IMG/VR virus record: IMGVR_UViG_3300027763_000038
Location: 32,001 to 96,000 of that record
Length of the DNA stretch: 64,000 bases
DNA from: a virus
Reading direction: 5' to 3' (one strand)
Part shown: in pieces, positions 1 to 64,000 of the stretch
Numbering within the stretch: position 1 is the stretch's first letter
Layout of the letters: the number at the start of each line of letters is the position of its first letter
Notes under the pieces: generated by a model
Seen by the model: the letters and a program-made list of their open reading frames with translations, nothing else
The model's database searches: none
Told to the model about the DNA's origin: nothing
Made by a program: the position numbers and the translations under genes

Positions 1-1443
1 AAATCTATGGCCAAAAAATTAAAGCCAGAGAATATAGAACAGCTTTCTGCATTGATTAGTATTATGAGACCAGGATGCTTGGAAGCTTTTAGAGACGGTA
101 AATCAGTTTCCAATCATTTTATAGATAAGAAGAATGGTCAGGAGTCTGTAGATTATTATCATCCCTCTTTAGAGCCTATTTTAAAGGGAACTTATGGGGA
201 AATGATTTATCAAGAACAAGCTATGGAAATCGCTAAGATTGTAGCTGGCTTTGATCTTCAAGAAGCAGATATGTTAAGAAAAGCCATTGGTAAAAAGAAA
301 CCAGAAGAAATGGCTAAGATTAAAATTAAGTTCTTAGAAGGTACAGAAAAAGTAGGAACAGTAGCTACTTCTCAAGCAGAAGAAATTTTCGGCTGGATTG
401 AAAAGTCTCAGAGATATTCTTTTAATAAATCCCATGCTGTTAGTTATGCCATTAATAGTTATTTGTCAGCTTATACTAAGGCTCATTTTCCCAAAATATT
501 TTTTGCTGCATACTTGAGATTTGCAAAAGATAAAATTGATCCTAAGGCAGAAATTAAAGAATTGGTACAAAATGCTAACGAAATGGATGTTCCTGTTTGC
601 ATACCAGATATTAGAAACTTAAATCAACTATTCATTCTTAAGAATAATAAGATCTATTTTGGACTAACAGATATTAAAGGTTTTGGACAGTCTGTATTCG
701 ATAAATTAGTAAAACTTAAGGAAGATAAGAAGTTAGATTTTGATACTATGAATTGGGTAGAAATACTTATGAAAGTTTTAATAAATATTAACTCTACATC
801 GGCTAAGGCTTTGATTCAAAGTGGAGCTATGTCTTATTTAGGTAAACAGAGAACAGGAATGTTATTTGAATTTGGATTAGTGTCTGAACTTACAAAAAAA
901 GAATCAGATTTCATTCTAGCTAATCTACATCAATATAAGTCTATCGGAGATGCTTTATATGATTTATATCACAATGGAAAGTCTAACAAGAACAGAAAAA
1001 CAATCATACTTGATTTAATTAACAGCTATAATAAACCCCCATATTCTTTAGAAGATAATCCAGACTGGATCTCTGATGCAGAAGATGCTTTCTTGGGGTG
1101 TAGCATCACCTGTTCTAAAGTCGATATGTATGATATTACAATGACTAATACAACTTGTAAAGATTTTAAGAATACCACACTAAAAGATAATATAATTCTG
1201 TGTGGAGAGATAGAGAATGTTGGTGTTACTAAAACTAAATCTGGTAAGACTCCGGGACAAGAAATGGCATTTGTTACTATGAGTGATGGAACAGGAGTAA
1301 TAGACTCTGTTGTGTTCTTCCCAGAAGCATATAAAGCTTATCGAAACATTTTGTTTGATGGTAATGTGATCATTATTAAAGGAAACAGAGCCAAGTCTGG
1401 TGATTCGTTAATAGTTGAAAAGACGTATATTCCTAAGACTTGA
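1..1443 (+). CDS. dnaE: DNA polymerase III alpha subunit, C-terminal part (probably truncated by the window edge)
   Basis: Motifs RPG, TYGxMIYQEQ, ADxLRKAIGKK, YSFNKSHAVSY, FGLTDIKG and a C-terminal OB fold (MAFVTMSDGTG). The frame is open to base 1, so the true start is probably upstream. Confidence 0.95.
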   Translation, partial: KSMAKKLKPENIEQLSALISIMRPGCLEAFRDGKSVSNHFIDKKNGQESVDYYHPSLEPILKGTYGEMIYQEQAMEIAKIVAGFDLQEADMLRKAIGKKKPEEMAKIKIKFLEGTEKVGTVATSQAEEIFGWIEKSQRYSFNKSHAVSYAINSYLSAYTKAHFPKIFFAAYLRFAKDKIDPKAEIKELVQNANEMDVPVCIPDIRNLNQLFILKNNKIYFGLTDIKGFGQSVFDKLVKLKEDKKLDFDTMNWVEILMKVLININSTSAKALIQSGAMSYLGKQRTGMLFEFGLVSELTKKESDFILANLHQYKSIGDALYDLYHNGKSNKNRKTIILDLINSYNKPPYSLEDNPDWISDAEDAFLGCSITCSKVDMYDITMTNTTCKDFKNTTLKDNIILCGEIENVGVTKTKSGKTPGQEMAFVTMSDGTGVIDSVVFFPEAYKAYRNILFDGNVIIIKGNRAKSGDSLIVEKTYIPKT

Positions 1444-1467
1444 CGCTGGCTCCTCTCAGTCTATAAT
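1440..1467 (+). promoter_or_regulatory. sigma70-type promoter for ssb
   Basis: TTGACG (1440-1445), 16-nt spacer, TATAAT (1462-1467), about 50 nt upstream of the ssb start; Shine-Dalgarno AAGGAG at 1508-1513. Confidence 0.7.
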
Positions 1468-1519
1468 ATGGAGCAGTTCGTTTTTTGGACCTTGGTTTTT
1501 TATTTTTAAGGAGAACTTG

Positions 1520-1891
1520 ATGAATATTAATATTCTACGTGGTAATTTAGCTAGAGACCCTGAAATGCGTGTTGTGAATACAAATGGTAAGCAAACTTCA
1601 GTAGTTAATTTTACTGTAGCTGTTTCTAGGGAATACACAAAGGCAAACGGTGAACGAGATAAGGTAACAACATTCGTTCCATGTGAAGCATGGGATAGTG
1701 GTGCTGAAATTATTGGTCAGTCATTTAAGAAGGGTGATTTTGTTTTGGTCGAAGGATCTCTCAGGAACGACTCATGGGAAAAGGATGGCGTCAAGCATAA
1801 TTCCCTGAAGGTTCGTGTTAATAACTTTTCTAAGATTACTAAGCTATCTAAGAAGAGCAAAGATCAAGCAGAAGAAGTAGTTAGTTTCTAA
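1520..1891 (+). CDS. ssb: single-stranded DNA-binding protein
   Basis: MNINILRGNLARDPEMR...FTVAVSR...CEAW...VLVEGSLRNDSWEKDG is a classic SSB OB fold with a short acidic tail ending in F. Start moved to ATG 1520, which follows AAGGAG. Confidence 0.95.
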   Translation: MNINILRGNLARDPEMRVVNTNGKQTSVVNFTVAVSREYTKANGERDKVTTFVPCEAWDSGAEIIGQSFKKGDFVLVEGSLRNDSWEKDGVKHNSLKVRVNNFSKITKLSKKSKDQAEEVVSF

Positions 1892-1920
1892 ATTAAACCC
1901 CTTTTACCATTTTAAGAGAT

Positions 1921-1946
1921 GGGGGTGCAAAACACCCCCGTTTTTT
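1921..1946 (+). terminator. intrinsic terminator after ssb
   Basis: GGGGGTG-CAAAA-CACCCCC hairpin followed by GTTTTTT, ending right before the next ATG at 1947. Confidence 0.8.
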
Positions 1947-3614
1947 ATGTCTAACAAAAAACTCAAAATTTTAATGTGTTCTGAGGCCAGCTTTCTAAGT
2001 TCTGGTTTTGGAACATATGCCAGAGAAATACTAAAAAGACTTCATGCTACCGGAAAGTATGAAATAGCAGAATTCGCTTCTTATGGAAAAGTTAATGATC
2101 CAAAAGATATTGATATTCATTGGAAATATTATGCTAATGCTGTAGATCCTAAAGATCCTAGGCATCAAGAATATCATAGTTCTATGGAGAACCAATTTGG
2201 TCGATGGAGATTTGAGAGAGTATTATTAGATTTTCAACCAGATATTGTGTTTGATGTTAGAGATTATTGGATGAGTTCATATCAGCAGTTTTCTCCACTA
2301 AGACCATTCTTCCACTGGGTTCTTATGCCAACTGTGGACTCTGCTCCACAACAAGAAGAGTGGATTGATACCTTCTTACAAGCTGATGCTATTTTCACAT
2401 ATTCTGACTTTGGCAAAGACACATTACTAGCACAGAGCAATAATAAGATTAAGTATATAGATACCACTTCTCCCGGCGTTGATCTAAATACATTTAATAT
2501 GATAGCAGATAGAAAAACACTAAAGAGTCACTTGGGTCTTGACCCAGACAGTTTCATTATCGGCTCTGTGATGAGAAATCAAAAAAGAAAACTTATTCCG
2601 GAACTATTCTCAGCACTAAAGTCTTTCTTATCAAAATTACAAGCAGAAAATAATCCTATAGGAGAAAAGACTTATCTTTATCTTCACACAAGCTATCCAG
2701 ATGCGGGTTGGGATATACCTCAGCTTCTCAAAGAATATAAGGTAGGAAATAGAGTACTATTCTCTTATAGTTGTAAGAATTGCGGATACTTTTATCCTTG
2801 CTTATATCAGCATCCTATGGCTCATTGTCCAAGATGTAGTCAGAAGGCATTTTCTCTTCCTAATGTTAGTTCCGGAGTATCGTCAGAAACATTAAGTATG
2901 TTGATGAATTCTTTTGACATATATGTTCAATATGCTATCTGTGAAGGTTTTGGTATGCCTCAGGTTGAAGCATCTGCCTGTGGAGTGCCAATCGCATCTG
3001 TTGATTATAGTGCCATGAGCGACGTTGTTCGTAAAGTCGGTGGCTATCCTATTAAAATCAATCAGTACTTTAAAGAACTAGAAACTAAAGCCGTTAGAGT
3101 ATATCCAGACAATAATCATTTAGTAGAAATTTTACATAATTATCTTTCTTTGCCAGACTTCCTTAAGGAACAAAAAAGATTTGAGACACGCAAGCTTACT
3201 GAAGAACATTATAATTGGGATAATATTGCTAAAAAATGGGAAAAATATTTTGATAGCGTTGTATTAAAAGGAATGCAAGGAAAGTGGAAAGAAAATCTTC
3301 CGATGCTTGAACCAGTAAAGAGTTTGCCTACTAATATTAGTCCTTATGACGCAATCACCGGCACTATTTCTAAGCATATGCCTCAACATCAACTAACATC
3401 CTCTTTGATATTACTAAATATGATTAGAGATTTGGATTATGGTTTTTCTATTAATGGAATGCACACAGAACCGTATGGTCCTGAACAAGCTATTAATTCA
3501 ATCAACAATATCATTACTAATAATAATGTAGCTCAAAATGTAAAGAATAATGATAATGCTTTAAGAGACGAAGATTTTATTCAATATGCTAGAATGAAAG
3601 AAGATATCAAATGA
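1947..3614 (+). CDS. GT-B (family 4-like) glycosyltransferase with zinc-ribbon insertion
   Basis: N-terminal SGFGTY, RNQKRK and the CEGFGMPQVEASACG signature (ExFG-x4-E); insertion CKNC...CPRC. Confidence 0.9.
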   Translation: MSNKKLKILMCSEASFLSSGFGTYAREILKRLHATGKYEIAEFASYGKVNDPKDIDIHWKYYANAVDPKDPRHQEYHSSMENQFGRWRFERVLLDFQPDIVFDVRDYWMSSYQQFSPLRPFFHWVLMPTVDSAPQQEEWIDTFLQADAIFTYSDFGKDTLLAQSNNKIKYIDTTSPGVDLNTFNMIADRKTLKSHLGLDPDSFIIGSVMRNQKRKLIPELFSALKSFLSKLQAENNPIGEKTYLYLHTSYPDAGWDIPQLLKEYKVGNRVLFSYSCKNCGYFYPCLYQHPMAHCPRCSQKAFSLPNVSSGVSSETLSMLMNSFDIYVQYAICEGFGMPQVEASACGVPIASVDYSAMSDVVRKVGGYPIKINQYFKELETKAVRVYPDNNHLVEILHNYLSLPDFLKEQKRFETRKLTEEHYNWDNIAKKWEKYFDSVVLKGMQGKWKENLPMLEPVKSLPTNISPYDAITGTISKHMPQHQLTSSLILLNMIRDLDYGFSINGMHTEPYGPEQAINSINNIITNNNVAQNVKNNDNALRDEDFIQYARMKEDIK

Positions 3615-4735
3615 ACGTATTATTTTTGGGACCATATAGACAACAAGATGATTCTGGAATAGCTTCTCAAAACTATATTAAAGCAATAGGTTCTCAACAA
3701 AAATATAATCTCACTACTAGACCGATATTTTTGGGACAACCATCAGATAAGATTGATAGAAACATATTAGAATATGAAAATTCTCTATATGATTCTTATG
3801 ATGCTGTTATTCAAGAAACATTACCACACTGTTTATTTTACAATAGAAAATTTAAGAAACACATTGGGTCCATCAAGCTGGAAACAAATAATATTTCTAA
3901 TTCTGTATGCTTATTTAATATCAACCAAATGGATGAAATTTGGGTAGCTAGCACACAAGAAGAAAAATGCTTGAGAAAGTCTGGGGTTACCAAACCAATA
4001 AAAATTATATCTCAACCATTAGATATTGATCTAATTAAGAAAAATGAAGACAAAGATCTAGATTTGCATCCAATGATTAAACAAACATTTAAGTTTTATT
4101 ATATTGGAGATCATACAGAGAGGGCGAATCTTAAAGATCTAGTTGTTGCTTTTCATTTAGCTTTCGATATAACACAACCTGTGTCGTTGATTATAAAAAG
4201 CAGTATACCTAACATGTCTGTTGGAGATTCTTATAAATCAATAGAAAAAGAAATAGACGACATTAAAAAAAGACTTAATATCAGTAAGAAATACAAAAAA
4301 GAAGTTATTATTACTGAGGATTTATCTTATGAGAATACTATCCGGTTACATAACTGTGGCGATTGTTTTGTGTCTACTTCTAAAGGAGAATCTTTTTGCA
4401 GAGCAGCTGCTGAAGCTCTTGTTCTTGGCAAAACTCCAATAGTTACAGACAATACTGGAATGACAGACTTTGTTGATACTAAGAACGGTTATGTTGTACA
4501 AAGTCATAGAACACCAGTTGTCTTAGAGAAAAAATTTCTAACAGATGATTTCGATATCTATAATGCTAATGAGTATTGGTATCAAATTAACATATATGAT
4601 CTAGTAGAAAAAATGAGAGCAGCGTATTCTTTGTATAAAACTAATAAAAAAGAGCTAGAACAAAAGAAAGAATTAGGATTACAATCAATTGATCAATTTA
4701 GCTATGAGACAATAGGGAAAAAACTATGTATTTGA
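3611..4735 (+). CDS. GT-B (family 4-like) glycosyltransferase
   Basis: DCFVSTSKGESFCRAAAEALVLGKTPIVT signature; ATGA overlap with the upstream gene. Confidence 0.85.
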   Translation: MNVLFLGPYRQQDDSGIASQNYIKAIGSQQKYNLTTRPIFLGQPSDKIDRNILEYENSLYDSYDAVIQETLPHCLFYNRKFKKHIGSIKLETNNISNSVCLFNINQMDEIWVASTQEEKCLRKSGVTKPIKIISQPLDIDLIKKNEDKDLDLHPMIKQTFKFYYIGDHTERANLKDLVVAFHLAFDITQPVSLIIKSSIPNMSVGDSYKSIEKEIDDIKKRLNISKKYKKEVIITEDLSYENTIRLHNCGDCFVSTSKGESFCRAAAEALVLGKTPIVTDNTGMTDFVDTKNGYVVQSHRTPVVLEKKFLTDDFDIYNANEYWYQINIYDLVEKMRAAYSLYKTNKKELEQKKELGLQSIDQFSYETIGKKLCI

Positions 4736-5649
4736 GTTTTGTTACTGGAAATATATTACAAAAAATTGCAGAAGATACCTATAATATTATATACTACCCA
4801 CAAAATAATATCATAGACCACTGTATCTCAGCTATTGATAAGCATAAATACTATATGTTTGGGAGTAATCGTCTTAACTATAAGATCGATAATATGATCG
4901 ATTTACCAGATCAACACCTCTCATTGTATAATTATAACTTATGTATTACAAATAGACTTCTTAGTTATACTACTAATCCAAGTATTAAACAATTTCATTT
5001 AAATACTATCATTTTAACACATTCACATAGGCCGCCAAATATTAAAAAAGAAGATGCTGTCCTTATGAATCAAAGACTTAAGAAAGAAATCAAAGTATTT
5101 TTTTCAGAGGGTGCAAAAAATTCTTGGAGGCTGGATAATAGTATTGTTGTAAAGTATGGAATCCCACGAATTTTCCAGTGTGTTAATGATGTCTCAAAAA
5201 GGAAAGATGTCTTGATCCTAAATTATGACAATCTGCCACACGCACAGCAAATTCAAGCAGCTCTGATTAATAAAAATTATTCTTGTGATACTATGAATTC
5301 TTGTAGAATGCCTATGGAAGAGATAAATTCTACAATGAATAACTATAAGGTATGTATTGATTTAGCCGAGCATAATATTTTAAATCTATTATGTGGAGTA
5401 GCATCAGGATGTACTGGAATATCTATTAAACCTCCCACAACTTCAGAAGAATACTCCAATATTAATGGATTAACATTCATCTCAAACATAGAAGAGATTC
5501 TTCCTGCATTATCTCAAGTTTTGGATATAGGAGATGAGGAAAGAAAAAATAATTCAGATAGCATACTAAACGAATTTGATTTTACTAACTTTAGTACCAT
5601 TATGAGTAATATAATCCAAAAAGCTAATAGAGAGGCATTCATACTATGA
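4726..5649 (+). CDS. divergent glycosyltransferase-like protein
   Basis: VVKYGIP...YKVCID...LLCGVASGC resembles a degenerate GT-B C-terminal domain; lies in the GT operon. Confidence 0.5.
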   Translation: MYLSFVTGNILQKIAEDTYNIIYYPQNNIIDHCISAIDKHKYYMFGSNRLNYKIDNMIDLPDQHLSLYNYNLCITNRLLSYTTNPSIKQFHLNTIILTHSHRPPNIKKEDAVLMNQRLKKEIKVFFSEGAKNSWRLDNSIVVKYGIPRIFQCVNDVSKRKDVLILNYDNLPHAQQIQAALINKNYSCDTMNSCRMPMEEINSTMNNYKVCIDLAEHNILNLLCGVASGCTGISIKPPTTSEEYSNINGLTFISNIEEILPALSQVLDIGDEERKNNSDSILNEFDFTNFSTIMSNIIQKANREAFIL

Positions 5650-6062
5650 TTAATCAGATTAATATTGTTGTAGATAAAGAAAAGGATGTTGTAACAGGAT
5701 ATTCTAATATTGCTATAGAAAATATTACTCAAATTACTAATGGTTATGTTAATAACATTATCTTTACTACTATTGATAAAGTAGAACAAGAGAACAGAGA
5801 CAAAATTTTACTTGAGCTATGCAAAAAACTGAGCCATGGAGGCTCTATGACAGTAAAGTTTTTGAATCCAGATGCTTTGGCTCATAAAATTAAAAATGGT
5901 AACGTATCCGGAGGCACATTCTCCTCTTTAGTTCAGAATGTAAAATCCTCATGGATGGAGACAGATTTGCTTACACTAATATCCGGTTTGAATGGATTTA
6001 ACTTATTAAAGCATGTTCATGAGGATGTATATTCTATTGTAGTAATTGAAAAAAGTAAATGA
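5646..6062 (+). CDS. methyltransferase-fold-like protein (degenerate)
   Basis: ILLELCKKLSHGGSMTV resembles the class I SAM-methyltransferase L..(L)K.GG.(L) motif; no glycine-rich motif I. Confidence 0.4.
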   Translation: MINQINIVVDKEKDVVTGYSNIAIENITQITNGYVNNIIFTTIDKVEQENRDKILLELCKKLSHGGSMTVKFLNPDALAHKIKNGNVSGGTFSSLVQNVKSSWMETDLLTLISGLNGFNLLKHVHEDVYSIVVIEKSK

Positions 6063-6751
6063 ACAGAATAGCGTGTTTTATTTTATCTTATGAGATCACA
6101 AAAGGAATGAAGTCTTTTGGTCCTATTGGACTATTAAAGTCTAGTGGATTTAATAGAGAATTAATTTTGTGTCAAATTCATAACCTAAAAAATCTTTTTC
6201 CAAAAACAGACATATCTATTATCTCTGGTTTTGGTGGAGATAAATTACATAAAAAAATACCAGAGGATATTAAAACAATAACTAATAATGAATTTGATAC
6301 CAAAAATCAAGGATATGCTTTAAAGCTTATTTTAGCTAATTATGAGCTAGACAGATATGATGGAATTTTTATTATCAATAGTGGAACCCTAATTAGAAGC
6401 TTATCACCACACAAAAATCTGTCTACAAAAAAATCATGGATTATATCAAAAGCTATAAGAAAATCTCAACAAAATATAAAGTTTTTAGGAGCCAGAGCAG
6501 ATAACAAAGGACAAGTAGACTATATTTTTTACGATATAGGAGACTATGCTTGGTGTGACAGTGTCTATATTTGTAACCGTGATATAAACTTAATTAAAAA
6601 TGATATAACTTCTTATTACGATAATATGTTTTTATTTGAAGCAATTAACAAGTCTATTTCTAACGACGCTAGATATGAACAAATTATTGTAAATCATGAT
6701 TCGGTCATTAACATAATAGGAATGAAAGATAAACACAAAATCAAAGACTAA
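6059..6751 (+). CDS. nucleotidyltransferase-like (NTP transferase/LicC-like) protein
   Basis: FILS...KGMKSFGPIGLL...LILCQI...IISGF...N..FDTKNQGYAL follows the sugar/choline-phosphate NTase pattern with an eroded GxGxR loop. Confidence 0.6.
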   Translation: MNRIACFILSYEITKGMKSFGPIGLLKSSGFNRELILCQIHNLKNLFPKTDISIISGFGGDKLHKKIPEDIKTITNNEFDTKNQGYALKLILANYELDRYDGIFIINSGTLIRSLSPHKNLSTKKSWIISKAIRKSQQNIKFLGARADNKGQVDYIFYDIGDYAWCDSVYICNRDINLIKNDITSYYDNMFLFEAINKSISNDARYEQIIVNHDSVINIIGMKDKHKIKD

Positions 6752-6754
6752 ATA

Positions 6755-7537
6755 ATGAAAAATAAAATTTTAATACATGTAGCTAAAGAAAATGAGTATA
6801 TTTCCTTTATTCAAAATCTAAACACCAGTGTTTCAGATAATGATGAGATTATAGCAGTCAGTGTTCATGGTAATTTATTTGAATTGTTTCATGCTCATAA
6901 ACCAAATATAGTAATTTTACCCGCCCATGAATATACTCAAGAGTTTCATGATTTTATTAATGAACACAATAAAACTATCAAAATAATTATTTTTATAAAT
7001 GTTCATATTAAAGACCAACAGATAATTGAATATTGGAATTTAAATAAGCTTACTCTAGCTGGGAAGAAAGAATATTTGGTTGCTGAGTCCGACAATTCTT
7101 TACTATACTCTAAATTATATGATAGCAATATTTTTACCAGAATTTCTCCTGAAAAACCCAGGAATGAAAAAATAGCTGTGATGCTATCAGATGATAATCA
7201 AAAAAATACTGCTATAATAGGCCCACTACTTTATCCATATAGTAATGCAAAACTGGTTTTATTTAATTCTCCAACATTCAATCCTCCACAAAACGTAGGA
7301 ATGTTAAATCAACATGATGCTTGCTTAATACTCAATACTTATCAGTTCTTGATAGATCTAGACGATAAATATTCTATTGAAGCACAAGTTTGTGGAATTG
7401 ATAACTTACAGATAGAGAATGATATTCCTTCTAATATCGCCAATAAGATTTTGAAAAATACACAATATGATCTAGATACTTCTTCATTTAAATATTATAT
7501 TCAAAATCAATTTTTACCAACTATTCTTGAGGCTTAA
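6755..7537 (+). CDS. hypothetical protein, possibly degenerate GT-B
   Basis: KPNIVIL, YDSNIF and IEAQVCG echo GT-B motifs; operon context. Confidence 0.4.
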   Translation: MKNKILIHVAKENEYISFIQNLNTSVSDNDEIIAVSVHGNLFELFHAHKPNIVILPAHEYTQEFHDFINEHNKTIKIIIFINVHIKDQQIIEYWNLNKLTLAGKKEYLVAESDNSLLYSKLYDSNIFTRISPEKPRNEKIAVMLSDDNQKNTAIIGPLLYPYSNAKLVLFNSPTFNPPQNVGMLNQHDACLILNTYQFLIDLDDKYSIEAQVCGIDNLQIENDIPSNIANKILKNTQYDLDTSSFKYYIQNQFLPTILEA

Positions 7538-7539
7538 TC

Positions 7540-8019
7540 ATGGACATCGGATTTTACTTACTAGACATATTACCAAACGTTCCAGCACAAAATAATATTC
7601 TTACCGCATTAAATGATTTATGTAAGTTATGTCCATATGACAATATTGTTTTATTTAATGATCAATATAATAGGATAAATACAAACAATAAATATTATAC
7701 TCTACACATACAACAAGCTAAATATTTTGATGGAATTTTATTTGTTTTTGATACTAAAAGCGCAATGTTAACACAAACATTTCCTGTTCCTAAAAAACAA
7801 ATTTTATATATGCCAGAAGTTGAATGGAATAAAAATTCCTCTCTTCCCTATGGTTTTTGGTATAATATGTATATGAAAGATAATATTGAAATAATTACAG
7901 ATAATATTGATACATATGAACTATGCAATATTTGTTGGAAAACACCACTTAGTTTAATTAAACAAATAGACAGTAAGGAAATTAAAAATGTCATCGACAA
8001 AGTACAAACAACTATCTGA
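7540..8019 (+). CDS. hypothetical protein (GT N-terminal-domain-like)
   Basis: Intact 159-aa ORF in the operon; alpha/beta pattern with KQILYMPEVEW. Confidence 0.4.
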   Translation: MDIGFYLLDILPNVPAQNNILTALNDLCKLCPYDNIVLFNDQYNRINTNNKYYTLHIQQAKYFDGILFVFDTKSAMLTQTFPVPKKQILYMPEVEWNKNSSLPYGFWYNMYMKDNIEIITDNIDTYELCNICWKTPLSLIKQIDSKEIKNVIDKVQTTI

Positions 8020-8779
8020 TGCAGCTAAGAAGGATATTCTAAATAAGCATTATGTTCTAGAAAAATTAAGCTTTCAAGATATTGCTTTAAAGTATAATAC
8101 ATATGCTAACCAGATCAGAAGGGATGCCCAAAAATTTCAGATACCTATTAGAGATAAAAGTCAGGCTCAAAAAAATGCTTTGAGTAGTGGAAAACATAAG
8201 CACCCAACTAAAGGGTCTGAGAGAAGCATAGAAACTAAAGAGAAGATCGGTATGGGGGTTATGGATTCTTGGAGCAATCTAAGCAAAGACGAACTAGATC
8301 AAAGGAAAGAGAAAAGTCGTGCCAATTGGAATAATTTAAGTTCAGAAGAAAAAGCTAATATAGTTAAATCAGCAAACACGGCAGCTAGACTAAGTAGCAA
8401 AACAGGATCTAAATTAGAAAAGTTTCTTTTGGAAAAGTTGCTAGCTGATGGTTATGTGGTAGAATTCCATAAAGAGCAAATGTTATCAAATACCAAGTTG
8501 CAAGTGGACCTCTTTCTACCTACAATGAACTTAGCGATTGAAGTTGATGGTCCGTCTCACTTCTCTCCCATATGGGGAGAAGAAACATTTAAGAAAAATC
8601 AGAAATATGATGAAAAGAAGAATGGTCTTCTTATAGGTAAGGGATTAGGATTAATTAGGATCAAACAACAAAAAGACTTTTCTACAGCTAGAGCAAATTT
8701 GATTTATTCTAGATTAATAGACTGTCTTAAAAATAACAAATATAGTTCAGGAACCGTATTAGAAATAGAGGATGAATGA
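7988..8779 (+). CDS. free-standing endonuclease: HTH + NUMOD3-like + DUF559/Vsr-like nuclease domain
   Basis: LSFQDIALKYNTYANQIRR (HTH), HPTKGSERSIETKEKIG (NUMOD3-like), SKLE...VDLFLP...AIEVDGPSH...D..KN (Vsr/DUF559-like). Confidence 0.75.
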   Translation: MSSTKYKQLSDAAKKDILNKHYVLEKLSFQDIALKYNTYANQIRRDAQKFQIPIRDKSQAQKNALSSGKHKHPTKGSERSIETKEKIGMGVMDSWSNLSKDELDQRKEKSRANWNNLSSEEKANIVKSANTAARLSSKTGSKLEKFLLEKLLADGYVVEFHKEQMLSNTKLQVDLFLPTMNLAIEVDGPSHFSPIWGEETFKKNQKYDEKKNGLLIGKGLGLIRIKQQKDFSTARANLIYSRLIDCLKNNKYSSGTVLEIEDE

Positions 8780-9504
8780 TGGCTAAGGAAAAGAAAGTTG
8801 CAGAAATAGCTGTGGAGTCAACAGAATCAACACCGGCAAAAGTTACACCTAATGATTTAGGATGGACGGATTATGTTTTAGGATTATTATCAGATGATGA
8901 AAAAATCTCTGGTAATCCTACCACCGATGGTCTAAGGAGAGTATTTGAAGTAGCTTTAAATTGTGATGTTATTGAGGCTATTACAGAAATTGTTCAAGCA
9001 CCCACACCAGAAAATGAAAAAAGAGCAACTGCTACCCACACCATTCGCTATGTATTAAAAAGTGATTCTTCCTCACAAGATGACGTTAAATACAGGGCTG
9101 TTACAGGCGCTGCTGACGTTTATTGGGGCAATTGTGATAAGATCTATCGTAACCATCCTACTGCTGTGGCAGAAACAAGAGCAGAAGGTCGTGCATTAAG
9201 AAGGGGTCTGAAACTAAGAAAAGTTGTGGCTGCTGAAGAAATTGCAAAAGATATTGAAGATCATCCAGATGAAAATTCAGTATCTAAGATAAGTGTTAAT
9301 CAAATTAACTTTATAGATGTGATTGCTCAAAGACTAAATGTTAATGTCAGTAATTTAATAAAATCGCTTGCAATTGCTGAGGAGAACATATATAATATCT
9401 CACATGAGGACGCAGTAGGTGTGATAAAGCACTTGACTTCGTATCAGCAAGATATGAGTAAAATTACAGAAGAATTAACAGGGTATTTACCAAACTGGAA
9501 GTGA
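8776..9504 (+). CDS. probable single-strand annealing recombinase (Rad52/Sak-like)
   Basis: GL-helix, three beta strands, then AVAETRAEGRALRRGL...AAEEI, plus a C-terminal ISxNQI helical domain. Confidence 0.5.
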   Translation: MMAKEKKVAEIAVESTESTPAKVTPNDLGWTDYVLGLLSDDEKISGNPTTDGLRRVFEVALNCDVIEAITEIVQAPTPENEKRATATHTIRYVLKSDSSSQDDVKYRAVTGAADVYWGNCDKIYRNHPTAVAETRAEGRALRRGLKLRKVVAAEEIAKDIEDHPDENSVSKISVNQINFIDVIAQRLNVNVSNLIKSLAIAEENIYNISHEDAVGVIKHLTSYQQDMSKITEELTGYLPNWK

Positions 9505-9508
9505 TATT

Positions 9509-9841
9509 ATGAAAGTAACTTATACAGCCAATGACAAACTATCTTTTGAATTAGAAGCTGCTGGACAAAAGGAAATTTTTAAAGAATTAGCCTTAATTCA
9601 GGAAATTTTTTCAGAAGATAAGTGTGGGCTTTGTAAGAGTACTAATTTGAAGTTTATAGTTCGTAATGTCGAAGGTAACGATTATTACGAATTAAGATGT
9701 ATGGATTGTGGGGCGGTATTGTCCTTTGGTCAGCACAAAAAGGGTGGTACTTTATTTCCTAAGCGTAAAGATGACGAAAACAATTGGTTACCAAATAATG
9801 GTTGGCACAAATGGCAAAAGAATCAGGGCGAAAAGAGCTAA
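9509..9841 (+). CDS. zinc-ribbon protein
   Basis: CGLC...YYELRCMDCGA; adjacent to the annealing-protein gene. Confidence 0.6.
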   Translation: MKVTYTANDKLSFELEAAGQKEIFKELALIQEIFSEDKCGLCKSTNLKFIVRNVEGNDYYELRCMDCGAVLSFGQHKKGGTLFPKRKDDENNWLPNNGWHKWQKNQGEKS

Positions 9842-10791
9842 ACAATTATCCTAGTCTCTTAGATAGAATAGTTAACTATTTATATAGGATTGGTATGCTT
9901 CATAGTATAATATGGCATACTTCTATATTATTAGTTCTTTGTTTATCAGTGTCTTCAACTCTTCCTAAGAAAATTAGTTTAGAGTTATCTTTTTCAAGTG
10001 GGGAGTCTTCTGATGTTTCTATGGAAGATCCTGTAGAAATAAACTTTGATCAAGAATCTTCTGAATCAGGTTTTGATGAAAGTGAATTATTAGAAGAAGC
10101 TACAGCTTCAAATAGTCCATACACAGAAGAAATTGAACCACAACTATTCATTCAGGAATTATCAGAAAATAATACTGATAATTTAATATCAGATATATCA
10201 ATAAGTGATTTATCTACTCAGATAGTTAAAGAGTCTTCAGCATCACAGGTTCATTCCTCTAATAATAGTCAAAATGAAGCTGATGGGACGCTGGGAGAGC
10301 TTATTAAAAGTATACCCACTTCGGGGTCTAATGGTTTAAATAATGGCTTTGGAGAAAGAGGGGAGGCTCTTGAAATTGGTCGTAGATTAAATGAGGCAGG
10401 AGCGAAGACTGGGGATGTTCAAGTATCTATAGGATGGAATACTGTTGATGATATAGATGTTCATGTTCATTTTAGGTCATTCAAACAAAATTCTTACATT
10501 TCTTGGACAAATAGGTTTGGTGCTTGTGGTGGCATTTTGGATGTAGATATGAACGCTAATTCATATAAACTAAACAATAAGCCTGTAGAGAATATTTTTT
10601 GGCCAGCTGGATATTCTCCTTATGGAGAATTTGTCGTATCTCTTCATAATTTTAGAAATTGGTCTGGAGCTAGGTCAGTCCCAGTTGTTGTAATAATAAA
10701 AGTTGATGGTGAAACAAAAGTAATAAATACAGAAGCTGTTTATGGTAGACCTATGGTTGAGGTAGCAAGATTTATTAGGTTTCAAAAGTAA
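9802..10791 (+). CDS. membrane-anchored protein with acidic linker and DUF2135/YfaP-like domain
   Basis: TM segment SIIWHTSILLVLCL, E/S-rich linker, then VQVSIGWNTVDDIDVHV...LDVDMN...PVENIFW. The true start may be further downstream (e.g. ATG ~9895). Confidence 0.65.
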   Translation: MAQMAKESGRKELNNYPSLLDRIVNYLYRIGMLHSIIWHTSILLVLCLSVSSTLPKKISLELSFSSGESSDVSMEDPVEINFDQESSESGFDESELLEEATASNSPYTEEIEPQLFIQELSENNTDNLISDISISDLSTQIVKESSASQVHSSNNSQNEADGTLGELIKSIPTSGSNGLNNGFGERGEALEIGRRLNEAGAKTGDVQVSIGWNTVDDIDVHVHFRSFKQNSYISWTNRFGACGGILDVDMNANSYKLNNKPVENIFWPAGYSPYGEFVVSLHNFRNWSGARSVPVVVIIKVDGETKVINTEAVYGRPMVEVARFIRFQK

Positions 10792-11269
10792 TAATTGGCC
10801 CCCACTTATCAGCAGGACATTTTTGATTTTTATAAGCCAGTTTATTCTTGTAGTTTGCTTCTCTTATAACAGTACAGCCACACAATAGGCAAGAGTTTTC
10901 TTTAAAATATTCGCAAGTATTACAGATAGCTAATCTTCCTTCTATTTCTTCTGCTGAACATAACTTATTTCCAGCTTCCGAAGGAGGATTCTCAGCTCGT
11001 TTTATTGCGTCTTTTTTAGTCTCTTCTAATACTACGTCACTTATATTTTGTGTGCTAGAAAGATGTATGGGTGGTTTTGAGTCAAAATTACCAGTATGAT
11101 TTTGATGTATTTTATGTGCTATGTCTTCTATCTTTTTAAAACACATTATTTTAGTTTCTGGATCTTCTAAAGCGACTGTTAGATCACAATATTTACATTT
11201 ATAAAGTGGTTTATTATTGAATGTGCTATCTAAAAGCTCTAAATCACAATAAGCTGTTTTATTATTCAT
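10775..11269 (-). CDS. Cys-rich DUF6171-like protein
   Basis: RLAICNTCEY...CLLCGC...K....CPADKW, plus an N-terminal CKYC. Confidence 0.7.
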   Translation of the reverse strand: MNNKTAYCDLELLDSTFNNKPLYKCKYCDLTVALEDPETKIMCFKKIEDIAHKIHQNHTGNFDSKPPIHLSSTQNISDVVLEETKKDAIKRAENPPSEAGNKLCSAEEIEGRLAICNTCEYFKENSCLLCGCTVIREANYKNKLAYKNQKCPADKWGPIITFET

Positions 11270-14200
11270 GATATTGAATTTTTCCCTATTCTACAACAAT
11301 AATTATTATCATCACATTTTGGTACTTGAGTATCATAACATCTTGGAATATTCTCGCAATCAAAAGTTTTCACTCTTTCTGTTTTATTGATAGTGGCTGA
11401 TGGAGGACACGAACCAACAACAGCACTACATTTTTCTATTAATTGATCTCCTTTAAAAATATCCTGTATAGTTTTTGGTCTACGATATTGATAAGTATAA
11501 GAAGCTACTGTGAATGTTACAGAATTAGAGCTTACTACTGGATCTCCCAAGGTTGCTTTGTATTTCATTCCATTATAAACCACAGGAGTAAATGTAACCT
11601 CTCCACAAGATCCGGGGACAACACCTTCTACTATATCATCAACATCTATTGTAGTTATATTATTAAAACATGGGGCAGTATTGAGCCTTACTTGTTTCAT
11701 TTGTTCTTTCCATATATCAACATATCTTCGATTAGCGTTGGAGTTAGAGGTAACAATGGGATAAACTATCGGAACATCGCAACCTCCCACAACGCTATGG
11801 GGATAACGATCATTGCCTCCAACACAAACAGATGGTTCGGTATATGTTATACAAATACTCCAAGGGAAAGAATCTGGAGCTTCTTTAAGAGCAAGTCCTT
11901 GGCCACAGCTAGTATAATCACTATTACAACACTGATCGCTACAACAACCATTACAATATCCGCAACCAATTGTTTGACAACCCAATTCTAGAGGACCATT
12001 CTCATTTGGGTTTCCTCCGCTTAAAATAGAACCTAAAATACAAGTACGAGTTTCTGTAACAATTTCCCAGTTTTGTTTTTGATCAACCATTGCAATTTTA
12101 TTGGGTTCAACCCCACAGTTATCACAACTGCTTGAAATAGAATCTGATACGGTATAGGTATCATTTGGAACAGTAATATTTATGATTGGACAAGTATTTC
12201 TAATTGTATTATTAATACATAAATTAGATCCATTAGGCATGATAATAGTCAAGGTATTATTATCGTATTCAATAGAACATAGCTCTTCTGGACACTTTGC
12301 TTCGTAGTTTGGATATGTTGAAGTAGTTTCTCCAGTATGTACATAATATATAGCAGGTGCTCCGGCAGAGCTTTCTAAAAAGCTAAATTCTTCTTCTACT
12401 TCTCCTCCTCTATCAGAAGATCCAGGGAAGGTTCTCCCTGGCTCTGTACCGTTGCAGGCTGCACTCTTAGTAACTACTATTCCATTAGGATTATATTTTA
12501 TTTTTCGTTTATGAGCTTTTAAAGAAATATTATATCTACAGTATTCAAAGCTGTAATCAAATTCATCATATTCATAAGACTCTGTGCTACATAAACAACT
12601 ACTATTATTAGAATTTCTACAATAACCGTAATCCCAATCTGCACACTCACAATTATTTTCAAGGTTTCCATCAGAAGGAGGAATTGATGTTTTCCTTATT
12701 GGATCATAATAATCAAATCCAGTTAAAGGATCTTTATAGTCTAATGTTTTACAACTTCCACAACGAGGACCTGTGCTTGTTACTTTACTTGGTATTGCAT
12801 ATGGATGAGCGATAGCGGATCCTCCTATTTTATCTTCAATATCTCCACCATTATTTCTGGTAAGATTAATGCTACCTCCCATAACAAAACAATCTTTTAC
12901 TAGACCAAAAATACCCCTAGCGACTCCTCCTAGTTTTATTGTTCTACTTGTGCTACTTAAAACTGTAAATACATTTGGATTTAAGCTATCTATACCAAGA
13001 CCAACTCCCCAATTTGTACATCCCCAACCTGGTGGTCCTCCTGCACTTGATGTGTTAGCACAACCTCCTGCTCCACGAGGAAAAGGAGAACTTGGAATTT
13101 TTCTTCCTTGAGAATCAAGAAAGTTTGGACTGCAATTGTAAAAATTATAAGTCCAATAATATTGACCAGCTAAATCCGATGGATATGGACAAGCATATGG
13201 CTTATATTGATCTTGAGCGGATTGAGATAATAAATCTGCAAGATCATTATTTCCAGCATTTCTAGCTGCTTGGGCATCTCTTTCAGCTTGGGCTATTGCT
13301 AGCCATGCTTCTCTATCTAGAATAGGCCAATATGGATAAGTGAGCTGATTGCCATCACAATCAACATCTCCATAAATTTTTCCAGAGGTAAAGGCGTGAT
13401 AAAATCCAAGATTTCTTCTTTCTAGCTCTTCGCATTTTTTTAGCAAAGTGTAATTAGCAAGTTGTCTATCACTAACAATTAAATTATTAGTAATAGCAGA
13501 TTCAGTATATATTACTCCTGATATACTTTTCCCATCTACTGTGGCTAAAGCGATTATTTTACCATTTTCTCTAACAATAGAAATATCAATAGTCTTACCA
13601 GCAACCTCTGCTGTGATAGAATCTCCTACTTTCAAGATGCCTCTTATTGATAATGACCCAGATATTTTACGATTACTAGTATCTGCTGAGGTATCTAAAT
13701 CATAAGGAATATTTTTGTATACATCTTTTGCTTCTATCTTGGGATAATTATACTTAATAAGATCTGTAAAAGAAACTGAATTATTAACATTGTCTATAGT
13801 ATTTAGATTAATCTTTTGTTTTTCTCCATACATTAGCCTAAAAAACATTTCGTTAGCTAATATGTCGGTATTTTGAACTAATGCTGTATGATCATCTACT
13901 ATACTATCATTCATTAATGATTGATATTCTTCATTTAATACAGAAATTCTGTTATTTATTGGCCTAGGAGATACATTAGTATTACAATTGGAAGCTGGAT
14001 ACAAAGTATTATCTGGGGTAAGCTCTAATCTTTGAATATATTTTAAAGATTTATTTCCTATTGGATTATAAAAACCAGCATCATATGATAGAATATAAGG
14101 GATATCATTATTTTCATCAGTTAATTCTTTTGTTTTGTTAATTTCTATATCATATGTTCCGCTGTATGAGATATATCCAGCAGTATTCATCCCACACGCT

Positions 14201-17200
14201 AAACTTGAACATGCTCCTGGTGGAAGATTGTCTGTATCACAGTATACTGGAAACCTAGAAAAAACACCTCCCGTATATGGAACTTGTTTGAAATGATCAA
14301 ATTCCAAAACGTTATCTGCAAATGTTTGTTGATCAGTGGGAACTAATGGATCAAAGACTCTATAACAACCATTTGAATTTACTCTTCTTGTAGAATTAAT
14401 TTCTCGTAATTGAAAAGGAGAACTATCTACTCTTAGCGTATTAGTATAAAAAGTTTTATTTGAATTGATTGTTAAAGCAGACTCTAAGAGCTTACCAGCT
14501 CTCAAATTTACCCAAAACAAATTAGCAGTAGGAGAAATAAAATCATTTTCATAAGGATGTGCAGATCCTAAATTTGCTAGAATACCACTAATTTTAATAG
14601 ATCCTAAAGGTATTTTATTGGCATCAATCATTTGTTGTAAATGAGGTTGGATTTTTTCTCTAAAGTCATTTGTAACATTATCACCTGACTGAGGAATATT
14701 GATATCTATAAAAGATAGATAATTTTGATAATCTTCTATTGATCCATTAGTTAAAATATCTAAACCAATATTATATGGTTGATGTATTGTAAAATTTGCT
14801 AATCCGGAGTGAGTAATAAATAAGTTATTATTATTTAAATTAATATTATATCTATGTATTTTATAATCGGTATTATTAATGATAATCTTAAAAAAATTAT
14901 TATTATACAAACTAGATGGATATATGACATTTAAGTAATCGGAACCATAAAAATATTGAGATAAATCATTAGTTAATTTACCATCAAAACTAAAAATATC
15001 AGACCACTTGGTTAAATAATTCCCATTAACTAATAATGTATCATTCTCTCTAGCTAGTGTGGGTTGGCTTTGATAAAGAAAAAATGAGTCCGCCCCCTCT
15101 TGGTTGGATGAATCTAAATTCAATAAACTAAAATCAATATAGGACTGCTTATATCTTATATCTTGATCAAACTTTATTTCTGTATAAAAATTTCTATACT
15201 CATTAATAAGGCTATTGCTTCTTTTAATTTTATTCTTGCTCTTATCTATAGTCACATGATATAAGCTTTTTTCAATAATTTTAGCATCATAATTTTCTGA
15301 TAGATTTTCTTTGTTATAAATTTTAACAGTTTGATTACATTTCTTTTTAGTATCAAAAATATATCCTTGTCTATTTCTTTCGTTATAACCTATGTGTAAA
15401 TCACTAAAATTAGTATATAAACGATTATAATCTACCAAAGAATAAGAATTGCGGTTATTTTTTGCTCCATTTCCTCTATATTTCCATCTTTCTCCATTAA
15501 CTAATATTAATTCTGGATAAGTAGCAGTAATTTTATCTTGCTCATCTGTTGTTAGCTGATCAATAGAATCATGCAACGTCACTAGTGCCGAATCATTTTC
15601 TCCTAAAATAAAATATAATCTTACCCCATCAAGTTTTGCTGTTCTAAGATCATCTTCATTTTTAATAAAGTCCGTATGGAAAAAGGGGTATTTTTTTTCT
15701 GAATAGTGTGTAATTTGATTTCCACTAGGAATAAAATTATACATAAAGCTGAAATTTATATGTCCTTTTGGTGATACTGGTATTATTGGACCATCAACCA
15801 TTTCGAAAGAATCTTGACTAGAATATTTAAATAAATATGGTTCTCCAATATATGTATTATTGTCTTTTTTAAATCCAAAAACATCGTCAGTATTATACTC
15901 ATACCACCTATCTTCTAATTTCAGGTACAGCCTCGGTTTTTTGTGTGATTCAAATCCATTAATTTGAGCAAGTATCTTTTTCACATCATCTGTAAAATTT
16001 CCTATTAATATAGAGCCAGAATTATACGGGGAACCAGAATTAAAAAGTTCTTTATCATAAGAAATATATGGAGATTGTTTCAAATATTCTATCGGACTAT
16101 TTCTAATAGTTTGTTCTCCATTAATAGATAAGTCAGTTTTATATGTAAGACCACTATTAGGATGAAAAAATCCTCTTTTTAGAGTTCCCATTCCGGTAGT
16201 AGACGGAATAGCAAAATTAATGATTTGTTTTCTTGGAATTCTAGTAAATTTAATAGGAACCAGAATATTTTCGTCTCCTCCTATTATATTACTAGCAAGA
16301 CACGAATTACCATTTGGAGGATATAATACATATTGGTTACCTCCGAGTATCGCCTCTAGATAAGGATTAGTAATCTGTGCTGTAATCTCAGATGCTGTAT
16401 TTCCTTTTTCTACAACTATTTTTTTCTGTTTATCGTATACTACTGTGTTATTAATATCTACTTTACTAGCAAATCTTTGATATCCTGCATTAGGAATAGA
16501 TTCAAGTTCGCCATCGACAGAAGTAAAAGAAAGTGTGGTTCTAAAAAGATCAACATTCTCTAATACTTCTGCCCAAATATCTGCATGAATAGTATCATAG
16601 CTAGGCAAAGAAAAAGCCCATGAGCTATATACATAATTAGGTAGACTAAGCTGAATAGATTTTTGACATCCATAAGGCATTTCTGGATCAATTTTTTTAT
16701 TAACAGCATTTAAAATAGTGCCTGTTGCTGGATGATTTGGTATTGTCTCACTACCTAATATTCCAGTAATATAATTAGATGAGTACCCGCCGTATGATTT
16801 TAATCTCGGACTATTTGAGGTAGATAATCCAGGAGTAAATCTTAATGGATCATTACTAAAAATGAAAGAGTTTTGGTTGCAAATATAAGGATATTCTGTG
16901 AAAGTAGACAAACCAAGACAACCACAAGTATTTTGATTAGGAAAAGCTCTACATTCATACGTGTCTTCGTTCGATCCTCTTAGTTTTTCTATTTTTAAGC
17001 TATAAAGTTTAATACCAGCATCTTTAGTAGTAAATGTAATTTTTGCTCTTGGATTATTAATGAATTGTAATGATACGTTATTAACAAACACAGTACTATT
17101 ATCTACTCCAAAAATTTTACTATCGTAGTATACTCCTCCTTGATGATGAAAAGCTGCTTTATCAATTCTTGGATTAATAGCAGTAGCGCTATATCTTCTA

Positions 17201-19098
17201 TCTAGTTCAGCTTTTGGATATTTAGCATAATAATGTTTCAAACCAGTAGAATAAACCATTTCTTTGATAAGATTATCATTGAAATAAACTCCGGCCATTT
17301 TTGCAGCCTTATCAGTTTCTACCACCCCACTTATACAAGTCTGGGAATATCTTGTTCTAGTGTCTCTTTTTGTCTCTAGTTTTAGATTAGCCAATTCTAA
17401 AGACTGAGAATAATCGAAATTTTTTCTAAGACCAGGATCAGAACAATCTTTCATCCCTTTCAAACTAGCACTAGAAAGTCTATAGGTATCTGATAATTTA
17501 ACAGTCATATCAAAATCCAAATCCACATAACATGCGGCATCAATATTTTTAGTAAATTCTAGTGTGGTTGTGGATTGAGGTGGAAACCAGATATATGCAC
17601 CATATTTATTAGCTAGTGCAGTTATCAGGTCTCCTGTAGTTTTTATATAGTCTAATTTACTAAGCGAATTAATTGGACTAGTAGACATGTCAGCATTAAA
17701 TCCAGATAATTGCTTGTATTCATTAAGTACATAGGTTTGGTCTAAATTTCTTTTTAATAGATCTATTGTAATTTGATCATATTCTGGAGATGTACATAAT
17801 AATGCAGATAGCTCGAATATTTGTATAGGGTTTAGAATACTAATACTAGAATTTCTTTCATGATCTTCTTCATTAATGTAGTCCAGTGCTGTATAAATAC
17901 TATAGAATCGATCATATAGATTACTAGAAATATAAGTAAACTTAGAACCACTAGGAATAACTCCTACAACACCATTATTTTGAATTAGTTTTAGACCAGA
18001 AGGACAGAACTTAGTAGTTCCTCCTCTATCTCCGCTATAAGGAGGATATTCTGGGCCGTCATTAGTAGCATAGAATACGTCTCCGGGAGAAATATAAAGA
18101 TCAACGCCAGATATTGGTCGAGGATCATTTATTATCCCGGTTTGATAGTATCTATACCAGCCTAATACTCCAGAACTATAATTCCACTTCCAATGAGACC
18201 CAAGTTTAGTATGTTTAACAAATATATTGTCATAAGTTTTATTGTTAAAACCATGTGGTATTACAGAAAATTCATCTGGTGTTGGTAATACATCTCTCCA
18301 ATTTGGCCAAGGAATATTATCTCCAGTAGGCCCTATTAGTCCATCAAATATGGAATATTCGGGATTATATCCAGATGAATCAGGATTAACGTGAGTAAGT
18401 ATAAAATTGCCACAAGTTTTACCAACTTGTAAAAACTTAGCATACGCTTTATTATGATCATCTATATTATCGTATTGAGAAGTTTCTTTATCATATGGTA
18501 TTTCTCCCATTCTTTCTTTCAAAGACCAATCGATCATCATTTTTGCTTCAGTTGTATTATCACTAGTAATAGTAAAATTTCTTAACTCAGATAATTTGAT
18601 GAAATTTTCAAAGCCTAATGGCTTGTTAGTTACTGCTGGAAATTGATCTTGATATTTCCAATCATAAAATTCAGTTAAATATTTTTGATTTAGTAATGGT
18701 ATTTTAGGAAGATAATCATCTTTAAACATTCTATTATCACAAGATCCTGATCCGGTACAACAGATAGTCGTAATAGGAGACAAAGGAGTACAATAGTTAC
18801 AATCTAAACCAAATATAGGTTTTTCCAAATCATTATAGTTTCCAACATAATTAATTGCTGATGAACAGTTAAATGGATCAAAAGCTTGAAGTAAAACCGT
18901 CTGAGGCTGAGTGAGTAAGTCAACATACTTATGATTTGAAATATTTCCACTAACAACAATAGGTCTCCATAGGCCACTAGTACCAGAACTAAACGCAGGA
19001 ACTAGATTTCTAAGTCTGGACATATCTACCTCAACACTAAGTCCAGTTAAGGTAGCTTCGGTAAATAAGGACCTATTAAATAGCGTACAACAGCTCAT
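11266..19098 (-). CDS. giant (2610 aa) protein with Cys-rich termini, probable virion tail-tip component
   Basis: Single long ORF at the end of the tail module; dense Cys clusters (MSCC; GCQTIGCGYCNGCCSDQCC; YCCR). Confidence 0.55.
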   Translation of the reverse strand: MSCCTLFNRSLFTEATLTGLSVEVDMSRLRNLVPAFSSGTSGLWRPIVVSGNISNHKYVDLLTQPQTVLLQAFDPFNCSSAINYVGNYNDLEKPIFGLDCNYCTPLSPITTICCTGSGSCDNRMFKDDYLPKIPLLNQKYLTEFYDWKYQDQFPAVTNKPLGFENFIKLSELRNFTITSDNTTEAKMMIDWSLKERMGEIPYDKETSQYDNIDDHNKAYAKFLQVGKTCGNFILTHVNPDSSGYNPEYSIFDGLIGPTGDNIPWPNWRDVLPTPDEFSVIPHGFNNKTYDNIFVKHTKLGSHWKWNYSSGVLGWYRYYQTGIINDPRPISGVDLYISPGDVFYATNDGPEYPPYSGDRGGTTKFCPSGLKLIQNNGVVGVIPSGSKFTYISSNLYDRFYSIYTALDYINEEDHERNSSISILNPIQIFELSALLCTSPEYDQITIDLLKRNLDQTYVLNEYKQLSGFNADMSTSPINSLSKLDYIKTTGDLITALANKYGAYIWFPPQSTTTLEFTKNIDAACYVDLDFDMTVKLSDTYRLSSASLKGMKDCSDPGLRKNFDYSQSLELANLKLETKRDTRTRYSQTCISGVVETDKAAKMAGVYFNDNLIKEMVYSTGLKHYYAKYPKAELDRRYSATAINPRIDKAAFHHQGGVYYDSKIFGVDNSTVFVNNVSLQFINNPRAKITFTTKDAGIKLYSLKIEKLRGSNEDTYECRAFPNQNTCGCLGLSTFTEYPYICNQNSFIFSNDPLRFTPGLSTSNSPRLKSYGGYSSNYITGILGSETIPNHPATGTILNAVNKKIDPEMPYGCQKSIQLSLPNYVYSSWAFSLPSYDTIHADIWAEVLENVDLFRTTLSFTSVDGELESIPNAGYQRFASKVDINNTVVYDKQKKIVVEKGNTASEITAQITNPYLEAILGGNQYVLYPPNGNSCLASNIIGGDENILVPIKFTRIPRKQIINFAIPSTTGMGTLKRGFFHPNSGLTYKTDLSINGEQTIRNSPIEYLKQSPYISYDKELFNSGSPYNSGSILIGNFTDDVKKILAQINGFESHKKPRLYLKLEDRWYEYNTDDVFGFKKDNNTYIGEPYLFKYSSQDSFEMVDGPIIPVSPKGHINFSFMYNFIPSGNQITHYSEKKYPFFHTDFIKNEDDLRTAKLDGVRLYFILGENDSALVTLHDSIDQLTTDEQDKITATYPELILVNGERWKYRGNGAKNNRNSYSLVDYNRLYTNFSDLHIGYNERNRQGYIFDTKKKCNQTVKIYNKENLSENYDAKIIEKSLYHVTIDKSKNKIKRSNSLINEYRNFYTEIKFDQDIRYKQSYIDFSLLNLDSSNQEGADSFFLYQSQPTLARENDTLLVNGNYLTKWSDIFSFDGKLTNDLSQYFYGSDYLNVIYPSSLYNNNFFKIIINNTDYKIHRYNINLNNNNLFITHSGLANFTIHQPYNIGLDILTNGSIEDYQNYLSFIDINIPQSGDNVTNDFREKIQPHLQQMIDANKIPLGSIKISGILANLGSAHPYENDFISPTANLFWVNLRAGKLLESALTINSNKTFYTNTLRVDSSPFQLREINSTRRVNSNGCYRVFDPLVPTDQQTFADNVLEFDHFKQVPYTGGVFSRFPVYCDTDNLPPGACSSLACGMNTAGYISYSGTYDIEINKTKELTDENNDIPYILSYDAGFYNPIGNKSLKYIQRLELTPDNTLYPASNCNTNVSPRPINNRISVLNEEYQSLMNDSIVDDHTALVQNTDILANEMFFRLMYGEKQKINLNTIDNVNNSVSFTDLIKYNYPKIEAKDVYKNIPYDLDTSADTSNRKISGSLSIRGILKVGDSITAEVAGKTIDISIVRENGKIIALATVDGKSISGVIYTESAITNNLIVSDRQLANYTLLKKCEELERRNLGFYHAFTSGKIYGDVDCDGNQLTYPYWPILDREAWLAIAQAERDAQAARNAGNNDLADLLSQSAQDQYKPYACPYPSDLAGQYYWTYNFYNCSPNFLDSQGRKIPSSPFPRGAGGCANTSSAGGPPGWGCTNWGVGLGIDSLNPNVFTVLSSTSRTIKLGGVARGIFGLVKDCFVMGGSINLTRNNGGDIEDKIGGSAIAHPYAIPSKVTSTGPRCGSCKTLDYKDPLTGFDYYDPIRKTSIPPSDGNLENNCECADWDYGYCRNSNNSSCLCSTESYEYDEFDYSFEYCRYNISLKAHKRKIKYNPNGIVVTKSAACNGTEPGRTFPGSSDRGGEVEEEFSFLESSAGAPAIYYVHTGETTSTYPNYEAKCPEELCSIEYDNNTLTIIMPNGSNLCINNTIRNTCPIINITVPNDTYTVSDSISSSCDNCGVEPNKIAMVDQKQNWEIVTETRTCILGSILSGGNPNENGPLELGCQTIGCGYCNGCCSDQCCNSDYTSCGQGLALKEAPDSFPWSICITYTEPSVCVGGNDRYPHSVVGGCDVPIVYPIVTSNSNANRRYVDIWKEQMKQVRLNTAPCFNNITTIDVDDIVEGVVPGSCGEVTFTPVVYNGMKYKATLGDPVVSSNSVTFTVASYTYQYRRPKTIQDIFKGDQLIEKCSAVVGSCPPSATINKTERVKTFDCENIPRCYDTQVPKCDDNNYCCRIGKNSIS

Positions 19099-19104
19099 TT
19101 GATA

Positions 19105-22100
19105 TTAACACCTATAAGATTGTAAAACCCATCCGCTACCCATAAAGGTAAATAGTCCTGCATCTCCAACATTAACATTAAAATCTAAAGGATTAGAGAA
19201 AGTTGTTAGATAAGTTCCAGAAGTATTACGATATAGATTATACATATCTACAGAATTTGCTCCTCTAATAATACCGGAAGTCATAGATGGTTTATTAAAG
19301 ATTGGTTCATAAAATCCATTCTGGCCATTATAGTTACAGTAAACATGAGCTCCTCTAGGAGCACCATTAACTCCTAGTGGATCTTTTACAAATACTAAAC
19401 GACGTAATCCACTAGCTAATGGCTGATTACTATAAGAATCGTCTACTATCTCACCACGAGATGGTTGATTACCTACTAAATCTGTTTCTATAACTACCCA
19501 AATTGGTTTATATCCATTGCCTCCAGCAACCCAAACTCCAGCAACGTCATCCCATCTAAGATCAACAGGACCAACTGGCCATGTTCCTGGTAATTGCCCC
19601 CAACCTTTATAAAAAGAATTTTCTTTGTATGGTTCTGTCCAGGTTTGATCAGGTTTTTGAGTTTGGTTTTTGTATATAATATTACCACTAGTATCTTTAA
19701 CAATTTCTCCATTAGTATCTAATTTTGGTTCACCAGAAGAGTTAGGAACTGGAAATCCTTCTAAATCATATCCCCAAGCATGAACCATCAATGGTCCTCT
19801 TAATCCAAAAAATCTTGCATTATTAGCAGGACAACCAGATGCGCCCGTTGGACCAGGAATAGATTTAGCTGCACAATGATCAATATAATTTTGATCATAG
19901 TCAAGAAAGTTTTTCTCTATTGTTGATGAATAAGCAAATTTTAAAGAATTTCCTGTCTCGGGGACTGTCATACCCAAACCAACCAAGTCGATACTATGTC
20001 CAGTAAGATCTCCAGATTGTCTATTTTGAAAACAACTAAATTCTCCAGTAGCTAATAATACAGGATTTAATGTGGAATAATTAATAATAGTATTTTGATT
20101 GGTTTCACCAGAAGGTTGTCCAGTATTGGCATTTTTAGAAATAATAGTTAAATCATCTCCACTAGCTAAAATATATGGAGGATTTGTTTGTTTTGGAGAA
20201 GAACTCTTGTAAGCTCTTTTTTCTTTATTATCAATAGTTTCACAAAATGGACAAACATCAGTCTGGCTAGACTTTAATTGTATTAGTCCTGCAAAGCCTG
20301 ATGGTTGAGATCCTGAATCTCTAGGTATGTCAAATTTTTCCCAAGTATAATTGCCACTACCTTTACAAAATGCGCAGTTATCTCTAGGATATTTTGTAAT
20401 ATTATAAGTAGAACCATATAGTGTTGGATAAAAAGAAATAGGAGATAATAAACCATCTAAACTCATGAATGATTTTTGACTATAATCATCTTTTAATTCT
20501 CTTGGTAGTTCTTGAATATCTTGAACAGAGACATTGGTTAAGTATCTTAACATGTCTTTAGTATTATAGCTTGTATTTTTAGAATATGGAAATTTTGACC
20601 ATGATGGAGAAAATCCTAGATCAGCATAAATATCTCCAATAGAACTTTGGAAATTTAACTGAGGATATGCGGCGCCAGCTAAAATCTCGAACGGACTCCA
20701 TCTTAATGGCTTAGGAGTGTCTGCACCACCAAGTAAACCATTATTAGACTTGGGGAAAATATTTGATTTAATTTTATTTAGAGCACTATTTATGCTATTA
20801 TTAGTGTCTCTTCGTCTTTTCATAAATTCTAAATTAGTATCACGAATTCTATCAGAATTTTCTTTATTAAAAAACCCTATTTTTTTAACATATGTTCTCA
20901 TATTATAAGAGGAAGTAATACCAGCATTATTAAGACTAACATTAAAATTAGTTACTATTGGTCCTGCTGTATCTTCAGCAGTTAATTTTAGTACACTTCC
21001 TATACTATATGACTTACCGTTAGGATCTTTTAAAAGCAAACCCACAGCGCTAATACTACCTTGTTCAGTAACTTGTTGGTAGTTTATATCATCTTTAATT
21101 ATATTCATGACAACAGCATCTAAAGCATTCGTTCCTCCATAATTCCAAGGAACTAAATCATCCTGAACATTTACTTTAACTCCACCAACCAAATTATTTA
21201 CTAAATTATTCAAAGCATCCTGATTGTATGGGTTGTCTGCATCTGGTGGGATAAATATTAATGAAGAAACACCTTGTAAACCTGGATGATTAATCCAGGG
21301 ACCATAAGTATATCTATTGTATTTAACTGGAACTGCCGCAAACTCAGGACACGTTGCTTTTTTAGCAATAACAACATTCTCTGCTGAATTATTAATAGAT
21401 ATACCGTGATTACCACCAATTAATTTCATTGTACTAGAAAATCCCCAAGCACAAAGAATAGCTTTCCAATTCATAGGATTAGAAGTAGCTTTTAATGAAT
21501 TATTTGTGCGAGATCTATTATTTGGGGGTTGAGCAGATCCTCTGTTCATTATGATTAAAGCATCATGCAATTGAACATAGGATAAAGAATCCTGTGCATC
21601 AGATTTTCCTCCTCCTAAATATAAAGGATCTGGTAAAGATAAAATAGCTCTAGGACGATAAAGATCGTCAATGTCTTTTAAGAAAATTACTTTTGGTTCA
21701 ACTTCAGACTTGACATACATTTTAAATTGCCAGCCTGATGGAATTGGTTCTCCATGAGGAGTAGTAGGAGCCAGGGTTGCTCCAACCAAAGTGTTAGTAA
21801 CATTTTCTAATCCAAGATTAGATATTGTTGGATTTTGGTATGGCACATACAAATATTGATCAGGTTGCATACTGTGATCTAAAGGAAAATAAAAATATTC
21901 ACTTCTGTCTACAACAGAACCAAAAGAATGAGACATAGCTAACATTAGAGCAGTTAGTGAATTGGGATCATTCCTAGTAGCAAGATAAGTTTGAGACCAA
22001 AAATCTCTAGAAGCAAAATCTCCATTAGCATTAAATCCTAAAATAGGCTGTATTTTATTGTCATCGTCTGAAAATAAAGAAGCTTGCGAGGAACCAACAA

Positions 22101-24573
22101 CTATTGTATCATCTATAAAGTTACCTTCTTCTTCCCAGGCCCCATCAGTAGCTATTTCCCAATCGGTATAAAATCTACTACTAGTTGAATAAGCAAAACC
22201 TCCATAACTAACTGATGTCTCCCCATCACTATTACTAAAAGGAGACGTTTGATACCATCTCATTTTAGGTGTTTTCACCATAAATTTCTTACCATAGTAA
22301 GTATTACAAATATTTGCAAAAAAATCATGTATCTTTTTTAAATCTGCATATAATGATTGAACGTATGGCTGAGAATTTTCAATACTAATAGTATATGCTC
22401 TTGGTTCTTTAGTCTGAGTAACTGTACTTTTATTAACTGCATCCCAATTAATAATATTTAAACCAGCTAAAAAATCTCTTCTATTACCAAAAGTAGGATA
22501 TTGAGCACAAAAAGCTGAATATATTAAATCTGCAATGTCTGTATTAAATATGTTGTCAAAACAATAAGAAAACCAAGCTTCAAATCCACCACCAGCTGAT
22601 CTAATTTCATTTTCTAAAACTACAAACTCACCACTAGAGCCAAAAGATTTAGTTAATAAAGATGTAATATCATTATTTCTAAAAACAATTTGTAACTGAC
22701 CTGTCTTACGGTCTAAATATACTTTTCTCGGTTCATGCCAGTCAATAGCTGATGGTACTGTGGTTGTGGTAGTATCTTGACCATGGTAACCAAAATATGG
22801 ACTAATTAAATCATTGTATAAAGGATAGCTTTCATTATTTGCAAAAGCAGGATTAGGATTACCTCTGTAACGAGAAGCTGGATCTTGTTCTTCTGTAGGA
22901 AAATAATTTCCTCTATAAATATTCAAAGAGGTTCCAAAAGTATCTATAGTCTGAAATACGTCCCAATCATTAATTTGACCAACTGCTGATCCGCCATCTG
23001 TAGAGGTTTGAGTATATCTAGTGCTACCAGCATCTGGTATTCTAAAATAATTTTCATAATTAGTACCAGCACTAGTGGTGCCACCAAAATCCATAAAATG
23101 ACCAACACCATTATTATAGTATGGATCAAAAACTAAACTACTCTGTTTAGAAGATATATGTACAGATTTAACTTGTAATAATCTTTGCTGTTTACTTCCA
23201 ATATACATGGATCTAATTTCTTTATCATTATATTCTTGTCCATATGTATAAGAACTCACTTTTGCTCCAGCACCAACTAAATTAGCTACTATTTTTTTAA
23301 TAATTTCTCTAGGTGGTTGATTTCTTTTACTTACTGTACGAATGACAATAACTCCAGAAAAATTACCGACTTCATTAGGATAATTACTATCTGGAAGTCG
23401 AAAATCCACATAAAAGTCAAAACCAGAACCATTGCATATTTTGCTTATAAAATCAAGTATACTAATAGTTGGACCAGTATTTAAAAATAAGTCATTAGGA
23501 GGTATCGGTAATTCACTTAAGTCTAATTTTAATTTTGTTCTTCTAACACTATCTGTTGCTAAAATATTAGGACATAAACCACATTCTTGCAGAGTCATAG
23601 TTTGGTGAGGAGTAGCATTTGTGCTGAATATTTGTTGACTACTAACATCAACAGGAACTCCACTCATAGTTAATGGATGTTTAGCAATAATTGCTCCATA
23701 CGGAGAAAATGGGTTACTTATGCCTCCCGCTAAGTCTTGTAACGCATAATAAATTTGTAAAGCTGAAACTCCACTATCTGTTTTCCCAGCATATCCAAAG
23801 CCTTTGTTTTCTAAATATCCAAAAATATTAAATACATTTGGCATATTGCCCTTAACAATATCTGATGTATAAACACCAGTAGTATTTGATGGAACAGCTA
23901 TGTCATCATTAATTTCAGTTGATATTGATCCCATGTAGTCATCAATAATTAACCAAGACCCAGCTAGTAAACTAGCATAACTTTTTAGTGTAACTTCAAA
24001 TAAGCCACTACCGCCTTGACCACCATTAGCTTTCCAATCGGAAATCATTCCTCCAAAAGATATTCCGGGTGAAAACTTAAAAAAAGCTGGAGCACCAATA
24101 ATGTCATAAGCATCACGAACCAAGCTACTATCTGGATCATATTTAGGTAGTCCTAAAAATCCTGGATCTGGATCAGTCCAGTTTTTTTTCACATTATTAG
24201 CATTATCCCAGTAAACTTTTCCAAGATCATTATATTGATTTTGATCTGCTATTTGTGGACTTATAGTTTTGAATAAATTTCTACCAGGATCAGCATCACT
24301 AAATGAACCATCTGTGTTTCTTCTTAGCGCTGTGGATCCTCGGTTAGTATTAGAATTAGTATTAGCTACCAGAGTGTTAAGTGGACCATATTTTGTTGAG
24401 GCCGGGTGATATGCAGGGTCTGATACTAAGTTAATTGTTATTGAACTAGCATCGGCACCCCATCCTAGATTCATATTAAAACTAGTTAAGCTACATCCTA
24501 AAAATAATGTCTGATTATATGGCCCTACTTCTTCATATGATCCAGGACATGTAAACGGATTCTGTGGAGGCAT
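19105..24573 (-). CDS. large tail-tip/hub-like structural protein (1822 aa)
   Basis: Third gene downstream of the TMP; N-terminal beta-rich hub-like pattern (FLGCSLTSFNMNLGWG...ILDFISKICNGSGFDFYV); CAFCKGSG...CPFC insertion. Confidence 0.55.
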   Translation of the reverse strand: MPPQNPFTCPGSYEEVGPYNQTLFLGCSLTSFNMNLGWGADASSITINLVSDPAYHPASTKYGPLNTLVANTNSNTNRGSTALRRNTDGSFSDADPGRNLFKTISPQIADQNQYNDLGKVYWDNANNVKKNWTDPDPGFLGLPKYDPDSSLVRDAYDIIGAPAFFKFSPGISFGGMISDWKANGGQGGSGLFEVTLKSYASLLAGSWLIIDDYMGSISTEINDDIAVPSNTTGVYTSDIVKGNMPNVFNIFGYLENKGFGYAGKTDSGVSALQIYYALQDLAGGISNPFSPYGAIIAKHPLTMSGVPVDVSSQQIFSTNATPHQTMTLQECGLCPNILATDSVRRTKLKLDLSELPIPPNDLFLNTGPTISILDFISKICNGSGFDFYVDFRLPDSNYPNEVGNFSGVIVIRTVSKRNQPPREIIKKIVANLVGAGAKVSSYTYGQEYNDKEIRSMYIGSKQQRLLQVKSVHISSKQSSLVFDPYYNNGVGHFMDFGGTTSAGTNYENYFRIPDAGSTRYTQTSTDGGSAVGQINDWDVFQTIDTFGTSLNIYRGNYFPTEEQDPASRYRGNPNPAFANNESYPLYNDLISPYFGYHGQDTTTTTVPSAIDWHEPRKVYLDRKTGQLQIVFRNNDITSLLTKSFGSSGEFVVLENEIRSAGGGFEAWFSYCFDNIFNTDIADLIYSAFCAQYPTFGNRRDFLAGLNIINWDAVNKSTVTQTKEPRAYTISIENSQPYVQSLYADLKKIHDFFANICNTYYGKKFMVKTPKMRWYQTSPFSNSDGETSVSYGGFAYSTSSRFYTDWEIATDGAWEEEGNFIDDTIVVGSSQASLFSDDDNKIQPILGFNANGDFASRDFWSQTYLATRNDPNSLTALMLAMSHSFGSVVDRSEYFYFPLDHSMQPDQYLYVPYQNPTISNLGLENVTNTLVGATLAPTTPHGEPIPSGWQFKMYVKSEVEPKVIFLKDIDDLYRPRAILSLPDPLYLGGGKSDAQDSLSYVQLHDALIIMNRGSAQPPNNRSRTNNSLKATSNPMNWKAILCAWGFSSTMKLIGGNHGISINNSAENVVIAKKATCPEFAAVPVKYNRYTYGPWINHPGLQGVSSLIFIPPDADNPYNQDALNNLVNNLVGGVKVNVQDDLVPWNYGGTNALDAVVMNIIKDDINYQQVTEQGSISAVGLLLKDPNGKSYSIGSVLKLTAEDTAGPIVTNFNVSLNNAGITSSYNMRTYVKKIGFFNKENSDRIRDTNLEFMKRRRDTNNSINSALNKIKSNIFPKSNNGLLGGADTPKPLRWSPFEILAGAAYPQLNFQSSIGDIYADLGFSPSWSKFPYSKNTSYNTKDMLRYLTNVSVQDIQELPRELKDDYSQKSFMSLDGLLSPISFYPTLYGSTYNITKYPRDNCAFCKGSGNYTWEKFDIPRDSGSQPSGFAGLIQLKSSQTDVCPFCETIDNKEKRAYKSSSPKQTNPPYILASGDDLTIISKNANTGQPSGETNQNTIINYSTLNPVLLATGEFSCFQNRQSGDLTGHSIDLVGLGMTVPETGNSLKFAYSSTIEKNFLDYDQNYIDHCAAKSIPGPTGASGCPANNARFFGLRGPLMVHAWGYDLEGFPVPNSSGEPKLDTNGEIVKDTSGNIIYKNQTQKPDQTWTEPYKENSFYKGWGQLPGTWPVGPVDLRWDDVAGVWVAGGNGYKPIWVVIETDLVGNQPSRGEIVDDSYSNQPLASGLRRLVFVKDPLGVNGAPRGAHVYCNYNGQNGFYEPIFNKPSMTSGIIRGANSVDMYNLYRNTSGTYLTTFSNPLDFNVNVGDAGLFTFMGSGWVLQSYRC

Positions 24574-24601
24574 TTGATATCCTTGTATTCTTAAAACTAA
24601 A

Positions 24602-26209
24602 TTATTGTTCTATGCATCTTACCCATTCCCAAGTTTTACTAGTACTGATTCGTCCTTCTTTTGGATTCCAATTACTAGTATTAGCCGTTACATACGATTT
24701 GATACCTGCCGTATTAGCATATCCAATTGTAAAACTGGCAGGATTAAATCTTTCTACTACACCTGTTATAGTAGTATAGTGGTCACCTGGGAATAAAAGA
24801 TCTACTAAACTACTAGGTTTAGGAAGCACTACTTCAAAATTAACAGTTCTAGATGATGAACTAAAAGTTCCCAAATCTTGCAAAATAGGACCTAATTTAC
24901 GTCCTAATACGAAAATAGAAGCAATCATAGGAGTAGCATGACGATCATCAATACTTAGTGTTTCGCTAATAGCTCCACTAACCAAGGGTCTTGGTCTATT
25001 GTTAAAAACCCAACTATATGTTATTGTTCCTTCCGCAGGATTCATTCCTTCTGTTATGCTCATAGGAACAGGGTTTATTGGAGCAAGTCCGCTGCTAACG
25101 GAAGTTGAATAACCCAGAGTCATCAAAGTACCAGTAGCAAAAGCGCTACTTATTCTATTAATTAAACCAGATTTTATTTCAGCATATCCACTTAATGCGT
25201 TAACAAATTTGGTACCATTAGTTCCATTTGCATGAGTATTATCGTTATATAATTGATTTAATGTACCAGTTAAAGATCCACTAAGATATGGAAGCATACT
25301 ACTATTGTATATATTTCCACTATTCATTAACTCTAAACCTTTTATTGTACCCTGTACTGTTACAGTTCTTAATAATTCTGAGTCTAATGAGCTATCAATA
25401 TTAAAAGTTTCTATATATGGTAATGTTACTCCACTAGGTACTCCTATCCAATTATCTGTTATTCTAAAAGATCCTTCAACTTCGCTAACATTTAAACTTC
25501 TAACAAAATTATATAGCTTCAATCCAACAACACCACTATATGTTGGAGGTTCTCCAAGTTGATAATTTACCCATCCTTTAGCATTTTGCACAGCACTAAA
25601 TGAAGATCCTCCACCACTATTAGGTATGTACTTGCCTACTGCTCCAAGAGTACGAGTAATTCGATAAAAAGGATAATGTTGTCCTTGGTTAAAAGAAAGA
25701 GCAGGATTTCCATATCCTGGCAAATAATTACCTAAACTAAACGGCCCCTTAGCAAATGCTGTTTCATCTAAAGTTTCAATACTCCATTCGTCTTGAGTGC
25801 TATTAACATAAAATGCTGGACTAATACCTGTAACAACACTATCTTCAAATTGTAAACCAATACTATAGTCAATAGTAGTTGTCCAATTATTATCTGTTTT
25901 ATTAGCAGAATATTGGGATACTTTACCTCCAGAAAATATACTAAGAGTTGACCCACAACCAACTGTTAATGTACCGCCATCGACAAATACGGATCTCAAA
26001 CCACTTTCTAATGTTAGCAGTTGTGGCAATCCACTATTACCACTACCCGTAAATAATTGTCCTTCTAAAGTAACAGAAGTGGTTGCTCCAATAGTTCTTC
26101 CCGCTCCATTTCTTTGATATTCTTTAGAAATAGAAACAGACGGAACTGGATATCCACTTGCTCCTTGAAAACTAAAAGATCCATATTTAACAAATGCTGA
26201 CGTAGCCAT
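24602..26209 (-). CDS. virion structural protein, possibly distal-tail-like
   Basis: Beta-rich, Ser/Thr/Gly-rich; position downstream of the TMP. Start moved to ATG 26209 (MATSAF), which follows AAGGA. Confidence 0.5.
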   Translation of the reverse strand: MATSAFVKYGSFSFQGASGYPVPSVSISKEYQRNGAGRTIGATTSVTLEGQLFTGSGNSGLPQLLTLESGLRSVFVDGGTLTVGCGSTLSIFSGGKVSQYSANKTDNNWTTTIDYSIGLQFEDSVVTGISPAFYVNSTQDEWSIETLDETAFAKGPFSLGNYLPGYGNPALSFNQGQHYPFYRITRTLGAVGKYIPNSGGGSSFSAVQNAKGWVNYQLGEPPTYSGVVGLKLYNFVRSLNVSEVEGSFRITDNWIGVPSGVTLPYIETFNIDSSLDSELLRTVTVQGTIKGLELMNSGNIYNSSMLPYLSGSLTGTLNQLYNDNTHANGTNGTKFVNALSGYAEIKSGLINRISSAFATGTLMTLGYSTSVSSGLAPINPVPMSITEGMNPAEGTITYSWVFNNRPRPLVSGAISETLSIDDRHATPMIASIFVLGRKLGPILQDLGTFSSSSRTVNFEVVLPKPSSLVDLLFPGDHYTTITGVVERFNPASFTIGYANTAGIKSYVTANTSNWNPKEGRISTSKTWEWVRCIEQ

Positions 26210-26244
26210 AATAATAAATGTCCTTTCCCTAAACAAACTTAAAA

Positions 26245-29200
26245 CTAAACTGATCCGTATAGAGGATTAGCTCCAGGATGATTAAGCTGATTAACTCTAG
26301 CAGTAGCTGACCATAGAGCAGTCCATCCACCACCACCACTAGCAACTATACTAAGTCTTGGGATACTACTAGTATTTCTTATTTCTGTAGATAAGCTCAT
26401 CACACTTGGCATAGTATCTCCATAGTATCTAACATTTTCATTACCAAATTTATAAAACTCAGTACCAGCCGCTGATCTATATACGCCACCCTCAATTTCA
26501 TATGTTCCAGCAAATTTTCTAGGACCCTGTGGACCACCTTGTACACCAGACTGCCACAATACTGAAACACTAATTTTATAACCCCAAACTCTATCATATT
26601 GAGCAGAGCTTAAACTATAAAAATCATTAAAATTAATACAATTATTTGAAGTTTCATCCGATATAACGCTACTTTTTGACCAATTAGTAACTAATGGATT
26701 ACCAACACCATTTGGTCCTGTTGTGCGAGTTCTTAGATAATACTGAACATATTGAGATGATCCATCATATACTCTGTTAACATCATTATGGTTAAATGAA
26801 CCACCCGCAAATGAGTGACTATTATATGTGCTGGTTACTGAAGGTTTGTAACCAAAAGCTATACCAGGACAACTTTGTGGATTACTTGTTTCTACTTGGG
26901 TTTGATATGCTTTAAGGCCGCTAGCAGTAACCCAGGCATAACCATTATACGCAACATATGCACCATCGTCTTTATCAGTAAATTGACTTCCATTAGAATT
27001 TCTTTTGGTAAAACCAAAATTAGTAATAAATGAACCATCTGCTCCTTGTGCAGTAGAGACGACATTGAGGGGGTAACTATTGCCGATAATATCAGTAGAG
27101 TATGCTGTGAACTGATTATTAATATCAAGATTGCTAAAACGAATATTTCCAGAAGCATCAGTTCTTAAATAATATCCTGATGGAGCAGTATCATTTCCCA
27201 CCTTCAATTCTGTTACCCATGCTTTACCATTTACATATAAAGCAGCTTTTGGATTATAGGTAGATAAATTAGCAGCAGGAGTATTTATAGCTACTGCTCC
27301 AGTTGGACTAATATGGAAACCTTTAAGTTCAATTAAGCCAGAATTTAAAACTGAAAACCTGTTACCTAATCCACGATTATTAAATACCGTATCTACTTGT
27401 GAATTAGAGCTTAAAATTATGTTGTAGTAACTATCATATCCATTTGTTGGAACGGTGTCTTCTGTAACATCAACGGATGCGCCCATAGCCATAACTTGCT
27501 GTGAATTAATCCAGCGAAGAGAGCTATTTCCAGTAGAATATGCAGCACTATTAGAAAATAGAAGAGTGTTGGGTCTGGTAACATAAGAAGATAATTTACC
27601 ATTATTATTAACATACAAGTAAGTTCCAGTTAAACTAACTGGCAATGTTAATCCACTATTTAAACCAATATTATGGAAATTACCAGAGTTACCACTAACA
27701 TTATAAAAGTTAATTTTATGATTAACATAATCGGTATCAAATAATACTCTAGCAAAATCTACCCCACCACTACCACGGATTCTTACTTTATATGTTGCTG
27801 CTTCATCATTTAAGAATAGTCCAGTACTATTAATATAAACTTCATTATATCCACCTAAATTAAATCCTAATTGTTTGATAGTAGGATTATATGCAATCTC
27901 AGTAATACCACTAGCTCCCTTATCTGTAACCTTGAATAACATACCTCCATTATCACCAGATAATCTAACTGGTAGCTGCCATGTTCCAACACCATTAGTG
28001 TTAGTTGTTAGTACATAAGCGTCAGGAGCAGAAAAACCTAGTTTGAAATCTGTTGTAGTGAAAAGTCCACTAACAGAAAGAGAGGACGTGGGACTATCTG
28101 TATTAATACCAACACGATTATTATTAAGATTAGCATTGATAACGCTGGTAGAATCTGAAGCAGACTTAACAATAAGGTTTTGTTGTAGTTTACCAGAATT
28201 AAAGACAATCTTATAGTTATCAAGAATCATCTTATTGCTATTATTAGTTCCTAAATATATAGTATCATCTACAACACCAGTCAAACCATAGCCGATAGCT
28301 ATATTTCTAACACCAGATACATAATTATTATATCCTAAAATTAAACCACTACTAAAAGGATATTTGTTATTGGATCCGACAACAATATTATTAGACCCGT
28401 AAACAGGATTCACCTCTGCTCCACCAGCCCCACCCATTCTTTGGTATGGCATAATAAGTCCACTAACAACAGTAGACGCAGTATTATTATCATCAAATGC
28501 GTTATTCATATAGTAATAACCATTTGTACGATCAAGAATAATTGGAGTATCAAGTGTGATATAGGTTATAGGCTCTATGGTATCTTCAACAATAGCTGTG
28601 ATAGTTCTTGTAAAAGTATTACTCACTGATGGAGGATTCTGAAAAGAAACTAATATTTTATCTCCCTGTAAATACTGGGCTAATAATCCTTTGGTTGGAA
28701 TATTAATAACAGTACCGCCAACATCCGTCATTGTACAGGTATTTCTTGTGTAACCTAGAGTATTATTACGACCATAAACAATATTATTTAAGCCGTCTAA
28801 TTTATTTGAGGTTCCAACAGCGATACCATTATTAACAACTTGATTATATCCAAGAACAATATTACCACTACCAAAAACATCCATTTTTTTATCAGCAGTA
28901 TTGAAAACAATTGATTCTTGACCAACAAGATTAATTTTGCTACCTACTGTGCCTAATTGACTTCCAACTAACGAATTAGAATTACCAACATTATAAGCGC
29001 TTGTGCTATTTTTAAGATTGTTATATGATCCTAAAGTATTGCTATTTGAACCTGATATAGCATTTTTATTACCAACTACAATATGACTATTACCAGCATA
29101 TACAACATTATTAATACCAGCAACTATAGAGTTGATAACAGTTCCGGCCGGTCTTTTACCTGATCCTGTTATAGTTCCAACAGAATCAATATAAACCCCT

Positions 29201-30612
29201 GTCTGATTGTTCAATATACCGAGAACTAAATTATTTGTACTAGCTGATGAAACAGCATTAGTGTTGCCCATAACTAAATTATTAGTAACAGATCCACTAA
29301 TATTATTAGTATTGCCTAATATAACAGATCCAGTAATATTTTCAGTAATATTGGATTGACCAATCAATAATATCTGGTCTGGAGTACCACTAGTTAAATT
29401 ATTATTAATACCAATTAAAATACTTTGTGATAAACCATCTTTTGTATTAATATTACCCATACCTAAAAATAATAGCTTATTAGAGTTAGATAGAGACATA
29501 TCATTACCGATAAAAATACCACTAGTCATAGTATTTAAAGATTGATTTGATCCTATGGAGATTAATTTTGATCCTAGAATAGAATCAGAACTACCATAAA
29601 TATTATTATTGTCTCCAGTAACAGAAACTAATGACCCAACAACATTATTAGAATTACCAATTAAATTATTCAAGTTTCCTATGTATATGTTATTGTTGCC
29701 ACTGTTGGTGGCATAGGCTCCAAAAATAATACCTGATGATCCGGTGTTTGAAGATAATTGGGTTAAACCAATACTCATATCTCCATTAAAATTATTATTA
29801 TCTCCCATCAAAATATTGTTTGATCCAGTAAGGGAGTTGGAGTTACCAATAAAAATATTGGATATGCCAGTAATGGCTACAGTATCACCCATAGCAATAT
29901 TGTTAGCTCCAACAAATTTAGAATTATTAACCAGAGCAACAATTTTAGAACCATTAATAGTATTAACACTACCAATAATTAAACCACTATTAGATAATCC
30001 ACTATTATATGCTCCGATACTTGTGATACCCACGCCGGTCACAGCATTATTACCACCAACGACAGTGTATGCATAACCAGAAACGCTATTGTTACCGCCC
30101 AACACTACATTCTTAATATTAGCCCTAAAAACGGGAGTATTGGTACCGCGATTATCAACAGTAAAAAGAATTTCGCCACTAGTATAGCCAGTGATAGGAT
30201 CTAATATCTTAGAGATAATTTGTCCATAGGCAATTTCATTATAACTAGTATCTCTACCAGCCAAATTAATAGTAGCTGGTAAACTTCCTGATAGTGGTGT
30301 TGTTTGGGGATTATGAACTAATAATAGAGTAACCCCAGTAGGACAATTTGTTACGCTTTCAACAATTAGACCATCTTTAGAGCATGGAGCAACAACATGC
30401 AGAATAGCATCTGGTACACCCGTACCAATACCTAATCGTCCAGTTGAGGCATCAAAATACATCAAGCCATTGCCGGTTCCTTTAATGCTAAAATCAATAT
30501 CTAGCTTATTAATATTAAAAGAGCTAGCGACACCAGAGGTGTTTGATAGTTTTATATCTGGTGTTGTACCAGAACCAATATTTAGTATACCGGAAATTGT
30601 TGTGTCAGCCAT
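26245..30612 (-). CDS. tail fibre/spike with long G-x-x-N beta-helix repeat region
   Basis: GRLGIGTGVPDAILHV and RVGINTDSPTSSLSVSG fibre motifs; dozens of (I/V)(I/V)GxxN repeats (YadA-head-like). Confidence 0.75.
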   Translation of the reverse strand: MADTTISGILNIGSGTTPDIKLSNTSGVASSFNINKLDIDFSIKGTGNGLMYFDASTGRLGIGTGVPDAILHVVAPCSKDGLIVESVTNCPTGVTLLLVHNPQTTPLSGSLPATINLAGRDTSYNEIAYGQIISKILDPITGYTSGEILFTVDNRGTNTPVFRANIKNVVLGGNNSVSGYAYTVVGGNNAVTGVGITSIGAYNSGLSNSGLIIGSVNTINGSKIVALVNNSKFVGANNIAMGDTVAITGISNIFIGNSNSLTGSNNILMGDNNNFNGDMSIGLTQLSSNTGSSGIIFGAYATNSGNNNIYIGNLNNLIGNSNNVVGSLVSVTGDNNNIYGSSDSILGSKLISIGSNQSLNTMTSGIFIGNDMSLSNSNKLLFLGMGNINTKDGLSQSILIGINNNLTSGTPDQILLIGQSNITENITGSVILGNTNNISGSVTNNLVMGNTNAVSSASTNNLVLGILNNQTGVYIDSVGTITGSGKRPAGTVINSIVAGINNVVYAGNSHIVVGNKNAISGSNSNTLGSYNNLKNSTSAYNVGNSNSLVGSQLGTVGSKINLVGQESIVFNTADKKMDVFGSGNIVLGYNQVVNNGIAVGTSNKLDGLNNIVYGRNNTLGYTRNTCTMTDVGGTVINIPTKGLLAQYLQGDKILVSFQNPPSVSNTFTRTITAIVEDTIEPITYITLDTPIILDRTNGYYYMNNAFDDNNTASTVVSGLIMPYQRMGGAGGAEVNPVYGSNNIVVGSNNKYPFSSGLILGYNNYVSGVRNIAIGYGLTGVVDDTIYLGTNNSNKMILDNYKIVFNSGKLQQNLIVKSASDSTSVINANLNNNRVGINTDSPTSSLSVSGLFTTTDFKLGFSAPDAYVLTTNTNGVGTWQLPVRLSGDNGGMLFKVTDKGASGITEIAYNPTIKQLGFNLGGYNEVYINSTGLFLNDEAATYKVRIRGSGGVDFARVLFDTDYVNHKINFYNVSGNSGNFHNIGLNSGLTLPVSLTGTYLYVNNNGKLSSYVTRPNTLLFSNSAAYSTGNSSLRWINSQQVMAMGASVDVTEDTVPTNGYDSYYNIILSSNSQVDTVFNNRGLGNRFSVLNSGLIELKGFHISPTGAVAINTPAANLSTYNPKAALYVNGKAWVTELKVGNDTAPSGYYLRTDASGNIRFSNLDINNQFTAYSTDIIGNSYPLNVVSTAQGADGSFITNFGFTKRNSNGSQFTDKDDGAYVAYNGYAWVTASGLKAYQTQVETSNPQSCPGIAFGYKPSVTSTYNSHSFAGGSFNHNDVNRVYDGSSQYVQYYLRTRTTGPNGVGNPLVTNWSKSSVISDETSNNCINFNDFYSLSSAQYDRVWGYKISVSVLWQSGVQGGPQGPRKFAGTYEIEGGVYRSAAGTEFYKFGNENVRYYGDTMPSVMSLSTEIRNTSSIPRLSIVASGGGGWTALWSATARVNQLNHPGANPLYGSV

Positions 30613-33600
30613 TATTTTCTCCCTAAAGCGCCTTCTGTTTGATCACTAAGAGTACCCATAGCTCTACCAACTTCTGCAACAACCATGTTACTGATTGCTG
30701 TTTCACTGAGCTGCTTTAACACTTCTGCTCCATTAAATACTACTTCAACTTTATGATTACCCATAACATTAATAACTGGTGGTAAGTTTATTGCTTTTAA
30801 TTGGCCAATAAATTCTGCAAATTTTGTCGTAAACTGGCTTAATCCATCCATATTGGGTGAGGATGAGCCTCCACTATTAGATACACCACCACCAGCACCA
30901 GATTCATCAGTCATTCCACCATTAGCTAAATACTTAACGCTACCACCACGACTATATCGATTATTGTTTATAGCTTGTAATAAGGGAAGATTTTGCTGGG
31001 CTGATGCTCGGTTAACAACAAACTCGCCCGGTGTTAACATAGCAGGAACAGTATCGCTTCCCCTTGGAATATAAGGAATCATCATTCCATGGTTAGCATA
31101 AATCATTCCACCGTATTGTTTATGAGTTGGTTCGGTGGTTGGAGGTGGGGGTGTTTGTTCTGGTTTTTTCTCTCCTGCAACTGAATTACCAGAAGCTTGT
31201 GATGCTTGTCCAGACATTATTTCGGGATGTTTCTTAAATAATATTCGCCATCCAGCATCAATAGCATCGCCTTCTATTTTTGCTCTTGCTTGACCATTAA
31301 GTATATCTAAAATACTCTTACCATTAACTCCTATTTTGCTAGCTTTTGGATCACGCTTTAAAATTGTATAAGCCTGTAAAGAATTATTGTAAATTGTTGT
31401 TAAATACTTATGTCTTTGTGTGTCTATGTCATATTGTTTTTTAGCATTAGTTTTAATTTCATCAGCTGATAGTTTACCCCATACTGACCAATATTTGTCT
31501 GCTAATCCTTCAGCAGTTAATGACTCATTTATTGCATCTGCTTTTAAAGCATCAAACATTTGTGGACTAGTTTCAGCTTCATTTTTAATTTGTAAGATTA
31601 ATGAGCCAGTTTGAGTTTTAGCGAGTGATCTCTCCATAATTATTTTTTGTTTTTCTTCTTCTGTTGGCGGCTGTGATCCTTTTGGGACACTACTAGATGC
31701 ACCTGCCATATCGGCCCAACCGCCGCCTTTAGCATATATGACTCCTCCCTGAGAATAAGCTTCAGTTTTACCATTATTAATGGCTTTTAATAGAGGTAGA
31801 TTTTTTTGTGTGGCAGCTCTGTTTACTACAAATTCTCCGGGTGTCAACATTGCTGGAACAGTATCTGTTCCTTTTGGTTCATAAGGAATCAACTTGCCTG
31901 TCTGTGCATAAATTACTCCGCCAGAAGCTTTATATTCTGGTTTAAGACTCAAAGGCCCGAGCACTTTACCATTGCTATATTTAAAATCCTGCGGTAAAAT
32001 ACCAGGAACAATTGTTGCATTTCTTTGATAAATCTCTTTTGCTCCTACTTCATTATAATATGTCTCTCTAAATTTATTAGGAAAGTCTATTCCACCAAGC
32101 TCTTCTGGAGATACTGCAACTAAATCATTAATATTGGTAAAAGGATTGTTTTTTAATTTAAATCCTATATCTTGACCAAGCTGTTCTAATGCATCTATTA
32201 GATCTTGATGTCCAGATTGTTGTAAGTCATCAACAGATGCTTTACCTCTAATAAAATCAGCTTCAGCTTTAGCTTCAGGATTTTTTGATATCAACTCTAA
32301 CAGAGTAATATTCAAAGCTTTAGCTGTATTTTTAAGTTTTTCTTCTGTTCTTTTGATATATTGTGATTTTACAGATATTAATTCTTCTCTGAATTTTTTA
32401 GCAGCCTCTATTGCTGCTTTTTGTTTGGGTAAATTATCTACTATTTCTTTTAGATAATTTTTTCTATCTTCTACATTTTGTTTATTATTATATTCTTTGT
32501 TATTTTCTTTGTTTTGTTCTGTTCTCTCTTTTGATTCTTTTCTTATTTGTGCATCAGATTTTTCTACAACAGTTATAAGTTTTCCATCTTTGCCTCTTAT
32601 GGTACTTGCTACTTCTCCATTTTCTTTTCTTTGTTGTCCCTGTTCTGTTAAAGATCTTCCTTTTGGATCTTGCGGATCTGGATCATTTAAGCCTTTAAAT
32701 TCACTACCACTTATTGCTAATAGTCTTTCAAATGCTGCTGTTGGTCCACCATCTTTCAGATATACTACTCCACCAGAGGAATAACCCTTACTATCACTAC
32801 CACCTCCACTATTAATTGACTTTAATAAATCAAGATTATTTCGTGTAGCCTTAGCATTAACAACGAATTCGCCAGGAGTTAGCATAGCAGGAATAGTATC
32901 TGTGCCGCGAGGTTGGAAATTAATTAATTTGCCTGTACTAGCATAAACTGGTCCACCATTGTCAAATCCATATGCTTTCATTATCTTTTTAAGTAATTCT
33001 TTTGCTAAACTATTCTTTGAAAACTCACTAGTTTTCATAGATTGTATAATATTTGTAAATACTTCTCTATTATCATCTACTAACTGTTGACCACTATAAG
33101 GAGAATTAGTAACCTCTTTTAAAGGAGCCCATCCTTTTGGATCTAGAGCAAAATTTTGAATATCTGGTTTCAAACTATCTAATACGTCTGTCTTCATAAA
33201 CATATTATTTTTATCTTGTAAAGCATGTCCCAATTCATGTTTTAATAGTTCTGGATCTTGATTTTTACTAGAAATTTTCTTTGTTGTTGCATCATATTGT
33301 GCATCATATTTAGGAGATTGACTATTGGGTTCAAATGATTTTACTCCAAATTGTGCGTCAGCATATTCTTTTAATTTTTTCTTACCTTCTTCACTACTAG
33401 TATATGGATATAATTGTTGAGCTAGATCAGAACTTAATCCTTTAATTAAACCTCCTGTAGAAGCATATATAACTCCACCCTTTTCTCTATATTGTGGAGG
33501 TAATGGTGGTGGTCCTTTTGGTGGTAACGGAGGTGGTCCTCCTGCTTGTCTTGGAAGTGGAGGTGGACCATTTCTAAGTGGTGGGGGTGGTGGAGGTAGT

Positions 33601-36600
33601 GGTTTTGGTGGAACGGCAACTGCTGGTGCTTGCTCTGGAGGATTTAATAATTGATTTCCCTGATTTATTCCAGCCTCAATATTTGAAATTTGACTTTCTA
33701 ATGATCTAACTTGAGTCTTAAATGCTTTTATCTGAGCTTCTTCAACCCTAATTTGTTGGAATAGAAGGGTTTGTTCTAAGGATTTTCTGAGTGCTGGAGT
33801 TACTCCTTGTACATGATCTAAATTTCCATTCTCTAATGCTCTATATAGCATATCTACTTCTTTTGTATTACCAAAATTTCTACCAGTATTAATAGTTCCG
33901 CCAGGACCCATAATCATATGGGCGTCGCTATTTCCTCCTCTGATTTGTTGATCTAGTCTACTAATCCCTTCAGGATCTTTAGCAAATTTTTGAATATCTT
34001 CTAGAGTTAATTTTCCATCTTGTTTTATACCATTAACTATCAAGCCCCTCGATTGTCTAGCTATTAATTCTTCTGGAGTTTTAGCTAAAGGTTCAAGAAT
34101 TGCTGATTTTATATAGGCCAAAAATTCATCAGATTGTACTGTTGACTGAGTGACTTGTTTTCCTGTGGCTCTAGCAAAATCTTTTAATAAAAGATCTGTA
34201 TTTACTTTGTCTCTGGTAAGAGTATATTTTGTATCTCTAAAAGAAAGCTTACTACCAAAAGTCTCTCTTCCATCATGAATACCTTCCAATAAGTCTTTTT
34301 CTTTATTATCTCCCAAAAGAGCCTTTCTCCTGTCAGTAGCTTCTTTGATCTTTTGGTTTATTGTTGTTACTTCTGACTGAACTTGAGCTTTTCGTTTGGT
34401 TAGCTCTGCAACTTTTTGTTGTACCGCAGTATTTGTTGCGGATTTGGGTTTTGGAGGCAATGTTCTGGCGGCAGATTTTTGACCTTTACCTCTTGCTCCT
34501 CCTTTTGACCTAGCTGCGCCCGCAACAGCAGTAAACATACCCCAAGCTGCGCCAGCTCTTTGATATAGTGACTCACCCATTAAACCTGGTCCTGGTGGTG
34601 GGCCATAAGCACTAATTTCTCCTTCTGGAGTATGCCACTGTCTCCCACTGTTGTCCGTAGTTATTTTTGCTTGTTGTGTTTGTAATTTTGCCTGTTGATT
34701 AGCAAAGTCTAATTCTCCTTGGGTTGGAGTCATTTCTGGCATATAGTTCTGATTTTGTTGGACCAATCTTGGGTCCATTAATCGTGATCCTGGAACTAGC
34801 ATACCGTCTTGAGCATAGATAAGTCCACCCATACTACGATATTCTAGATTAGGATCAGCTCTAAGCAATTTAGCTTTATTTTCATACATATTCAATCGTT
34901 TGATCGGATCTTTTACTTTATTAAGGTCTGCTTGTGTCTGTTTACCTAATCTAATCTTAGGAAATTGAAATTCTCTTATAATAGCATCTATTTTTTCTTG
35001 AGGAGTTTGTGGTTTTGCAGCAGGGGCGGGGCCACCAGCGGGTACAGGAGCACGAGCACGACCAGGATCGCCAGCAGGAATACCATTAACAACTGTTGCA
35101 TCAGCAGTTGCTGCTTTTACTGTTTCTGGGTCTAATTTATGTCTAGCTTCTGCGGCTGTATTGTATTTATGAATTCCTCCGCTAAAAAGAGTAGCACCAG
35201 CTACACCACCACCCAACAATAAAGCTCCTGATTTTAAACGACCAGCAATGTTTTTTGTTATAGTAGAAAAAATACCTCCTTTGGCTCCTGATATATCATC
35301 GACAACTTTCGCTGCATCACCCAAGTCTCCTTGAATAGCAAGTGTTTTAATACTATCTATCATTTTTGCAAATGCTGACGTTGCACCTGTTGTATTCTTT
35401 GCAATATCAAATTGTTTTGTTATATCAGCGGCAGATGATAAGTCTAAACCTCCATTCTTTATCTTCGTTTGAAGTTCCGATAGAGCTTTTAATTCATCGG
35501 TATTTAATCCTGCTGGCATGTTTTTTGCTGTTTGAGTTTTAATAGCATCTAATACTGCATCTGACTTTAATGGTTTAAATTTCTTTAATGTTGCAAATAG
35601 TCCCACACCGGCCATAGCTGCTGTTGCTGCTTTTGCTGCTGTTGCTGCTTTTACTCCTGCTGCTATTTTAGCAGCTCCTGCTACTTGTCCAACGCCCTCA
35701 ACAGTACTTGCCAATGATAAACCAGCACCTGTCAAATCTCCTCTCATTACGTCAACAACAGCAGCAGCAACATCAAAAGGTATGCCAACACCAGGAGTTA
35801 AGCCTAACATACTATATTTTAAACTTAGATCATCTAATGACATTTCTTGCTCTGGAACAATATCATCTCCTGTTCCTAATAGTCCATCTCTACCAGATAC
35901 AAAAAGTATTTCTTTATTTCTCTTTTTAATAGTTTCATAATAAGAGATTATTTTTTTTGAAGCTAAGAACCTTGTGTCTTTATCCATTTCTGGAGATGAT
36001 TTACTGGTAACTAAATTGTTTATATCTTCCTGTAATGATTGTTCAAAAAGCTCCATATCCTTTTGATACTGTTGAAGCATTTTAGACTGAGCTTCTTGTT
36101 TGGCTTTTTGCTGTAATTTGATATTTGTATTATAATCTACTGTTTTAAACTCATTTCCACTTATTACTGTGGGTATAGAGACTCCTCCATTAACCGATAA
36201 TGAAGGAACTTGAGTTCCGTCCTGAGCATAAATCACACCACCTTTACTTAATGCTTTAGGATTACCACCTTGATTAATAGCCTTTAATAATGGCAAATTC
36301 TCTTGGGTGGCTTTTCTATTGATTACAAACTCTCCCGGAGTAAGCATCGCAGGAACAGTATCTGTGCCTCTTGGCTGGAACTGGATCATTTGTCCACCAT
36401 TAGCAGCATAAACCATGCCACCAGTCTGTAATCCTTGAGCAACTCTTGCTCTAAACCAATTAGGAGAAGGCAACCGGCCAAACTTAGAACCCAAGCCCAA
36501 AGTTACTTGAGCATCATTAGCTTCTTGATAAATATCAGTAAAACTATTATCAGATGCGCTATCAAAAAATGCTGGAATTCTAGCTTCTGGTTTTAATTTT

Positions 36601-39600
36601 TTATCAAACAAATAGTCTTGACCTAACCATTTGTCGCCATCTCCATGATACCATTTTTCTAAAGATTGTACATTTTTAGAAATAAAAGCCATGGTATTTC
36701 TATCAAAATATGGAATACCAATACCTTCTTTAAAATTTGACAAATCATTGACGAGTTTATCCATCAAAACAAATCTTGTATCACTATCATCAAATTCAGT
36801 ATATGGATTAAATACTAAATCTATTAGTTCTTGCAAAGTGGTTGGTAGATTGTCTTCGGATAGTTCTTTTTGTTTTCCTAATGAATTTATTCCAACTTTT
36901 CTGCTTTTTCCCTTGGCTGTATTAGCAAGTAAATTTTTCCAATCATCATTAAGGGCTAGTCCTGTAATTCTTCTCATTAATGTTCCAGCACCAAGACTAC
37001 GAAATAGATCTATTAATTTTAAATCACTAGCCACAAATTGTCCAAATAATGAACTATTGCCATTAGCAAGACCAGAAAAAGCCTGAGATGCTCCAGAAGC
37101 TAGTGTCCATAGTTCTTTGAGTCCTTGATATTGATTAGGATTATTTGATTTTGTACCAATATTACTTAAATATGCTCCAAACTGTTCCATAACTCCAGAA
37201 GCATAAGCTGCCATATTTTTGGCACCGCTTGGTTTCAAATTAACCATATTAGGAATTTTACCAATATATCTTGATAACCAACTATTGCTTAAACCTGGAA
37301 CTTTTGCTCTACCAAATATGCTTAATGCTCCCTTAGCTGTTGCTCTAACAGCTTTTGGAAGATCCGCATCACCTACTCCTTGGTTACCTAAAGCTTTTCC
37401 TTCTATCTGGTCAGAACCTTCTGCTGCTTGTATTTTTGCCGCGTCTAGTGCTTCTAGTATATGTTTGCCAACATTAAATGTTGTTATTGAATCCCTATCA
37501 AATGGTGTTATAAGAGTATCTACGTCTGGGAAAGTCATATCTTGACTTTTTATAAAAGATCCCTTGAATTTAGAGCTTAATGAATCTAATAGTTTTTGTC
37601 TTTCTCCATTATCTTTTCCGCCATTAACAATTAATTTGATATAATCTGTCAAATTTGTAGTAACATTTCCAACATTAGACCCATCTGCTATAGATTGTAA
37701 TAATTCTTGTCCTGTAAATCTGTTTACTCCGTTCGTCGTAATTCTTCGTTTACTAATATCTAAAGATTCAAAAAAGGTTTTATCATTTTTTGCTGGTAAC
37801 AGGTATTTACTAATATGGGGATTAAATTCATTAGTGTCTGGCTTAAATAGTTTACCTTCCCATTCGTCATAAGAAACTTTAAAGTCTAAATTTTGACCAT
37901 TAAGACTAAGTGTATCTTTAAATTGTTTTTGAATATTAAAGGAGTTTAATAGATCATTTACAGGTATCGATAAGGTTTCGGGTGGTAATCTTTTCATAGA
38001 AATTCCACCAGGATTTTTAGCAGTCAATTCTTTTTCTATTTTTTTTCTTAAATCAGCATCAAGATCTTCTAAAGATGCATTAACAATATATGGAAATGGT
38101 TTAGCAGGAAGATCCATAGCCCCAGCTTTATCTACAGAAAAAATATTAATTGGAACATCTTTTACAAAGTCTCCAATAGCGGGCTTCTTTAAATTCTTTC
38201 CACTAAATACTATATTCTTGTCTTTGGCTGCTATTGGATTAGCAGCATATTCCATTATGAGCTTATTTATAGCTTCTGTAGCTGAGTCTTGTAGAATCAT
38301 TAAAGAACCAGCATTTTCAACTCCTTTTATAGTAGGAAAATATTTTTCAATTAAAGTTTTACCTTTAATAATTTCTCCAATAGAATTGCCATTATAAACT
38401 TTAGATAATTGTGCTTGAATTTCTAGAGCATGTTTAGCATCTTCATCAATAACAGTATCCTCTTTAAATGTTGGAGCATTCAAGAAATCTCTTGTTTTTT
38501 CATATTCTGCATAAGCTTCATCATTTTTAATTTTTAAATCTGCAATTTTATCATGGGAAATAATATTTTTTGTCAAATTATTCATTACTAGATTTCTACC
38601 AACAATACTGCCTTTAGGCTTAAAGTCTAAACCAGCTAATGATGATCCTGGTGCGGCACCTACTGGAGCTTGGAAGAATGGAGGATCTATAGATATTGCA
38701 TTTTCTTTAACTCCACCATTTGTTGCTTCATATATTTGGTACATTCTATTTGTAGCCACGTCCAAAGTTGGCATCCCGCCAGCTTCATCGGGAACAATAA
38801 TACCATATGGATTACTTATTATATTTGAACTAAAAGCATCAGGAATATTTAGTTTAAAATCAGTAATATTTGGCACAGGACCATAATTATTAGGAAGATC
38901 AAACTTTGGTAGTTCCCATTTAATGTTATTTTCTGCTGCTTTTCTTTTATATTCTTCAAAATTTAATTCTTTAATATTTGTAGTCCCAAAAGAACCCTTG
39001 TCTAATGAATTTATATGAAAAAAAGTATCATCTGATTTAATAGCAGAGAATCTGTTTAATAAGGCTTCTTCTGCCGGATCTCTTTGATAATCGACCTCTT
39101 TATTATTTTTTCTTCCTATTATTGGACCAAAACCAGGAACTACTACTCCAGCAGTTGGTTCTAGGTCTTTTAGATCATAATTATCTTTTGTTGGTTCAGG
39201 CGTTTGTTTTCTACTATCAAGAAAAGTATAAACACTAGGAGTATTATATAGTTTATTTTGAGCTTTAAGCAAATCGTTGATAACGTTTGGAGTATTTAGA
39301 TTTAAAAGTTTAATTTGACTTATACTAGAAGACTTAGTAAAATCAGAAGGATCTCCTGCATCATGAACGAAACCTCCACGATCATAATATCTTACAGAAC
39401 CACCAGAACTATATTTATGACTATTAATAGATTCTAATAAAGATCTATTATTTGCAGTTGCTTTTTTATTAACAACAAATTCACCAGGAGTAAGCATGGC
39501 TGGTACAGTATCACTACCCTTTGGCTGAAAATTAACCATTTGGCCAGCTTCAGCATAAATAATACCACCAGCTGCTCTTGCTTGTGGCTTTACTGGTACT

Positions 39601-42600
39601 AAATTATTTATATTAGCTGCTATATCTACCAGTTGTTGGTTAAAAAATGTTAGTGTAACATCTGATAAAGCAGTTGCTAGAGCTTTAGCGTTAGCTTCTG
39701 TTGTATCTTGTGCTAAATGTTGATCAATATTAGCCAAATGTTCATTGGCACTACTTTGTAAAGCTATAGCCTCATTATAATAAGTCATAGCAGCAGCAAC
39801 AGCTGGATCTGCTTGTGGATTTCTCAAATTATTCAAGACATCCATCATCATGGGACTAATACCCATACCAGATTCTTTTAACATACTTTCCAAAACATTG
39901 GCACGAACATTAGATGCTTGTCTACCTTCTCCTAAGAAAGGCATAATATCTTGTAATGCACCGAGAGTTTCTTTTCTTTCATTAGCAAAAGCTGTTTGAG
40001 CCGCTCTCATGGCTTCAAAACCAGATGCTCCACTTTGTAATGCTTCAAAATATGCTTTTTGAGCACCTGTACTACTATTGATAGTATTAATTTGACCATT
40101 AATATTTTTTTGTAATCTATTTAGCGCATTTCCTAAAGAAGCTGCTTCGTCTGGGGTTGCTGTAGCAAGTTTTTCTATGAAAGATACTTTACCAGCATTT
40201 CTTTGTTGAACATCTTGAATTTTTTGCATAGCTTCTGAAGCATTTTCCGTATTATCTGCCAAAAATCTTAAGGCATTATAGCTTTCTCTTAGCGCAATAC
40301 TATTATTTTGTACATCTTTACTGAATTTAGCAAAATCCTCTGCTCCAGCAGCACCTCTTTCTCCTGCTTGTGCTCTGGAACTTTCTGCTATATTTTTTTC
40401 TGTATTTAGTTTAAGAATTTGATTAAATATTTTATCTGGATCTGTTACTCCTCCCGTAAATCTTCCGACTCTTGCTTGTGTTCTTGCTCTTGATTTTTCT
40501 AAATTTATAGATTCACCAAAAACTTTAGATAATTCTACTCCACTATTAATAAGAATATCTTCTGCTTTTCTTAGTTTTTCTCTGCTAGAAATTTCAAGAT
40601 CAATAATTTTATTGATATTAGATGAATATGTATTAAGAGCACTATTAAAATGATCTAAAGCCTTAACTACAATATCTGATACTCCTTTTGCTGTGTCTAA
40701 AGTAGAACTAAGTCCAGCAACCTTTTCCTGTAAATCACCAAAAGATATTTTATCATCACCAGATTTTCTTAGATCAGCAATAGCTTTACCAATCTGACCA
40801 GATAATTTATCAACAAACTCTGGTGGCAAACCAAGATCTTTTAATGCTTTGTTGACATTAGTTGTAATTTTAGAACCAATAATCTCATCATTAGCTTCTG
40901 GATTTTGTTGAACAGTATCATTTATGGTTTTCATTATTGTATTTTCGGCTGTTTCGCCAACTTTTAATAATGACTTAACTAGTCCTGAAGATTGTCCAAA
41001 AAATCCTGCTCCTGTACTTTGTGCTTGTGATACTGATGCCCTGCTATAAGCTCTGGGATTACTGATAATATTTGATGTTTGTGAATTGATATTTTGAAGA
41101 GCAGCAGAGCCTGTCAAAGAGGCAATATTAGCATCTATAGATTTTTGCATACTGTCTAAAGCATTGGAAGTAGCAGATATTGCTTGCTCCATATTTTTAA
41201 ACATTCTATTAAGAGATCCAGTAAAAGCATACGTGGATCTTTGTAAAGCTTGTGCTTCTTTTTCTCTAAGAACAATATTAACTTGTTGTCTCGCTTTTTC
41301 TTCACCAGCATTTTTTATAATACTTTCTTTAATGCTGTTTATCTGGGCATTACCGAGACCACTATTTTCAACTTCTAATATTTTTTGTCTAATAACAGCA
41401 TCAGCATTTGCTAATGATTCAGAAAATTTATCAAAATTAGGATCAGAAGTAATATCTTTAACACTTTCTCCTCTTTTAGCTCTCTCTTTAAAGCTCTCAA
41501 GTAAACTATCTCCTAATGCACGACCCATAGCTGCTTGTTCTTGAGCTAGTTGAGGAATAATCTTATTAAATTCTACATTAGTATCCTCAGCACTATTACT
41601 TGCTCTATAATAGGCTTGACTTCCACCTAGTCTTAAAATATCAGATCTCTGTCTTAAACCTTCTTCTCCTCCAACTCCATTTCCAGTAAAAGTCGCTAAA
41701 GCATCAAAAAGATTAGTAAAAGTATAAAGAGTTCTTGTACTTAAAATATTTATTTGATTTGCAAATGCTGTTGATGCAGCTTCTAGCTTGTTATTGAGTC
41801 TGGTAAAATCCAAATTTTTAACATCTTTGCGTAGTACTTCAAATTCTTGTTCAACACCCTTCATCGCAAACTCTAGTTTTTTACTTTCTACTTCGAGTTT
41901 AAACTCGTTCATAGCATTTGTCATATCTTTAATAACAGAAACAGCAGTAAAAATAAATGATCCCACCATTAATAAGCGACGACCTGCTCTAACAGCATTA
42001 GCTCCCATATCACCGACTTCAGTACCAGCATCTCTTAAGTGTTGTTCAAAGTCCTGCAATTGTGAAATAACACCAATAGCAACACCAGCTGACTGACTAG
42101 CTGTGTTCAAACCAGCAGCAGCAGAAGCTTGACCAGCACTTGCTTTTGTATCCATTTGTTGACTAATCAACGAACCAACAGTAATAATACCGCCAGCCAT
42201 TAATAATCCTCTATTTCCATTATTACGATCTCTTGTTCCTGTATCTCTTGATCCAGCAGACCTAGCAGCTTCTTCTACCGCTTGTCTTCTGGCTCGAACT
42301 TCGGCACTTATAACTTGTTCTACATCTCTTTCTAGTCCAGCTCTTATTCTGGCTGCTCGTGCTAAATTACCATCAAGTCGAGCTTCTTCCGCCATAGCAT
42401 GTCTTCGTTGTCTAATATATTCTTGATTCATTTGATCAAGAGTATCTGCATCTCTCATCAGAGCCATCATGGTTCTTTCAAGATCATCACCAGTAGCTCC
42501 TATGCCAGCTAAATCTACACCTCCACCAACACCAGTAAGAACACCGCTTGCATTAACATTTTCAAAAGCTTGTGTTCGTCTAGCTCCAGCACCAGCCCTA

Positions 42601-45600
42601 ACTTCTGCTTCTACTTCTTCATCTGTTAATGTTCCAGCTGCTGTTGCTGCTGCTCTAGCAGTTACTGTTAATCTTTCAAGCTCTTCGTCCACCATGCTCA
42701 ATGCTTCTTGTATCTGTCTGCCATTAACATTGCCTAGTTGTTGTCTTATTCTAACTTCATTACGAGCTTCTTGCTGAGATTGCTGTAATGCTCTTTGTAG
42801 ATCATATAATACTGTGGCACTAGCTCCAGCTGCTCTGGCCATTAATATATCAGCATTATAAGCTCTTTCTGCTTCTGCTGCTGTGGCCTGATATCCTCTT
42901 CTTAATAATTGACCAGAACGTGATGATGCTACTCCAAGTTCTGATAATACTTCAGCTAGTTCAGAAAGTCTTTGTGCTGTATTTCCACTAACTCCTATAG
43001 TTTCTGTATTGACCGTATTTGGTCGTGCTGCTGGACCAGCCCTACCACCAAAAAATAGTCTTTGTACAGCACCTCCTGTGGCAAATTCTTGGACTCCTCC
43101 TACTAATCCACCACTATTAAATCCAGATACTTTATCTGCATGGTTTAGTCTATTAAGAGTTGGTGTTCCTATTCTACTGGCAGTCTTTTTATTAATAACA
43201 AACTCGCCAGGAGTTAATAGTGCAGGAACAGTGGTGTTTATAGAGCCTCCAGCAGCCTTCCTGTTTAATGAACTTAGTTTATTTGCTCCGATAGTTTGTA
43301 CTGCTTTTTTACGAATAACAAAGTCACCAACATTCAAATTAGCAGGAACCGTGTCTTGACTGCCAACTCCAGGAACTAATCCACCATCGGCGTATCCTCT
43401 AGCTTTAAGATAATTACCAATTTGACCTTTTAGTTCAGCAGGGCCGTTGAGTGTTAGTTTAGCATCAGTGGGGATATTTGGTGGAAGTTTGAAGTATTTA
43501 GAAGCATCCTTAAGACCGTCTGGGAAGTCGATACCATAATTAGTAGCAGCTTTATTAGCAATTGGTCCACCAAGCTGATGTATAATACTTTCAGCTATAT
43601 ATCCATGAGCATTAGCCTCACCCATTTTTTTACGATCAGAAGCCTTGACCTTTTTATTTGCATAATGATAAACATTCATTCCTGCTGCTCTTGCAGCATC
43701 AATATTTCTCTTATCATCATCAATAAAGGCACCTGGGTTAGCCTGCATATATTCAACTTTAAGTTGAGCAATTTTTTCAGCAGTATTATCTGGACCACCA
43801 ACGCCTTCAAGGTTGCGTATTGGAAGATTCTTACTAGCTAACCATTCACCAATCAAACCCATAGTATTTTTTGGTCTGGCAGAAATCACATGTAAATTAT
43901 CAAGTAACTGTGGGGTTTTTCTAACTTGAGCAACAAGAGCTAGTCCTAATTTACTAAGTGTAGCATTTTTTAAAGCATCCCTTACTTTATCTTTATCAGA
44001 AAATTCACTAAATCGTGGTTGTTTTGGATCAGCTAAAATTTTGTCAGCACCAAAAGCTAATGTTCTATCAAAGTCAGAATATATAGGTCCAACTTCTTTC
44101 AAAATCTGCCTGATCTGCATATTTTTAGTTGATTTTGCTGAAACAGCGTTCATTGCTTGAGTCATTCTCTTAATATCTTTTCCAGCAGCTTCTTTATCTA
44201 GAACGCCACTAGTAATTCTAACCTTAACTGGATTTTTTAATCCCGGAATTTCCATTCTATCAGTTGTGGGAAAAGCTCTTCCTTTGAATCCAGCGGCCCC
44301 AAACAAAAGACCATCTGTAGTTGCTTTTTGTATATCAAGATTATTTGCTTTTTTAATACCAGAAGTTTTCTCTGTATATTTTGCTAAAATTTTATCTTTG
44401 ATAACTTGTTCTGATGGAGTTAATGAATTTCTTTTCTTTAATATTCTTTGTATATCACCAGCATTTGATCCAGTGTCTTTAATAACTTCATCTAGAGTAA
44501 GAACTCTGAATATATCTGTAGAAGTAGCAGCTTTACCTGATGTTGGTGTTACAATACCAGCATCAACAAATTTACGAACTGAACCACCACTGTTAAATCC
44601 TGGTACTTTATTTTTTTGTTGCGTTTGTATCCAGCTATAAAACTTATCTTTTTGATTAGCTTCCCAAAAATAATCTAGATTACCTAAGAAAACATTAGGA
44701 TCTTTATCTTTTTTATTATTCTCTTTAAATAATCCATTTTTACTTCCTGCAAATCCAACCTGATTTTTATCAATTCTATATCTCAACATTTTACTAACCA
44801 AATCGATATCTTCAGTATCACTAGTTTTGAACTTAGCCTCACCAATTTTTTGTATAGCCTGATTTTCAGCTTTTTGAATTAGATCAACAGGATAATTAGT
44901 TTTATTACTAGCTGATTCCCAACCCTGTTTTAATTTAGAGATTATTAAAGTTTCATATGCTTTTCCCCAACGATTTTCTGCGCTTCCTAGTTTACCTACC
45001 TCAGTTTCTTTCTCTGACACCGCCCTTTTTCTGTTCTTTTGATTTTTAGAAGATTGGATAATATCATCAAGCTTTGCTCTGTTCTCTCCGCTAACATCGA
45101 CACCAGCATAGCTTTTATATCTTTTAGAGGTTGAGGCTTTTTCTGATGCCATATCCCAAATCTTTTTAAAGTCCGCAGGCTTTAAATCTATTGATCTTGG
45201 GACTATTCTAATTTTTGCTGAGTCCCCAACTGCTTCTATATTAGTTTTTCCAATAGCTTTCTGGATTGTGGATGATCCATCTCTTGTTAGCAATTGATCA
45301 ATAGTATAAGACTGAGTCAATCCACCATTACTAAATTTTTGTATTCTACCACCATTTGCTTTATTAAGCCTATGAAGATTGTGAGCACCAATAGCTTTAA
45401 CAGCACTTTTACGGATAACAAATTCACCAGGAGTTAATCTTGCAGCAATACTATCAGAATCTCCTTGACCGGGTACCAAACCACCAGTAGCAAATCCTGG
45501 GGCATTATTTCTTCTGCCTCCTCCAGTAAAACCTCTACCAAAACCACTAGCAAATTGGGTAATAGCTGAAGCACCTTTAACAGCGGCGAATAGTGTTATG

Positions 45601-47063
45601 ATTGGTAAAAGTTCTTTAGCAGCATCGGCAACTTTAATGAAAGCATTAGCTAAACTCAACCCTACTGTTACCATCTTCTGAAAACTATCAGTATTTCCAA
45701 CACTACGAATGAGTGTTAAAAATTCTTCTCTAGTTTTGGATATTTGGACAGCTAGTGCTAACTGACCTTTAGCAGCGTCTGTGGCTAAAGAGCCTTGTCC
45801 AGCTTGTGCGATCTTTAATGCATCTTGTGCTGTGGTAAATTCTTGAATCAATGGAATAACTTTACCAATTTGTCTAAAACCACCAAGTTCTTCTACTATA
45901 TTAGAAAATTTAAGATCTCTGGGATCTATTTTACCTAAGCCTTCACTTAATAATTGAACAGCTTTATATGCTCCTACAAATTTACCATCTAGATCTGTTA
46001 GATTAACACCATATTCTTTCAAGGCTTCAATAGTGTCACCTCTTTGAATTCTGGTAAAGATTGTTCTTAAGCCAGTGGCAATAGTTTCAGCACTTTCTCT
46101 GGTTGTTGCTCTAACGCTGGTGAAGACCGCAATGAATTCATTAAGAGCATCTTTGCCTTCACTTACTCCTTTGCTAGCTGCGGCAAACACACCACCGGTA
46201 CGCTGAATAGCAGCAATAATATCACTAGATTCCACAGCAAATCTTGCTGATACAGCATTAATGGAACCTAATGCTTTTTCTAGATCATTAGCTCCAATTT
46301 TAAACTGTCTCATTAAAGCAATAGAACCTTCTACTGTTTGATTCATATTATCAAAAGACGGGGTCAAAGCACTCAAAGCCAAAGCATTTAATGCTATTTC
46401 GGTTTCTTTAGCGCTTAAACCAGCTTGAGATAATGTTACTGCAACAGTAGCTAAATCTTTAGCTGCGACACCCAACTGACCAGATAATGAAGCTATAGTT
46501 ACCTGTAATTTACCTAAATTTTCTTTACTTTCACCAGTAACTTGAGAAATACGAGTTATTTGTTTATCAAAACTAATAAATTCTGAAATACCGCTCTTGA
46601 TAGCCCCAACTAATCCATAGATTAATACGGTAGAGCTACTAAATGCAGCAAAACGTCTAACAGCCAAACCAGCTTGATTACCAAATTCTTCTATCTCGGT
46701 TCTAGAGCCAGCGATAGCTCTTTGTGATGCTCTAGCAGAAGCTTGTACTCCTTGCAAAGCAGCAGATATTTGCCCAGCATGATTAGGCATACTTACAGCA
46801 GCAACACCCCTCATTGCATTCATCATATCTCTCATAGCGTTAGCAACATTTGTTGCCGAAGAAGCTGTTGTTGTGAGAGTAGAATTAAGATTATTTAAAG
46901 AAGAGTTTAAACCGGCAATTACTTGAACAGTAGCTGGGTTTATCTTAAGATTAACATTAGCAGAGATCGTACCTAATTGTTTTTTAATGTTAGATACAAT
47001 AACATTAACATTAGATGGTCCCTGTAAATTAATTTGTGCTGTTAAATTAAATCCTTTAGACAT
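30612..47063 (-). CDS. giant tape measure protein (5483 aa) with repeated linker modules and cargo domains
   Basis: N-terminal phage minor-tail/TMP domain (FDKQITRISQVTG...LSQAGLS...SAETIATGLRTIFTRI), position after tail tube and chaperones, SD GAGG, and eight DTVPAMLTPGEFV-type modules. Confidence 0.92.
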   Translation of the reverse strand: MSKGFNLTAQINLQGPSNVNVIVSNIKKQLGTISANVNLKINPATVQVIAGLNSSLNNLNSTLTTTASSATNVANAMRDMMNAMRGVAAVSMPNHAGQISAALQGVQASARASQRAIAGSRTEIEEFGNQAGLAVRRFAAFSSSTVLIYGLVGAIKSGISEFISFDKQITRISQVTGESKENLGKLQVTIASLSGQLGVAAKDLATVAVTLSQAGLSAKETEIALNALALSALTPSFDNMNQTVEGSIALMRQFKIGANDLEKALGSINAVSARFAVESSDIIAAIQRTGGVFAAASKGVSEGKDALNEFIAVFTSVRATTRESAETIATGLRTIFTRIQRGDTIEALKEYGVNLTDLDGKFVGAYKAVQLLSEGLGKIDPRDLKFSNIVEELGGFRQIGKVIPLIQEFTTAQDALKIAQAGQGSLATDAAKGQLALAVQISKTREEFLTLIRSVGNTDSFQKMVTVGLSLANAFIKVADAAKELLPIITLFAAVKGASAITQFASGFGRGFTGGGRRNNAPGFATGGLVPGQGDSDSIAARLTPGEFVIRKSAVKAIGAHNLHRLNKANGGRIQKFSNGGLTQSYTIDQLLTRDGSSTIQKAIGKTNIEAVGDSAKIRIVPRSIDLKPADFKKIWDMASEKASTSKRYKSYAGVDVSGENRAKLDDIIQSSKNQKNRKRAVSEKETEVGKLGSAENRWGKAYETLIISKLKQGWESASNKTNYPVDLIQKAENQAIQKIGEAKFKTSDTEDIDLVSKMLRYRIDKNQVGFAGSKNGLFKENNKKDKDPNVFLGNLDYFWEANQKDKFYSWIQTQQKNKVPGFNSGGSVRKFVDAGIVTPTSGKAATSTDIFRVLTLDEVIKDTGSNAGDIQRILKKRNSLTPSEQVIKDKILAKYTEKTSGIKKANNLDIQKATTDGLLFGAAGFKGRAFPTTDRMEIPGLKNPVKVRITSGVLDKEAAGKDIKRMTQAMNAVSAKSTKNMQIRQILKEVGPIYSDFDRTLAFGADKILADPKQPRFSEFSDKDKVRDALKNATLSKLGLALVAQVRKTPQLLDNLHVISARPKNTMGLIGEWLASKNLPIRNLEGVGGPDNTAEKIAQLKVEYMQANPGAFIDDDKRNIDAARAAGMNVYHYANKKVKASDRKKMGEANAHGYIAESIIHQLGGPIANKAATNYGIDFPDGLKDASKYFKLPPNIPTDAKLTLNGPAELKGQIGNYLKARGYADGGLVPGVGSQDTVPANLNVGDFVIRKKAVQTIGANKLSSLNRKAAGGSINTTVPALLTPGEFVINKKTASRIGTPTLNRLNHADKVSGFNSGGLVGGVQEFATGGAVQRLFFGGRAGPAARPNTVNTETIGVSGNTAQRLSELAEVLSELGVASSRSGQLLRRGYQATAAEAERAYNADILMARAAGASATVLYDLQRALQQSQQEARNEVRIRQQLGNVNGRQIQEALSMVDEELERLTVTARAAATAAGTLTDEEVEAEVRAGAGARRTQAFENVNASGVLTGVGGGVDLAGIGATGDDLERTMMALMRDADTLDQMNQEYIRQRRHAMAEEARLDGNLARAARIRAGLERDVEQVISAEVRARRQAVEEAARSAGSRDTGTRDRNNGNRGLLMAGGIITVGSLISQQMDTKASAGQASAAAGLNTASQSAGVAIGVISQLQDFEQHLRDAGTEVGDMGANAVRAGRRLLMVGSFIFTAVSVIKDMTNAMNEFKLEVESKKLEFAMKGVEQEFEVLRKDVKNLDFTRLNNKLEAASTAFANQINILSTRTLYTFTNLFDALATFTGNGVGGEEGLRQRSDILRLGGSQAYYRASNSAEDTNVEFNKIIPQLAQEQAAMGRALGDSLLESFKERAKRGESVKDITSDPNFDKFSESLANADAVIRQKILEVENSGLGNAQINSIKESIIKNAGEEKARQQVNIVLREKEAQALQRSTYAFTGSLNRMFKNMEQAISATSNALDSMQKSIDANIASLTGSAALQNINSQTSNIISNPRAYSRASVSQAQSTGAGFFGQSSGLVKSLLKVGETAENTIMKTINDTVQQNPEANDEIIGSKITTNVNKALKDLGLPPEFVDKLSGQIGKAIADLRKSGDDKISFGDLQEKVAGLSSTLDTAKGVSDIVVKALDHFNSALNTYSSNINKIIDLEISSREKLRKAEDILINSGVELSKVFGESINLEKSRARTQARVGRFTGGVTDPDKIFNQILKLNTEKNIAESSRAQAGERGAAGAEDFAKFSKDVQNNSIALRESYNALRFLADNTENASEAMQKIQDVQQRNAGKVSFIEKLATATPDEAASLGNALNRLQKNINGQINTINSSTGAQKAYFEALQSGASGFEAMRAAQTAFANERKETLGALQDIMPFLGEGRQASNVRANVLESMLKESGMGISPMMMDVLNNLRNPQADPAVAAAMTYYNEAIALQSSANEHLANIDQHLAQDTTEANAKALATALSDVTLTFFNQQLVDIAANINNLVPVKPQARAAGGIIYAEAGQMVNFQPKGSDTVPAMLTPGEFVVNKKATANNRSLLESINSHKYSSGGSVRYYDRGGFVHDAGDPSDFTKSSSISQIKLLNLNTPNVINDLLKAQNKLYNTPSVYTFLDSRKQTPEPTKDNYDLKDLEPTAGVVVPGFGPIIGRKNNKEVDYQRDPAEEALLNRFSAIKSDDTFFHINSLDKGSFGTTNIKELNFEEYKRKAAENNIKWELPKFDLPNNYGPVPNITDFKLNIPDAFSSNIISNPYGIIVPDEAGGMPTLDVATNRMYQIYEATNGGVKENAISIDPPFFQAPVGAAPGSSLAGLDFKPKGSIVGRNLVMNNLTKNIISHDKIADLKIKNDEAYAEYEKTRDFLNAPTFKEDTVIDEDAKHALEIQAQLSKVYNGNSIGEIIKGKTLIEKYFPTIKGVENAGSLMILQDSATEAINKLIMEYAANPIAAKDKNIVFSGKNLKKPAIGDFVKDVPINIFSVDKAGAMDLPAKPFPYIVNASLEDLDADLRKKIEKELTAKNPGGISMKRLPPETLSIPVNDLLNSFNIQKQFKDTLSLNGQNLDFKVSYDEWEGKLFKPDTNEFNPHISKYLLPAKNDKTFFESLDISKRRITTNGVNRFTGQELLQSIADGSNVGNVTTNLTDYIKLIVNGGKDNGERQKLLDSLSSKFKGSFIKSQDMTFPDVDTLITPFDRDSITTFNVGKHILEALDAAKIQAAEGSDQIEGKALGNQGVGDADLPKAVRATAKGALSIFGRAKVPGLSNSWLSRYIGKIPNMVNLKPSGAKNMAAYASGVMEQFGAYLSNIGTKSNNPNQYQGLKELWTLASGASQAFSGLANGNSSLFGQFVASDLKLIDLFRSLGAGTLMRRITGLALNDDWKNLLANTAKGKSRKVGINSLGKQKELSEDNLPTTLQELIDLVFNPYTEFDDSDTRFVLMDKLVNDLSNFKEGIGIPYFDRNTMAFISKNVQSLEKWYHGDGDKWLGQDYLFDKKLKPEARIPAFFDSASDNSFTDIYQEANDAQVTLGLGSKFGRLPSPNWFRARVAQGLQTGGMVYAANGGQMIQFQPRGTDTVPAMLTPGEFVINRKATQENLPLLKAINQGGNPKALSKGGVIYAQDGTQVPSLSVNGGVSIPTVISGNEFKTVDYNTNIKLQQKAKQEAQSKMLQQYQKDMELFEQSLQEDINNLVTSKSSPEMDKDTRFLASKKIISYYETIKKRNKEILFVSGRDGLLGTGDDIVPEQEMSLDDLSLKYSMLGLTPGVGIPFDVAAAVVDVMRGDLTGAGLSLASTVEGVGQVAGAAKIAAGVKAATAAKAATAAMAGVGLFATLKKFKPLKSDAVLDAIKTQTAKNMPAGLNTDELKALSELQTKIKNGGLDLSSAADITKQFDIAKNTTGATSAFAKMIDSIKTLAIQGDLGDAAKVVDDISGAKGGIFSTITKNIAGRLKSGALLLGGGVAGATLFSGGIHKYNTAAEARHKLDPETVKAATADATVVNGIPAGDPGRARAPVPAGGPAPAAKPQTPQEKIDAIIREFQFPKIRLGKQTQADLNKVKDPIKRLNMYENKAKLLRADPNLEYRSMGGLIYAQDGMLVPGSRLMDPRLVQQNQNYMPEMTPTQGELDFANQQAKLQTQQAKITTDNSGRQWHTPEGEISAYGPPPGPGLMGESLYQRAGAAWGMFTAVAGAARSKGGARGKGQKSAARTLPPKPKSATNTAVQQKVAELTKRKAQVQSEVTTINQKIKEATDRRKALLGDNKEKDLLEGIHDGRETFGSKLSFRDTKYTLTRDKVNTDLLLKDFARATGKQVTQSTVQSDEFLAYIKSAILEPLAKTPEELIARQSRGLIVNGIKQDGKLTLEDIQKFAKDPEGISRLDQQIRGGNSDAHMIMGPGGTINTGRNFGNTKEVDMLYRALENGNLDHVQGVTPALRKSLEQTLLFQQIRVEEAQIKAFKTQVRSLESQISNIEAGINQGNQLLNPPEQAPAVAVPPKPLPPPPPPLRNGPPPLPRQAGGPPPLPPKGPPPLPPQYREKGGVIYASTGGLIKGLSSDLAQQLYPYTSSEEGKKKLKEYADAQFGVKSFEPNSQSPKYDAQYDATTKKISSKNQDPELLKHELGHALQDKNNMFMKTDVLDSLKPDIQNFALDPKGWAPLKEVTNSPYSGQQLVDDNREVFTNIIQSMKTSEFSKNSLAKELLKKIMKAYGFDNGGPVYASTGKLINFQPRGTDTIPAMLTPGEFVVNAKATRNNLDLLKSINSGGGSDSKGYSSGGVVYLKDGGPTAAFERLLAISGSEFKGLNDPDPQDPKGRSLTEQGQQRKENGEVASTIRGKDGKLITVVEKSDAQIRKESKERTEQNKENNKEYNNKQNVEDRKNYLKEIVDNLPKQKAAIEAAKKFREELISVKSQYIKRTEEKLKNTAKALNITLLELISKNPEAKAEADFIRGKASVDDLQQSGHQDLIDALEQLGQDIGFKLKNNPFTNINDLVAVSPEELGGIDFPNKFRETYYNEVGAKEIYQRNATIVPGILPQDFKYSNGKVLGPLSLKPEYKASGGVIYAQTGKLIPYEPKGTDTVPAMLTPGEFVVNRAATQKNLPLLKAINNGKTEAYSQGGVIYAKGGGWADMAGASSSVPKGSQPPTEEEKQKIIMERSLAKTQTGSLILQIKNEAETSPQMFDALKADAINESLTAEGLADKYWSVWGKLSADEIKTNAKKQYDIDTQRHKYLTTIYNNSLQAYTILKRDPKASKIGVNGKSILDILNGQARAKIEGDAIDAGWRILFKKHPEIMSGQASQASGNSVAGEKKPEQTPPPPTTEPTHKQYGGMIYANHGMMIPYIPRGSDTVPAMLTPGEFVVNRASAQQNLPLLQAINNNRYSRGGSVKYLANGGMTDESGAGGGVSNSGGSSSPNMDGLSQFTTKFAEFIGQLKAINLPPVINVMGNHKVEVVFNGAEVLKQLSETAISNMVVAEVGRAMGTLSDQTEGALGRK
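30915..45494 (-). repeat. eight dispersed ~55-70 aa protein repeats within the TMP
   Basis: Approximate copies: 45321-45494, 43245-43394, 43108-43259, 39372-39575, 36217-36428, 32746-32966, 31719-31928, 30915-31115. Half copies (double-GG motif only) at ~44559-44597, 34803-34841, 33450-33492. Confidence 0.92.
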
Positions 47064-47074
47064 TATTGTACCTC

Positions 47075-47112
47075 AAAAAAGAAACACCATGCTGCAATGA
47101 TACAACATGGTG
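47075..47112 (-). terminator. intrinsic terminator directly upstream of the TMP ribosome-binding site
   Basis: Minus-strand RNA CACCAUGUUGUA-UCAU-UGCAGCAUGGUG (12-bp stem with 2 G-U pairs) followed by UUUCUUUUUU, then GAGG and ATG. Confidence 0.75.
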
Positions 47113-47144
47113 CTTCGATGGTGAAAAAAGATGTAAATAAATTA

Positions 47145-48050
47145 TCAAGTAGTTGCAGGGGGTACTGGGGTTTCTGCTGGGACTGGTTCTGATTCTGTAG
47201 TTGTAGTTGTAGTTGTAGTTGTCTCATCTTTAGTCACTTCGGGTTTGGTGTCTTGTTCTAAAACTACAGGTTTTCCTTCTTCATCCAAGAATGGTTCAGC
47301 ATCTACCACATAATCACCATCTCTATCAACTCTGTTACCATTCTTATCAATGTAGTTGCCTTCCTCATCAATAAATCGACCTTGTTCGTCGATCAATCGA
47401 CCATCAGCATCTACCAACCGACCTCTCTTATCTACCAGCCTTAGCTTCTCATCAACAAACTTATACTTTTGAAGGAACTTATTTTCAGGTAAATTCTTCT
47501 CAAAATTATTATCTAAACCATAAATCATACTGGCCAATTTTTGAGCACCCAACAAGGCAACAGGATCGTCAGCCTTATTCAAATACTCTTCTAAACTATG
47601 AAAATAGGGATCATTTGTATCTTTATACACCACACAAGCTGAGACTAAATAATTAAATCTAGCATTATCAGCTTGACCTTCTGCACTATGATTATCTAAA
47701 GATGTACGAACACTAATTAGGTCTCTAATTTCTGACCTAATTTCTTTCATCTTTAAGGCCAATCCTTTTGCATCTTTGAGACCGAAACCACCCTTGGCGA
47801 GTCTCTTTTCTCCGTCTATTAATTCTTGTTGTAAATCAGAGAACTTTCTCTGTTTCTCTGGATTCCACAAGCCCTGTTCTTCAAGGAGATCATCCATCTT
47901 GGCTCTAACAACAGATTTGGACTTGATAGCATCTGTGAAAGCTTGATTGTAAGCCTTCTGGCCCTCTCTTTGATCATTTAGTGAGGGTGATCTGACCATA
48001 AAGTGTTTTTCGACGCCATCGACTACAACGCTAAAGTTTTCAGTTTTCAT
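47145..48050 (-). CDS. probable tail assembly chaperone with acidic 7-residue repeats
   Basis: Immediately upstream of the TMP; helical N-terminus; (V/I)DxxGxx repeats; poly-Thr/Pro tail. Confidence 0.55.
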   Translation of the reverse strand: MKTENFSVVVDGVEKHFMVRSPSLNDQREGQKAYNQAFTDAIKSKSVVRAKMDDLLEEQGLWNPEKQRKFSDLQQELIDGEKRLAKGGFGLKDAKGLALKMKEIRSEIRDLISVRTSLDNHSAEGQADNARFNYLVSACVVYKDTNDPYFHSLEEYLNKADDPVALLGAQKLASMIYGLDNNFEKNLPENKFLQKYKFVDEKLRLVDKRGRLVDADGRLIDEQGRFIDEEGNYIDKNGNRVDRDGDYVVDAEPFLDEEGKPVVLEQDTKPEVTKDETTTTTTTTTESEPVPAETPVPPATT

Positions 48051-48053
48051 TAT

Positions 48054-48368
48054 TTATCCTTCCTGAGAATTTTGATTATCTTGGTTCTTTGTTACTGGAA
48101 AATTATAGTGATATCTTGTTTTGAAAACACCACCATATCTATAAAAGTCTTCTTTAATTTGTCTAATTTGATTATTACCATTATTCAAAATTTGATTTCT
48201 GGTAAAATCCCAAATGTCAGCGAATTCTTCTTCTTTTTCTGTGAGGTCACCATCTTTATCTTGACCCCATAAAAATCCAAGATTTTCTTCAATGCGAGCC
48301 AATGCTCCAATCATTGTTGTTTGAATTCTTCTTTCCATATAAAATTTAAGTCTATCTGGATCGTACAT
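48054..48368 (-). CDS. hypothetical protein in the tail chaperone region
   Basis: Intact 104-aa ORF tightly packed between its neighbours. Confidence 0.6.
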   Translation of the reverse strand: MYDPDRLKFYMERRIQTTMIGALARIEENLGFLWGQDKDGDLTEKEEEFADIWDFTRNQILNNGNNQIRQIKEDFYRYGGVFKTRYHYNFPVTKNQDNQNSQEG

Positions 48369-48369
48369 A

Positions 48370-49416
48370 CTAACCTCGTTTCTGTTGGTCCTTTAATTGA
48401 TTAAATATCCTAGCTTTAACATCTGGCAGTTCTGCATCTCTTACGGGGCCATCACTTGATACCACCATATTCATTTTCTGTTGTATTGTTTGTAATCCTT
48501 GTTCCGAGTTAAGATCAAATATATCCTGTGCTTGCTCTCTATTGTTAGCCATCAAAAATACTTCGGCAGAATCCTTAATTTTGCCGCTCAACATATTATC
48601 TACACCCTTTTCCTTTTTTTGTTTCTCGTTTTCTTGTCTTTGCAATAACATCCAACCATCAAGAGCATCATCATCAGCTATGATATCATCTTTAGGACAC
48701 TCTGGATGTTCCTGTATCTTATCATACATACAAGAAATATTAATCAAGCTTTTTTGTTCTTCTGACCATTCTTTAACTGATTCATCTAATATATTAGTTT
48801 TATTATTATTCCAATAATTTCTCCAATAATCACTTCGTGCTACTGCTTTATATGTGCTAACATCAATAACATTATGAGAAATAATTGACATAATACTATT
48901 GAAAAGATTAAAAGATATAGAAATATCATAATCAAAAACTAACTCATCAGAGTCAAAATGATACAAAGAGTTCGTGATAATAAATTCATTTTTTATGTTA
49001 TCACAATAATGTTCTAATGTTAAATAATCTAGACTATGTTGTTCTTGATAGAATTTATCAATATCCTGTCTGGTATTCTTTATCTTTTGTTTTATTTTAT
49101 TTTTTTGAATAGTATCATAATATGATTTATAAAGACTAATCTTTTGATTATCTAAACTCTTCTCTACCTTGGTTAAAATCTTTTTATGATCTCTACTAAT
49201 AATATTTGTTTCAATTAATAAATCTTCGATATCTTCCATCAAAACAAAATCACTATAAATATTATTTTCATAAGCAGAAACATAGAGTAAGTCTGCTTTC
49301 ATCTTTAAAGACAAAGAAGGTTTCCTAAGCTCATAAGTATTGTTATTATGAGAAAAAACTTGCTTTCCTGACAATATCCTATGAACTAGTATTTCATATT
49401 TCCTAGTTTCATTCAC
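48370..49416 (-). CDS. probable tail assembly chaperone-like protein
   Basis: GTG start; helical; YDKIQEHPECPKDDIIADDDALDGW; lies between tail tube and TMP. Confidence 0.5.
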   Translation of the reverse strand: MNETRKYEILVHRILSGKQVFSHNNNTYELRKPSLSLKMKADLLYVSAYENNIYSDFVLMEDIEDLLIETNIISRDHKKILTKVEKSLDNQKISLYKSYYDTIQKNKIKQKIKNTRQDIDKFYQEQHSLDYLTLEHYCDNIKNEFIITNSLYHFDSDELVFDYDISISFNLFNSIMSIISHNVIDVSTYKAVARSDYWRNYWNNNKTNILDESVKEWSEEQKSLINISCMYDKIQEHPECPKDDIIADDDALDGWMLLQRQENEKQKKEKGVDNMLSGKIKDSAEVFLMANNREQAQDIFDLNSEQGLQTIQQKMNMVVSSDGPVRDAELPDVKARIFNQLKDQQKRG

Positions 49417-49418
49417 AT

Positions 49419-49553
49419 TTAGTTATCTGTAGAAATAACAGAAGTCTGCAAATTAGACATTTCGTCTAGTTTTTTTTGCAGACTTTCTATTACTTTTTGA
49501 CTTTGTAGTAGCTCTAAATAAAGCTTGCCTATTACCGAAAAGATATCTTCCAT
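49419..49553 (-). CDS. small coiled-coil protein (44 aa, absent from the ORF track)
   Basis: Translated by hand: MEDIFSVIGKLYLELLQSQKVIESLQKKLDEMSNLQTSVISTDN*; GAGG SD upstream; fills the gap almost exactly. Confidence 0.7.
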   Translation of the reverse strand: MEDIFSVIGKLYLELLQSQKVIESLQKKLDEMSNLQTSVISTDN

Positions 49554-49598
49554 ATTAGTCCTCGAACCTGTGTCTTATGATAAATTAACGATTAACTA

Positions 49599-50696
49599 TT
49601 AATAATCTGTACCTGCAACTGGTAGACCACTCTCTACTACACCAGAAGGATCATTATAGGCTAGTGCTTTACCAGCAGCTTGTACACCAGCTGTTCCTGT
49701 TGGAGCAGTATAAGTGAACTCACTATAAGTGGTATAACTATAGGTGATTGATGCATTTGAACCACCAGTATCGCCACCGGTGAAGTTAACGCTGGTTAGC
49801 TTGTTCTTGCTACCAAGATCAAGTGTTGTTCCATCACATAACTTAATAACAATTTGCTTGTTAGTTAGTGCCTTGGGATTACTGCAACTAGCATTACTTG
49901 ACCCAGCAACACCAACCATATCACCAGTATTAGCTGTTACTTCGATTTCTGTTGTAACTTCAACAGGGAATTTGATGTAACGATAGAATGGTGTTCTACT
50001 GCCGAGCTCACGAATTTGCTCACGACCAAGATTCATACTAACAGTAACATTATTGATCTTGGAACCAGAAGGAATACCACCACTACTAGACGAAACAGTA
50101 CCACCAACGCCAGCAGCACTACCCGAATTGGGAAGAATACTATCCTTGCTCCACAAGCCTCTTCGGAGAATACCAAACTGGTCGCTTGGACTACCAGTAG
50201 CTAGTACTGAATCGGTTGTGCTTAATGTACCGGTTGCCCAAGTCTTATCATTGGATACTAGAGTAACGTCTTCTGTAAAATTTCCTTCTGTTGGGAATTT
50301 GTAACTTACTGAAGAAAGATAAGCTGGAGCACATTCAACTGAAGCTAATGGAGTACCAGTAGCTTGTGTTTGGGTATCAGAGAATAATTGCATTCTTACG
50401 CCACAACGATTGTTAGCCAAAGAAGCTAATGAGCCTGTTCCCATAGACATAGCATAAATTGTGGGGAAACCATCAAGAACCTTACTCAAAGTGATTTCCA
50501 CTTCTGGAATTTCTTCATAGTTATCATATAGTTCAATCTGGCCCATTTGATAAATTGGCTCCAGATTAAAGTTAGTATTCATACCAACACTTTGTAAACC
50601 TTGTATTGTGTCGTATGCTGGATTCTTACCAGTTACTGTACCACTTGGTCCGTTAATTTGAACAGATTGACAAGCATAATAAATACGGTTGGCCAT
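49599..50696 (-). CDS. major tail (tube) protein
   Basis: MANRIYYACQ...QGLQSVGMNTNFNLE...GQIELY; two beta-rich halves; SD GGAG; position between terminator-like gene and chaperones. Confidence 0.7.
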   Translation of the reverse strand: MANRIYYACQSVQINGPSGTVTGKNPAYDTIQGLQSVGMNTNFNLEPIYQMGQIELYDNYEEIPEVEITLSKVLDGFPTIYAMSMGTGSLASLANNRCGVRMQLFSDTQTQATGTPLASVECAPAYLSSVSYKFPTEGNFTEDVTLVSNDKTWATGTLSTTDSVLATGSPSDQFGILRRGLWSKDSILPNSGSAAGVGGTVSSSSGGIPSGSKINNVTVSMNLGREQIRELGSRTPFYRYIKFPVEVTTEIEVTANTGDMVGVAGSSNASCSNPKALTNKQIVIKLCDGTTLDLGSKNKLTSVNFTGGDTGGSNASITYSYTTYSEFTYTAPTGTAGVQAAGKALAYNDPSGVVESGLPVAGTDY

Positions 50697-50718
50697 GAGA
50701 TGTCTCCATTAAATTTGG

Positions 50719-51681
50719 CTAAATGATAACTTCAGTCGTTAATCTTATTGTACACCAATATAAATTTTTATTTCGACTTTCCATGTCTGTTATTGCTATA
50801 TCTTTAAAAAAACATCTATTCCATCTGTAGGTTGGATCTGTAACTAAATCACAATAAATTTTACCAGAATTATTTAGAGATCCTCGGTAATTTAAGGGGT
50901 TAACTCCATTATTGACCACTTTGTTAATATCGTATAAGAAAATAGTTTTTTCTTTTTGCAGTCTAATAATATCCATTATTTTGTGCTGGTCTTGTGCATT
51001 TTCTGCAAAAACATGTAATAAAATATCTTGAGTAACAATAAGATCAGTACCACCCATTTGCCATCCTTTAGCAGAGCTTGAGGCTATAGGCTCAATAACT
51101 ATGCAGGGCATTTGAATTCTATGATTAGAAGACAATTGATAGTCTCCTTTGTCTCTTTGATTTATTGCTGGAGATGGATCATAAGTAGCCTGTTGTATTT
51201 CTGTCCAATAAGGATCCATACTACTTTTATATACTTGACACCATCTATAAGAATACTCCATACTTACAGGAGTATTAGCTGGTAATGGTTTATCAAAAAC
51301 CACTTGTCCTAAAGGATAATTAATATAGTATGATAGTGCACCACTACCAGTTGGTGCTGGATAATTTACATTGTTAACTTTAATTCCACTGATATTTTTA
51401 GGTTGAGTATTATTGTAAACAATACCAGTTTCCCAAACCCAGTCTTTTTTCGGGGTCTGCCAAACCTGTCCTTTTGTAAAACCGGGCTGATCAGAAGTTT
51501 TTAATTCATGAAAAGTGCCACCGTATAGTCCACTAGTAGGGATTTTTACATTAACAAATCCTCCGATATTTAAGAAACCCCAGTCTAAAAAGGTTTTAAG
51601 ATTTTCTTCCAATTGACTAAGTAAATAGCTATCTCCTATTTGAGTCACATTATTAAATTTAGTATAATTTTCACAACTCAT
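50719..51681 (-). CDS. probable tail terminator/completion protein
   Basis: QMPCIVIE...QDILLHVFAE...CTIRLTTEV pattern; insertion YYINYPLGQVVF; synteny. Confidence 0.55.
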   Translation of the reverse strand: MSCENYTKFNNVTQIGDSYLLSQLEENLKTFLDWGFLNIGGFVNVKIPTSGLYGGTFHELKTSDQPGFTKGQVWQTPKKDWVWETGIVYNNTQPKNISGIKVNNVNYPAPTGSGALSYYINYPLGQVVFDKPLPANTPVSMEYSYRWCQVYKSSMDPYWTEIQQATYDPSPAINQRDKGDYQLSSNHRIQMPCIVIEPIASSSAKGWQMGGTDLIVTQDILLHVFAENAQDQHKIMDIIRLQKEKTIFLYDINKVVNNGVNPLNYRGSLNNSGKIYCDLVTDPTYRWNRCFFKDIAITDMESRNKNLYWCTIRLTTEVII

Positions 51682-52322
51682 ATCTGATTCTCAATTTCTT
51701 TTTGGATAAGGTCGGGTATGGAAGTATCTAATTTTTCTAATGCTCTAGTAATCCAATTACTATTTTTGGTACCAGCAAATTCTGGTGGCACTCTCCAGTT
51801 TTGCTTAGATGGCTTCATTATAGCTAATCCAGTTCTTGAATATGGACTAGGACCAACAACTACCTCATAATTTCTAACAATAATTTTATCTCCATATAAT
51901 AACAACCATTCTAACCATGGTAATACAGCTTGACTTAATCCATCTACCACTAAAGCAGAGTCGCTAGTCAATACATCTTCATAGTTGTCTTTGATCATAT
52001 TAATATTGAATCCACCTCTTAAACCAGAAGATGACATAGTTATTGGAGTAGCATTAATAACAATATTTTTAGTCCATATGTTAATAATTTCATTAACTTT
52101 CTGAGCTGATGAAGGTATGCCAAATTCATACTTTAATTTACCAGTCAATAAAGATTGATATTCTGGCTCATCAACTATTACCTTATAAACTACTTGTGGT
52201 ATAGATTTAGCCAGGGCAGGGACAGCTTTTTTAAAAGCCTGCTCCATATGATCTTTGATGCTGGTTAATATCTGATTTCTGATATATGAATCAGACTCTA
52301 GTATTTTTGCTGTAATTCTCAT
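51678..52322 (-). CDS. probable neck/tail completion protein (HK97 gp10-like)
   Basis: WLEWLLLYG...GTKNSNWITRALE; synteny. Confidence 0.5.
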   Translation of the reverse strand: MRITAKILESDSYIRNQILTSIKDHMEQAFKKAVPALAKSIPQVVYKVIVDEPEYQSLLTGKLKYEFGIPSSAQKVNEIINIWTKNIVINATPITMSSSGLRGGFNINMIKDNYEDVLTSDSALVVDGLSQAVLPWLEWLLLYGDKIIVRNYEVVVGPSPYSRTGLAIMKPSKQNWRVPPEFAGTKNSNWITRALEKLDTSIPDLIQKEIENQI

Positions 52323-52852
52323 GCTCTAGACCACATAGTAACGATATATCTGTTATCTCCTAAACCACAAGGTTGAGGATCGCCAGCAGTGACATATGTA
52401 TAACCACCATAATTTGCTATATTTTTATCGATAGTAATATATTGAGCGTTTTTAATTTTTGGTAGCATTGATATTGGGCAGATTGTTTGGACCATGCCAT
52501 CGGCTATGTTAATAGCATCTGCTTTAGTTGACCAATTAAACCAATATTTACTATCAAAAAGAACTGCCATGTATATAGTTTCTTCATTAGCTTTATCAAT
52601 TAAGCCATATCCATTACAAACTGGGCAAATACTACTATTGGGGAAAGCTACTGGGCCGGTTCCATTATACTTATTTAAAGATCTTTGGGACATTGGATCA
52701 TATAAGCAATTATTGCATAATGAATTATTAGAAGAGCCATATGATATGGTACAAGGAACTGATAGAGCTGTGTTGGCTAGTATGGCATCAATTGCTTGAT
52801 TATATATTGCTTTAAACTCTTTGGATATCAAAGCTTCAAAAGGATTGGCCAT
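52319..52852 (-). CDS. probable head-closure/stopper protein with zinc-finger insertion
   Basis: CNNC...CPVCNGYG; terminal beta strands (YIVTMWSR); synteny. Confidence 0.5.
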   Translation of the reverse strand: MANPFEALISKEFKAIYNQAIDAILANTALSVPCTISYGSSNNSLCNNCLYDPMSQRSLNKYNGTGPVAFPNSSICPVCNGYGLIDKANEETIYMAVLFDSKYWFNWSTKADAINIADGMVQTICPISMLPKIKNAQYITIDKNIANYGGYTYVTAGDPQPCGLGDNRYIVTMWSRA

Positions 52853-52894
52853 AATATTTTCCTCAAAGAATGATTCTATATTATTAATTACACC

Positions 52895-53827
52895 TTACCA
52901 GCTATAGTGGGCTATTCTGTGCCATAGATTAGTAGCGACACATAGATATAAATAATTTGAATCCCAACAGATTTCTCCTGCAATTCCTTGTGAGAAAGAG
53001 GCTGGTGGAGTTCTAAAAGGAAACTGATTCCATCCTATAATATCAGAAGTGGGATGATGATGACCAGACAGAGCATAGTTACCAACAGGTTGAGGAGTAT
53101 AACTTAATGCTCCTGTTACGTCAGGAAAAGAAAGATTAACTATTCCTGTTCTATTATTAAAAGATACCACTCCGCTATTACCTACTGAACTAATAGTAAT
53201 AGTATTACTTCCATTATCATAATCTACATTAGTATAACCACTACCTAAAATATTTAAGCGATCATTACTAGTATAGTCCATTCTATTAGTAAGTCCATCT
53301 CCTATATAAAAGGTATGAATATGACCACTAATAGCATAGTTTCCACTAGCTTGTTTGTTATCTAATATTCCAGATAATCCATTAATTTCTGATATAGTGT
53401 GATTATGACCAGAGAAACTATAGTTTCCAGATCTCTGTGGCACATATCCTAATCTATCAATGATATTAGTAGCAGTAAGAAAAGATGATCCTGCTTGAGT
53501 ATTAATAGTCATTGTTCTACTAAAAGGATTAAACTTCACTTCGGTATCACCAGACCCTACAACATTCAAATAATCTCCACTAGATAAATTTAAGTTTATT
53601 CTAGGTTCAACTCCATCATAAACAGAAAACGAAATATTTGGATATGATATTGAAGATGGGTGGACTTTCATATAGTCTAACCCCGACCATGCTGATAATC
53701 CATCTCCTATCTTGAGTCTTTTTGAATCAGTTTCGTATCCTGGTTCTCCTAATCCCAAAATAGGATTAGTAGAAAACCATTCTCCACTTGGAGCTCTTCT
53801 TAATCTTATTCTTTTATATTCACTCAT
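52895..53827 (-). CDS. short fibre protein with Mtd/hyaluronidase-type N-terminal domain and HxH repeats
   Basis: RIRLRR...W...NPILGLGEPGYETDSKRLKIGDG..W..L.Y; three GNY..SGHxH motifs; C-terminal GEICWDSNYLYLCVATNLW. Confidence 0.8.
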   Translation of the reverse strand: MSEYKRIRLRRAPSGEWFSTNPILGLGEPGYETDSKRLKIGDGLSAWSGLDYMKVHPSSISYPNISFSVYDGVEPRINLNLSSGDYLNVVGSGDTEVKFNPFSRTMTINTQAGSSFLTATNIIDRLGYVPQRSGNYSFSGHNHTISEINGLSGILDNKQASGNYAISGHIHTFYIGDGLTNRMDYTSNDRLNILGSGYTNVDYDNGSNTITISSVGNSGVVSFNNRTGIVNLSFPDVTGALSYTPQPVGNYALSGHHHPTSDIIGWNQFPFRTPPASFSQGIAGEICWDSNYLYLCVATNLWHRIAHYSW

Positions 53828-56280
53828 AGTTTTTTTACTCCAAAAATTAACCCTGTAACTTCTGATAATGTCCAGTTTTGTTGTGTAGTTGGATTTTGAT
53901 TAATGTAATATTGATATGTTTTGTAACTGGTCTTAGTAACATTGTGTTGTGGGCCAATCTCTATATAATCATCTGCTTTAGTTTTAAATGCTGAAGTTGG
54001 AGCACTAAAATTAGTTGTATAACGATTTACTCCTGAAGTAATTCTGTACTCATCTATGTAACCATCTTTACCAATACTAAGATATGGTTTAGTGCTGTCA
54101 TAGGAAATAAAATAAGATGATATATCAGATACAGCATTTGGAATAGTATAAATAGTATTAAATGTTCCTGTTGTTTCATAATCAGATCCACCAAAAAAGT
54201 TTCCACTAGTTGATAATTTGTAAGAACTACCTGACTGACCATCAAGGTAGCATACTATATTATTGCTAGAATTTCTAGTAATAGCAACATGATGCCAGCC
54301 AGTGGTTGCTGTGCTAGGAAAATATAGTTGTCTTGTAACTCTACGAGGATTGAATTGGTTTAAATAATTAGAGACATATTGAATTCCACTAATATTAGCA
54401 CTAAAAGAATAAAATTTAGAATCAAAATCTTGTGGATCAATAACAACAGTATCTAATGGTGGCAATGAAACTTTATCAAATAAGGATATAGATGTTGTAT
54501 TATTAGTAAAATATACCCATGATTCTATAGTAAAAGGAGAAGTTGATAGGTCTGGATGATTTAAATATATGTAAGAGTTTTGATTTGGAAAACTAATGCT
54601 ACGAGTACCAATTTTACTAATTGAAGCTGTAGAATTAGTTTGTCCATAAATATTAAGGGTTTTGGGAATTGTAGCATTATCTACGATAGGACTAGAATCT
54701 CCATGCAAAAGTAAAGAAATGTTTGGCTCATAAATATCGCTTTGTCCTGAATATAATACATTAATAAATTTTGTATCAAGATATTTTTTTCTAGCACTAT
54801 TATAAACTTTCATTCCTCCAATAGCATCATTAAAATTCCCTCTCCAAACTGACTCAGTATCAAAAGAGTTAAAAGTAATATTTAAAAGATAGTTTGGTTT
54901 GCTCATTTTAACTGCATCTATATTTCCACTATCTATAGTTTCTATATTATTTCCATCAGCGTCTGGTATTAAAAAGGCTCGTCTATGGCTAGGATAGTCG
55001 TTATACGGAATATCTCTTGTTCCTCCGTCACCATCTCCACCTCCTATAACTCTTCTGTATACAGTACGAAAAGCTGGGTCTTTGTACCATTTTAATAATC
55101 CATCAGACGATCCATAGTTATCAATTAAACTACCGCTTACTCCAGGATAAACAGACATAACTTTAGCAGAACTGCCTAACCAGTAGGAGGGTGGAGGATC
55201 CGTGTTATCTACTAATGCTAAGTCATCTAATAGCCATACTCTTCCTCTCATATAATACCATGAATCTTTCCAATTTTCCTCTCCTTGGATAGATGGCGTT
55301 ACTCCATTCATAACAGCACTAGAATAGGTTCTATTATAAAAACGTAAATTATTAAAATTAAAACCACTAATAGGTAAGCTAATATCCCATGATTCTTTAG
55401 TTATTGTTGGATCACTATTTACTACTGGAAGATTAATATCTTCGGCATTAATATATAACAAAGGAGGACTTGTAGATTTATCTACTGAAAATTCTAAATG
55501 ACACCATCTACTAATCATAGCACTAAAGCCATCTCCTCTATTAGAGTCTGTAATTGTTAATATTTTATTATTGCTGGTATTAAATACAGAACTTATCTGA
55601 TAACGACCAATTGTTCCAGAAAGATTAAGATCAAAATAGCCAAGAGTTTGATCGTTCTGTTGAATTTCTAATGCTAGTGTTTCTTTTTTGCCATTGATAG
55701 GTAATAAATTATCTCCACTTATTTTAACAACATTAACTGTTAGAGAAGACAAATCTCCGCTATTAAAACTAAATAATGTATGTCTATGAGGATATGAAGA
55801 ATAGTCAGTATGTTTGGACTCTAAACCAAGACACCTCATTGATAAGTATGATATGCTTCCAGTTGAAACTGGAAATCCACTAGCTTGTAAGTATGTTGGA
55901 TATTCTACACTTGTGCTGTTTTCTAATTCTATATTAGTAAATGCTAAAAATCCTGGTGGACTTCCAAAACCAGGATATGAATTTTTAGTATAATAAGTTG
56001 TTCCCAAAAAAGAATAAGATGCTCTATTATCAGTATATCTACCACTAGGAACTAATCCGTTAATAGATGTGGGAGTAGAATACTTGTATATGAAGGCTAA
56101 TCTATCTCCTCCTATATTATTTCCAAATATCCCATCAAGAGCCTGATCTTCTATGGTTGTCGGAGCATATCCTCCAAATGCATATTTAGGAAAATATTTA
56201 AATTGACTAGACCAGTACTTGGGATCTAGTTCATTAAAAACTAATCCTTTATCAAAGCCTTCAAAAAATAAAGTAGCCAT
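53824..56280 (-). CDS. LamG/concanavalin-like domain virion protein
   Basis: ISLLLHGD...FTIESWVY...WHHVAITR...YLDG...GYIDEYRITSGVNRYTTNF; SD AGGAG. Confidence 0.8.
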   Translation of the reverse strand: MATLFFEGFDKGLVFNELDPKYWSSQFKYFPKYAFGGYAPTTIEDQALDGIFGNNIGGDRLAFIYKYSTPTSINGLVPSGRYTDNRASYSFLGTTYYTKNSYPGFGSPPGFLAFTNIELENSTSVEYPTYLQASGFPVSTGSISYLSMRCLGLESKHTDYSSYPHRHTLFSFNSGDLSSLTVNVVKISGDNLLPINGKKETLALEIQQNDQTLGYFDLNLSGTIGRYQISSVFNTSNNKILTITDSNRGDGFSAMISRWCHLEFSVDKSTSPPLLYINAEDINLPVVNSDPTITKESWDISLPISGFNFNNLRFYNRTYSSAVMNGVTPSIQGEENWKDSWYYMRGRVWLLDDLALVDNTDPPPSYWLGSSAKVMSVYPGVSGSLIDNYGSSDGLLKWYKDPAFRTVYRRVIGGGDGDGGTRDIPYNDYPSHRRAFLIPDADGNNIETIDSGNIDAVKMSKPNYLLNITFNSFDTESVWRGNFNDAIGGMKVYNSARKKYLDTKFINVLYSGQSDIYEPNISLLLHGDSSPIVDNATIPKTLNIYGQTNSTASISKIGTRSISFPNQNSYIYLNHPDLSTSPFTIESWVYFTNNTTSISLFDKVSLPPLDTVVIDPQDFDSKFYSFSANISGIQYVSNYLNQFNPRRVTRQLYFPSTATTGWHHVAITRNSSNNIVCYLDGQSGSSYKLSTSGNFFGGSDYETTGTFNTIYTIPNAVSDISSYFISYDSTKPYLSIGKDGYIDEYRITSGVNRYTTNFSAPTSAFKTKADDYIEIGPQHNVTKTSYKTYQYYINQNPTTQQNWTLSEVTGLIFGVKKL

Positions 56281-56361
56281 AGTATCTCCTAGACCAGAAT
56301 TATATTGCTTAATATGATCATTATAGTGGTCAATATAGTCCTATAGGTTTAATACACCGGG

Positions 56362-56553
56362 TTAAATGATTGAAATCTGTAAGTCACATGGAAGATCATA
56401 TTGTAATATTTCTACAGAAACATACGATACTAATGCGGAAAATTCTGGTTTTTTATAGGTTAAGAAATCATGACCTAAAGATGAATAATAGACTCTATAA
56501 ATTTCTCTATCTTGGTATGATAAAGGATATCCAAAAAATGGAGGTAAGATCAT
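56362..56553 (-). CDS. small hypothetical protein (63 aa)
   Basis: AGGAG SD upstream of ATG; co-oriented with the operon and fills the gap. Confidence 0.6.
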   Translation of the reverse strand: MILPPFFGYPLSYQDREIYRVYYSSLGHDFLTYKKPEFSALVSYVSVEILQYDLPCDLQISII

Positions 56554-56565
56554 AACTTTCTCCTA

Positions 56566-57720
56566 TTAGTCTGGACCACCATTGGCATCAGTAGTGTCGC
56601 CGGATAATATCATAGTATTAGTTCCAGCTTTTACAAGAGTTGCTATAGAGTACTGTCCAACTAATTTGGAGTGTCCTAATCTATTAGATAATCCAACTCC
56701 AGATAGTCTAACCTGACCAGACCCAAGTTGAGAAAGCAAACAATTAAACCCTGGAGATAAGCTACTACTAAATTGTACATTAACTGCATGATCATTATTA
56801 GTAAATGTTAAAACTTTACCATTATCAGACTGAGATATAGTATAGCCGGAAGATGAAATATTTTGCAGAGAAGCGGAGAATCTTGTTAGTTCTCCGTCTC
56901 CTAAAGATTGAGTGCCTGTGAAACTGTTTCCTCCAGAGAGTCTGGCAAAAAGATCAGCAGATAAGGTAGATATACTACCCAAACCCAGAGTATCTCGTTG
57001 TGCAGCTGCTGAAATATCATTGATTAGTACTTTACCAGCATTACTAATTGGTATTGTTGAATATTGATCAACACCAGTACCATATATAAGCTGATTTGCC
57101 GTAATCTGTAAATTACTTAATTGTGTTAATCTATTATTGTATGCTTGAACATTTGTTCCAATAGTTAAGCCAGTAACAGATAGAGTTAAGGTATTCAAGT
57201 CCTGATCTGCATAATTGAACTGCAAAGAGGTTCCTGCTTTCAATAAATCAGCTACTCTATCATCCACAGACTCATTGAAGTTATTAATATCGCTTGAAAC
57301 ATGATGATGACCCAATGGAGAATATTGTGAGCTTAAACTATCAGATGAAATATTAATAGTTTTAGTATTTGGTAAAAATGAAACTGTAGTTCCTCCGGCT
57401 CCAACAATATTTAATGTTTCGTCTTCTTTAATAATTATACTACCAACATTTAGCTTAGTTAAACCAGTTCCCGGAGGCCCACGCAAACCAGATGGGCCAA
57501 TTTCTCCTTGTGGACCTGCGGGACCAGTTTCTCCTCGTAAGCCGCTAGGTCCAGTTAATCCAGTTAATCCTCTTTCAGCATAAACTACACTAACAGTATT
57601 GTCAAAACCATCTACAATGCTCAGATTGGTAGTAATAACATTCGGACTATCAGAACCAGCTATAGACTGATTTATGACTAAAATTTTGGGAGATGAAGGT
57701 GTGATATTAACAGTAGCCAT
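56566..57720 (-). CDS. collagen-repeat fibre protein
   Basis: GLTGLTGPSGLRGETGPAGPQGEIGPSGLRGPPG (about 11 Gly-X-Y triplets); GHHH..SDI..F.E.V.D motif; AQRDTLGLG; C-terminal beta-sandwich. Confidence 0.8.
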   Translation of the reverse strand: MATVNITPSSPKILVINQSIAGSDSPNVITTNLSIVDGFDNTVSVVYAERGLTGLTGPSGLRGETGPAGPQGEIGPSGLRGPPGTGLTKLNVGSIIIKEDETLNIVGAGGTTVSFLPNTKTINISSDSLSSQYSPLGHHHVSSDINNFNESVDDRVADLLKAGTSLQFNYADQDLNTLTLSVTGLTIGTNVQAYNNRLTQLSNLQITANQLIYGTGVDQYSTIPISNAGKVLINDISAAAQRDTLGLGSISTLSADLFARLSGGNSFTGTQSLGDGELTRFSASLQNISSSGYTISQSDNGKVLTFTNNDHAVNVQFSSSLSPGFNCLLSQLGSGQVRLSGVGLSNRLGHSKLVGQYSIATLVKAGTNTMILSGDTTDANGGPD

Positions 57721-57735
57721 AATTTATTAATATCC

Positions 57736-60700
57736 TTATGGTTGTTGAGTTAAGTTTACTGTTACTGTATCGGAACCAGTATCATCATATGCTCTGATAT
57801 TAAGAACCTGTAGACCTCTCCAGTTATAATTTACACTATTAGTACTAGACAAAGTAATAGTTAATCTATCTGTAGTGCTATTATAGTTATCATTCATTTT
57901 AGAGGTATTGAGGGATCTGGAGAAAATACACATACTATTATTAACTAAAATTTCTGGAGTATTATTATAAACAGGCCTGAGTCCTCCTTCAATTTCAAAA
58001 CTAAAATTCCATGATCCATTAATATTAGTAACACCAGAATCAATAACAGACTGAGGAAGAATAATTTTAAGTGGTTTATTTATGTAAACAGGATACTCTA
58101 CCATGTATTTTTTAGGAGTCAAAGAAGTACCAGAGAATGCTGGTAAGCCACTATTCTCTAAAGAAAAAATCTTATATTTATAGTCTTTATAGAGACCTGT
58201 TGGAGTACCACTCAAACCAAATTTCCATTCTCCTTTTTGAGAGAAAGTAATATTGTTAAGTTTAATTTGATCGTAATAATTTTGTTTGATATCATAAAAA
58301 TCTGTATTATTTAATGGTCCAAAAGCGAATGTATCAGGTCCGTTAAAAGATGCCCTTAAAGAACTACTATCTCCAGATACTATAGAGATTCTGTAGTTAG
58401 AGAGTATTATATTATTTTCAGTAGAAATTGAAGCGCCATCTGTTATGTCTATATAATCTCCTGTCTTGTAAGGAATACCATTATGATGTATTAATAATGA
58501 TGTCACTCCAGCTGATTGGTCTATTGATTGAATATAGCATTTATCATATACTGTTACTGTTCCAACTGTTGAAATACCATTATATTGATATGGCAGTGTC
58601 ATTGTGCTACTATAACTGTCATTTAAAATTATACCAGTATTAAATGATATATAATCTCCACTAAAATTAACTAAAACAGAATCGTTGGGTTTAAATATGT
58701 TAGTAGCATTAGCTGGTAAAGAAATATTAATTTTTTGGTTTGTTGTTCCACCAAAGAATCCGGAATGTTGATATGTTCCAATTAATATTTTTTCATTAAG
58801 TTTTTTCTGTAATACACCAGTAAATAATGGACGATAATCAGCTAAGTCCCAAATAGTACCATCTGATAGCTGATAAAATGGAACTCTTTGGCTACCTCCA
58901 CTAAATGGAACATAACCACCCAATGCTCTAACAGAATATCCTGATATTGGCTGTCCACTCATGCAGCTGATACTATTTTTGATACCTGTAATGAGGATCG
59001 GAGGGAAGCTTGATTGGGTTGGGTTATCATCTCTATTTCCTCCTTTGTGGATCCAAAAATATTCATTTTCTGCATAAGGAATAGCATTATATTTATAAGT
59101 TGGAAATTTATCAGATGGCTTATCGATAAATAGAGATAAAACAGTTCCGGAATTAAAAACATAATTGAATTGAATAGGACTACCACCAGCGGTCCCAGCA
59201 GCAGAAGTAGAAGTAGAACCACTGTTTAACGGAGTTCCTGAGATACAATGTTTAATAAGGTAATTAATAGATACTAATCTATAGTTTTCTGTTAAGTCTT
59301 TTTCATATTGAGAAATACCATACGCACACTTGCTTAAAAGAGCATATGCCTGATTATTATATGAGAAAGGAACATTATCACCACCCTGTGCTGGTGGAGG
59401 AGCAAATAATTCTATAGATGGTCTTGGAACACTTATTCCGCTAATTCTAAGATATCCTGTTTCCCAACAATTAGAAGTTTTCATTGTATACACAGAAGGA
59501 AAAGTAGAGTATTCTGATATTGTAGAAACATTAAGCCCAGTTAAAAAGATATCATCATTTCTAAAAGAACCAGATACTGGTATTGAGGCAGAAAACGATG
59601 GCCTCATTCTTCCAAATAAGCCATAGTTTGTGGGGTCATTTATGCTTTTAAGTTTAATTATACCACAGCCTAGTATGGATTTAGTACTAGTAGAATCTAC
59701 TGTACCCTTAAAATTATTGAGATTTGATGTATTTATTGATTTTATAGCAGATTGAACAAATCTACCGGAACCAACACCGAAAGTATGTCCAGTAACTGCT
59801 ATATATTTAACACTTGGGTTTCCACTCTGTTTGACTATGTATGTGCCATTAAAACCATTAGTATTTAAAGTATCATTATTAAATTCAACATATACTAGAC
59901 TACCAACAGTATTAGTTAATTTTGTATTGGTAATATTATCAATATAGACATTATAATTTCCTGCTGCAAAATTTCCTCCACTATAACGGAATGAGGATGT
60001 TTGACATTCGGAATGAGGCAAAATACTAGTACATGTCAAAGCATCAGAGATAGCTGGTGGCCAATAATTTTGCTGTCCATTTGCATCTATTGGATTTGTA
60101 CCAGATGGTTGTTGAACAGAATTTATATCATTGCCCCTCTCTGTATATGCTGGTTTAGTCCCATCAAAATAAACTGTTAAATTAATAGGAGAAGCAGGAT
60201 TAGCTGTAGAAATATCTGTAAACTTTATTTCTTTAGTAGCAGACTTATTTCTTGCATCAAAAACTTTGAAAGTAAAAATATCTGGATATGAAGTACCACT
60301 AGCAAATGTTAAAGGTTCTCCATAGATTCTTAAAGTTCCAGTACTCATATTATTCCAGGGGGAGCTTGGAGTACCTCCAGGAAATGATATAGTATAATTA
60401 AGACCTAAAGGTAAAGAACCACTAACAGTCCAACCCGACATTCCGGTAGGTTCTGGACATTGTGCTCTTGTATTAGTATAAAATTGCCAATAATTATTAA
60501 TTGGTGCCTGACCGCACAATGGAGATAATTCAATAGTGTCTGATGAACCAGGCATTGTTCTAATACTCGGTCCAGGATGACCGATACCCTGATCTATCAA
60601 TGTTGTGTATTTTATTATAGCTTGTTTTTTATCTGAACTCAAATATAAATTTTGAGTAGTATCAGTATCAATAGCAGTAATAAGAATTTGTTTATTTCCT

Positions 60701-63700
60701 GAAATATTACATAGAGGTAGTCCACTAAAACTAAATAACCACTTTTTCTTATTAGCATTCCAGGATCTACCAATAAAACATGCTGCTTGATTTTCTATTG
60801 GAATTTTTGGATTATATCCGGAACAGGAAGAAGGAAAGCCAGACAAAAGAATAGTTGGAGGATAATTAGGATTTTCTAAACCGCCAATAGTAGCAAAAGA
60901 TACCTCCCAAGGAAAACCCTCTCTTGCAGGATAGAATGGTTCTGTAACATCTACAATTTGAAATGGTACTGTATCTCCTCCGATACTAGATAGATAAGAA
61001 GAATCTAATTCTACTAAATTAAGTTTGCCTACTCCATAAATTTTATCTGTAGCAATACCTTTACATTTTACTAATAACTGAGAATAGCTATTATCTCCTA
61101 ATGAAGTATTTTGATTAGTAACATCAAGAGAAACATCCCATTTAGCAGTCATCGGGGATCCAGAATAAGCGTACTCCCATGTTGATAAATCTTTATCGTA
61201 CTTAGTATATGGTCTTGTTAATTGAATTGTATTCTCTGTTAGTGGCGAAGCAGCGATTGTAACTCCGGGAGGTTGTTCTGGTGGAGGTAAAGCTTGTTTA
61301 ATATCTAGATTAGATTGATAACTATTATTAGGTGTTGCATAAATAATAGATCTAATATTATCTAGATATTGTTCTTTTGTAAAAAATAATCTTATTGTAT
61401 TTGTATTACTGGAGAATCCGTCTTCAGCGTAAACTAAAATATCTTTATATCCTAATTCTTCTGTTGCTTTACCAAAAACATCTTTTTTACCATCTACAAA
61501 TACTGACCATGAATGATTAATTTCATCATATTTTGTAAATAAAACATACTCTAGGGGCTGTGATAAATAGTTTCCTAAAGTTGGTAAATTAGATAACCTT
61601 ACCCTAGGAGGAAGGTCATTACGATGAGACCCTACTCCATTCTGTACTTTAAACTGTAAAGCCCATAATTCTTGAGGATCATAAACTAGAGGTTCTATAA
61701 GTTCTGATTTATTAACTACTATTTTTTTATATAGAGTTAAATTGAAGGTTTGATTTTTTGTATATCTTACCCAGCTAACGCTATCGTCTGGAGCTATTAC
61801 TGGTTGAGATATTGCAATATTAGTATTAATAGAAGGATAATATCCTACAGAACCACTAATAGATGCATTTACTCTATATCTTTGAGAAGCAGTACTATAT
61901 TCCACAATAGAACTAATAGACAAAGCCTGAGTATTAGTAGTAAAAGTAACAACAGGCTCACTTAGAGAATCATAAAAAGCTGGAACAAAGAATGAAAAAG
62001 AAACTACATCACTAGGATTAGTAATATCTATATAAATATCATTATCAAGTCCCTGTGGATTAATAGAGTAGGCTGGCTTAGATTGGGTATTATCTAAAAC
62101 TACTACGGTTCCGCTTTGTGATGTTAAAATTTCAGAAGTTATAAAATCTCTTATAGTCAATACAGGATTAAAGATACCAGTATTAGAACCAGCTGAACCA
62201 ATGAATACTTTGGTACCAGAAGCATTTGTTAATTCTTCGTTAATCATAGTCGGAGCAGATGCTGGATAATCATTTATTGTTAATGAATAGCTCTGACTAT
62301 CTGTTGGGAGATTTTTAATATCAAATGGTAATATCCAATTTATTGCGCTATTCTTATAAACATAAGTTGTTCCAGCATATTCCATCTTTGGTAGAACTTT
62401 AGTCGTTAAAGATATATTAGTAGAATCCGTTCCACTCTCATCATTTACTGTAATAGTAATTGTTTTATTATTCACATATTGTACAATATCTGAGATTAAA
62501 ACTGGAATTGTCCACTGTTTTGTAGAACTACTATATATTATATTAGCAAAATCTATATCATATGATCCAACTCCATAAATATTCACTCGTGGAGCAGATC
62601 GGTTCAGGTCATTTGACCACTTCCCTGCACCATTTAATACTGTAAGTTTAAGATAGATTTGATTCTTTGAGGAAGGAATAGTGATAGAATTATCCGATAC
62701 AATTCTATATGTTACTTCGTCATTAAACAGATATTCGATTTGAGAAATCTTAAGTAGGTCGGGTGGAAGAGATATAAGCTGTGTTCCAGCTTGTCCGTAG
62801 TGGATAGTGCCGCTGTATCCTCCAAAATTATTAATATCTTTATTGAAGTGTATTAGATGTTTCCATCTGTGAGACTGATCATTATATGAGTTGATATAAT
62901 AGTCTACTAAATTATTACTTCCTAAAGAAATATTTCCTTGTGATGTTTCAAAAACATTATTTAAATTAGGATTTCTATTAGATTTAATATTGTAGTCACT
63001 ATCTATGATATAAACTAATCCACTACGACCAAGATAGTCGGAATCGAATGGCATATTAAGAGTAAAAGTATCGGAATCTAGTCTGTCAGCTATATAATAG
63101 CTACCATTGATTTCTGGGGCATCATCACTAAAATCAAAATAGAATTTCTTATTAACTCCCCAAGGCCTAACATAACCACTGCCATTAGAAGTAGTAGCAG
63201 TATTAGATTGTTTACCAACATCTTGACGATTAACTATGTCTGGTATATTACGGAATTGATCATCATTATATACTGAAATTCTAACACATAAAGTACCAGA
63301 GGAACAATTTTGACTACTAACTCCTATGGTATATATTCCTGTTTGTGGAGCAGGAACATTGGTTCCGGATGGATCTCTTGGCCAAGATGCTGTAAAACCA
63401 CCATGAGAGTGATAGTATATATTATTATTAAAGGGGATATTGCAATTACCAGATACAGACCCGATGAATGAAATATATCCTGTCGGTTGAATTTGTTGAT
63501 CTAAAGTAAGACCTAAAGGATTTGTAAACCTATATTGATTATACCACTCTGTAGCAAATCTATTAAGTAATACATTATTATTCCCGTTAATTCCAATTCC
63601 AGAAAAAGCAGTATCTCTTGCATTAGACTGTGTAATTCTAATATTTCTACTTACTCCTGAACCAAAAGAACTATTACCATCATAACTAAGAATAGTTAGT

Positions 63701-64000
63701 TGGTCATTTGTGTTCAAATAGCTTCTTGGTAATGATAAGCTATCTATGTAGATAGAGTCTCCATTATAAAAATATGAATTAGTTTTTCTGAGTCCATTAT
63801 ATCCATTATTTATACATGTTTTATTATTGAGAAAAATTTTGGGTTTAATATTAACTACCAAACTAGTTTCTGTACTATATAGATTTGGTGTGTTATTCTC
63901 TAAAATAATAGATTTGTCTGGAACAATATCAGTAGTTTGGATATTTTTTAAGTCAAAAAAGGAATATGTTGGATATCTCCCAGTTGTATAAATAATTTGG
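57736..64000 (-). CDS. giant beta-rich virion protein with Ig-like/He_PIG-like repeats (5' end beyond the window)
   Basis: The frame stays open from 63861 to the window end (checked by hand); WTVSGSLPLGL...GTLRIYGEP...FTFKVFDA and repeated I.A.D strands. Confidence 0.7.
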   Translation of the reverse strand, partial: QIIYTTGRYPTYSFFDLKNIQTTDIVPDKSIILENNTPNLYSTETSLVVNIKPKIFLNNKTCINNGYNGLRKTNSYFYNGDSIYIDSLSLPRSYLNTNDQLTILSYDGNSSFGSGVSRNIRITQSNARDTAFSGIGINGNNNVLLNRFATEWYNQYRFTNPLGLTLDQQIQPTGYISFIGSVSGNCNIPFNNNIYYHSHGGFTASWPRDPSGTNVPAPQTGIYTIGVSSQNCSSGTLCVRISVYNDDQFRNIPDIVNRQDVGKQSNTATTSNGSGYVRPWGVNKKFYFDFSDDAPEINGSYYIADRLDSDTFTLNMPFDSDYLGRSGLVYIIDSDYNIKSNRNPNLNNVFETSQGNISLGSNNLVDYYINSYNDQSHRWKHLIHFNKDINNFGGYSGTIHYGQAGTQLISLPPDLLKISQIEYLFNDEVTYRIVSDNSITIPSSKNQIYLKLTVLNGAGKWSNDLNRSAPRVNIYGVGSYDIDFANIIYSSSTKQWTIPVLISDIVQYVNNKTITITVNDESGTDSTNISLTTKVLPKMEYAGTTYVYKNSAINWILPFDIKNLPTDSQSYSLTINDYPASAPTMINEELTNASGTKVFIGSAGSNTGIFNPVLTIRDFITSEILTSQSGTVVVLDNTQSKPAYSINPQGLDNDIYIDITNPSDVVSFSFFVPAFYDSLSEPVVTFTTNTQALSISSIVEYSTASQRYRVNASISGSVGYYPSINTNIAISQPVIAPDDSVSWVRYTKNQTFNLTLYKKIVVNKSELIEPLVYDPQELWALQFKVQNGVGSHRNDLPPRVRLSNLPTLGNYLSQPLEYVLFTKYDEINHSWSVFVDGKKDVFGKATEELGYKDILVYAEDGFSSNTNTIRLFFTKEQYLDNIRSIIYATPNNSYQSNLDIKQALPPPEQPPGVTIAASPLTENTIQLTRPYTKYDKDLSTWEYAYSGSPMTAKWDVSLDVTNQNTSLGDNSYSQLLVKCKGIATDKIYGVGKLNLVELDSSYLSSIGGDTVPFQIVDVTEPFYPAREGFPWEVSFATIGGLENPNYPPTILLSGFPSSCSGYNPKIPIENQAACFIGRSWNANKKKWLFSFSGLPLCNISGNKQILITAIDTDTTQNLYLSSDKKQAIIKYTTLIDQGIGHPGPSIRTMPGSSDTIELSPLCGQAPINNYWQFYTNTRAQCPEPTGMSGWTVSGSLPLGLNYTISFPGGTPSSPWNNMSTGTLRIYGEPLTFASGTSYPDIFTFKVFDARNKSATKEIKFTDISTANPASPINLTVYFDGTKPAYTERGNDINSVQQPSGTNPIDANGQQNYWPPAISDALTCTSILPHSECQTSSFRYSGGNFAAGNYNVYIDNITNTKLTNTVGSLVYVEFNNDTLNTNGFNGTYIVKQSGNPSVKYIAVTGHTFGVGSGRFVQSAIKSINTSNLNNFKGTVDSTSTKSILGCGIIKLKSINDPTNYGLFGRMRPSFSASIPVSGSFRNDDIFLTGLNVSTISEYSTFPSVYTMKTSNCWETGYLRISGISVPRPSIELFAPPPAQGGDNVPFSYNNQAYALLSKCAYGISQYEKDLTENYRLVSINYLIKHCISGTPLNSGSTSTSAAGTAGGSPIQFNYVFNSGTVLSLFIDKPSDKFPTYKYNAIPYAENEYFWIHKGGNRDDNPTQSSFPPILITGIKNSISCMSGQPISGYSVRALGGYVPFSGGSQRVPFYQLSDGTIWDLADYRPLFTGVLQKKLNEKILIGTYQHSGFFGGTTNQKINISLPANATNIFKPNDSVLVNFSGDYISFNTGIILNDSYSSTMTLPYQYNGISTVGTVTVYDKCYIQSIDQSAGVTSLLIHHNGIPYKTGDYIDITDGASISTENNIILSNYRISIVSGDSSSLRASFNGPDTFAFGPLNNTDFYDIKQNYYDQIKLNNITFSQKGEWKFGLSGTPTGLYKDYKYKIFSLENSGLPAFSGTSLTPKKYMVEYPVYINKPLKIILPQSVIDSGVTNINGSWNFSFEIEGGLRPVYNNTPEILVNNSMCIFSRSLNTSKMNDNYNSTTDRLTITLSSTNSVNYNWRGLQVLNIRAYDDTGSDTVTVNLTQQP

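Follow-up and report, generated by a model that had tools for sequence, protein, structure and literature searches.

A giant tape measure gene and its repeated module

The window analyzed here, i.e., the whole stretch of 64,000 nucleotides of viral DNA, carries a gene whose reading frame stays open for 16.4 kb with zero internal stops (Table 1). On the evidence of its sequence, the encoded 5,483-aa protein is a phage tail tape measure protein (TMP). The original prediction had described a normal TMP N-terminus, and the N domain indeed matches both PF10145 (E 5.8e-21, 75.7 bits, cut-off 33.2) and TIGR01760 (E 2.4e-24, 86 bits, cut-off 28.8). The gene order fits the position of a TMP between small chaperone-like and large distal tail genes, and tail-fibre-like genes are located upstream. 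The immediate neighbours have no family match, and no credible one was found in PHROGs or Pfam for the downstream proteins of 1455, 544, 1822, and 2610 aa, two Pfam matches being far under the cut-off. The source lineage consists of uncultured phages with genomes of roughly 140-200 kb.

Table 1. Features of the tape measure gene, with nucleotide positions in the window and residues of the encoded protein.
Feature	Position	Strand	Residues (aa)	Remarks
Tape measure (TMP) gene	30612..47063	-	1-5483	5483 aa
N domain	45504..47063	-	1-520	TP901/PhageMin_Tail type; PF10145, TIGR01760
Module M1	45309..45503	-	521-585	HMM 1.4e-22
S1a	44586..45305	-	587-826	PD-(D/E)xK-like cassette; E...YPVD (724-729)...GEAKF (741-745)
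Half copy 1	44550..44609	-	819-838	GFNSGG; S1a/S1b joint
S1b	43686..44585	-	827-1126	Helical/beta lead-in and predicted HAD phosphatase domain; HAD core ~aa 991-1140
S1c	43404..43685	-	1127-1220	Small conserved element, always directly before a module; 73/162 relatives
Modules M2 and M3	43059..43403	-	1221-1276, 1278-1335	Tandem pair; HMM
S2	39588..43058	-	1336-2492	Conserved core, 1157 aa; helix-favouring residues, hydrophobic stretch 1697-1715
Module M4	39360..39587	-	2493-2568	HMM 5e-39
S3	36441..39359	-	2569-3541	C-terminal third common to 29 relatives
Module M5	36207..36440	-	3542-3619	HMM
S4	34842..36206	-	3620-4074	Rare, with 4 relatives; Ala-rich hydrophobic stretch around 3752-3770
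Half copy 2	34791..34841	-	4075-4091	GGLIYAQDG; left joint of S5+S6 insertion
S5	33498..34790	-	4092-4522	Coiled-coil-like cassette; polyproline tract 4474-4523 at end
Half copy 3	33441..33497	-	4523-4541	GGVIYASTGG; S5/S6 joint
S6	32976..33440	-	4542-4696	Zincin-like cassette; HELGH 4609-4613
Module M6	32736..32975	-	4697-4776	HMM; homology with P0006 restarts here
S7	31938..32735	-	4777-5042	Predicted long helix (AF2)
Module M7	31707..31937	-	5043-5119	HMM
S8	31128..31706	-	5120-5312	Predicted helical bundle, pLDDT 65-89; common to 12 relatives
Module M8	30903..31127	-	5313-5387	HMM; same place as the lone module of ordinary TMPs
C-tail	30615..30902	-	5388-5483	96% identity in L034; kept in 64-83 relatives

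Eight full and three half copies of a repeated module had been described in the original prediction, and all of them were recovered, with regex, chunk-versus-self BLAST and HMM searches agreeing on the eight full ones. The module spans ~70 aa and consists of two GGxxYAxxG arms around a DTVPAxLTPGEFV...L..IN core. Domain i-Evalues of the full copies (HMM, 2.5e-18 to 4.4e-39) are far beyond chance; the GG-only half copies are individually weak (HMM E 0.03-0.7), and all three are found at cassette junctions. The last full copy ends 96 aa short of the C-terminus. Chunk-versus-self BLAST detected no repeats within the TMP besides the modules. At the DNA level the copies are just 44-66% identical and their longest exact match is 18 nt, and they thus appear to be old copies held by selection on the peptide. 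As monomers, the modules were modelled by AF2 with pLDDT below 50.

The lambda-type motif FATGG...GEFV...YATGG, which had been described as lying near the C-terminus, is real, being found at gpH positions 733, 754, and 778, and it is matched by the module profile. In a PDB search, this profile matched lambda gpH at 750-788 as well as two sites of Douge gp16, while direct searches placed the module at 731-798 in lambda gpH and at 1018-1068 in JBD30 gp46. PHROG TMP families also match the module close to their C-termini. In public data, matches were obtained with 28,124 protein clusters (representatives, E<=1e-3), including 1,411 representatives at E<=1e-30. The HMM scan of TMPs further revealed that the module is multi-copy elsewhere too: the best 150 of the 28,124 are TMPs of 1.5-7.9 kaa with 3-11 copies each. 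A set of 163 giant TMPs was compiled from the window TMP, 12 TMPs of related IMG/VR contigs and the 150 best-matching cluster representatives. Across this set the first module begins at ~aa 522 and the last one ends at a median of 140 aa before the C-terminus. Ordinary TMPs have one module copy, 100-140 aa before the C-terminus, which is multiplied in the window lineage, and the data support the view that the module is a multiplied lambda-gpH-type element. No described multi-module TMP was found in a literature search of incomplete coverage.

Cysteine avoidance spans the entire TMP chain. The 5,483 residues of the window TMP include 0 Cys, and across the 163 TMPs there are 36 in a total of 677,356 aa, compared with 0.3-4% Cys in most neighbouring genes. 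Lambda gpH, T5 pb2, P23-45 gp96, and JBD30 gp46 have 0 Cys likewise.

Conserved and variable segments between the modules

Clustering of the segments of the 163 TMPs yielded 288 clusters, 209 of which are singletons. The N domain was kept in 141/163 TMPs and the S2 core in 142/163, and the C segment was present in 83 plus 33. At the sequence level, the N domain, a core of ~1,150 aa and the C-tail are conserved and most other segments are variable. We read S2 as a probable part of the ruler or of a channel, not as cargo, its helical and partly hydrophobic character being suggested by composition and one hydrophobic stretch. The C-tail may represent the hub-binding end.

The segment best characterized is S1b. 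Its C-terminal domain carries the HAD motifs in order, namely I (DFDRT, 997-1001), II (ISARP, 1060-1064), III (K1102), and IV (FIDDD, 1113-1117). Across 21-25 homologs with 30-45% identity, DxDxT, ARP, K, and DD show almost no variation. The AF2 model of the domain has pLDDT values of 84-94, and the top matches retrieved with it by Foldseek were all HAD. VIA gave Z scores of 12.9 for T4 Pnkp, 12.2 for Pnkp1, and 12.1 for T4 PNK, with the next at <=10.3; the superposition on the T4 Pnkp phosphatase has an rmsd of 2.7 over 126/142 residues. The domain is below the curated cut-off (TIGR01509, 19.2 bits vs. 29.4) and has no Pfam HAD match. Fold and motifs therefore provide good support for the prediction that the insert is a capless, T4-Pnkp-like HAD phosphatase with a Rossmann-like fold, outside any curated family, its activity, possibly on polynucleotide 3'-phosphates, being predicted. 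A search for homologous proteins returned no free-standing S1 homolog at 348-1110 aa. The adjacent S1c was also considered as a paralog of S1a, which was ruled out by an hhalign probability of 0.1%.

In addition, conserved motifs point to a HExxH zincin in S6 and to a PD-(D/E)xK-like segment in S1a. Homologs of S6 were found in 12 of the other 162 giant TMPs; HExxH is kept in 12/13 aligned sequences (window included), the 13th being truncated and devoid of the motif, and the alignment shows a conserved Glu downstream of it. The match of S6 to Peptidase_M91 is under the curated cut-off (16.6 bits vs. 25; Pfam, E 0.01), as is that to PhageMetallopep (14.6 vs. 23.7). ESM Atlas scores for S6 were 0.96-0.94, with one cluster named "Metalloprotease family protein". 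The AF2 model of S6 is not confident (pLDDT 25-40), and the mean pLDDT for aa 4523-5483 was 46.9. Regarding S1a, the pattern YE...YPVD...GE[AVI]K is present in 5/5 sequences (the window S1a and four homologs), down to 30% identity. The segment has no Pfam or NCBIfam match and weak ESM Atlas scores (0.85-0.87, with a Tox-REase-7 lead at 0.85), and it is missing from L034, the closest IMG/VR relative (81% N-domain identity).

Searches of Pfam, PHROGs and NCBIfam with the whole TMP and with each segment returned the N domain, plus sub-threshold HAD and zincin matches only; in nine further relatives, Pfam recognized the TMP N domain alone. The catalytic motifs originally assigned to several segments were upheld for the HAD domain, for HExxH and for the nuclease-like pattern. 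The pre-toxin motif is not supported, as neither Pfam (E<=5) nor NCBIfam (E<=0.1) gave a match of S4 to a pre-toxin domain of the PT-TG type. The related claim that the segments are effector cargo stands in part: the HAD domain is an enzyme fold with conserved catalytic residues, while S2 is a conserved core and S7 and S8 are predicted to be helical. Since most segments match no recognisable family, they can be regarded for the most part only as putative cargo.

Cassette exchange between relatives

The protein P0006 is the closest relative among the matches listed, being 80% identical to the window TMP over aa 1-4090 and 62% over 4677-5483. It lacks S5 and S6 as a block of 606 aa with edges exactly at GGxxYAxxG joints. 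Furthermore, S5 is present at other positions in P0014 and P0015, with GGxxYAxxG on either side, and a distant TMP carries it with 53% identity. In IMG/VR, searches for S5+S6 returned two contigs only, which share merely the first 97 residues.

A breakpoint analysis was performed on 281 close pairs and yielded 885 homology breakpoints. These fall inside modules in 56% of cases vs. 11% at random, and 49% (vs. 11% at random) are located <=5 aa from GG. The results support the view that cassettes are gained, lost and replaced at the GG arms. Two earlier expectations are thus in agreement with the data, i.e., that modules delimit unrelated segments, the boundaries being at modules or GG joints, and that relatives swap segments there.

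Possible delivery by the tail and role of the module

Within the tail, the lumen is occupied by the TMP, whose expulsion into the host envelope precedes that of the DNA. We consider it likely, with a probability of roughly 0.7, that the window TMP is a conserved ruler with exchangeable passenger cassettes which are delivered by the tail; both the delivery and the role of the module are what we infer. The chain would consist of conserved parts (the TP901-type N domain, S2 of ~1,150 aa and the C-tail of ~100 aa) and of exchangeable passengers, all joined by the module. The HAD phosphatase and the nuclease-like segment would lie head-proximal to the core, and the zincin together with several segments of no known family tip-proximal to it. 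Leaving the tail before the DNA as parts of a TMP, the passengers would arrive in the host upon infection, with no gene expression required. As the tail lumen could not hold folded domains, storage in an unfolded state followed by refolding must be assumed. Since module joints separate the ruler parts from enzyme-like inserts that relatives swap, it is probable that the proteins brought into the host by the tail form a set that can change.

A less probable but serious alternative is that the protein is a cut polyprotein, with each module acting as a processing site and up to nine proteins being stored and released in order, C-terminal first. Lambda gpH is one precedent, as it is cleaved in the Gly-rich region adjoining its single homologous module and matured to gpH* and gpHC, the latter remaining attached to gpI, the hub protein (PMC12617516). 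With a C-fragment of ~14 kDa, the cut would fall at about aa 705-735, immediately before FATGG at 733. Lambda gpH and the window TMP share the module FATGG...GEFV...YATGG (aa 731-798 of 853 in gpH, about 55-120 aa from the C-terminus) and the absence of Cys. However, gpH has one module, no inserts and no known enzyme, while the window TMP has eight modules and three half copies, about 4,000 more residues and enzyme-like cassettes.

T5 pb2 (1,219 aa) can be read both ways. It is cut at assembly, between a hydrophobic stretch and the peptidase domain, into pb2* and a C-fragment with a metallopeptidase motif; both pieces remain in the tail, the fragment being kept in the tip with a proposed release in the periplasm (10.1101/2022.09.20.507954). 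It thus provides an earlier case of a zincin carried by a TMP close to the C-terminus, but it has one passenger and no significant module. The predicted disorder of the modules and the location of the cassette limits at the GG arms are also in favour of processing. On the other hand, a protease site needs far fewer than ~70 conserved residues, and internal modules would be deep in a closed tube, where no protease could get at them and only an autocatalytic cut could occur. A general role in processing can be excluded for the zincin, as just 12 of the 162 other relatives have it. No gene is split at a module in 34 loci, where all modules are in one ORF, and the P23-45 polymerase is described as active while fused (PMC10770324).

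The homolog in Pseudomonas phage JBD30 may point to a different role. According to the authors' prediction, residues 1022-1066 of gp46 make up a "hook" by which the TMP is held in the opened baseplate once the C-terminal domain is lost (PMC11445458), and the module at 1018-1068 coincides with it. This match is weak (8.3 bits) and concerns a single copy, and the hook is predicted, as is the cut at 1066. The conservation of the module over ~70 aa and its match to the predicted hook are no less compatible with docking or with a hinge than with the processing or threading signal originally proposed. We believe that the internal modules are somewhat more likely to be docking, hinge or refolding joints than to be cleaved at all eight positions.

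A bolder reading, which we regard as speculative and rather improbable, is that the module suffices by itself as a release signal, acting by autocatalysis or on a trigger from the hub. The tail would then be a magazine of up to nine unfolded proteins with a fixed order of release ahead of the DNA, tip-proximal envelope-acting ones first and head-proximal nucleic-acid enzymes last, and with cassettes exchangeable between phages at the GG arms. If true, this would account for the long-unexplained cleavage of lambda gpH and would amount to a naturally occurring, reprogrammable system for injecting proteins, present in far more than a thousand phage lineages.

It is more doubtful still that the protein is a plain long ruler, with the length of a very long tail being set by the entire chain. 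In that case, the modules would be periodic structural nodes (chaperone-binding, tube-binding or trimer-register), the variable segments fast-evolving spacers and the enzyme-like folds relics. Such a ruler would fit S2, S7, and S8, which are helical or helix-favouring in composition, as well as the many segments of no family. However, relics would decay, whereas the HAD motifs hardly vary among homologs of 30-45% identity, HExxH is retained in 12/13 sequences and E/D/ExK in 5/5. It has also been reported that uneven evolutionary rates can mimic TMP "mosaicism" (PMC10684548). Nevertheless, the clean presence or absence of S5+S6 vs. the 80%-identical P0006, together with S5 at 53% in a distant TMP, argues for exchange and not for rate variation. 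Thermus phage P23-45 is relevant on both sides, since its TMP of 5,002 aa (gp96) accompanies an extremely long tail and its head-proximal end is a functional virion RNA polymerase (PMC10770324). It resembles the window TMP in being cysteine-free and in having a nucleic-acid enzyme head-proximal, like the HAD and nuclease-like segments, and differs in that no module was found on scanning and no cassette array has been described. Finally, an artefact, i.e., a chimeric assembly or several genes run together, is scarcely credible, as the unusual size is the sole point in its favour, whereas the frame is open throughout, start and stop match those of relatives, one relative is from a genome with terminal repeats, and the same plan is present in 162 other TMPs from independent samples (12 related IMG/VR contigs and 150 best-matching cluster representatives).

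TMPs with a single enzyme are already known, examples being the peptidase of T5, the RNA polymerase of P23-45 and the hydrolase motifs of mycobacteriophages; Piuri and Hatfull (2006) reportedly described Rpf or peptidase motifs in TMPs of the latter. New with respect to the searched literature is the array of joints that would make the ruler a carrier of several exchangeable passengers. The same plan on a small scale appears in mycobacteriophage Douge, whose 1,699-aa TMP (gp16) has two module copies only (964-1034 and 1410-1463), on which the respective paper is silent (PMC13033339). The preferred reading of a ruler with passengers also resembles polymorphic toxins and the polyvalent proteins of phages (Iyer et al., 2017, as cited in PMC7824862), in which the scaffold for delivery is conserved and the enzymatic parts can be exchanged, in the setting of host-virus conflict. 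The logic of scaffold plus exchangeable enzymes is the same. In the window TMP, however, the scaffold is a tail ruler, the joints are TMP-specific, and the cassettes are internal and multiple, as opposed to one C-terminal tip. According to Pfam, no domains are shared with these systems and neither a MuF-type anchor nor known conflict domains are present, the anchor being the TMP domain. The module provides a handle on the role of the Gly-rich/GEFV region in lambda-type TMPs and on gpH cleavage, and the cassettes on which proteins siphophages deliver before gene expression. In addition, the cassette joints suggest where a tail-delivered protein might tolerate foreign segments.

Architecture and distribution of the modular tape measure protein

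The source IMG/VR record is 108,770 bp long with a completeness of 73% as estimated by CheckV, and the window covers its bases 32001-96000. The tape measure protein (TMP) is encoded by an ORF at 30612..47063 (-), open over 5,483 codons, whose start (MSKGFNLTAQ...) agrees with those of relatives and whose stop overlaps the beginning of the gene that follows. The expectation of an ordinary TMP N-terminus was confirmed by matches to PF10145 (5.8e-21) and TIGR01760 (2.4e-24) over the first 520 residues (N domain). All eight full module copies claimed in the original prediction (M1-M8, from the N-terminus) were recovered by regex, chunk-versus-self BLAST and an HMM made from the copies (domain E-values 2.5e-18 to 4.4e-39). 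Chunk-versus-self BLAST revealed no other repeats within the TMP besides the modules and three half copies.

Modules of the TMP (aa, TMP residues) and tail-fibre-like genes (nt, window positions)
Feature	Position	Strand	Detail
M1	aa 521-585	minus	full module
M2	aa 1221-1276	minus	full module
M3	aa 1278-1335	minus	full module
M4	aa 2493-2568	minus	full module
M5	aa 3542-3619	minus	full module
M6	aa 4697-4776	minus	full module
M7	aa 5043-5119	minus	full module
M8	aa 5313-5387	minus	full module
Half copy 1	aa 819-838	minus	GG only
Half copy 2	aa 4075-4091	minus	GG only
Half copy 3	aa 4523-4541	minus	GG only
Tail-fibre-like gene	nt 56566-57720	minus	upstream of TMP
Tail-fibre-like gene	nt 52895-53827	minus	upstream of TMP

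The consensus of 58 copies from 13 TMPs is a.GG.vya..G......P.gtDTVPAmLTPGEFVvn.kA......lL..iN...y..GG.v.y...GG, and no Pfam family covering the module was found. As DNA, the eight copies are 44-66% identical with a longest exact match of 18 nt; they are therefore old copies under peptide-level selection, not recent duplications.

A search of 1.84 billion cluster representatives with the profile of the 58 modules returned 28,124 matches with E<=1e-3, of which 1,411 had E<=1e-30; the top 150 of the 28,124 are proteins of 1,522-7,872 aa with 3-11 matched stretches each. In IMG/VR, 32 relatives of the N domain were found (identity 54-81%, contigs up to 202 kb). Four genomes estimated as 92-100% complete (137-201 kb) encode TMPs of 3,960-6,533 aa with 5-9 modules in a single open frame, and modules spread over more than one ORF were found at none of 34 loci. 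Among 163 giant TMPs (that of the window, 12 from IMG/VR contigs and the best 150 database matches), the first module starts from about aa 522, the last ends a median of 140 aa short of the C-terminus, and inter-module segment lengths peak at 800-1,200 aa.

Segment content and exchange at the module joints

The original prediction regarded the inter-module segments (S1a-S1c, S2-S8) as unrelated cargo. The 954 segments of the 163 TMPs formed 288 clusters, of which 209 were singletons. An S2-like core is present in 142 of the 163 TMPs; S2, which has a single hydrophobic stretch (1697-1715), is therefore a conserved core rather than cargo. The N domain was found in 141, two types of C-tail in 83 and 33, S1-like segments in 59 and S3-like segments in 29.

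By predicted fold and conserved motifs, S1b contains a HAD phosphatase, as its motifs had indicated. The AF2 model (22 sequences) reached a pLDDT of 84-94 across this domain, and its top Foldseek matches were all HAD proteins. VIA-align placed it closest to the T4 Pnkp 3'-phosphatase (Z 12.9, rmsd 2.7, 126/142 residues), followed by Pnkp1 (12.2) and T4 PNK (12.1), all about two units over other HADs. The motifs DFDRT, ARP, K1102 and DD are near-invariant in homologs at 30-45% identity; scores are under curated HMM cut-offs. In S6, the HExxH is kept in 12 of 13 aligned sequences, including the window, together with a conserved downstream Glu, and the ESM Atlas indicated likeness to small metalloprotease clusters (0.96-0.94). 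Matches to M91 and PhageMetallopep were sub-threshold and the AF2 model was not confident. The E...YPVD...GExK pattern, retained in 5/5 S1a sequences, may be called nuclease-like from sequence. In S1c (43404-43685 (-), aa 1127-1220, 94 aa), which occurs in 73 of 162 relatives and always directly before a module, the residues D, G, K and T do not vary (GxDFPxGL...TDAK.T); hhalign showed no kinship of S1c to S1a.

S7 is predicted by AF2 as a long helix and S8 as a helical bundle. The 'pre-toxin' reading found no support in Pfam or NCBIfam, and S3 and S4 matched no known family; Pfam on nine further relatives revealed nothing past the N domain. S5 is coiled-coil-like with a polyproline end (33495-33644 (-), aa 4474-4523; 50 residues, 52% proline, repeated PPPLPP) directly before a GG joint. 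The S5 homolog of P0014, a database relative, ends in the same tract, and polyproline tracts occur in 15 of the 163 TMPs.

The proposed swapping at module boundaries was observed both in individual cassettes and in the position of breakpoints. P0006 (4,878 aa), the closest relative among the best matches listed, has 80% identity to the window TMP across aa 1-4090 and 62% across 4677-5483, and lacks the 606 residues of S5 and S6. At the left junction GGxIYAxxG is present in both proteins, followed by the module core in P0006 and by S5 in the window TMP; there S5, ending in GGVIYASTGG, leads into S6, and homology resumes from the GG arm of M6. Homologs of S5 in P0014 (53% identity) and P0015 (43%) occupy different positions, bounded by GG arms on both occasions. 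In L034, the closest IMG/VR relative, S1a is missing and homology begins from the half copy near 823. Breakpoints were counted in 281 pairs whose N domains share 70% identity or more. Of 885 internal ends of long HSPs, 56% fell inside a module, where random placement gives 11%, and 49% had a GG no more than 5 aa away (random placement again 11%); the pairs are non-independent and conserved modules lengthen HSPs by nature, yet homology rarely ends mid-segment. Two IMG/VR relatives, L040 (3300010885_046520) and L041 (3300027763_000039), match S5 over its first 97 residues alone (84% identity) and diverge beyond that point, so exchange also takes place at sub-cassette scale.

The module in known phages and its possible role

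The lambda motif cited in the original prediction was confirmed in gpH (FATGG at 733, GEFV at 754, YATGG at 778), which the module profile matches both when searched directly and among PDB sequences (8iyk, E 0.003). The best PDB match is mycobacteriophage Douge gp16 (8zdo; 1,699 aa), with copies at 964-1034 and 1410-1463; the structure paper models residues 1658-1699 alone and does not mention the two modules (PMC13033339). PHROG TMP families are matched close to their C-termini. The profile scan detected no module in T5 pb2 or the 5,002-aa P23-45 gp96. A weak but clear copy in JBD30 gp46 (1018-1068) coincides with residues 1022-1066; according to its authors' prediction, these form a "hook" of two helices and a beta-hairpin by which the TMP is anchored once the baseplate has opened (PMC11445458). 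AF2 gave no confident structure for the module.

Lambda gpH loses a C-terminal piece of about 14 kDa (gpHC) from a Gly-rich region, gpHC remaining on gpI, and neither site nor protease is known (PMC12617516); the mass places the cut near aa 705-735, just ahead of the first GG arm. That each module copy is likewise a cleavage site, making the TMP a polyprotein, is possible but less likely than not. The internal copies are somewhat more likely to serve in docking or as hinges, given that conservation extends across 70 residues, that the module matches the predicted JBD30 hook and that internal copies would be inaccessible within a closed tube. The zincin-like segment, found in just 12 of the other 162 relatives, is too rare as a general processing enzyme.

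On the best reading, the TMP is probably both a ruler and a carrier. The conserved parts would build and plug the tail, while passengers, spliced in at gpH-type joints, would exit with the TMP before the DNA. In the known topology of TMPs, the C-terminus lies at the tip and is first out. The layout fits this topology: the zincin-like segment and most variable cassettes would be tip-side of the S2 core, as is the peptidase of T5. The Pnkp-like phosphatase and the nuclease-like segment would lie on the head side, adjoining the DNA end; the working virion RNA polymerase at the N-terminus of the P23-45 TMP is likewise on the head side (PMC10770324).

Cysteine avoidance and neighbouring genes

The window TMP contains no cysteine in 5,483 aa, and the 163 related TMPs contain 36 in 677,356 residues, with 142 lacking it altogether; neighbouring genes mostly have 0.3-4%. 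Lambda gpH, T5 pb2, P23-45 gp96 and JBD30 gp46 are also cysteine-free. The enzyme-like cassettes thus share the constraint seen in classical TMPs. Such avoidance would fit storage in, and expulsion from, the tail lumen for every part, and may be a general, little-noted TMP hallmark.

In sharp contrast, a 2,610-aa protein downstream of the tail genes (11266-19098 (-)) has 69 cysteines (2.6%); it gave no credible match in Pfam or PHROG. The same searches gave none for four large structural-region proteins, at 57736-63861 (-) (2,041 aa), 26245-30612 (-) (1,455 aa), 24602-26236 (-) (544 aa) and 19105-24573 (-) (1,822 aa), and for this lineage the tail and baseplate can essentially not be annotated from the libraries now available. 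Of the two tail-fibre-like genes, one has collagen-like repeats and the other the N-terminal domain of tail fibre/tail spike/hyaluronidase families.

Follow-up and report, generated by a model that had tools for sequence, protein, structure and literature searches.

Does a phage tape measure protein (TMP) share a domain with bacterial polymorphic toxins, and if so, what might that domain do in a phage tail? The question is raised by the virus record IMGVR_UViG_3300027763_000038 of IMG/VR, of which we analysed positions 32,001 to 96,000 (64,000 nucleotides, the window). The original prediction was that a TMP carries, at ~35665-35815, a helical motif of the pattern that precedes toxin tips in Rhs/PT-TG-type polymorphic toxins, followed by an Ala-rich stretch and a second hydrophobic helix, and that this is a membrane-inserting or translocation element borrowed from bacterial toxin systems.

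The tape measure protein and its segment

The gene concerned has the features of a TMP: a core domain (PF10145 PhageMin_Tail, aa 190-382, E 3.5e-21 in Pfam), a very long and mostly helical ORF, and a place in the tail gene block. Eleven TMP PHROGs match it, and its relatives found by phmmer span 4,878-5,762 aa. Tail-fibre-like genes lie upstream and giant ORFs downstream, and a 1,455-aa ORF (26245-30612) begins at the TMP stop. A motif scan showed an architecture of modules split by repeated delimiters. The stretch 34845-36215, read in frame on the minus strand, encodes TMP residues 3617-4073, the 457 residues that we call the segment. In the order of the protein, the features are as follows.

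30612..47063, minus strand: TMP gene (P0001), 5,483 aa, identified by its single ORF, PF10145 and TMP PHROGs
36216..36242, minus strand: upstream delimiter GGVIYAQDG, aa 3608-3616, which closes a TPGEFV module; found by motif scan and kept in P0002-P0005
35898..36134, minus strand: two long predicted helices opening the segment, aa 3644-3722 (AF2 helices 28-71 and 79-106, pLDDT ~80-92)
35862..35897, minus strand: SGRDGLLGTGDD motif, aa 3723-3734, just upstream of the module; conserved, and a loop in the AF2 model
35652..35843, minus strand: pre-toxin-type module, aa 3741-3804, four short helices (phmmer, reverse HMM, AF2)
35574..35651, minus strand: Ala/Lys-rich linker that continues as a hydrophobic Gly/Ala helix, aa 3805-3830 (hydrophobicity and comparison with toxin linkers)
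35229..35573, minus strand: helical region, aa 3831-3945 (AF2 helices, pLDDT ~64-83 for part)
35172..35228, minus strand: most hydrophobic helix of the whole TMP, including GALLLGGGVAGATLFSGG, aa 3946-3964 (lowest summed Hessa-2005 transfer energy)
34998..35084, minus strand: Pro/Ala/Gly-rich linker, aa 3994-4022 (read from the sequence; pLDDT <50)
34830..35000, minus strand: conserved helices that close the segment ahead of the next delimiter, aa 4022-4078 (conservation in P0001-P0004; AF2 helices 405-453, pLDDT ~79-90)
34803..34829, minus strand: downstream delimiter GGLIYAQDG, aa 4079-4087 (motif scan)

The two opening helices gave fold matches solely to generic helical hairpins. The SGRDGLLGTGDD site that follows them is conserved as SG.DG..GT.DD in P0001-P0004 and in L074, and is no more than a loose look-alike of the Rhs core end with its DPxGL self-cleavage motif. 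We considered whether the sequence upstream of the module is a remnant of an Rhs core and rejected the idea, as no Rhs model appeared in the NCBIfam scan of the segment at E<=1.

Queries from the segment matched nothing in Pfam, PHROGs, NCBIfam or the PDB sequences. Searches of GenBank phages by tblastn, with the segment and with the motif, found no match, and neither did a single-sequence scan of IMG/VR with the segment or a single-protein scan of genome contigs. A fold search with the model of all 457 residues returned generic helical matches only (best Foldseek E 0.2; VIA Z <=8.3, which is helical background).

Comparison of the module with polymorphic toxins

Protein searches gave a different picture of the motif. 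We ran phmmer with the 457-residue segment against 1.84e9 representative proteins and obtained 69 matches at E<=1e-3, of which ~64 align to the motif alone (query residues ~120-200; 34-55% identity, E 4.5e-8 to 1e-3). The matches that were scanned are polymorphic toxins of the PAAR-like DUF4280, Rhs, VgrG-like and eCIS-core types with nuclease, deaminase or Ntox tips. Pfam recognised DUF4280 (13 times), RHS (four times), eCIS_core, PT-HINT, Ntox8/28/33/46, Tox-REase-7 and a deaminase, and in the Pfam-annotated toxin matches the order was always delivery part, module, toxin. Outside the giant TMP relatives the best matches were toxins and not the Gly/Ala repeats of TMPs, the outcome that would have counted against the original prediction.

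The reverse search agreed. An HMM of 64 positions, built solely from eight Bacteroidales T6SS toxins, matched the TMP once, at residues 3743-3801 (HMM positions 3-61 of 64), with 36 bits on the full protein and an E of 5.6e-11 among 203 proteins. The isolated domain scored 46.8 bits, while none of 6,000 shuffles with its composition exceeded 11.5 bits. The motif region is rich in G, A and V and no Pfam, PHROG or NCBIfam model matches it, which might suggest a fortuitous likeness between low-complexity Gly/Ala stretches of the kind common in TMP repeats. This is effectively ruled out by these shuffles, by phmmer matches that are specifically polymorphic toxins and by a reverse match that spans the full HMM and retains 10 of 13 signature positions. 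The TMP has a single copy of the module, the only one in the 108.8-kb record, and the module is thus no repeat. TMP residues 3741-3804 are therefore, to judge from these comparisons, very probably a genuine homologue of a ~60-residue four-helix pre-toxin module. The motif of the original prediction is real, and corresponds to residues 3752-3799 (nt 35667-35810, minus strand), about two-thirds along the TMP.

The signature of the module is P-G-x-G...D, R-G-D-x-T-G-A-G-L-S and G-x-G...K, and it includes a conserved Asp and Arg. In our alignment (A5) the invariant or near-invariant positions kept by the TMP copy are G14, P17, G20, D24, A28, R34, G35, A40, G52 and K59; it departs with Y for L10, D for S31 and E for P49, the last being common to all giant TMPs. 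Near the module end there is one G-x-G-x-x-x-G, read from the sequence. In the AF2 model the module is a compact unit of four helices (segment residues 127-137, 144-157, 161-169 and 175-187, pLDDT 85-89), and its position is identical in the four giant TMPs and in L074/L075. In other phages its carriers are virion proteins that also have peptidoglycan-binding domains (L079-L081).

At least 558 protein clusters carry the module, mostly T6SS effectors of gut Bacteroidales, and the commonest hosts are Bacteroidales DUF4280 effectors. In Phocaeicola intestinalis (L008) the genes run TssC, two Hcp, VgrG, the DUF4280-module-toxin protein and then a weak Tsi6-like ORF. A Vibrio tasmaniensis plasmid encodes an Rhs protein (WP_170213767.1) with the module ~130 aa before its end and an adjoining Imm26 gene. 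In three further Rhs proteins the module starts 7-30 residues past the end of the TIGR03696 Rhs_assc_core (431 to 439 in P0058, 96 to 103 in P0022, 188 to 218 in P0008). Rhs proteins self-cleave at the end of the core, so the module would leave with the toxin. Two Rhs proteins have it near the N-terminus. In P0068 a self-cleaving HINT domain follows the module directly. A Lachnospiraceae genome (P0087) has the module in Rhs toxins with PT-HINT and peptidoglycan-binding domains, and this is, to our knowledge, a Gram-positive lineage without a T6SS. In 259 non-TMP proteins the part C-terminal to the module has a median length of 172 residues (90th percentile 227).

Relation to PT-TG

The predicted link to pre-toxin domains of the PT-TG type survived in part. 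The TMP motif is homologous to a helical module that precedes the tips of Rhs and other polymorphic toxins, but the PT-TG profile, PF14449, matches neither the TMP nor the toxin homologues. With a cut-off of 23.5 bits, the profile found nothing at E<=10 in the 457-aa segment or the 83-aa motif, a null to be read with the HMMER filters in mind, which discard most matches above E~0.1. There was no candidate in the whole phage record. The family is absent from those listed for the 66 and 57 toxin homologues, and gave no match in the Phocaeicola genome (G001) that carries the homologue L008, in five genomes bearing module loci or in phage SPbeta. Among 883 genomes (81, 401 and 401) sampled within the class and phylum to which one Bacilli MAG belongs there was a single sub-threshold PT-TG match, L082, which the module HMM did not recognise. 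Two profile searches of a set of 5.8 billion proteins had no PF14449-annotated protein among the best 120 matches of each; both profiles included flanking columns, so DUF4280 proteins dominate the lists. The one pointer to PT-TG came from a language-model neighbour search (ESM Atlas), in which the nearest named clusters were PT-TG, with a score of 0.90 and 135 shared features, which lies in the 'chance or distant relative' range.

PT-TG was described by Zhang, Iyer and Aravind in 2011 (PMC3113570). Both it and the module are alpha-helical and ~60-68 residues long, and both occur with T6SS (VgrG) and other types of delivery. PT-TG and the bacterial module copies stand immediately before variable toxin tips, and before HINT if there is one, while the ~270 residues behind the TMP copy have no recognisable toxin fold. 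The phage copy carries a G-D-x-T-G core (R-G-D-L-T-G-A-G-L-S) and several toxins have TG at this place; the consensus, however, is G-D-x-x-G, and the Thr of the 'TG' is variable in the module family, not conserved. In the PT-TG-like, sub-threshold L082, the spacing from TG to P-G-x-G is ~10 residues longer. The module family is commonest in Bacteroidales DUF4280 effectors, whereas PT-TG was described mainly from Gram-positive LXG/WXG toxins. The module family is thus PT-TG-like in position, length and helical fold, rather than a demonstrated member of PT-TG. As PF14449 matches neither the phage copy nor its toxin relatives, it appears to be an unmodelled pre-toxin family.

Possible roles of the module

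What follows the module bears on its role. In the 30 residues after the TMP copy the fraction A+K+G is 0.63, which confirms the Ala-rich stretch that had been noticed. The toxin copies likewise lead into a basic A/K/G-rich linker, with a mean A+K+G of 0.44 against 0.28 over the whole proteins. In the TMP, ~270 helical residues come after module and linker, and the protein's most hydrophobic helices are among them. The 19-aa stretch aa 3808-3826 is its third most hydrophobic. The second hydrophobic helix of the original prediction, GALLLGGGVAGATLFSGG, is present at residues 3946-3963 (nt 35175-35228) and belongs to the most hydrophobic stretch of all (aa 3946-3964), with a summed transfer energy of 3.4 against a median of 20.8 over all such stretches; it is also hydrophobic in P0003 and P0004, and partly deleted in P0002. 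Between these helices, aa 3831-3945 have no relative in Pfam, PHROGs, NCBIfam, the PDB or the Atlas and are conserved solely among the giant TMP relatives.

From this hydrophobicity and from published analogies, the module-containing block of the TMP may well be a membrane-engaging or translocation element of the ejected protein. The TMP would be expelled from the tail at infection, the block would meet the host cytoplasmic membrane and insert into it, and once inserted it would help to open a path for the DNA and the remaining TMP. The module would then be a shared entry element and not a toxin. Behind it in bacteria, the tips that can be identified belong to nucleases, deaminases or Ntox domains; the first two kinds work in the cytoplasm and need the same membrane-crossing step. 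The segment contains the first, third and eighth most hydrophobic 19-aa stretches of the TMP, and the virion proteins of other phages that combine the module with peptidoglycan-binding domains are also consistent with a role in entry. However, the hydrophobicity of the top helices of the segment is only marginal, with summed energies of 3.4-8.5 and not one below zero, and the module itself contains a conserved Asp and Arg. The compact unit drawn by AF2 could equally be a soluble linker, the fold searches gave generic helical matches only, and the two Rhs proteins with a near-N-terminal module are at odds with a role strictly ahead of the tip. For PT-TG, the closest named family, the most recent study argues against target binding or translocation (Becerra Soto et al. 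2026; PMC13483458).

A published precedent for membrane entry is the T6SS DNase Tde1. Its glycine-zipper N-terminus resembles the C-terminal region of Burkholderia/Paraburkholderia TMPs, and experiments showed that Tde1 needs it to permeabilise membranes and to move into target cells (Ali et al. 2023; PMC10240207). As here, a short Gly-rich helical element is common to a T6SS nuclease effector and phage TMPs. The analogy is drawn from that paper alone, and it is not exact: the Tde1 element is N-terminal in the toxin, C-terminal in those TMPs and made of repeated GxxxG, while the phage module is a four-helix unit with conserved P, D and R, two-thirds along the TMP. The siphophage TMPs with membrane-active segments, lambda gpH, T5 pb2 and that of HK97 (Roessner and Ihler 1986 and Cumby et al. 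2015, both cited in PMC10240207), are similar in that the protein is ejected from the tail and is believed to form or prime an envelope channel. They share marginally hydrophobic Gly/Ala helices with the present TMP, which is 5-6 times longer and modular. We know of no module reported to be shared between these three TMPs and polymorphic toxins. Other toxin entry domains, the N-terminal part of CdiA-CT and the transmembrane helices of prePAAR/Tse6, lie between delivery part and tip like the module, and their proposed or demonstrated task is to bring the tip through the cytoplasmic membrane (Ruhe et al. 2020 and Quentin et al. 2018, both cited in PMC10240207). Unlike the module, they are receptor-specific domains or classical transmembrane helices that need chaperones.

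It is unlikely that the module is instead a processing site, a recognition or cleavage element that frees what lies downstream, a toxin tip in bacteria and a TMP fragment in the phage. The earliest proposal for pre-toxin domains was that proteolytic processing takes place at them (PMC3482391), and PT-TG has been proposed as a cleavage substrate (PMC13483458). The module of P0068 stands directly before HINT, in the order given for PT-TG and PT-VENN (PMC3113570), and the TMP modules are split by repeated delimiters. Against this, no protease is linked to the module here and its ~13 strongly conserved positions over four helices exceed the needs of a cleavage site. In Rhs proteins the known self-cleavage site precedes the module, which should thus stay on the toxin.

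A role in loading or docking seems rather improbable. Here the module would bind tail-like injection machines (Hcp or tail tube, VgrG/PAAR spike), on the inside or at the tip, and hold the cargo in T6SS, eCIS and phage tails. In favour of this, its commonest partners are parts of the tail tip or tail lumen: DUF4280 PAAR-like, VgrG-like, eCIS_core and TMP. It fits poorly with the Lachnospiraceae Rhs toxins and with the position of the module in Rhs proteins, inside the encapsulated C-terminal fragment.

We think it very unlikely that the module and the ~270 residues after it are a true toxin cassette, a membrane-damaging effector injected to depolarise or disable the host and not a conduit for DNA. 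The succession of module, A/K linker and ~270 residues up to the next delimiter does resemble the layout of a toxin, although 270 lies above the 90th percentile (227), and the most hydrophobic helices of the TMP are in this downstream part. It has, however, no toxin family or fold in Pfam, PHROGs, NCBIfam, PDB sequences or the fold search, and no neighbour in the Atlas search (<0.8). All four giant TMP relatives retain it, whereas toxin tips are swapped, and the ORF list of the window has no immunity-like small gene behind the TMP.

Returning to membrane entry, one can tentatively go a step further and imagine the module as an autonomous, portable device for entering the inner membrane, shared and repeatedly exchanged between phage DNA-injection proteins (TMPs and other ejected virion proteins) and T6SS/Rhs/eCIS toxins, though we doubt that the whole of this holds. 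If it did, the route of these toxins to the cytoplasm would be the same as one step in the entry of phage genomes. For T6SS, Rhs and eCIS toxins that act in the cytoplasm, passage through the target's inner membrane is still largely unexplained, and so is the opening of the membrane for DNA by siphophage TMPs; a 60-residue module present in both would connect the two problems and would do so as a small, testable object. If the module is only a linker or a cleavage site, its definition as a domain stays useful but its interest is modest. No Pfam or NCBIfam model matches the module, and its profile can serve as an annotation marker of toxin tips in bacteria and of envelope-penetration parts in phage virion proteins. 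In an unrooted tree of 73 module sequences (60 columns, no usable support values) the phage copies fall at three or more places inside the diversity of the toxins, and on this evidence they do not form one clade.

The tape measure gene and its segment

The virus record is 108.8 kb long, with 33.6% G+C, is about 73% complete (CheckV) and has no tRNA. One of its ORFs matches PF10145 (residues 190-382, E 3.5e-21) as well as eleven tape measure PHROG families, and on this sequence basis is a tape measure protein (TMP). Upstream genes have tail-fibre-like parts and downstream lie giant ORFs. Positions 34845-36215 of the window fall exactly in frame within the TMP as residues 3617-4073, the segment studied here. 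The original prediction had described a motif and a second hydrophobic stretch in this region; both were located in the TMP frame and its description was correct as written.

Features of the TMP gene and segment (window coordinates)
30612-47063, minus strand: TMP gene, a single ORF of 5,483 codons
TMP residue 3608, minus strand: upstream delimiter GGVIYAQDG, a repeated delimiter of the modular TMP
35862-35897 (aa 3723-3734), minus strand: SG.DG..GT.DD loop, conserved in all giant TMP relatives and in L074
35667-35810 (residues 3752-3799), minus strand: predicted motif
35175-35228 (residues 3946-3963), minus strand: second hydrophobic stretch
TMP residue 4079, minus strand: downstream delimiter GGLIYAQDG, a repeated delimiter of the modular TMP

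Two IMG/VR contigs, L074 and L075, share the layout and position of the segment with the four giant TMPs. Two long helices lead through the SG.DG..GT.DD loop to the module (residues 3741-3804) and an Ala/Lys-rich linker, which passes into a hydrophobic Gly/Ala helix. Beyond this come a helical region, another hydrophobic helix, a linker rich in Pro and a helical tail that is conserved. The loop, 7-18 residues upstream of the module, is loosely like the DPxGL end of the Rhs cores that precede the module in toxins, but the Rhs core profile gave no match there.

AlphaFold2 (56-row alignment, mean pLDDT 65) predicted an all-helical segment with the module as four short helices (pLDDT 85-89). Fold searches with this model returned nothing beyond generic helical hairpins and bundles, and the roughly 270 residues downstream of the module were recognised by neither Pfam nor the ESM Atlas. 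When 19-residue windows of the whole 5,483-residue TMP were ranked on the unweighted Hessa-2005 scale, the segment held the first (3946-3964), third (3808-3826) and eighth (3752-3770) most hydrophobic, all of them marginal, unlike classical transmembrane helices. The fourth, sixth and seventh lie in another group of Gly/Ala helices of marginal hydrophobicity (window about 41931-42209, aa 1619-1711).

Elsewhere in the TMP (30612-47063), eight TPGEFV/VGDFV modules flanked by GG.(I/V)YA matched only TMP PHROGs (phrog_25241 and phrog_35029); the three N-terminal copies are reminiscent of a motif conserved at the C-terminus of lambda gpH. In a TMP-like fragment, P0005, the stretch following its next TPGEFV module (aa 376-451) weakly matched the model of the alpha-pore-forming cytotoxin MakA (E 0.007). 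A 4,122-codon ORF on the minus strand crosses the right window end (57736-64000 and beyond; record 89739-102104) and had no Pfam match across its portion within the window.

A module shared with bacterial toxins

The segment had no match in Pfam, PHROGs, NCBIfam, PDB sequences or GenBank phages. Searching 1.84 billion representative proteins exhaustively with phmmer gave 69 matches: three giant TMPs (4,878-5,762 aa) aligned over nearly the entire segment, a 500-aa TMP-like protein sharing the delimiters, and about 64 proteins that align at the motif only (query residues ~120-200; 34-55% identity). Outside the giant TMP relatives the best matches are toxins and not the ordinary TMP Gly/Ala repeats that the original prediction had set against its own reading. 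One match, P0011, was spurious, reflecting fibronectin-repeat similarity. A 64-position module HMM, built from eight Bacteroidales toxins only, matched the TMP once (HMM positions 3-61), and neither the window nor the entire record has another copy. The isolated TMP domain scored 46.8 bits, against 11.5 bits for the best of 6,000 composition-preserving shuffles, and retains 10 of the 13 invariant or near-invariant family columns. Judged by sequence, the TMP and toxin modules are related by homology, not by Gly/Ala composition.

Pfam domains in the phmmer matches were DUF4280 (PAAR-like; 13 proteins), RHS repeats (four), eCIS_core, PT-HINT, Ntox8, Ntox28, Ntox33 and Tox-REase-7 (one each), and deaminases. 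In the Pfam-scanned matches the order was invariably delivery part, module, tip, which bears out the claim that the pattern precedes toxin tips in Rhs-type toxins.

Module-bearing toxins (residues)
P0009: DUF4280 4-121, module 165-238, Ntox46-like 284-363
P0017: module 564-637, Ntox8 643-711
P0033: eCIS_core 122-197, module 214-285
P0039: VgrG-like, module 535-601, deaminase 748-851

Rhs self-cleavage releases the fragment past the core together with the toxin. As the module starts just past the Rhs-associated core (core end to module start 431 to 439 in P0058, 96 to 103 in P0022 and 188 to 218 in P0008), it would form the first part of that fragment. The part after the module has the size of a tip: its median length in 259 non-TMP proteins was 172 residues (10th-90th percentile 99-227). 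Its first 30 residues are enriched in Ala/Lys/Gly and basic residues in toxins as in the TMP. Larger profile searches gave 478 and 558 clusters; of the matches listed nearly all had DUF4280, in some cases combined with an Ntox46, GH-E or Endonuclease_NS_2 tip, and one cluster was named "PAAR-like protein [Phocaeicola sp.]". The longer module proteins are Rhs toxins that also contain AHH, transglutaminase or HINT parts.

Named loci are chiefly from gut Bacteroidales (Phocaeicola intestinalis, Bacteroides, Parabacteroides, Prevotella, Alistipes and Muribaculaceae). In P. intestinalis, TssC, two Hcp genes and VgrG precede the module gene, which is followed by a weak Tsi6-like ORF. In an Rhs protein encoded on a Vibrio tasmaniensis plasmid, the module stands about 130 residues from the end, and an Imm26 immunity gene follows. 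In two Rhs proteins the module lies close to the N-terminus and not ahead of a tip (P0082, aa 37-97; P0083, aa 189-250). In one Bacteroidales locus a second, divergent copy (L011:14763-14957, E 7e-6), about 6 kb downstream of a DUF4280 toxin, may be an orphan toxin module.

Relation to PT-TG

The original prediction stood in part. The module resembles pre-toxin domains in position, length and helical nature. P0068 has it ahead of a HINT domain, an order described for PT-TG and PT-VENN (PMC3113570), and the phage copy reads R-G-D-L-T-G-A-G-L-S, while the PT-TG logo has conserved Gly, Asp and Arg inside 15 residues, plus TG (PMC13483458). The profile match did not follow: PF14449 (PT-TG) matched nothing in the segment, the whole phage record, 57-66 toxin homologues or a Phocaeicola genome that contains a module homologue. 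The sole positive pointer came from ESM Atlas neighbours, where the nearest named clusters were PT-TG at a score of 0.90 (15 of 30 matches, 135 shared features), within the "chance or distant relative" range. One sub-threshold PT-TG-like sequence differed in a longer spacer after its TG and was missed by the module HMM. On this evidence we read it as a pre-toxin module from a family that has no model, at about even odds a distant relative of PT-TG but not an established member.

Possible role and other phage copies

After ejection, the module block would engage the cytoplasmic membrane and insert into it, a role to which we give an even chance. This reading is suggested by the tips behind the module: those that can be identified belong to the nucleases, the deaminases or the Ntox domains, and the first two kinds must get into the cytoplasm. 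It is also suggested by the proposed task of TMPs in forming or priming the channel for the DNA. In the segment the module lies together with the TMP's most hydrophobic helices and keeps the linker that it shares with toxins. There is a parallel in the literature: the T6SS DNase Tde1 needs its glycine-zipper N-terminus, which resembles the C-terminal region of Burkholderia TMPs, for membrane permeabilisation and translocation (PMC10240207). We found no paper on a pre-toxin module within a tape measure, and the Tde1/TMP glycine zipper is the nearest published case.

Against membrane entry stand the charged residues conserved in the module, its compact predicted fold, and a published argument that PT-TG is not involved in translocation but may be a cleavage substrate (PMC13483458). 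The latter proposal favours a processing site, which we consider unlikely. It is rather more doubtful that the module is a docking element for tail-like machines, and quite improbable that the block is a true membrane-damaging cargo. Chance likeness is scarcely credible given the score above the shuffles and the retained family columns.

An IMG/VR scan found the module in further phage virion proteins. In a rough tree, phage copies branch among those of toxins in at least three places, a scatter that fits repeated exchange and does not indicate its direction.

Phage proteins carrying the module (IMG/VR contigs)
L079:5611-9963 and L081:5605-9684: larger phage protein
L076:4510-5223, L077:1041-2051 and L078:5707-7314: small proteins of 238-535 aa, module near the N-terminus

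The larger protein, in L079-L081, is 1,360-1,450 aa long. The module occupies its residues 130-183, and PG_binding_1 (peptidoglycan-binding) lies mid-protein. The protein has a 1,842-aa "virion structural protein" as its neighbour and is probably ejected to penetrate the envelope. The small proteins of L076-L078 have no recognised domain besides the module, and that of L077 gave a weak TMP PHROG match.
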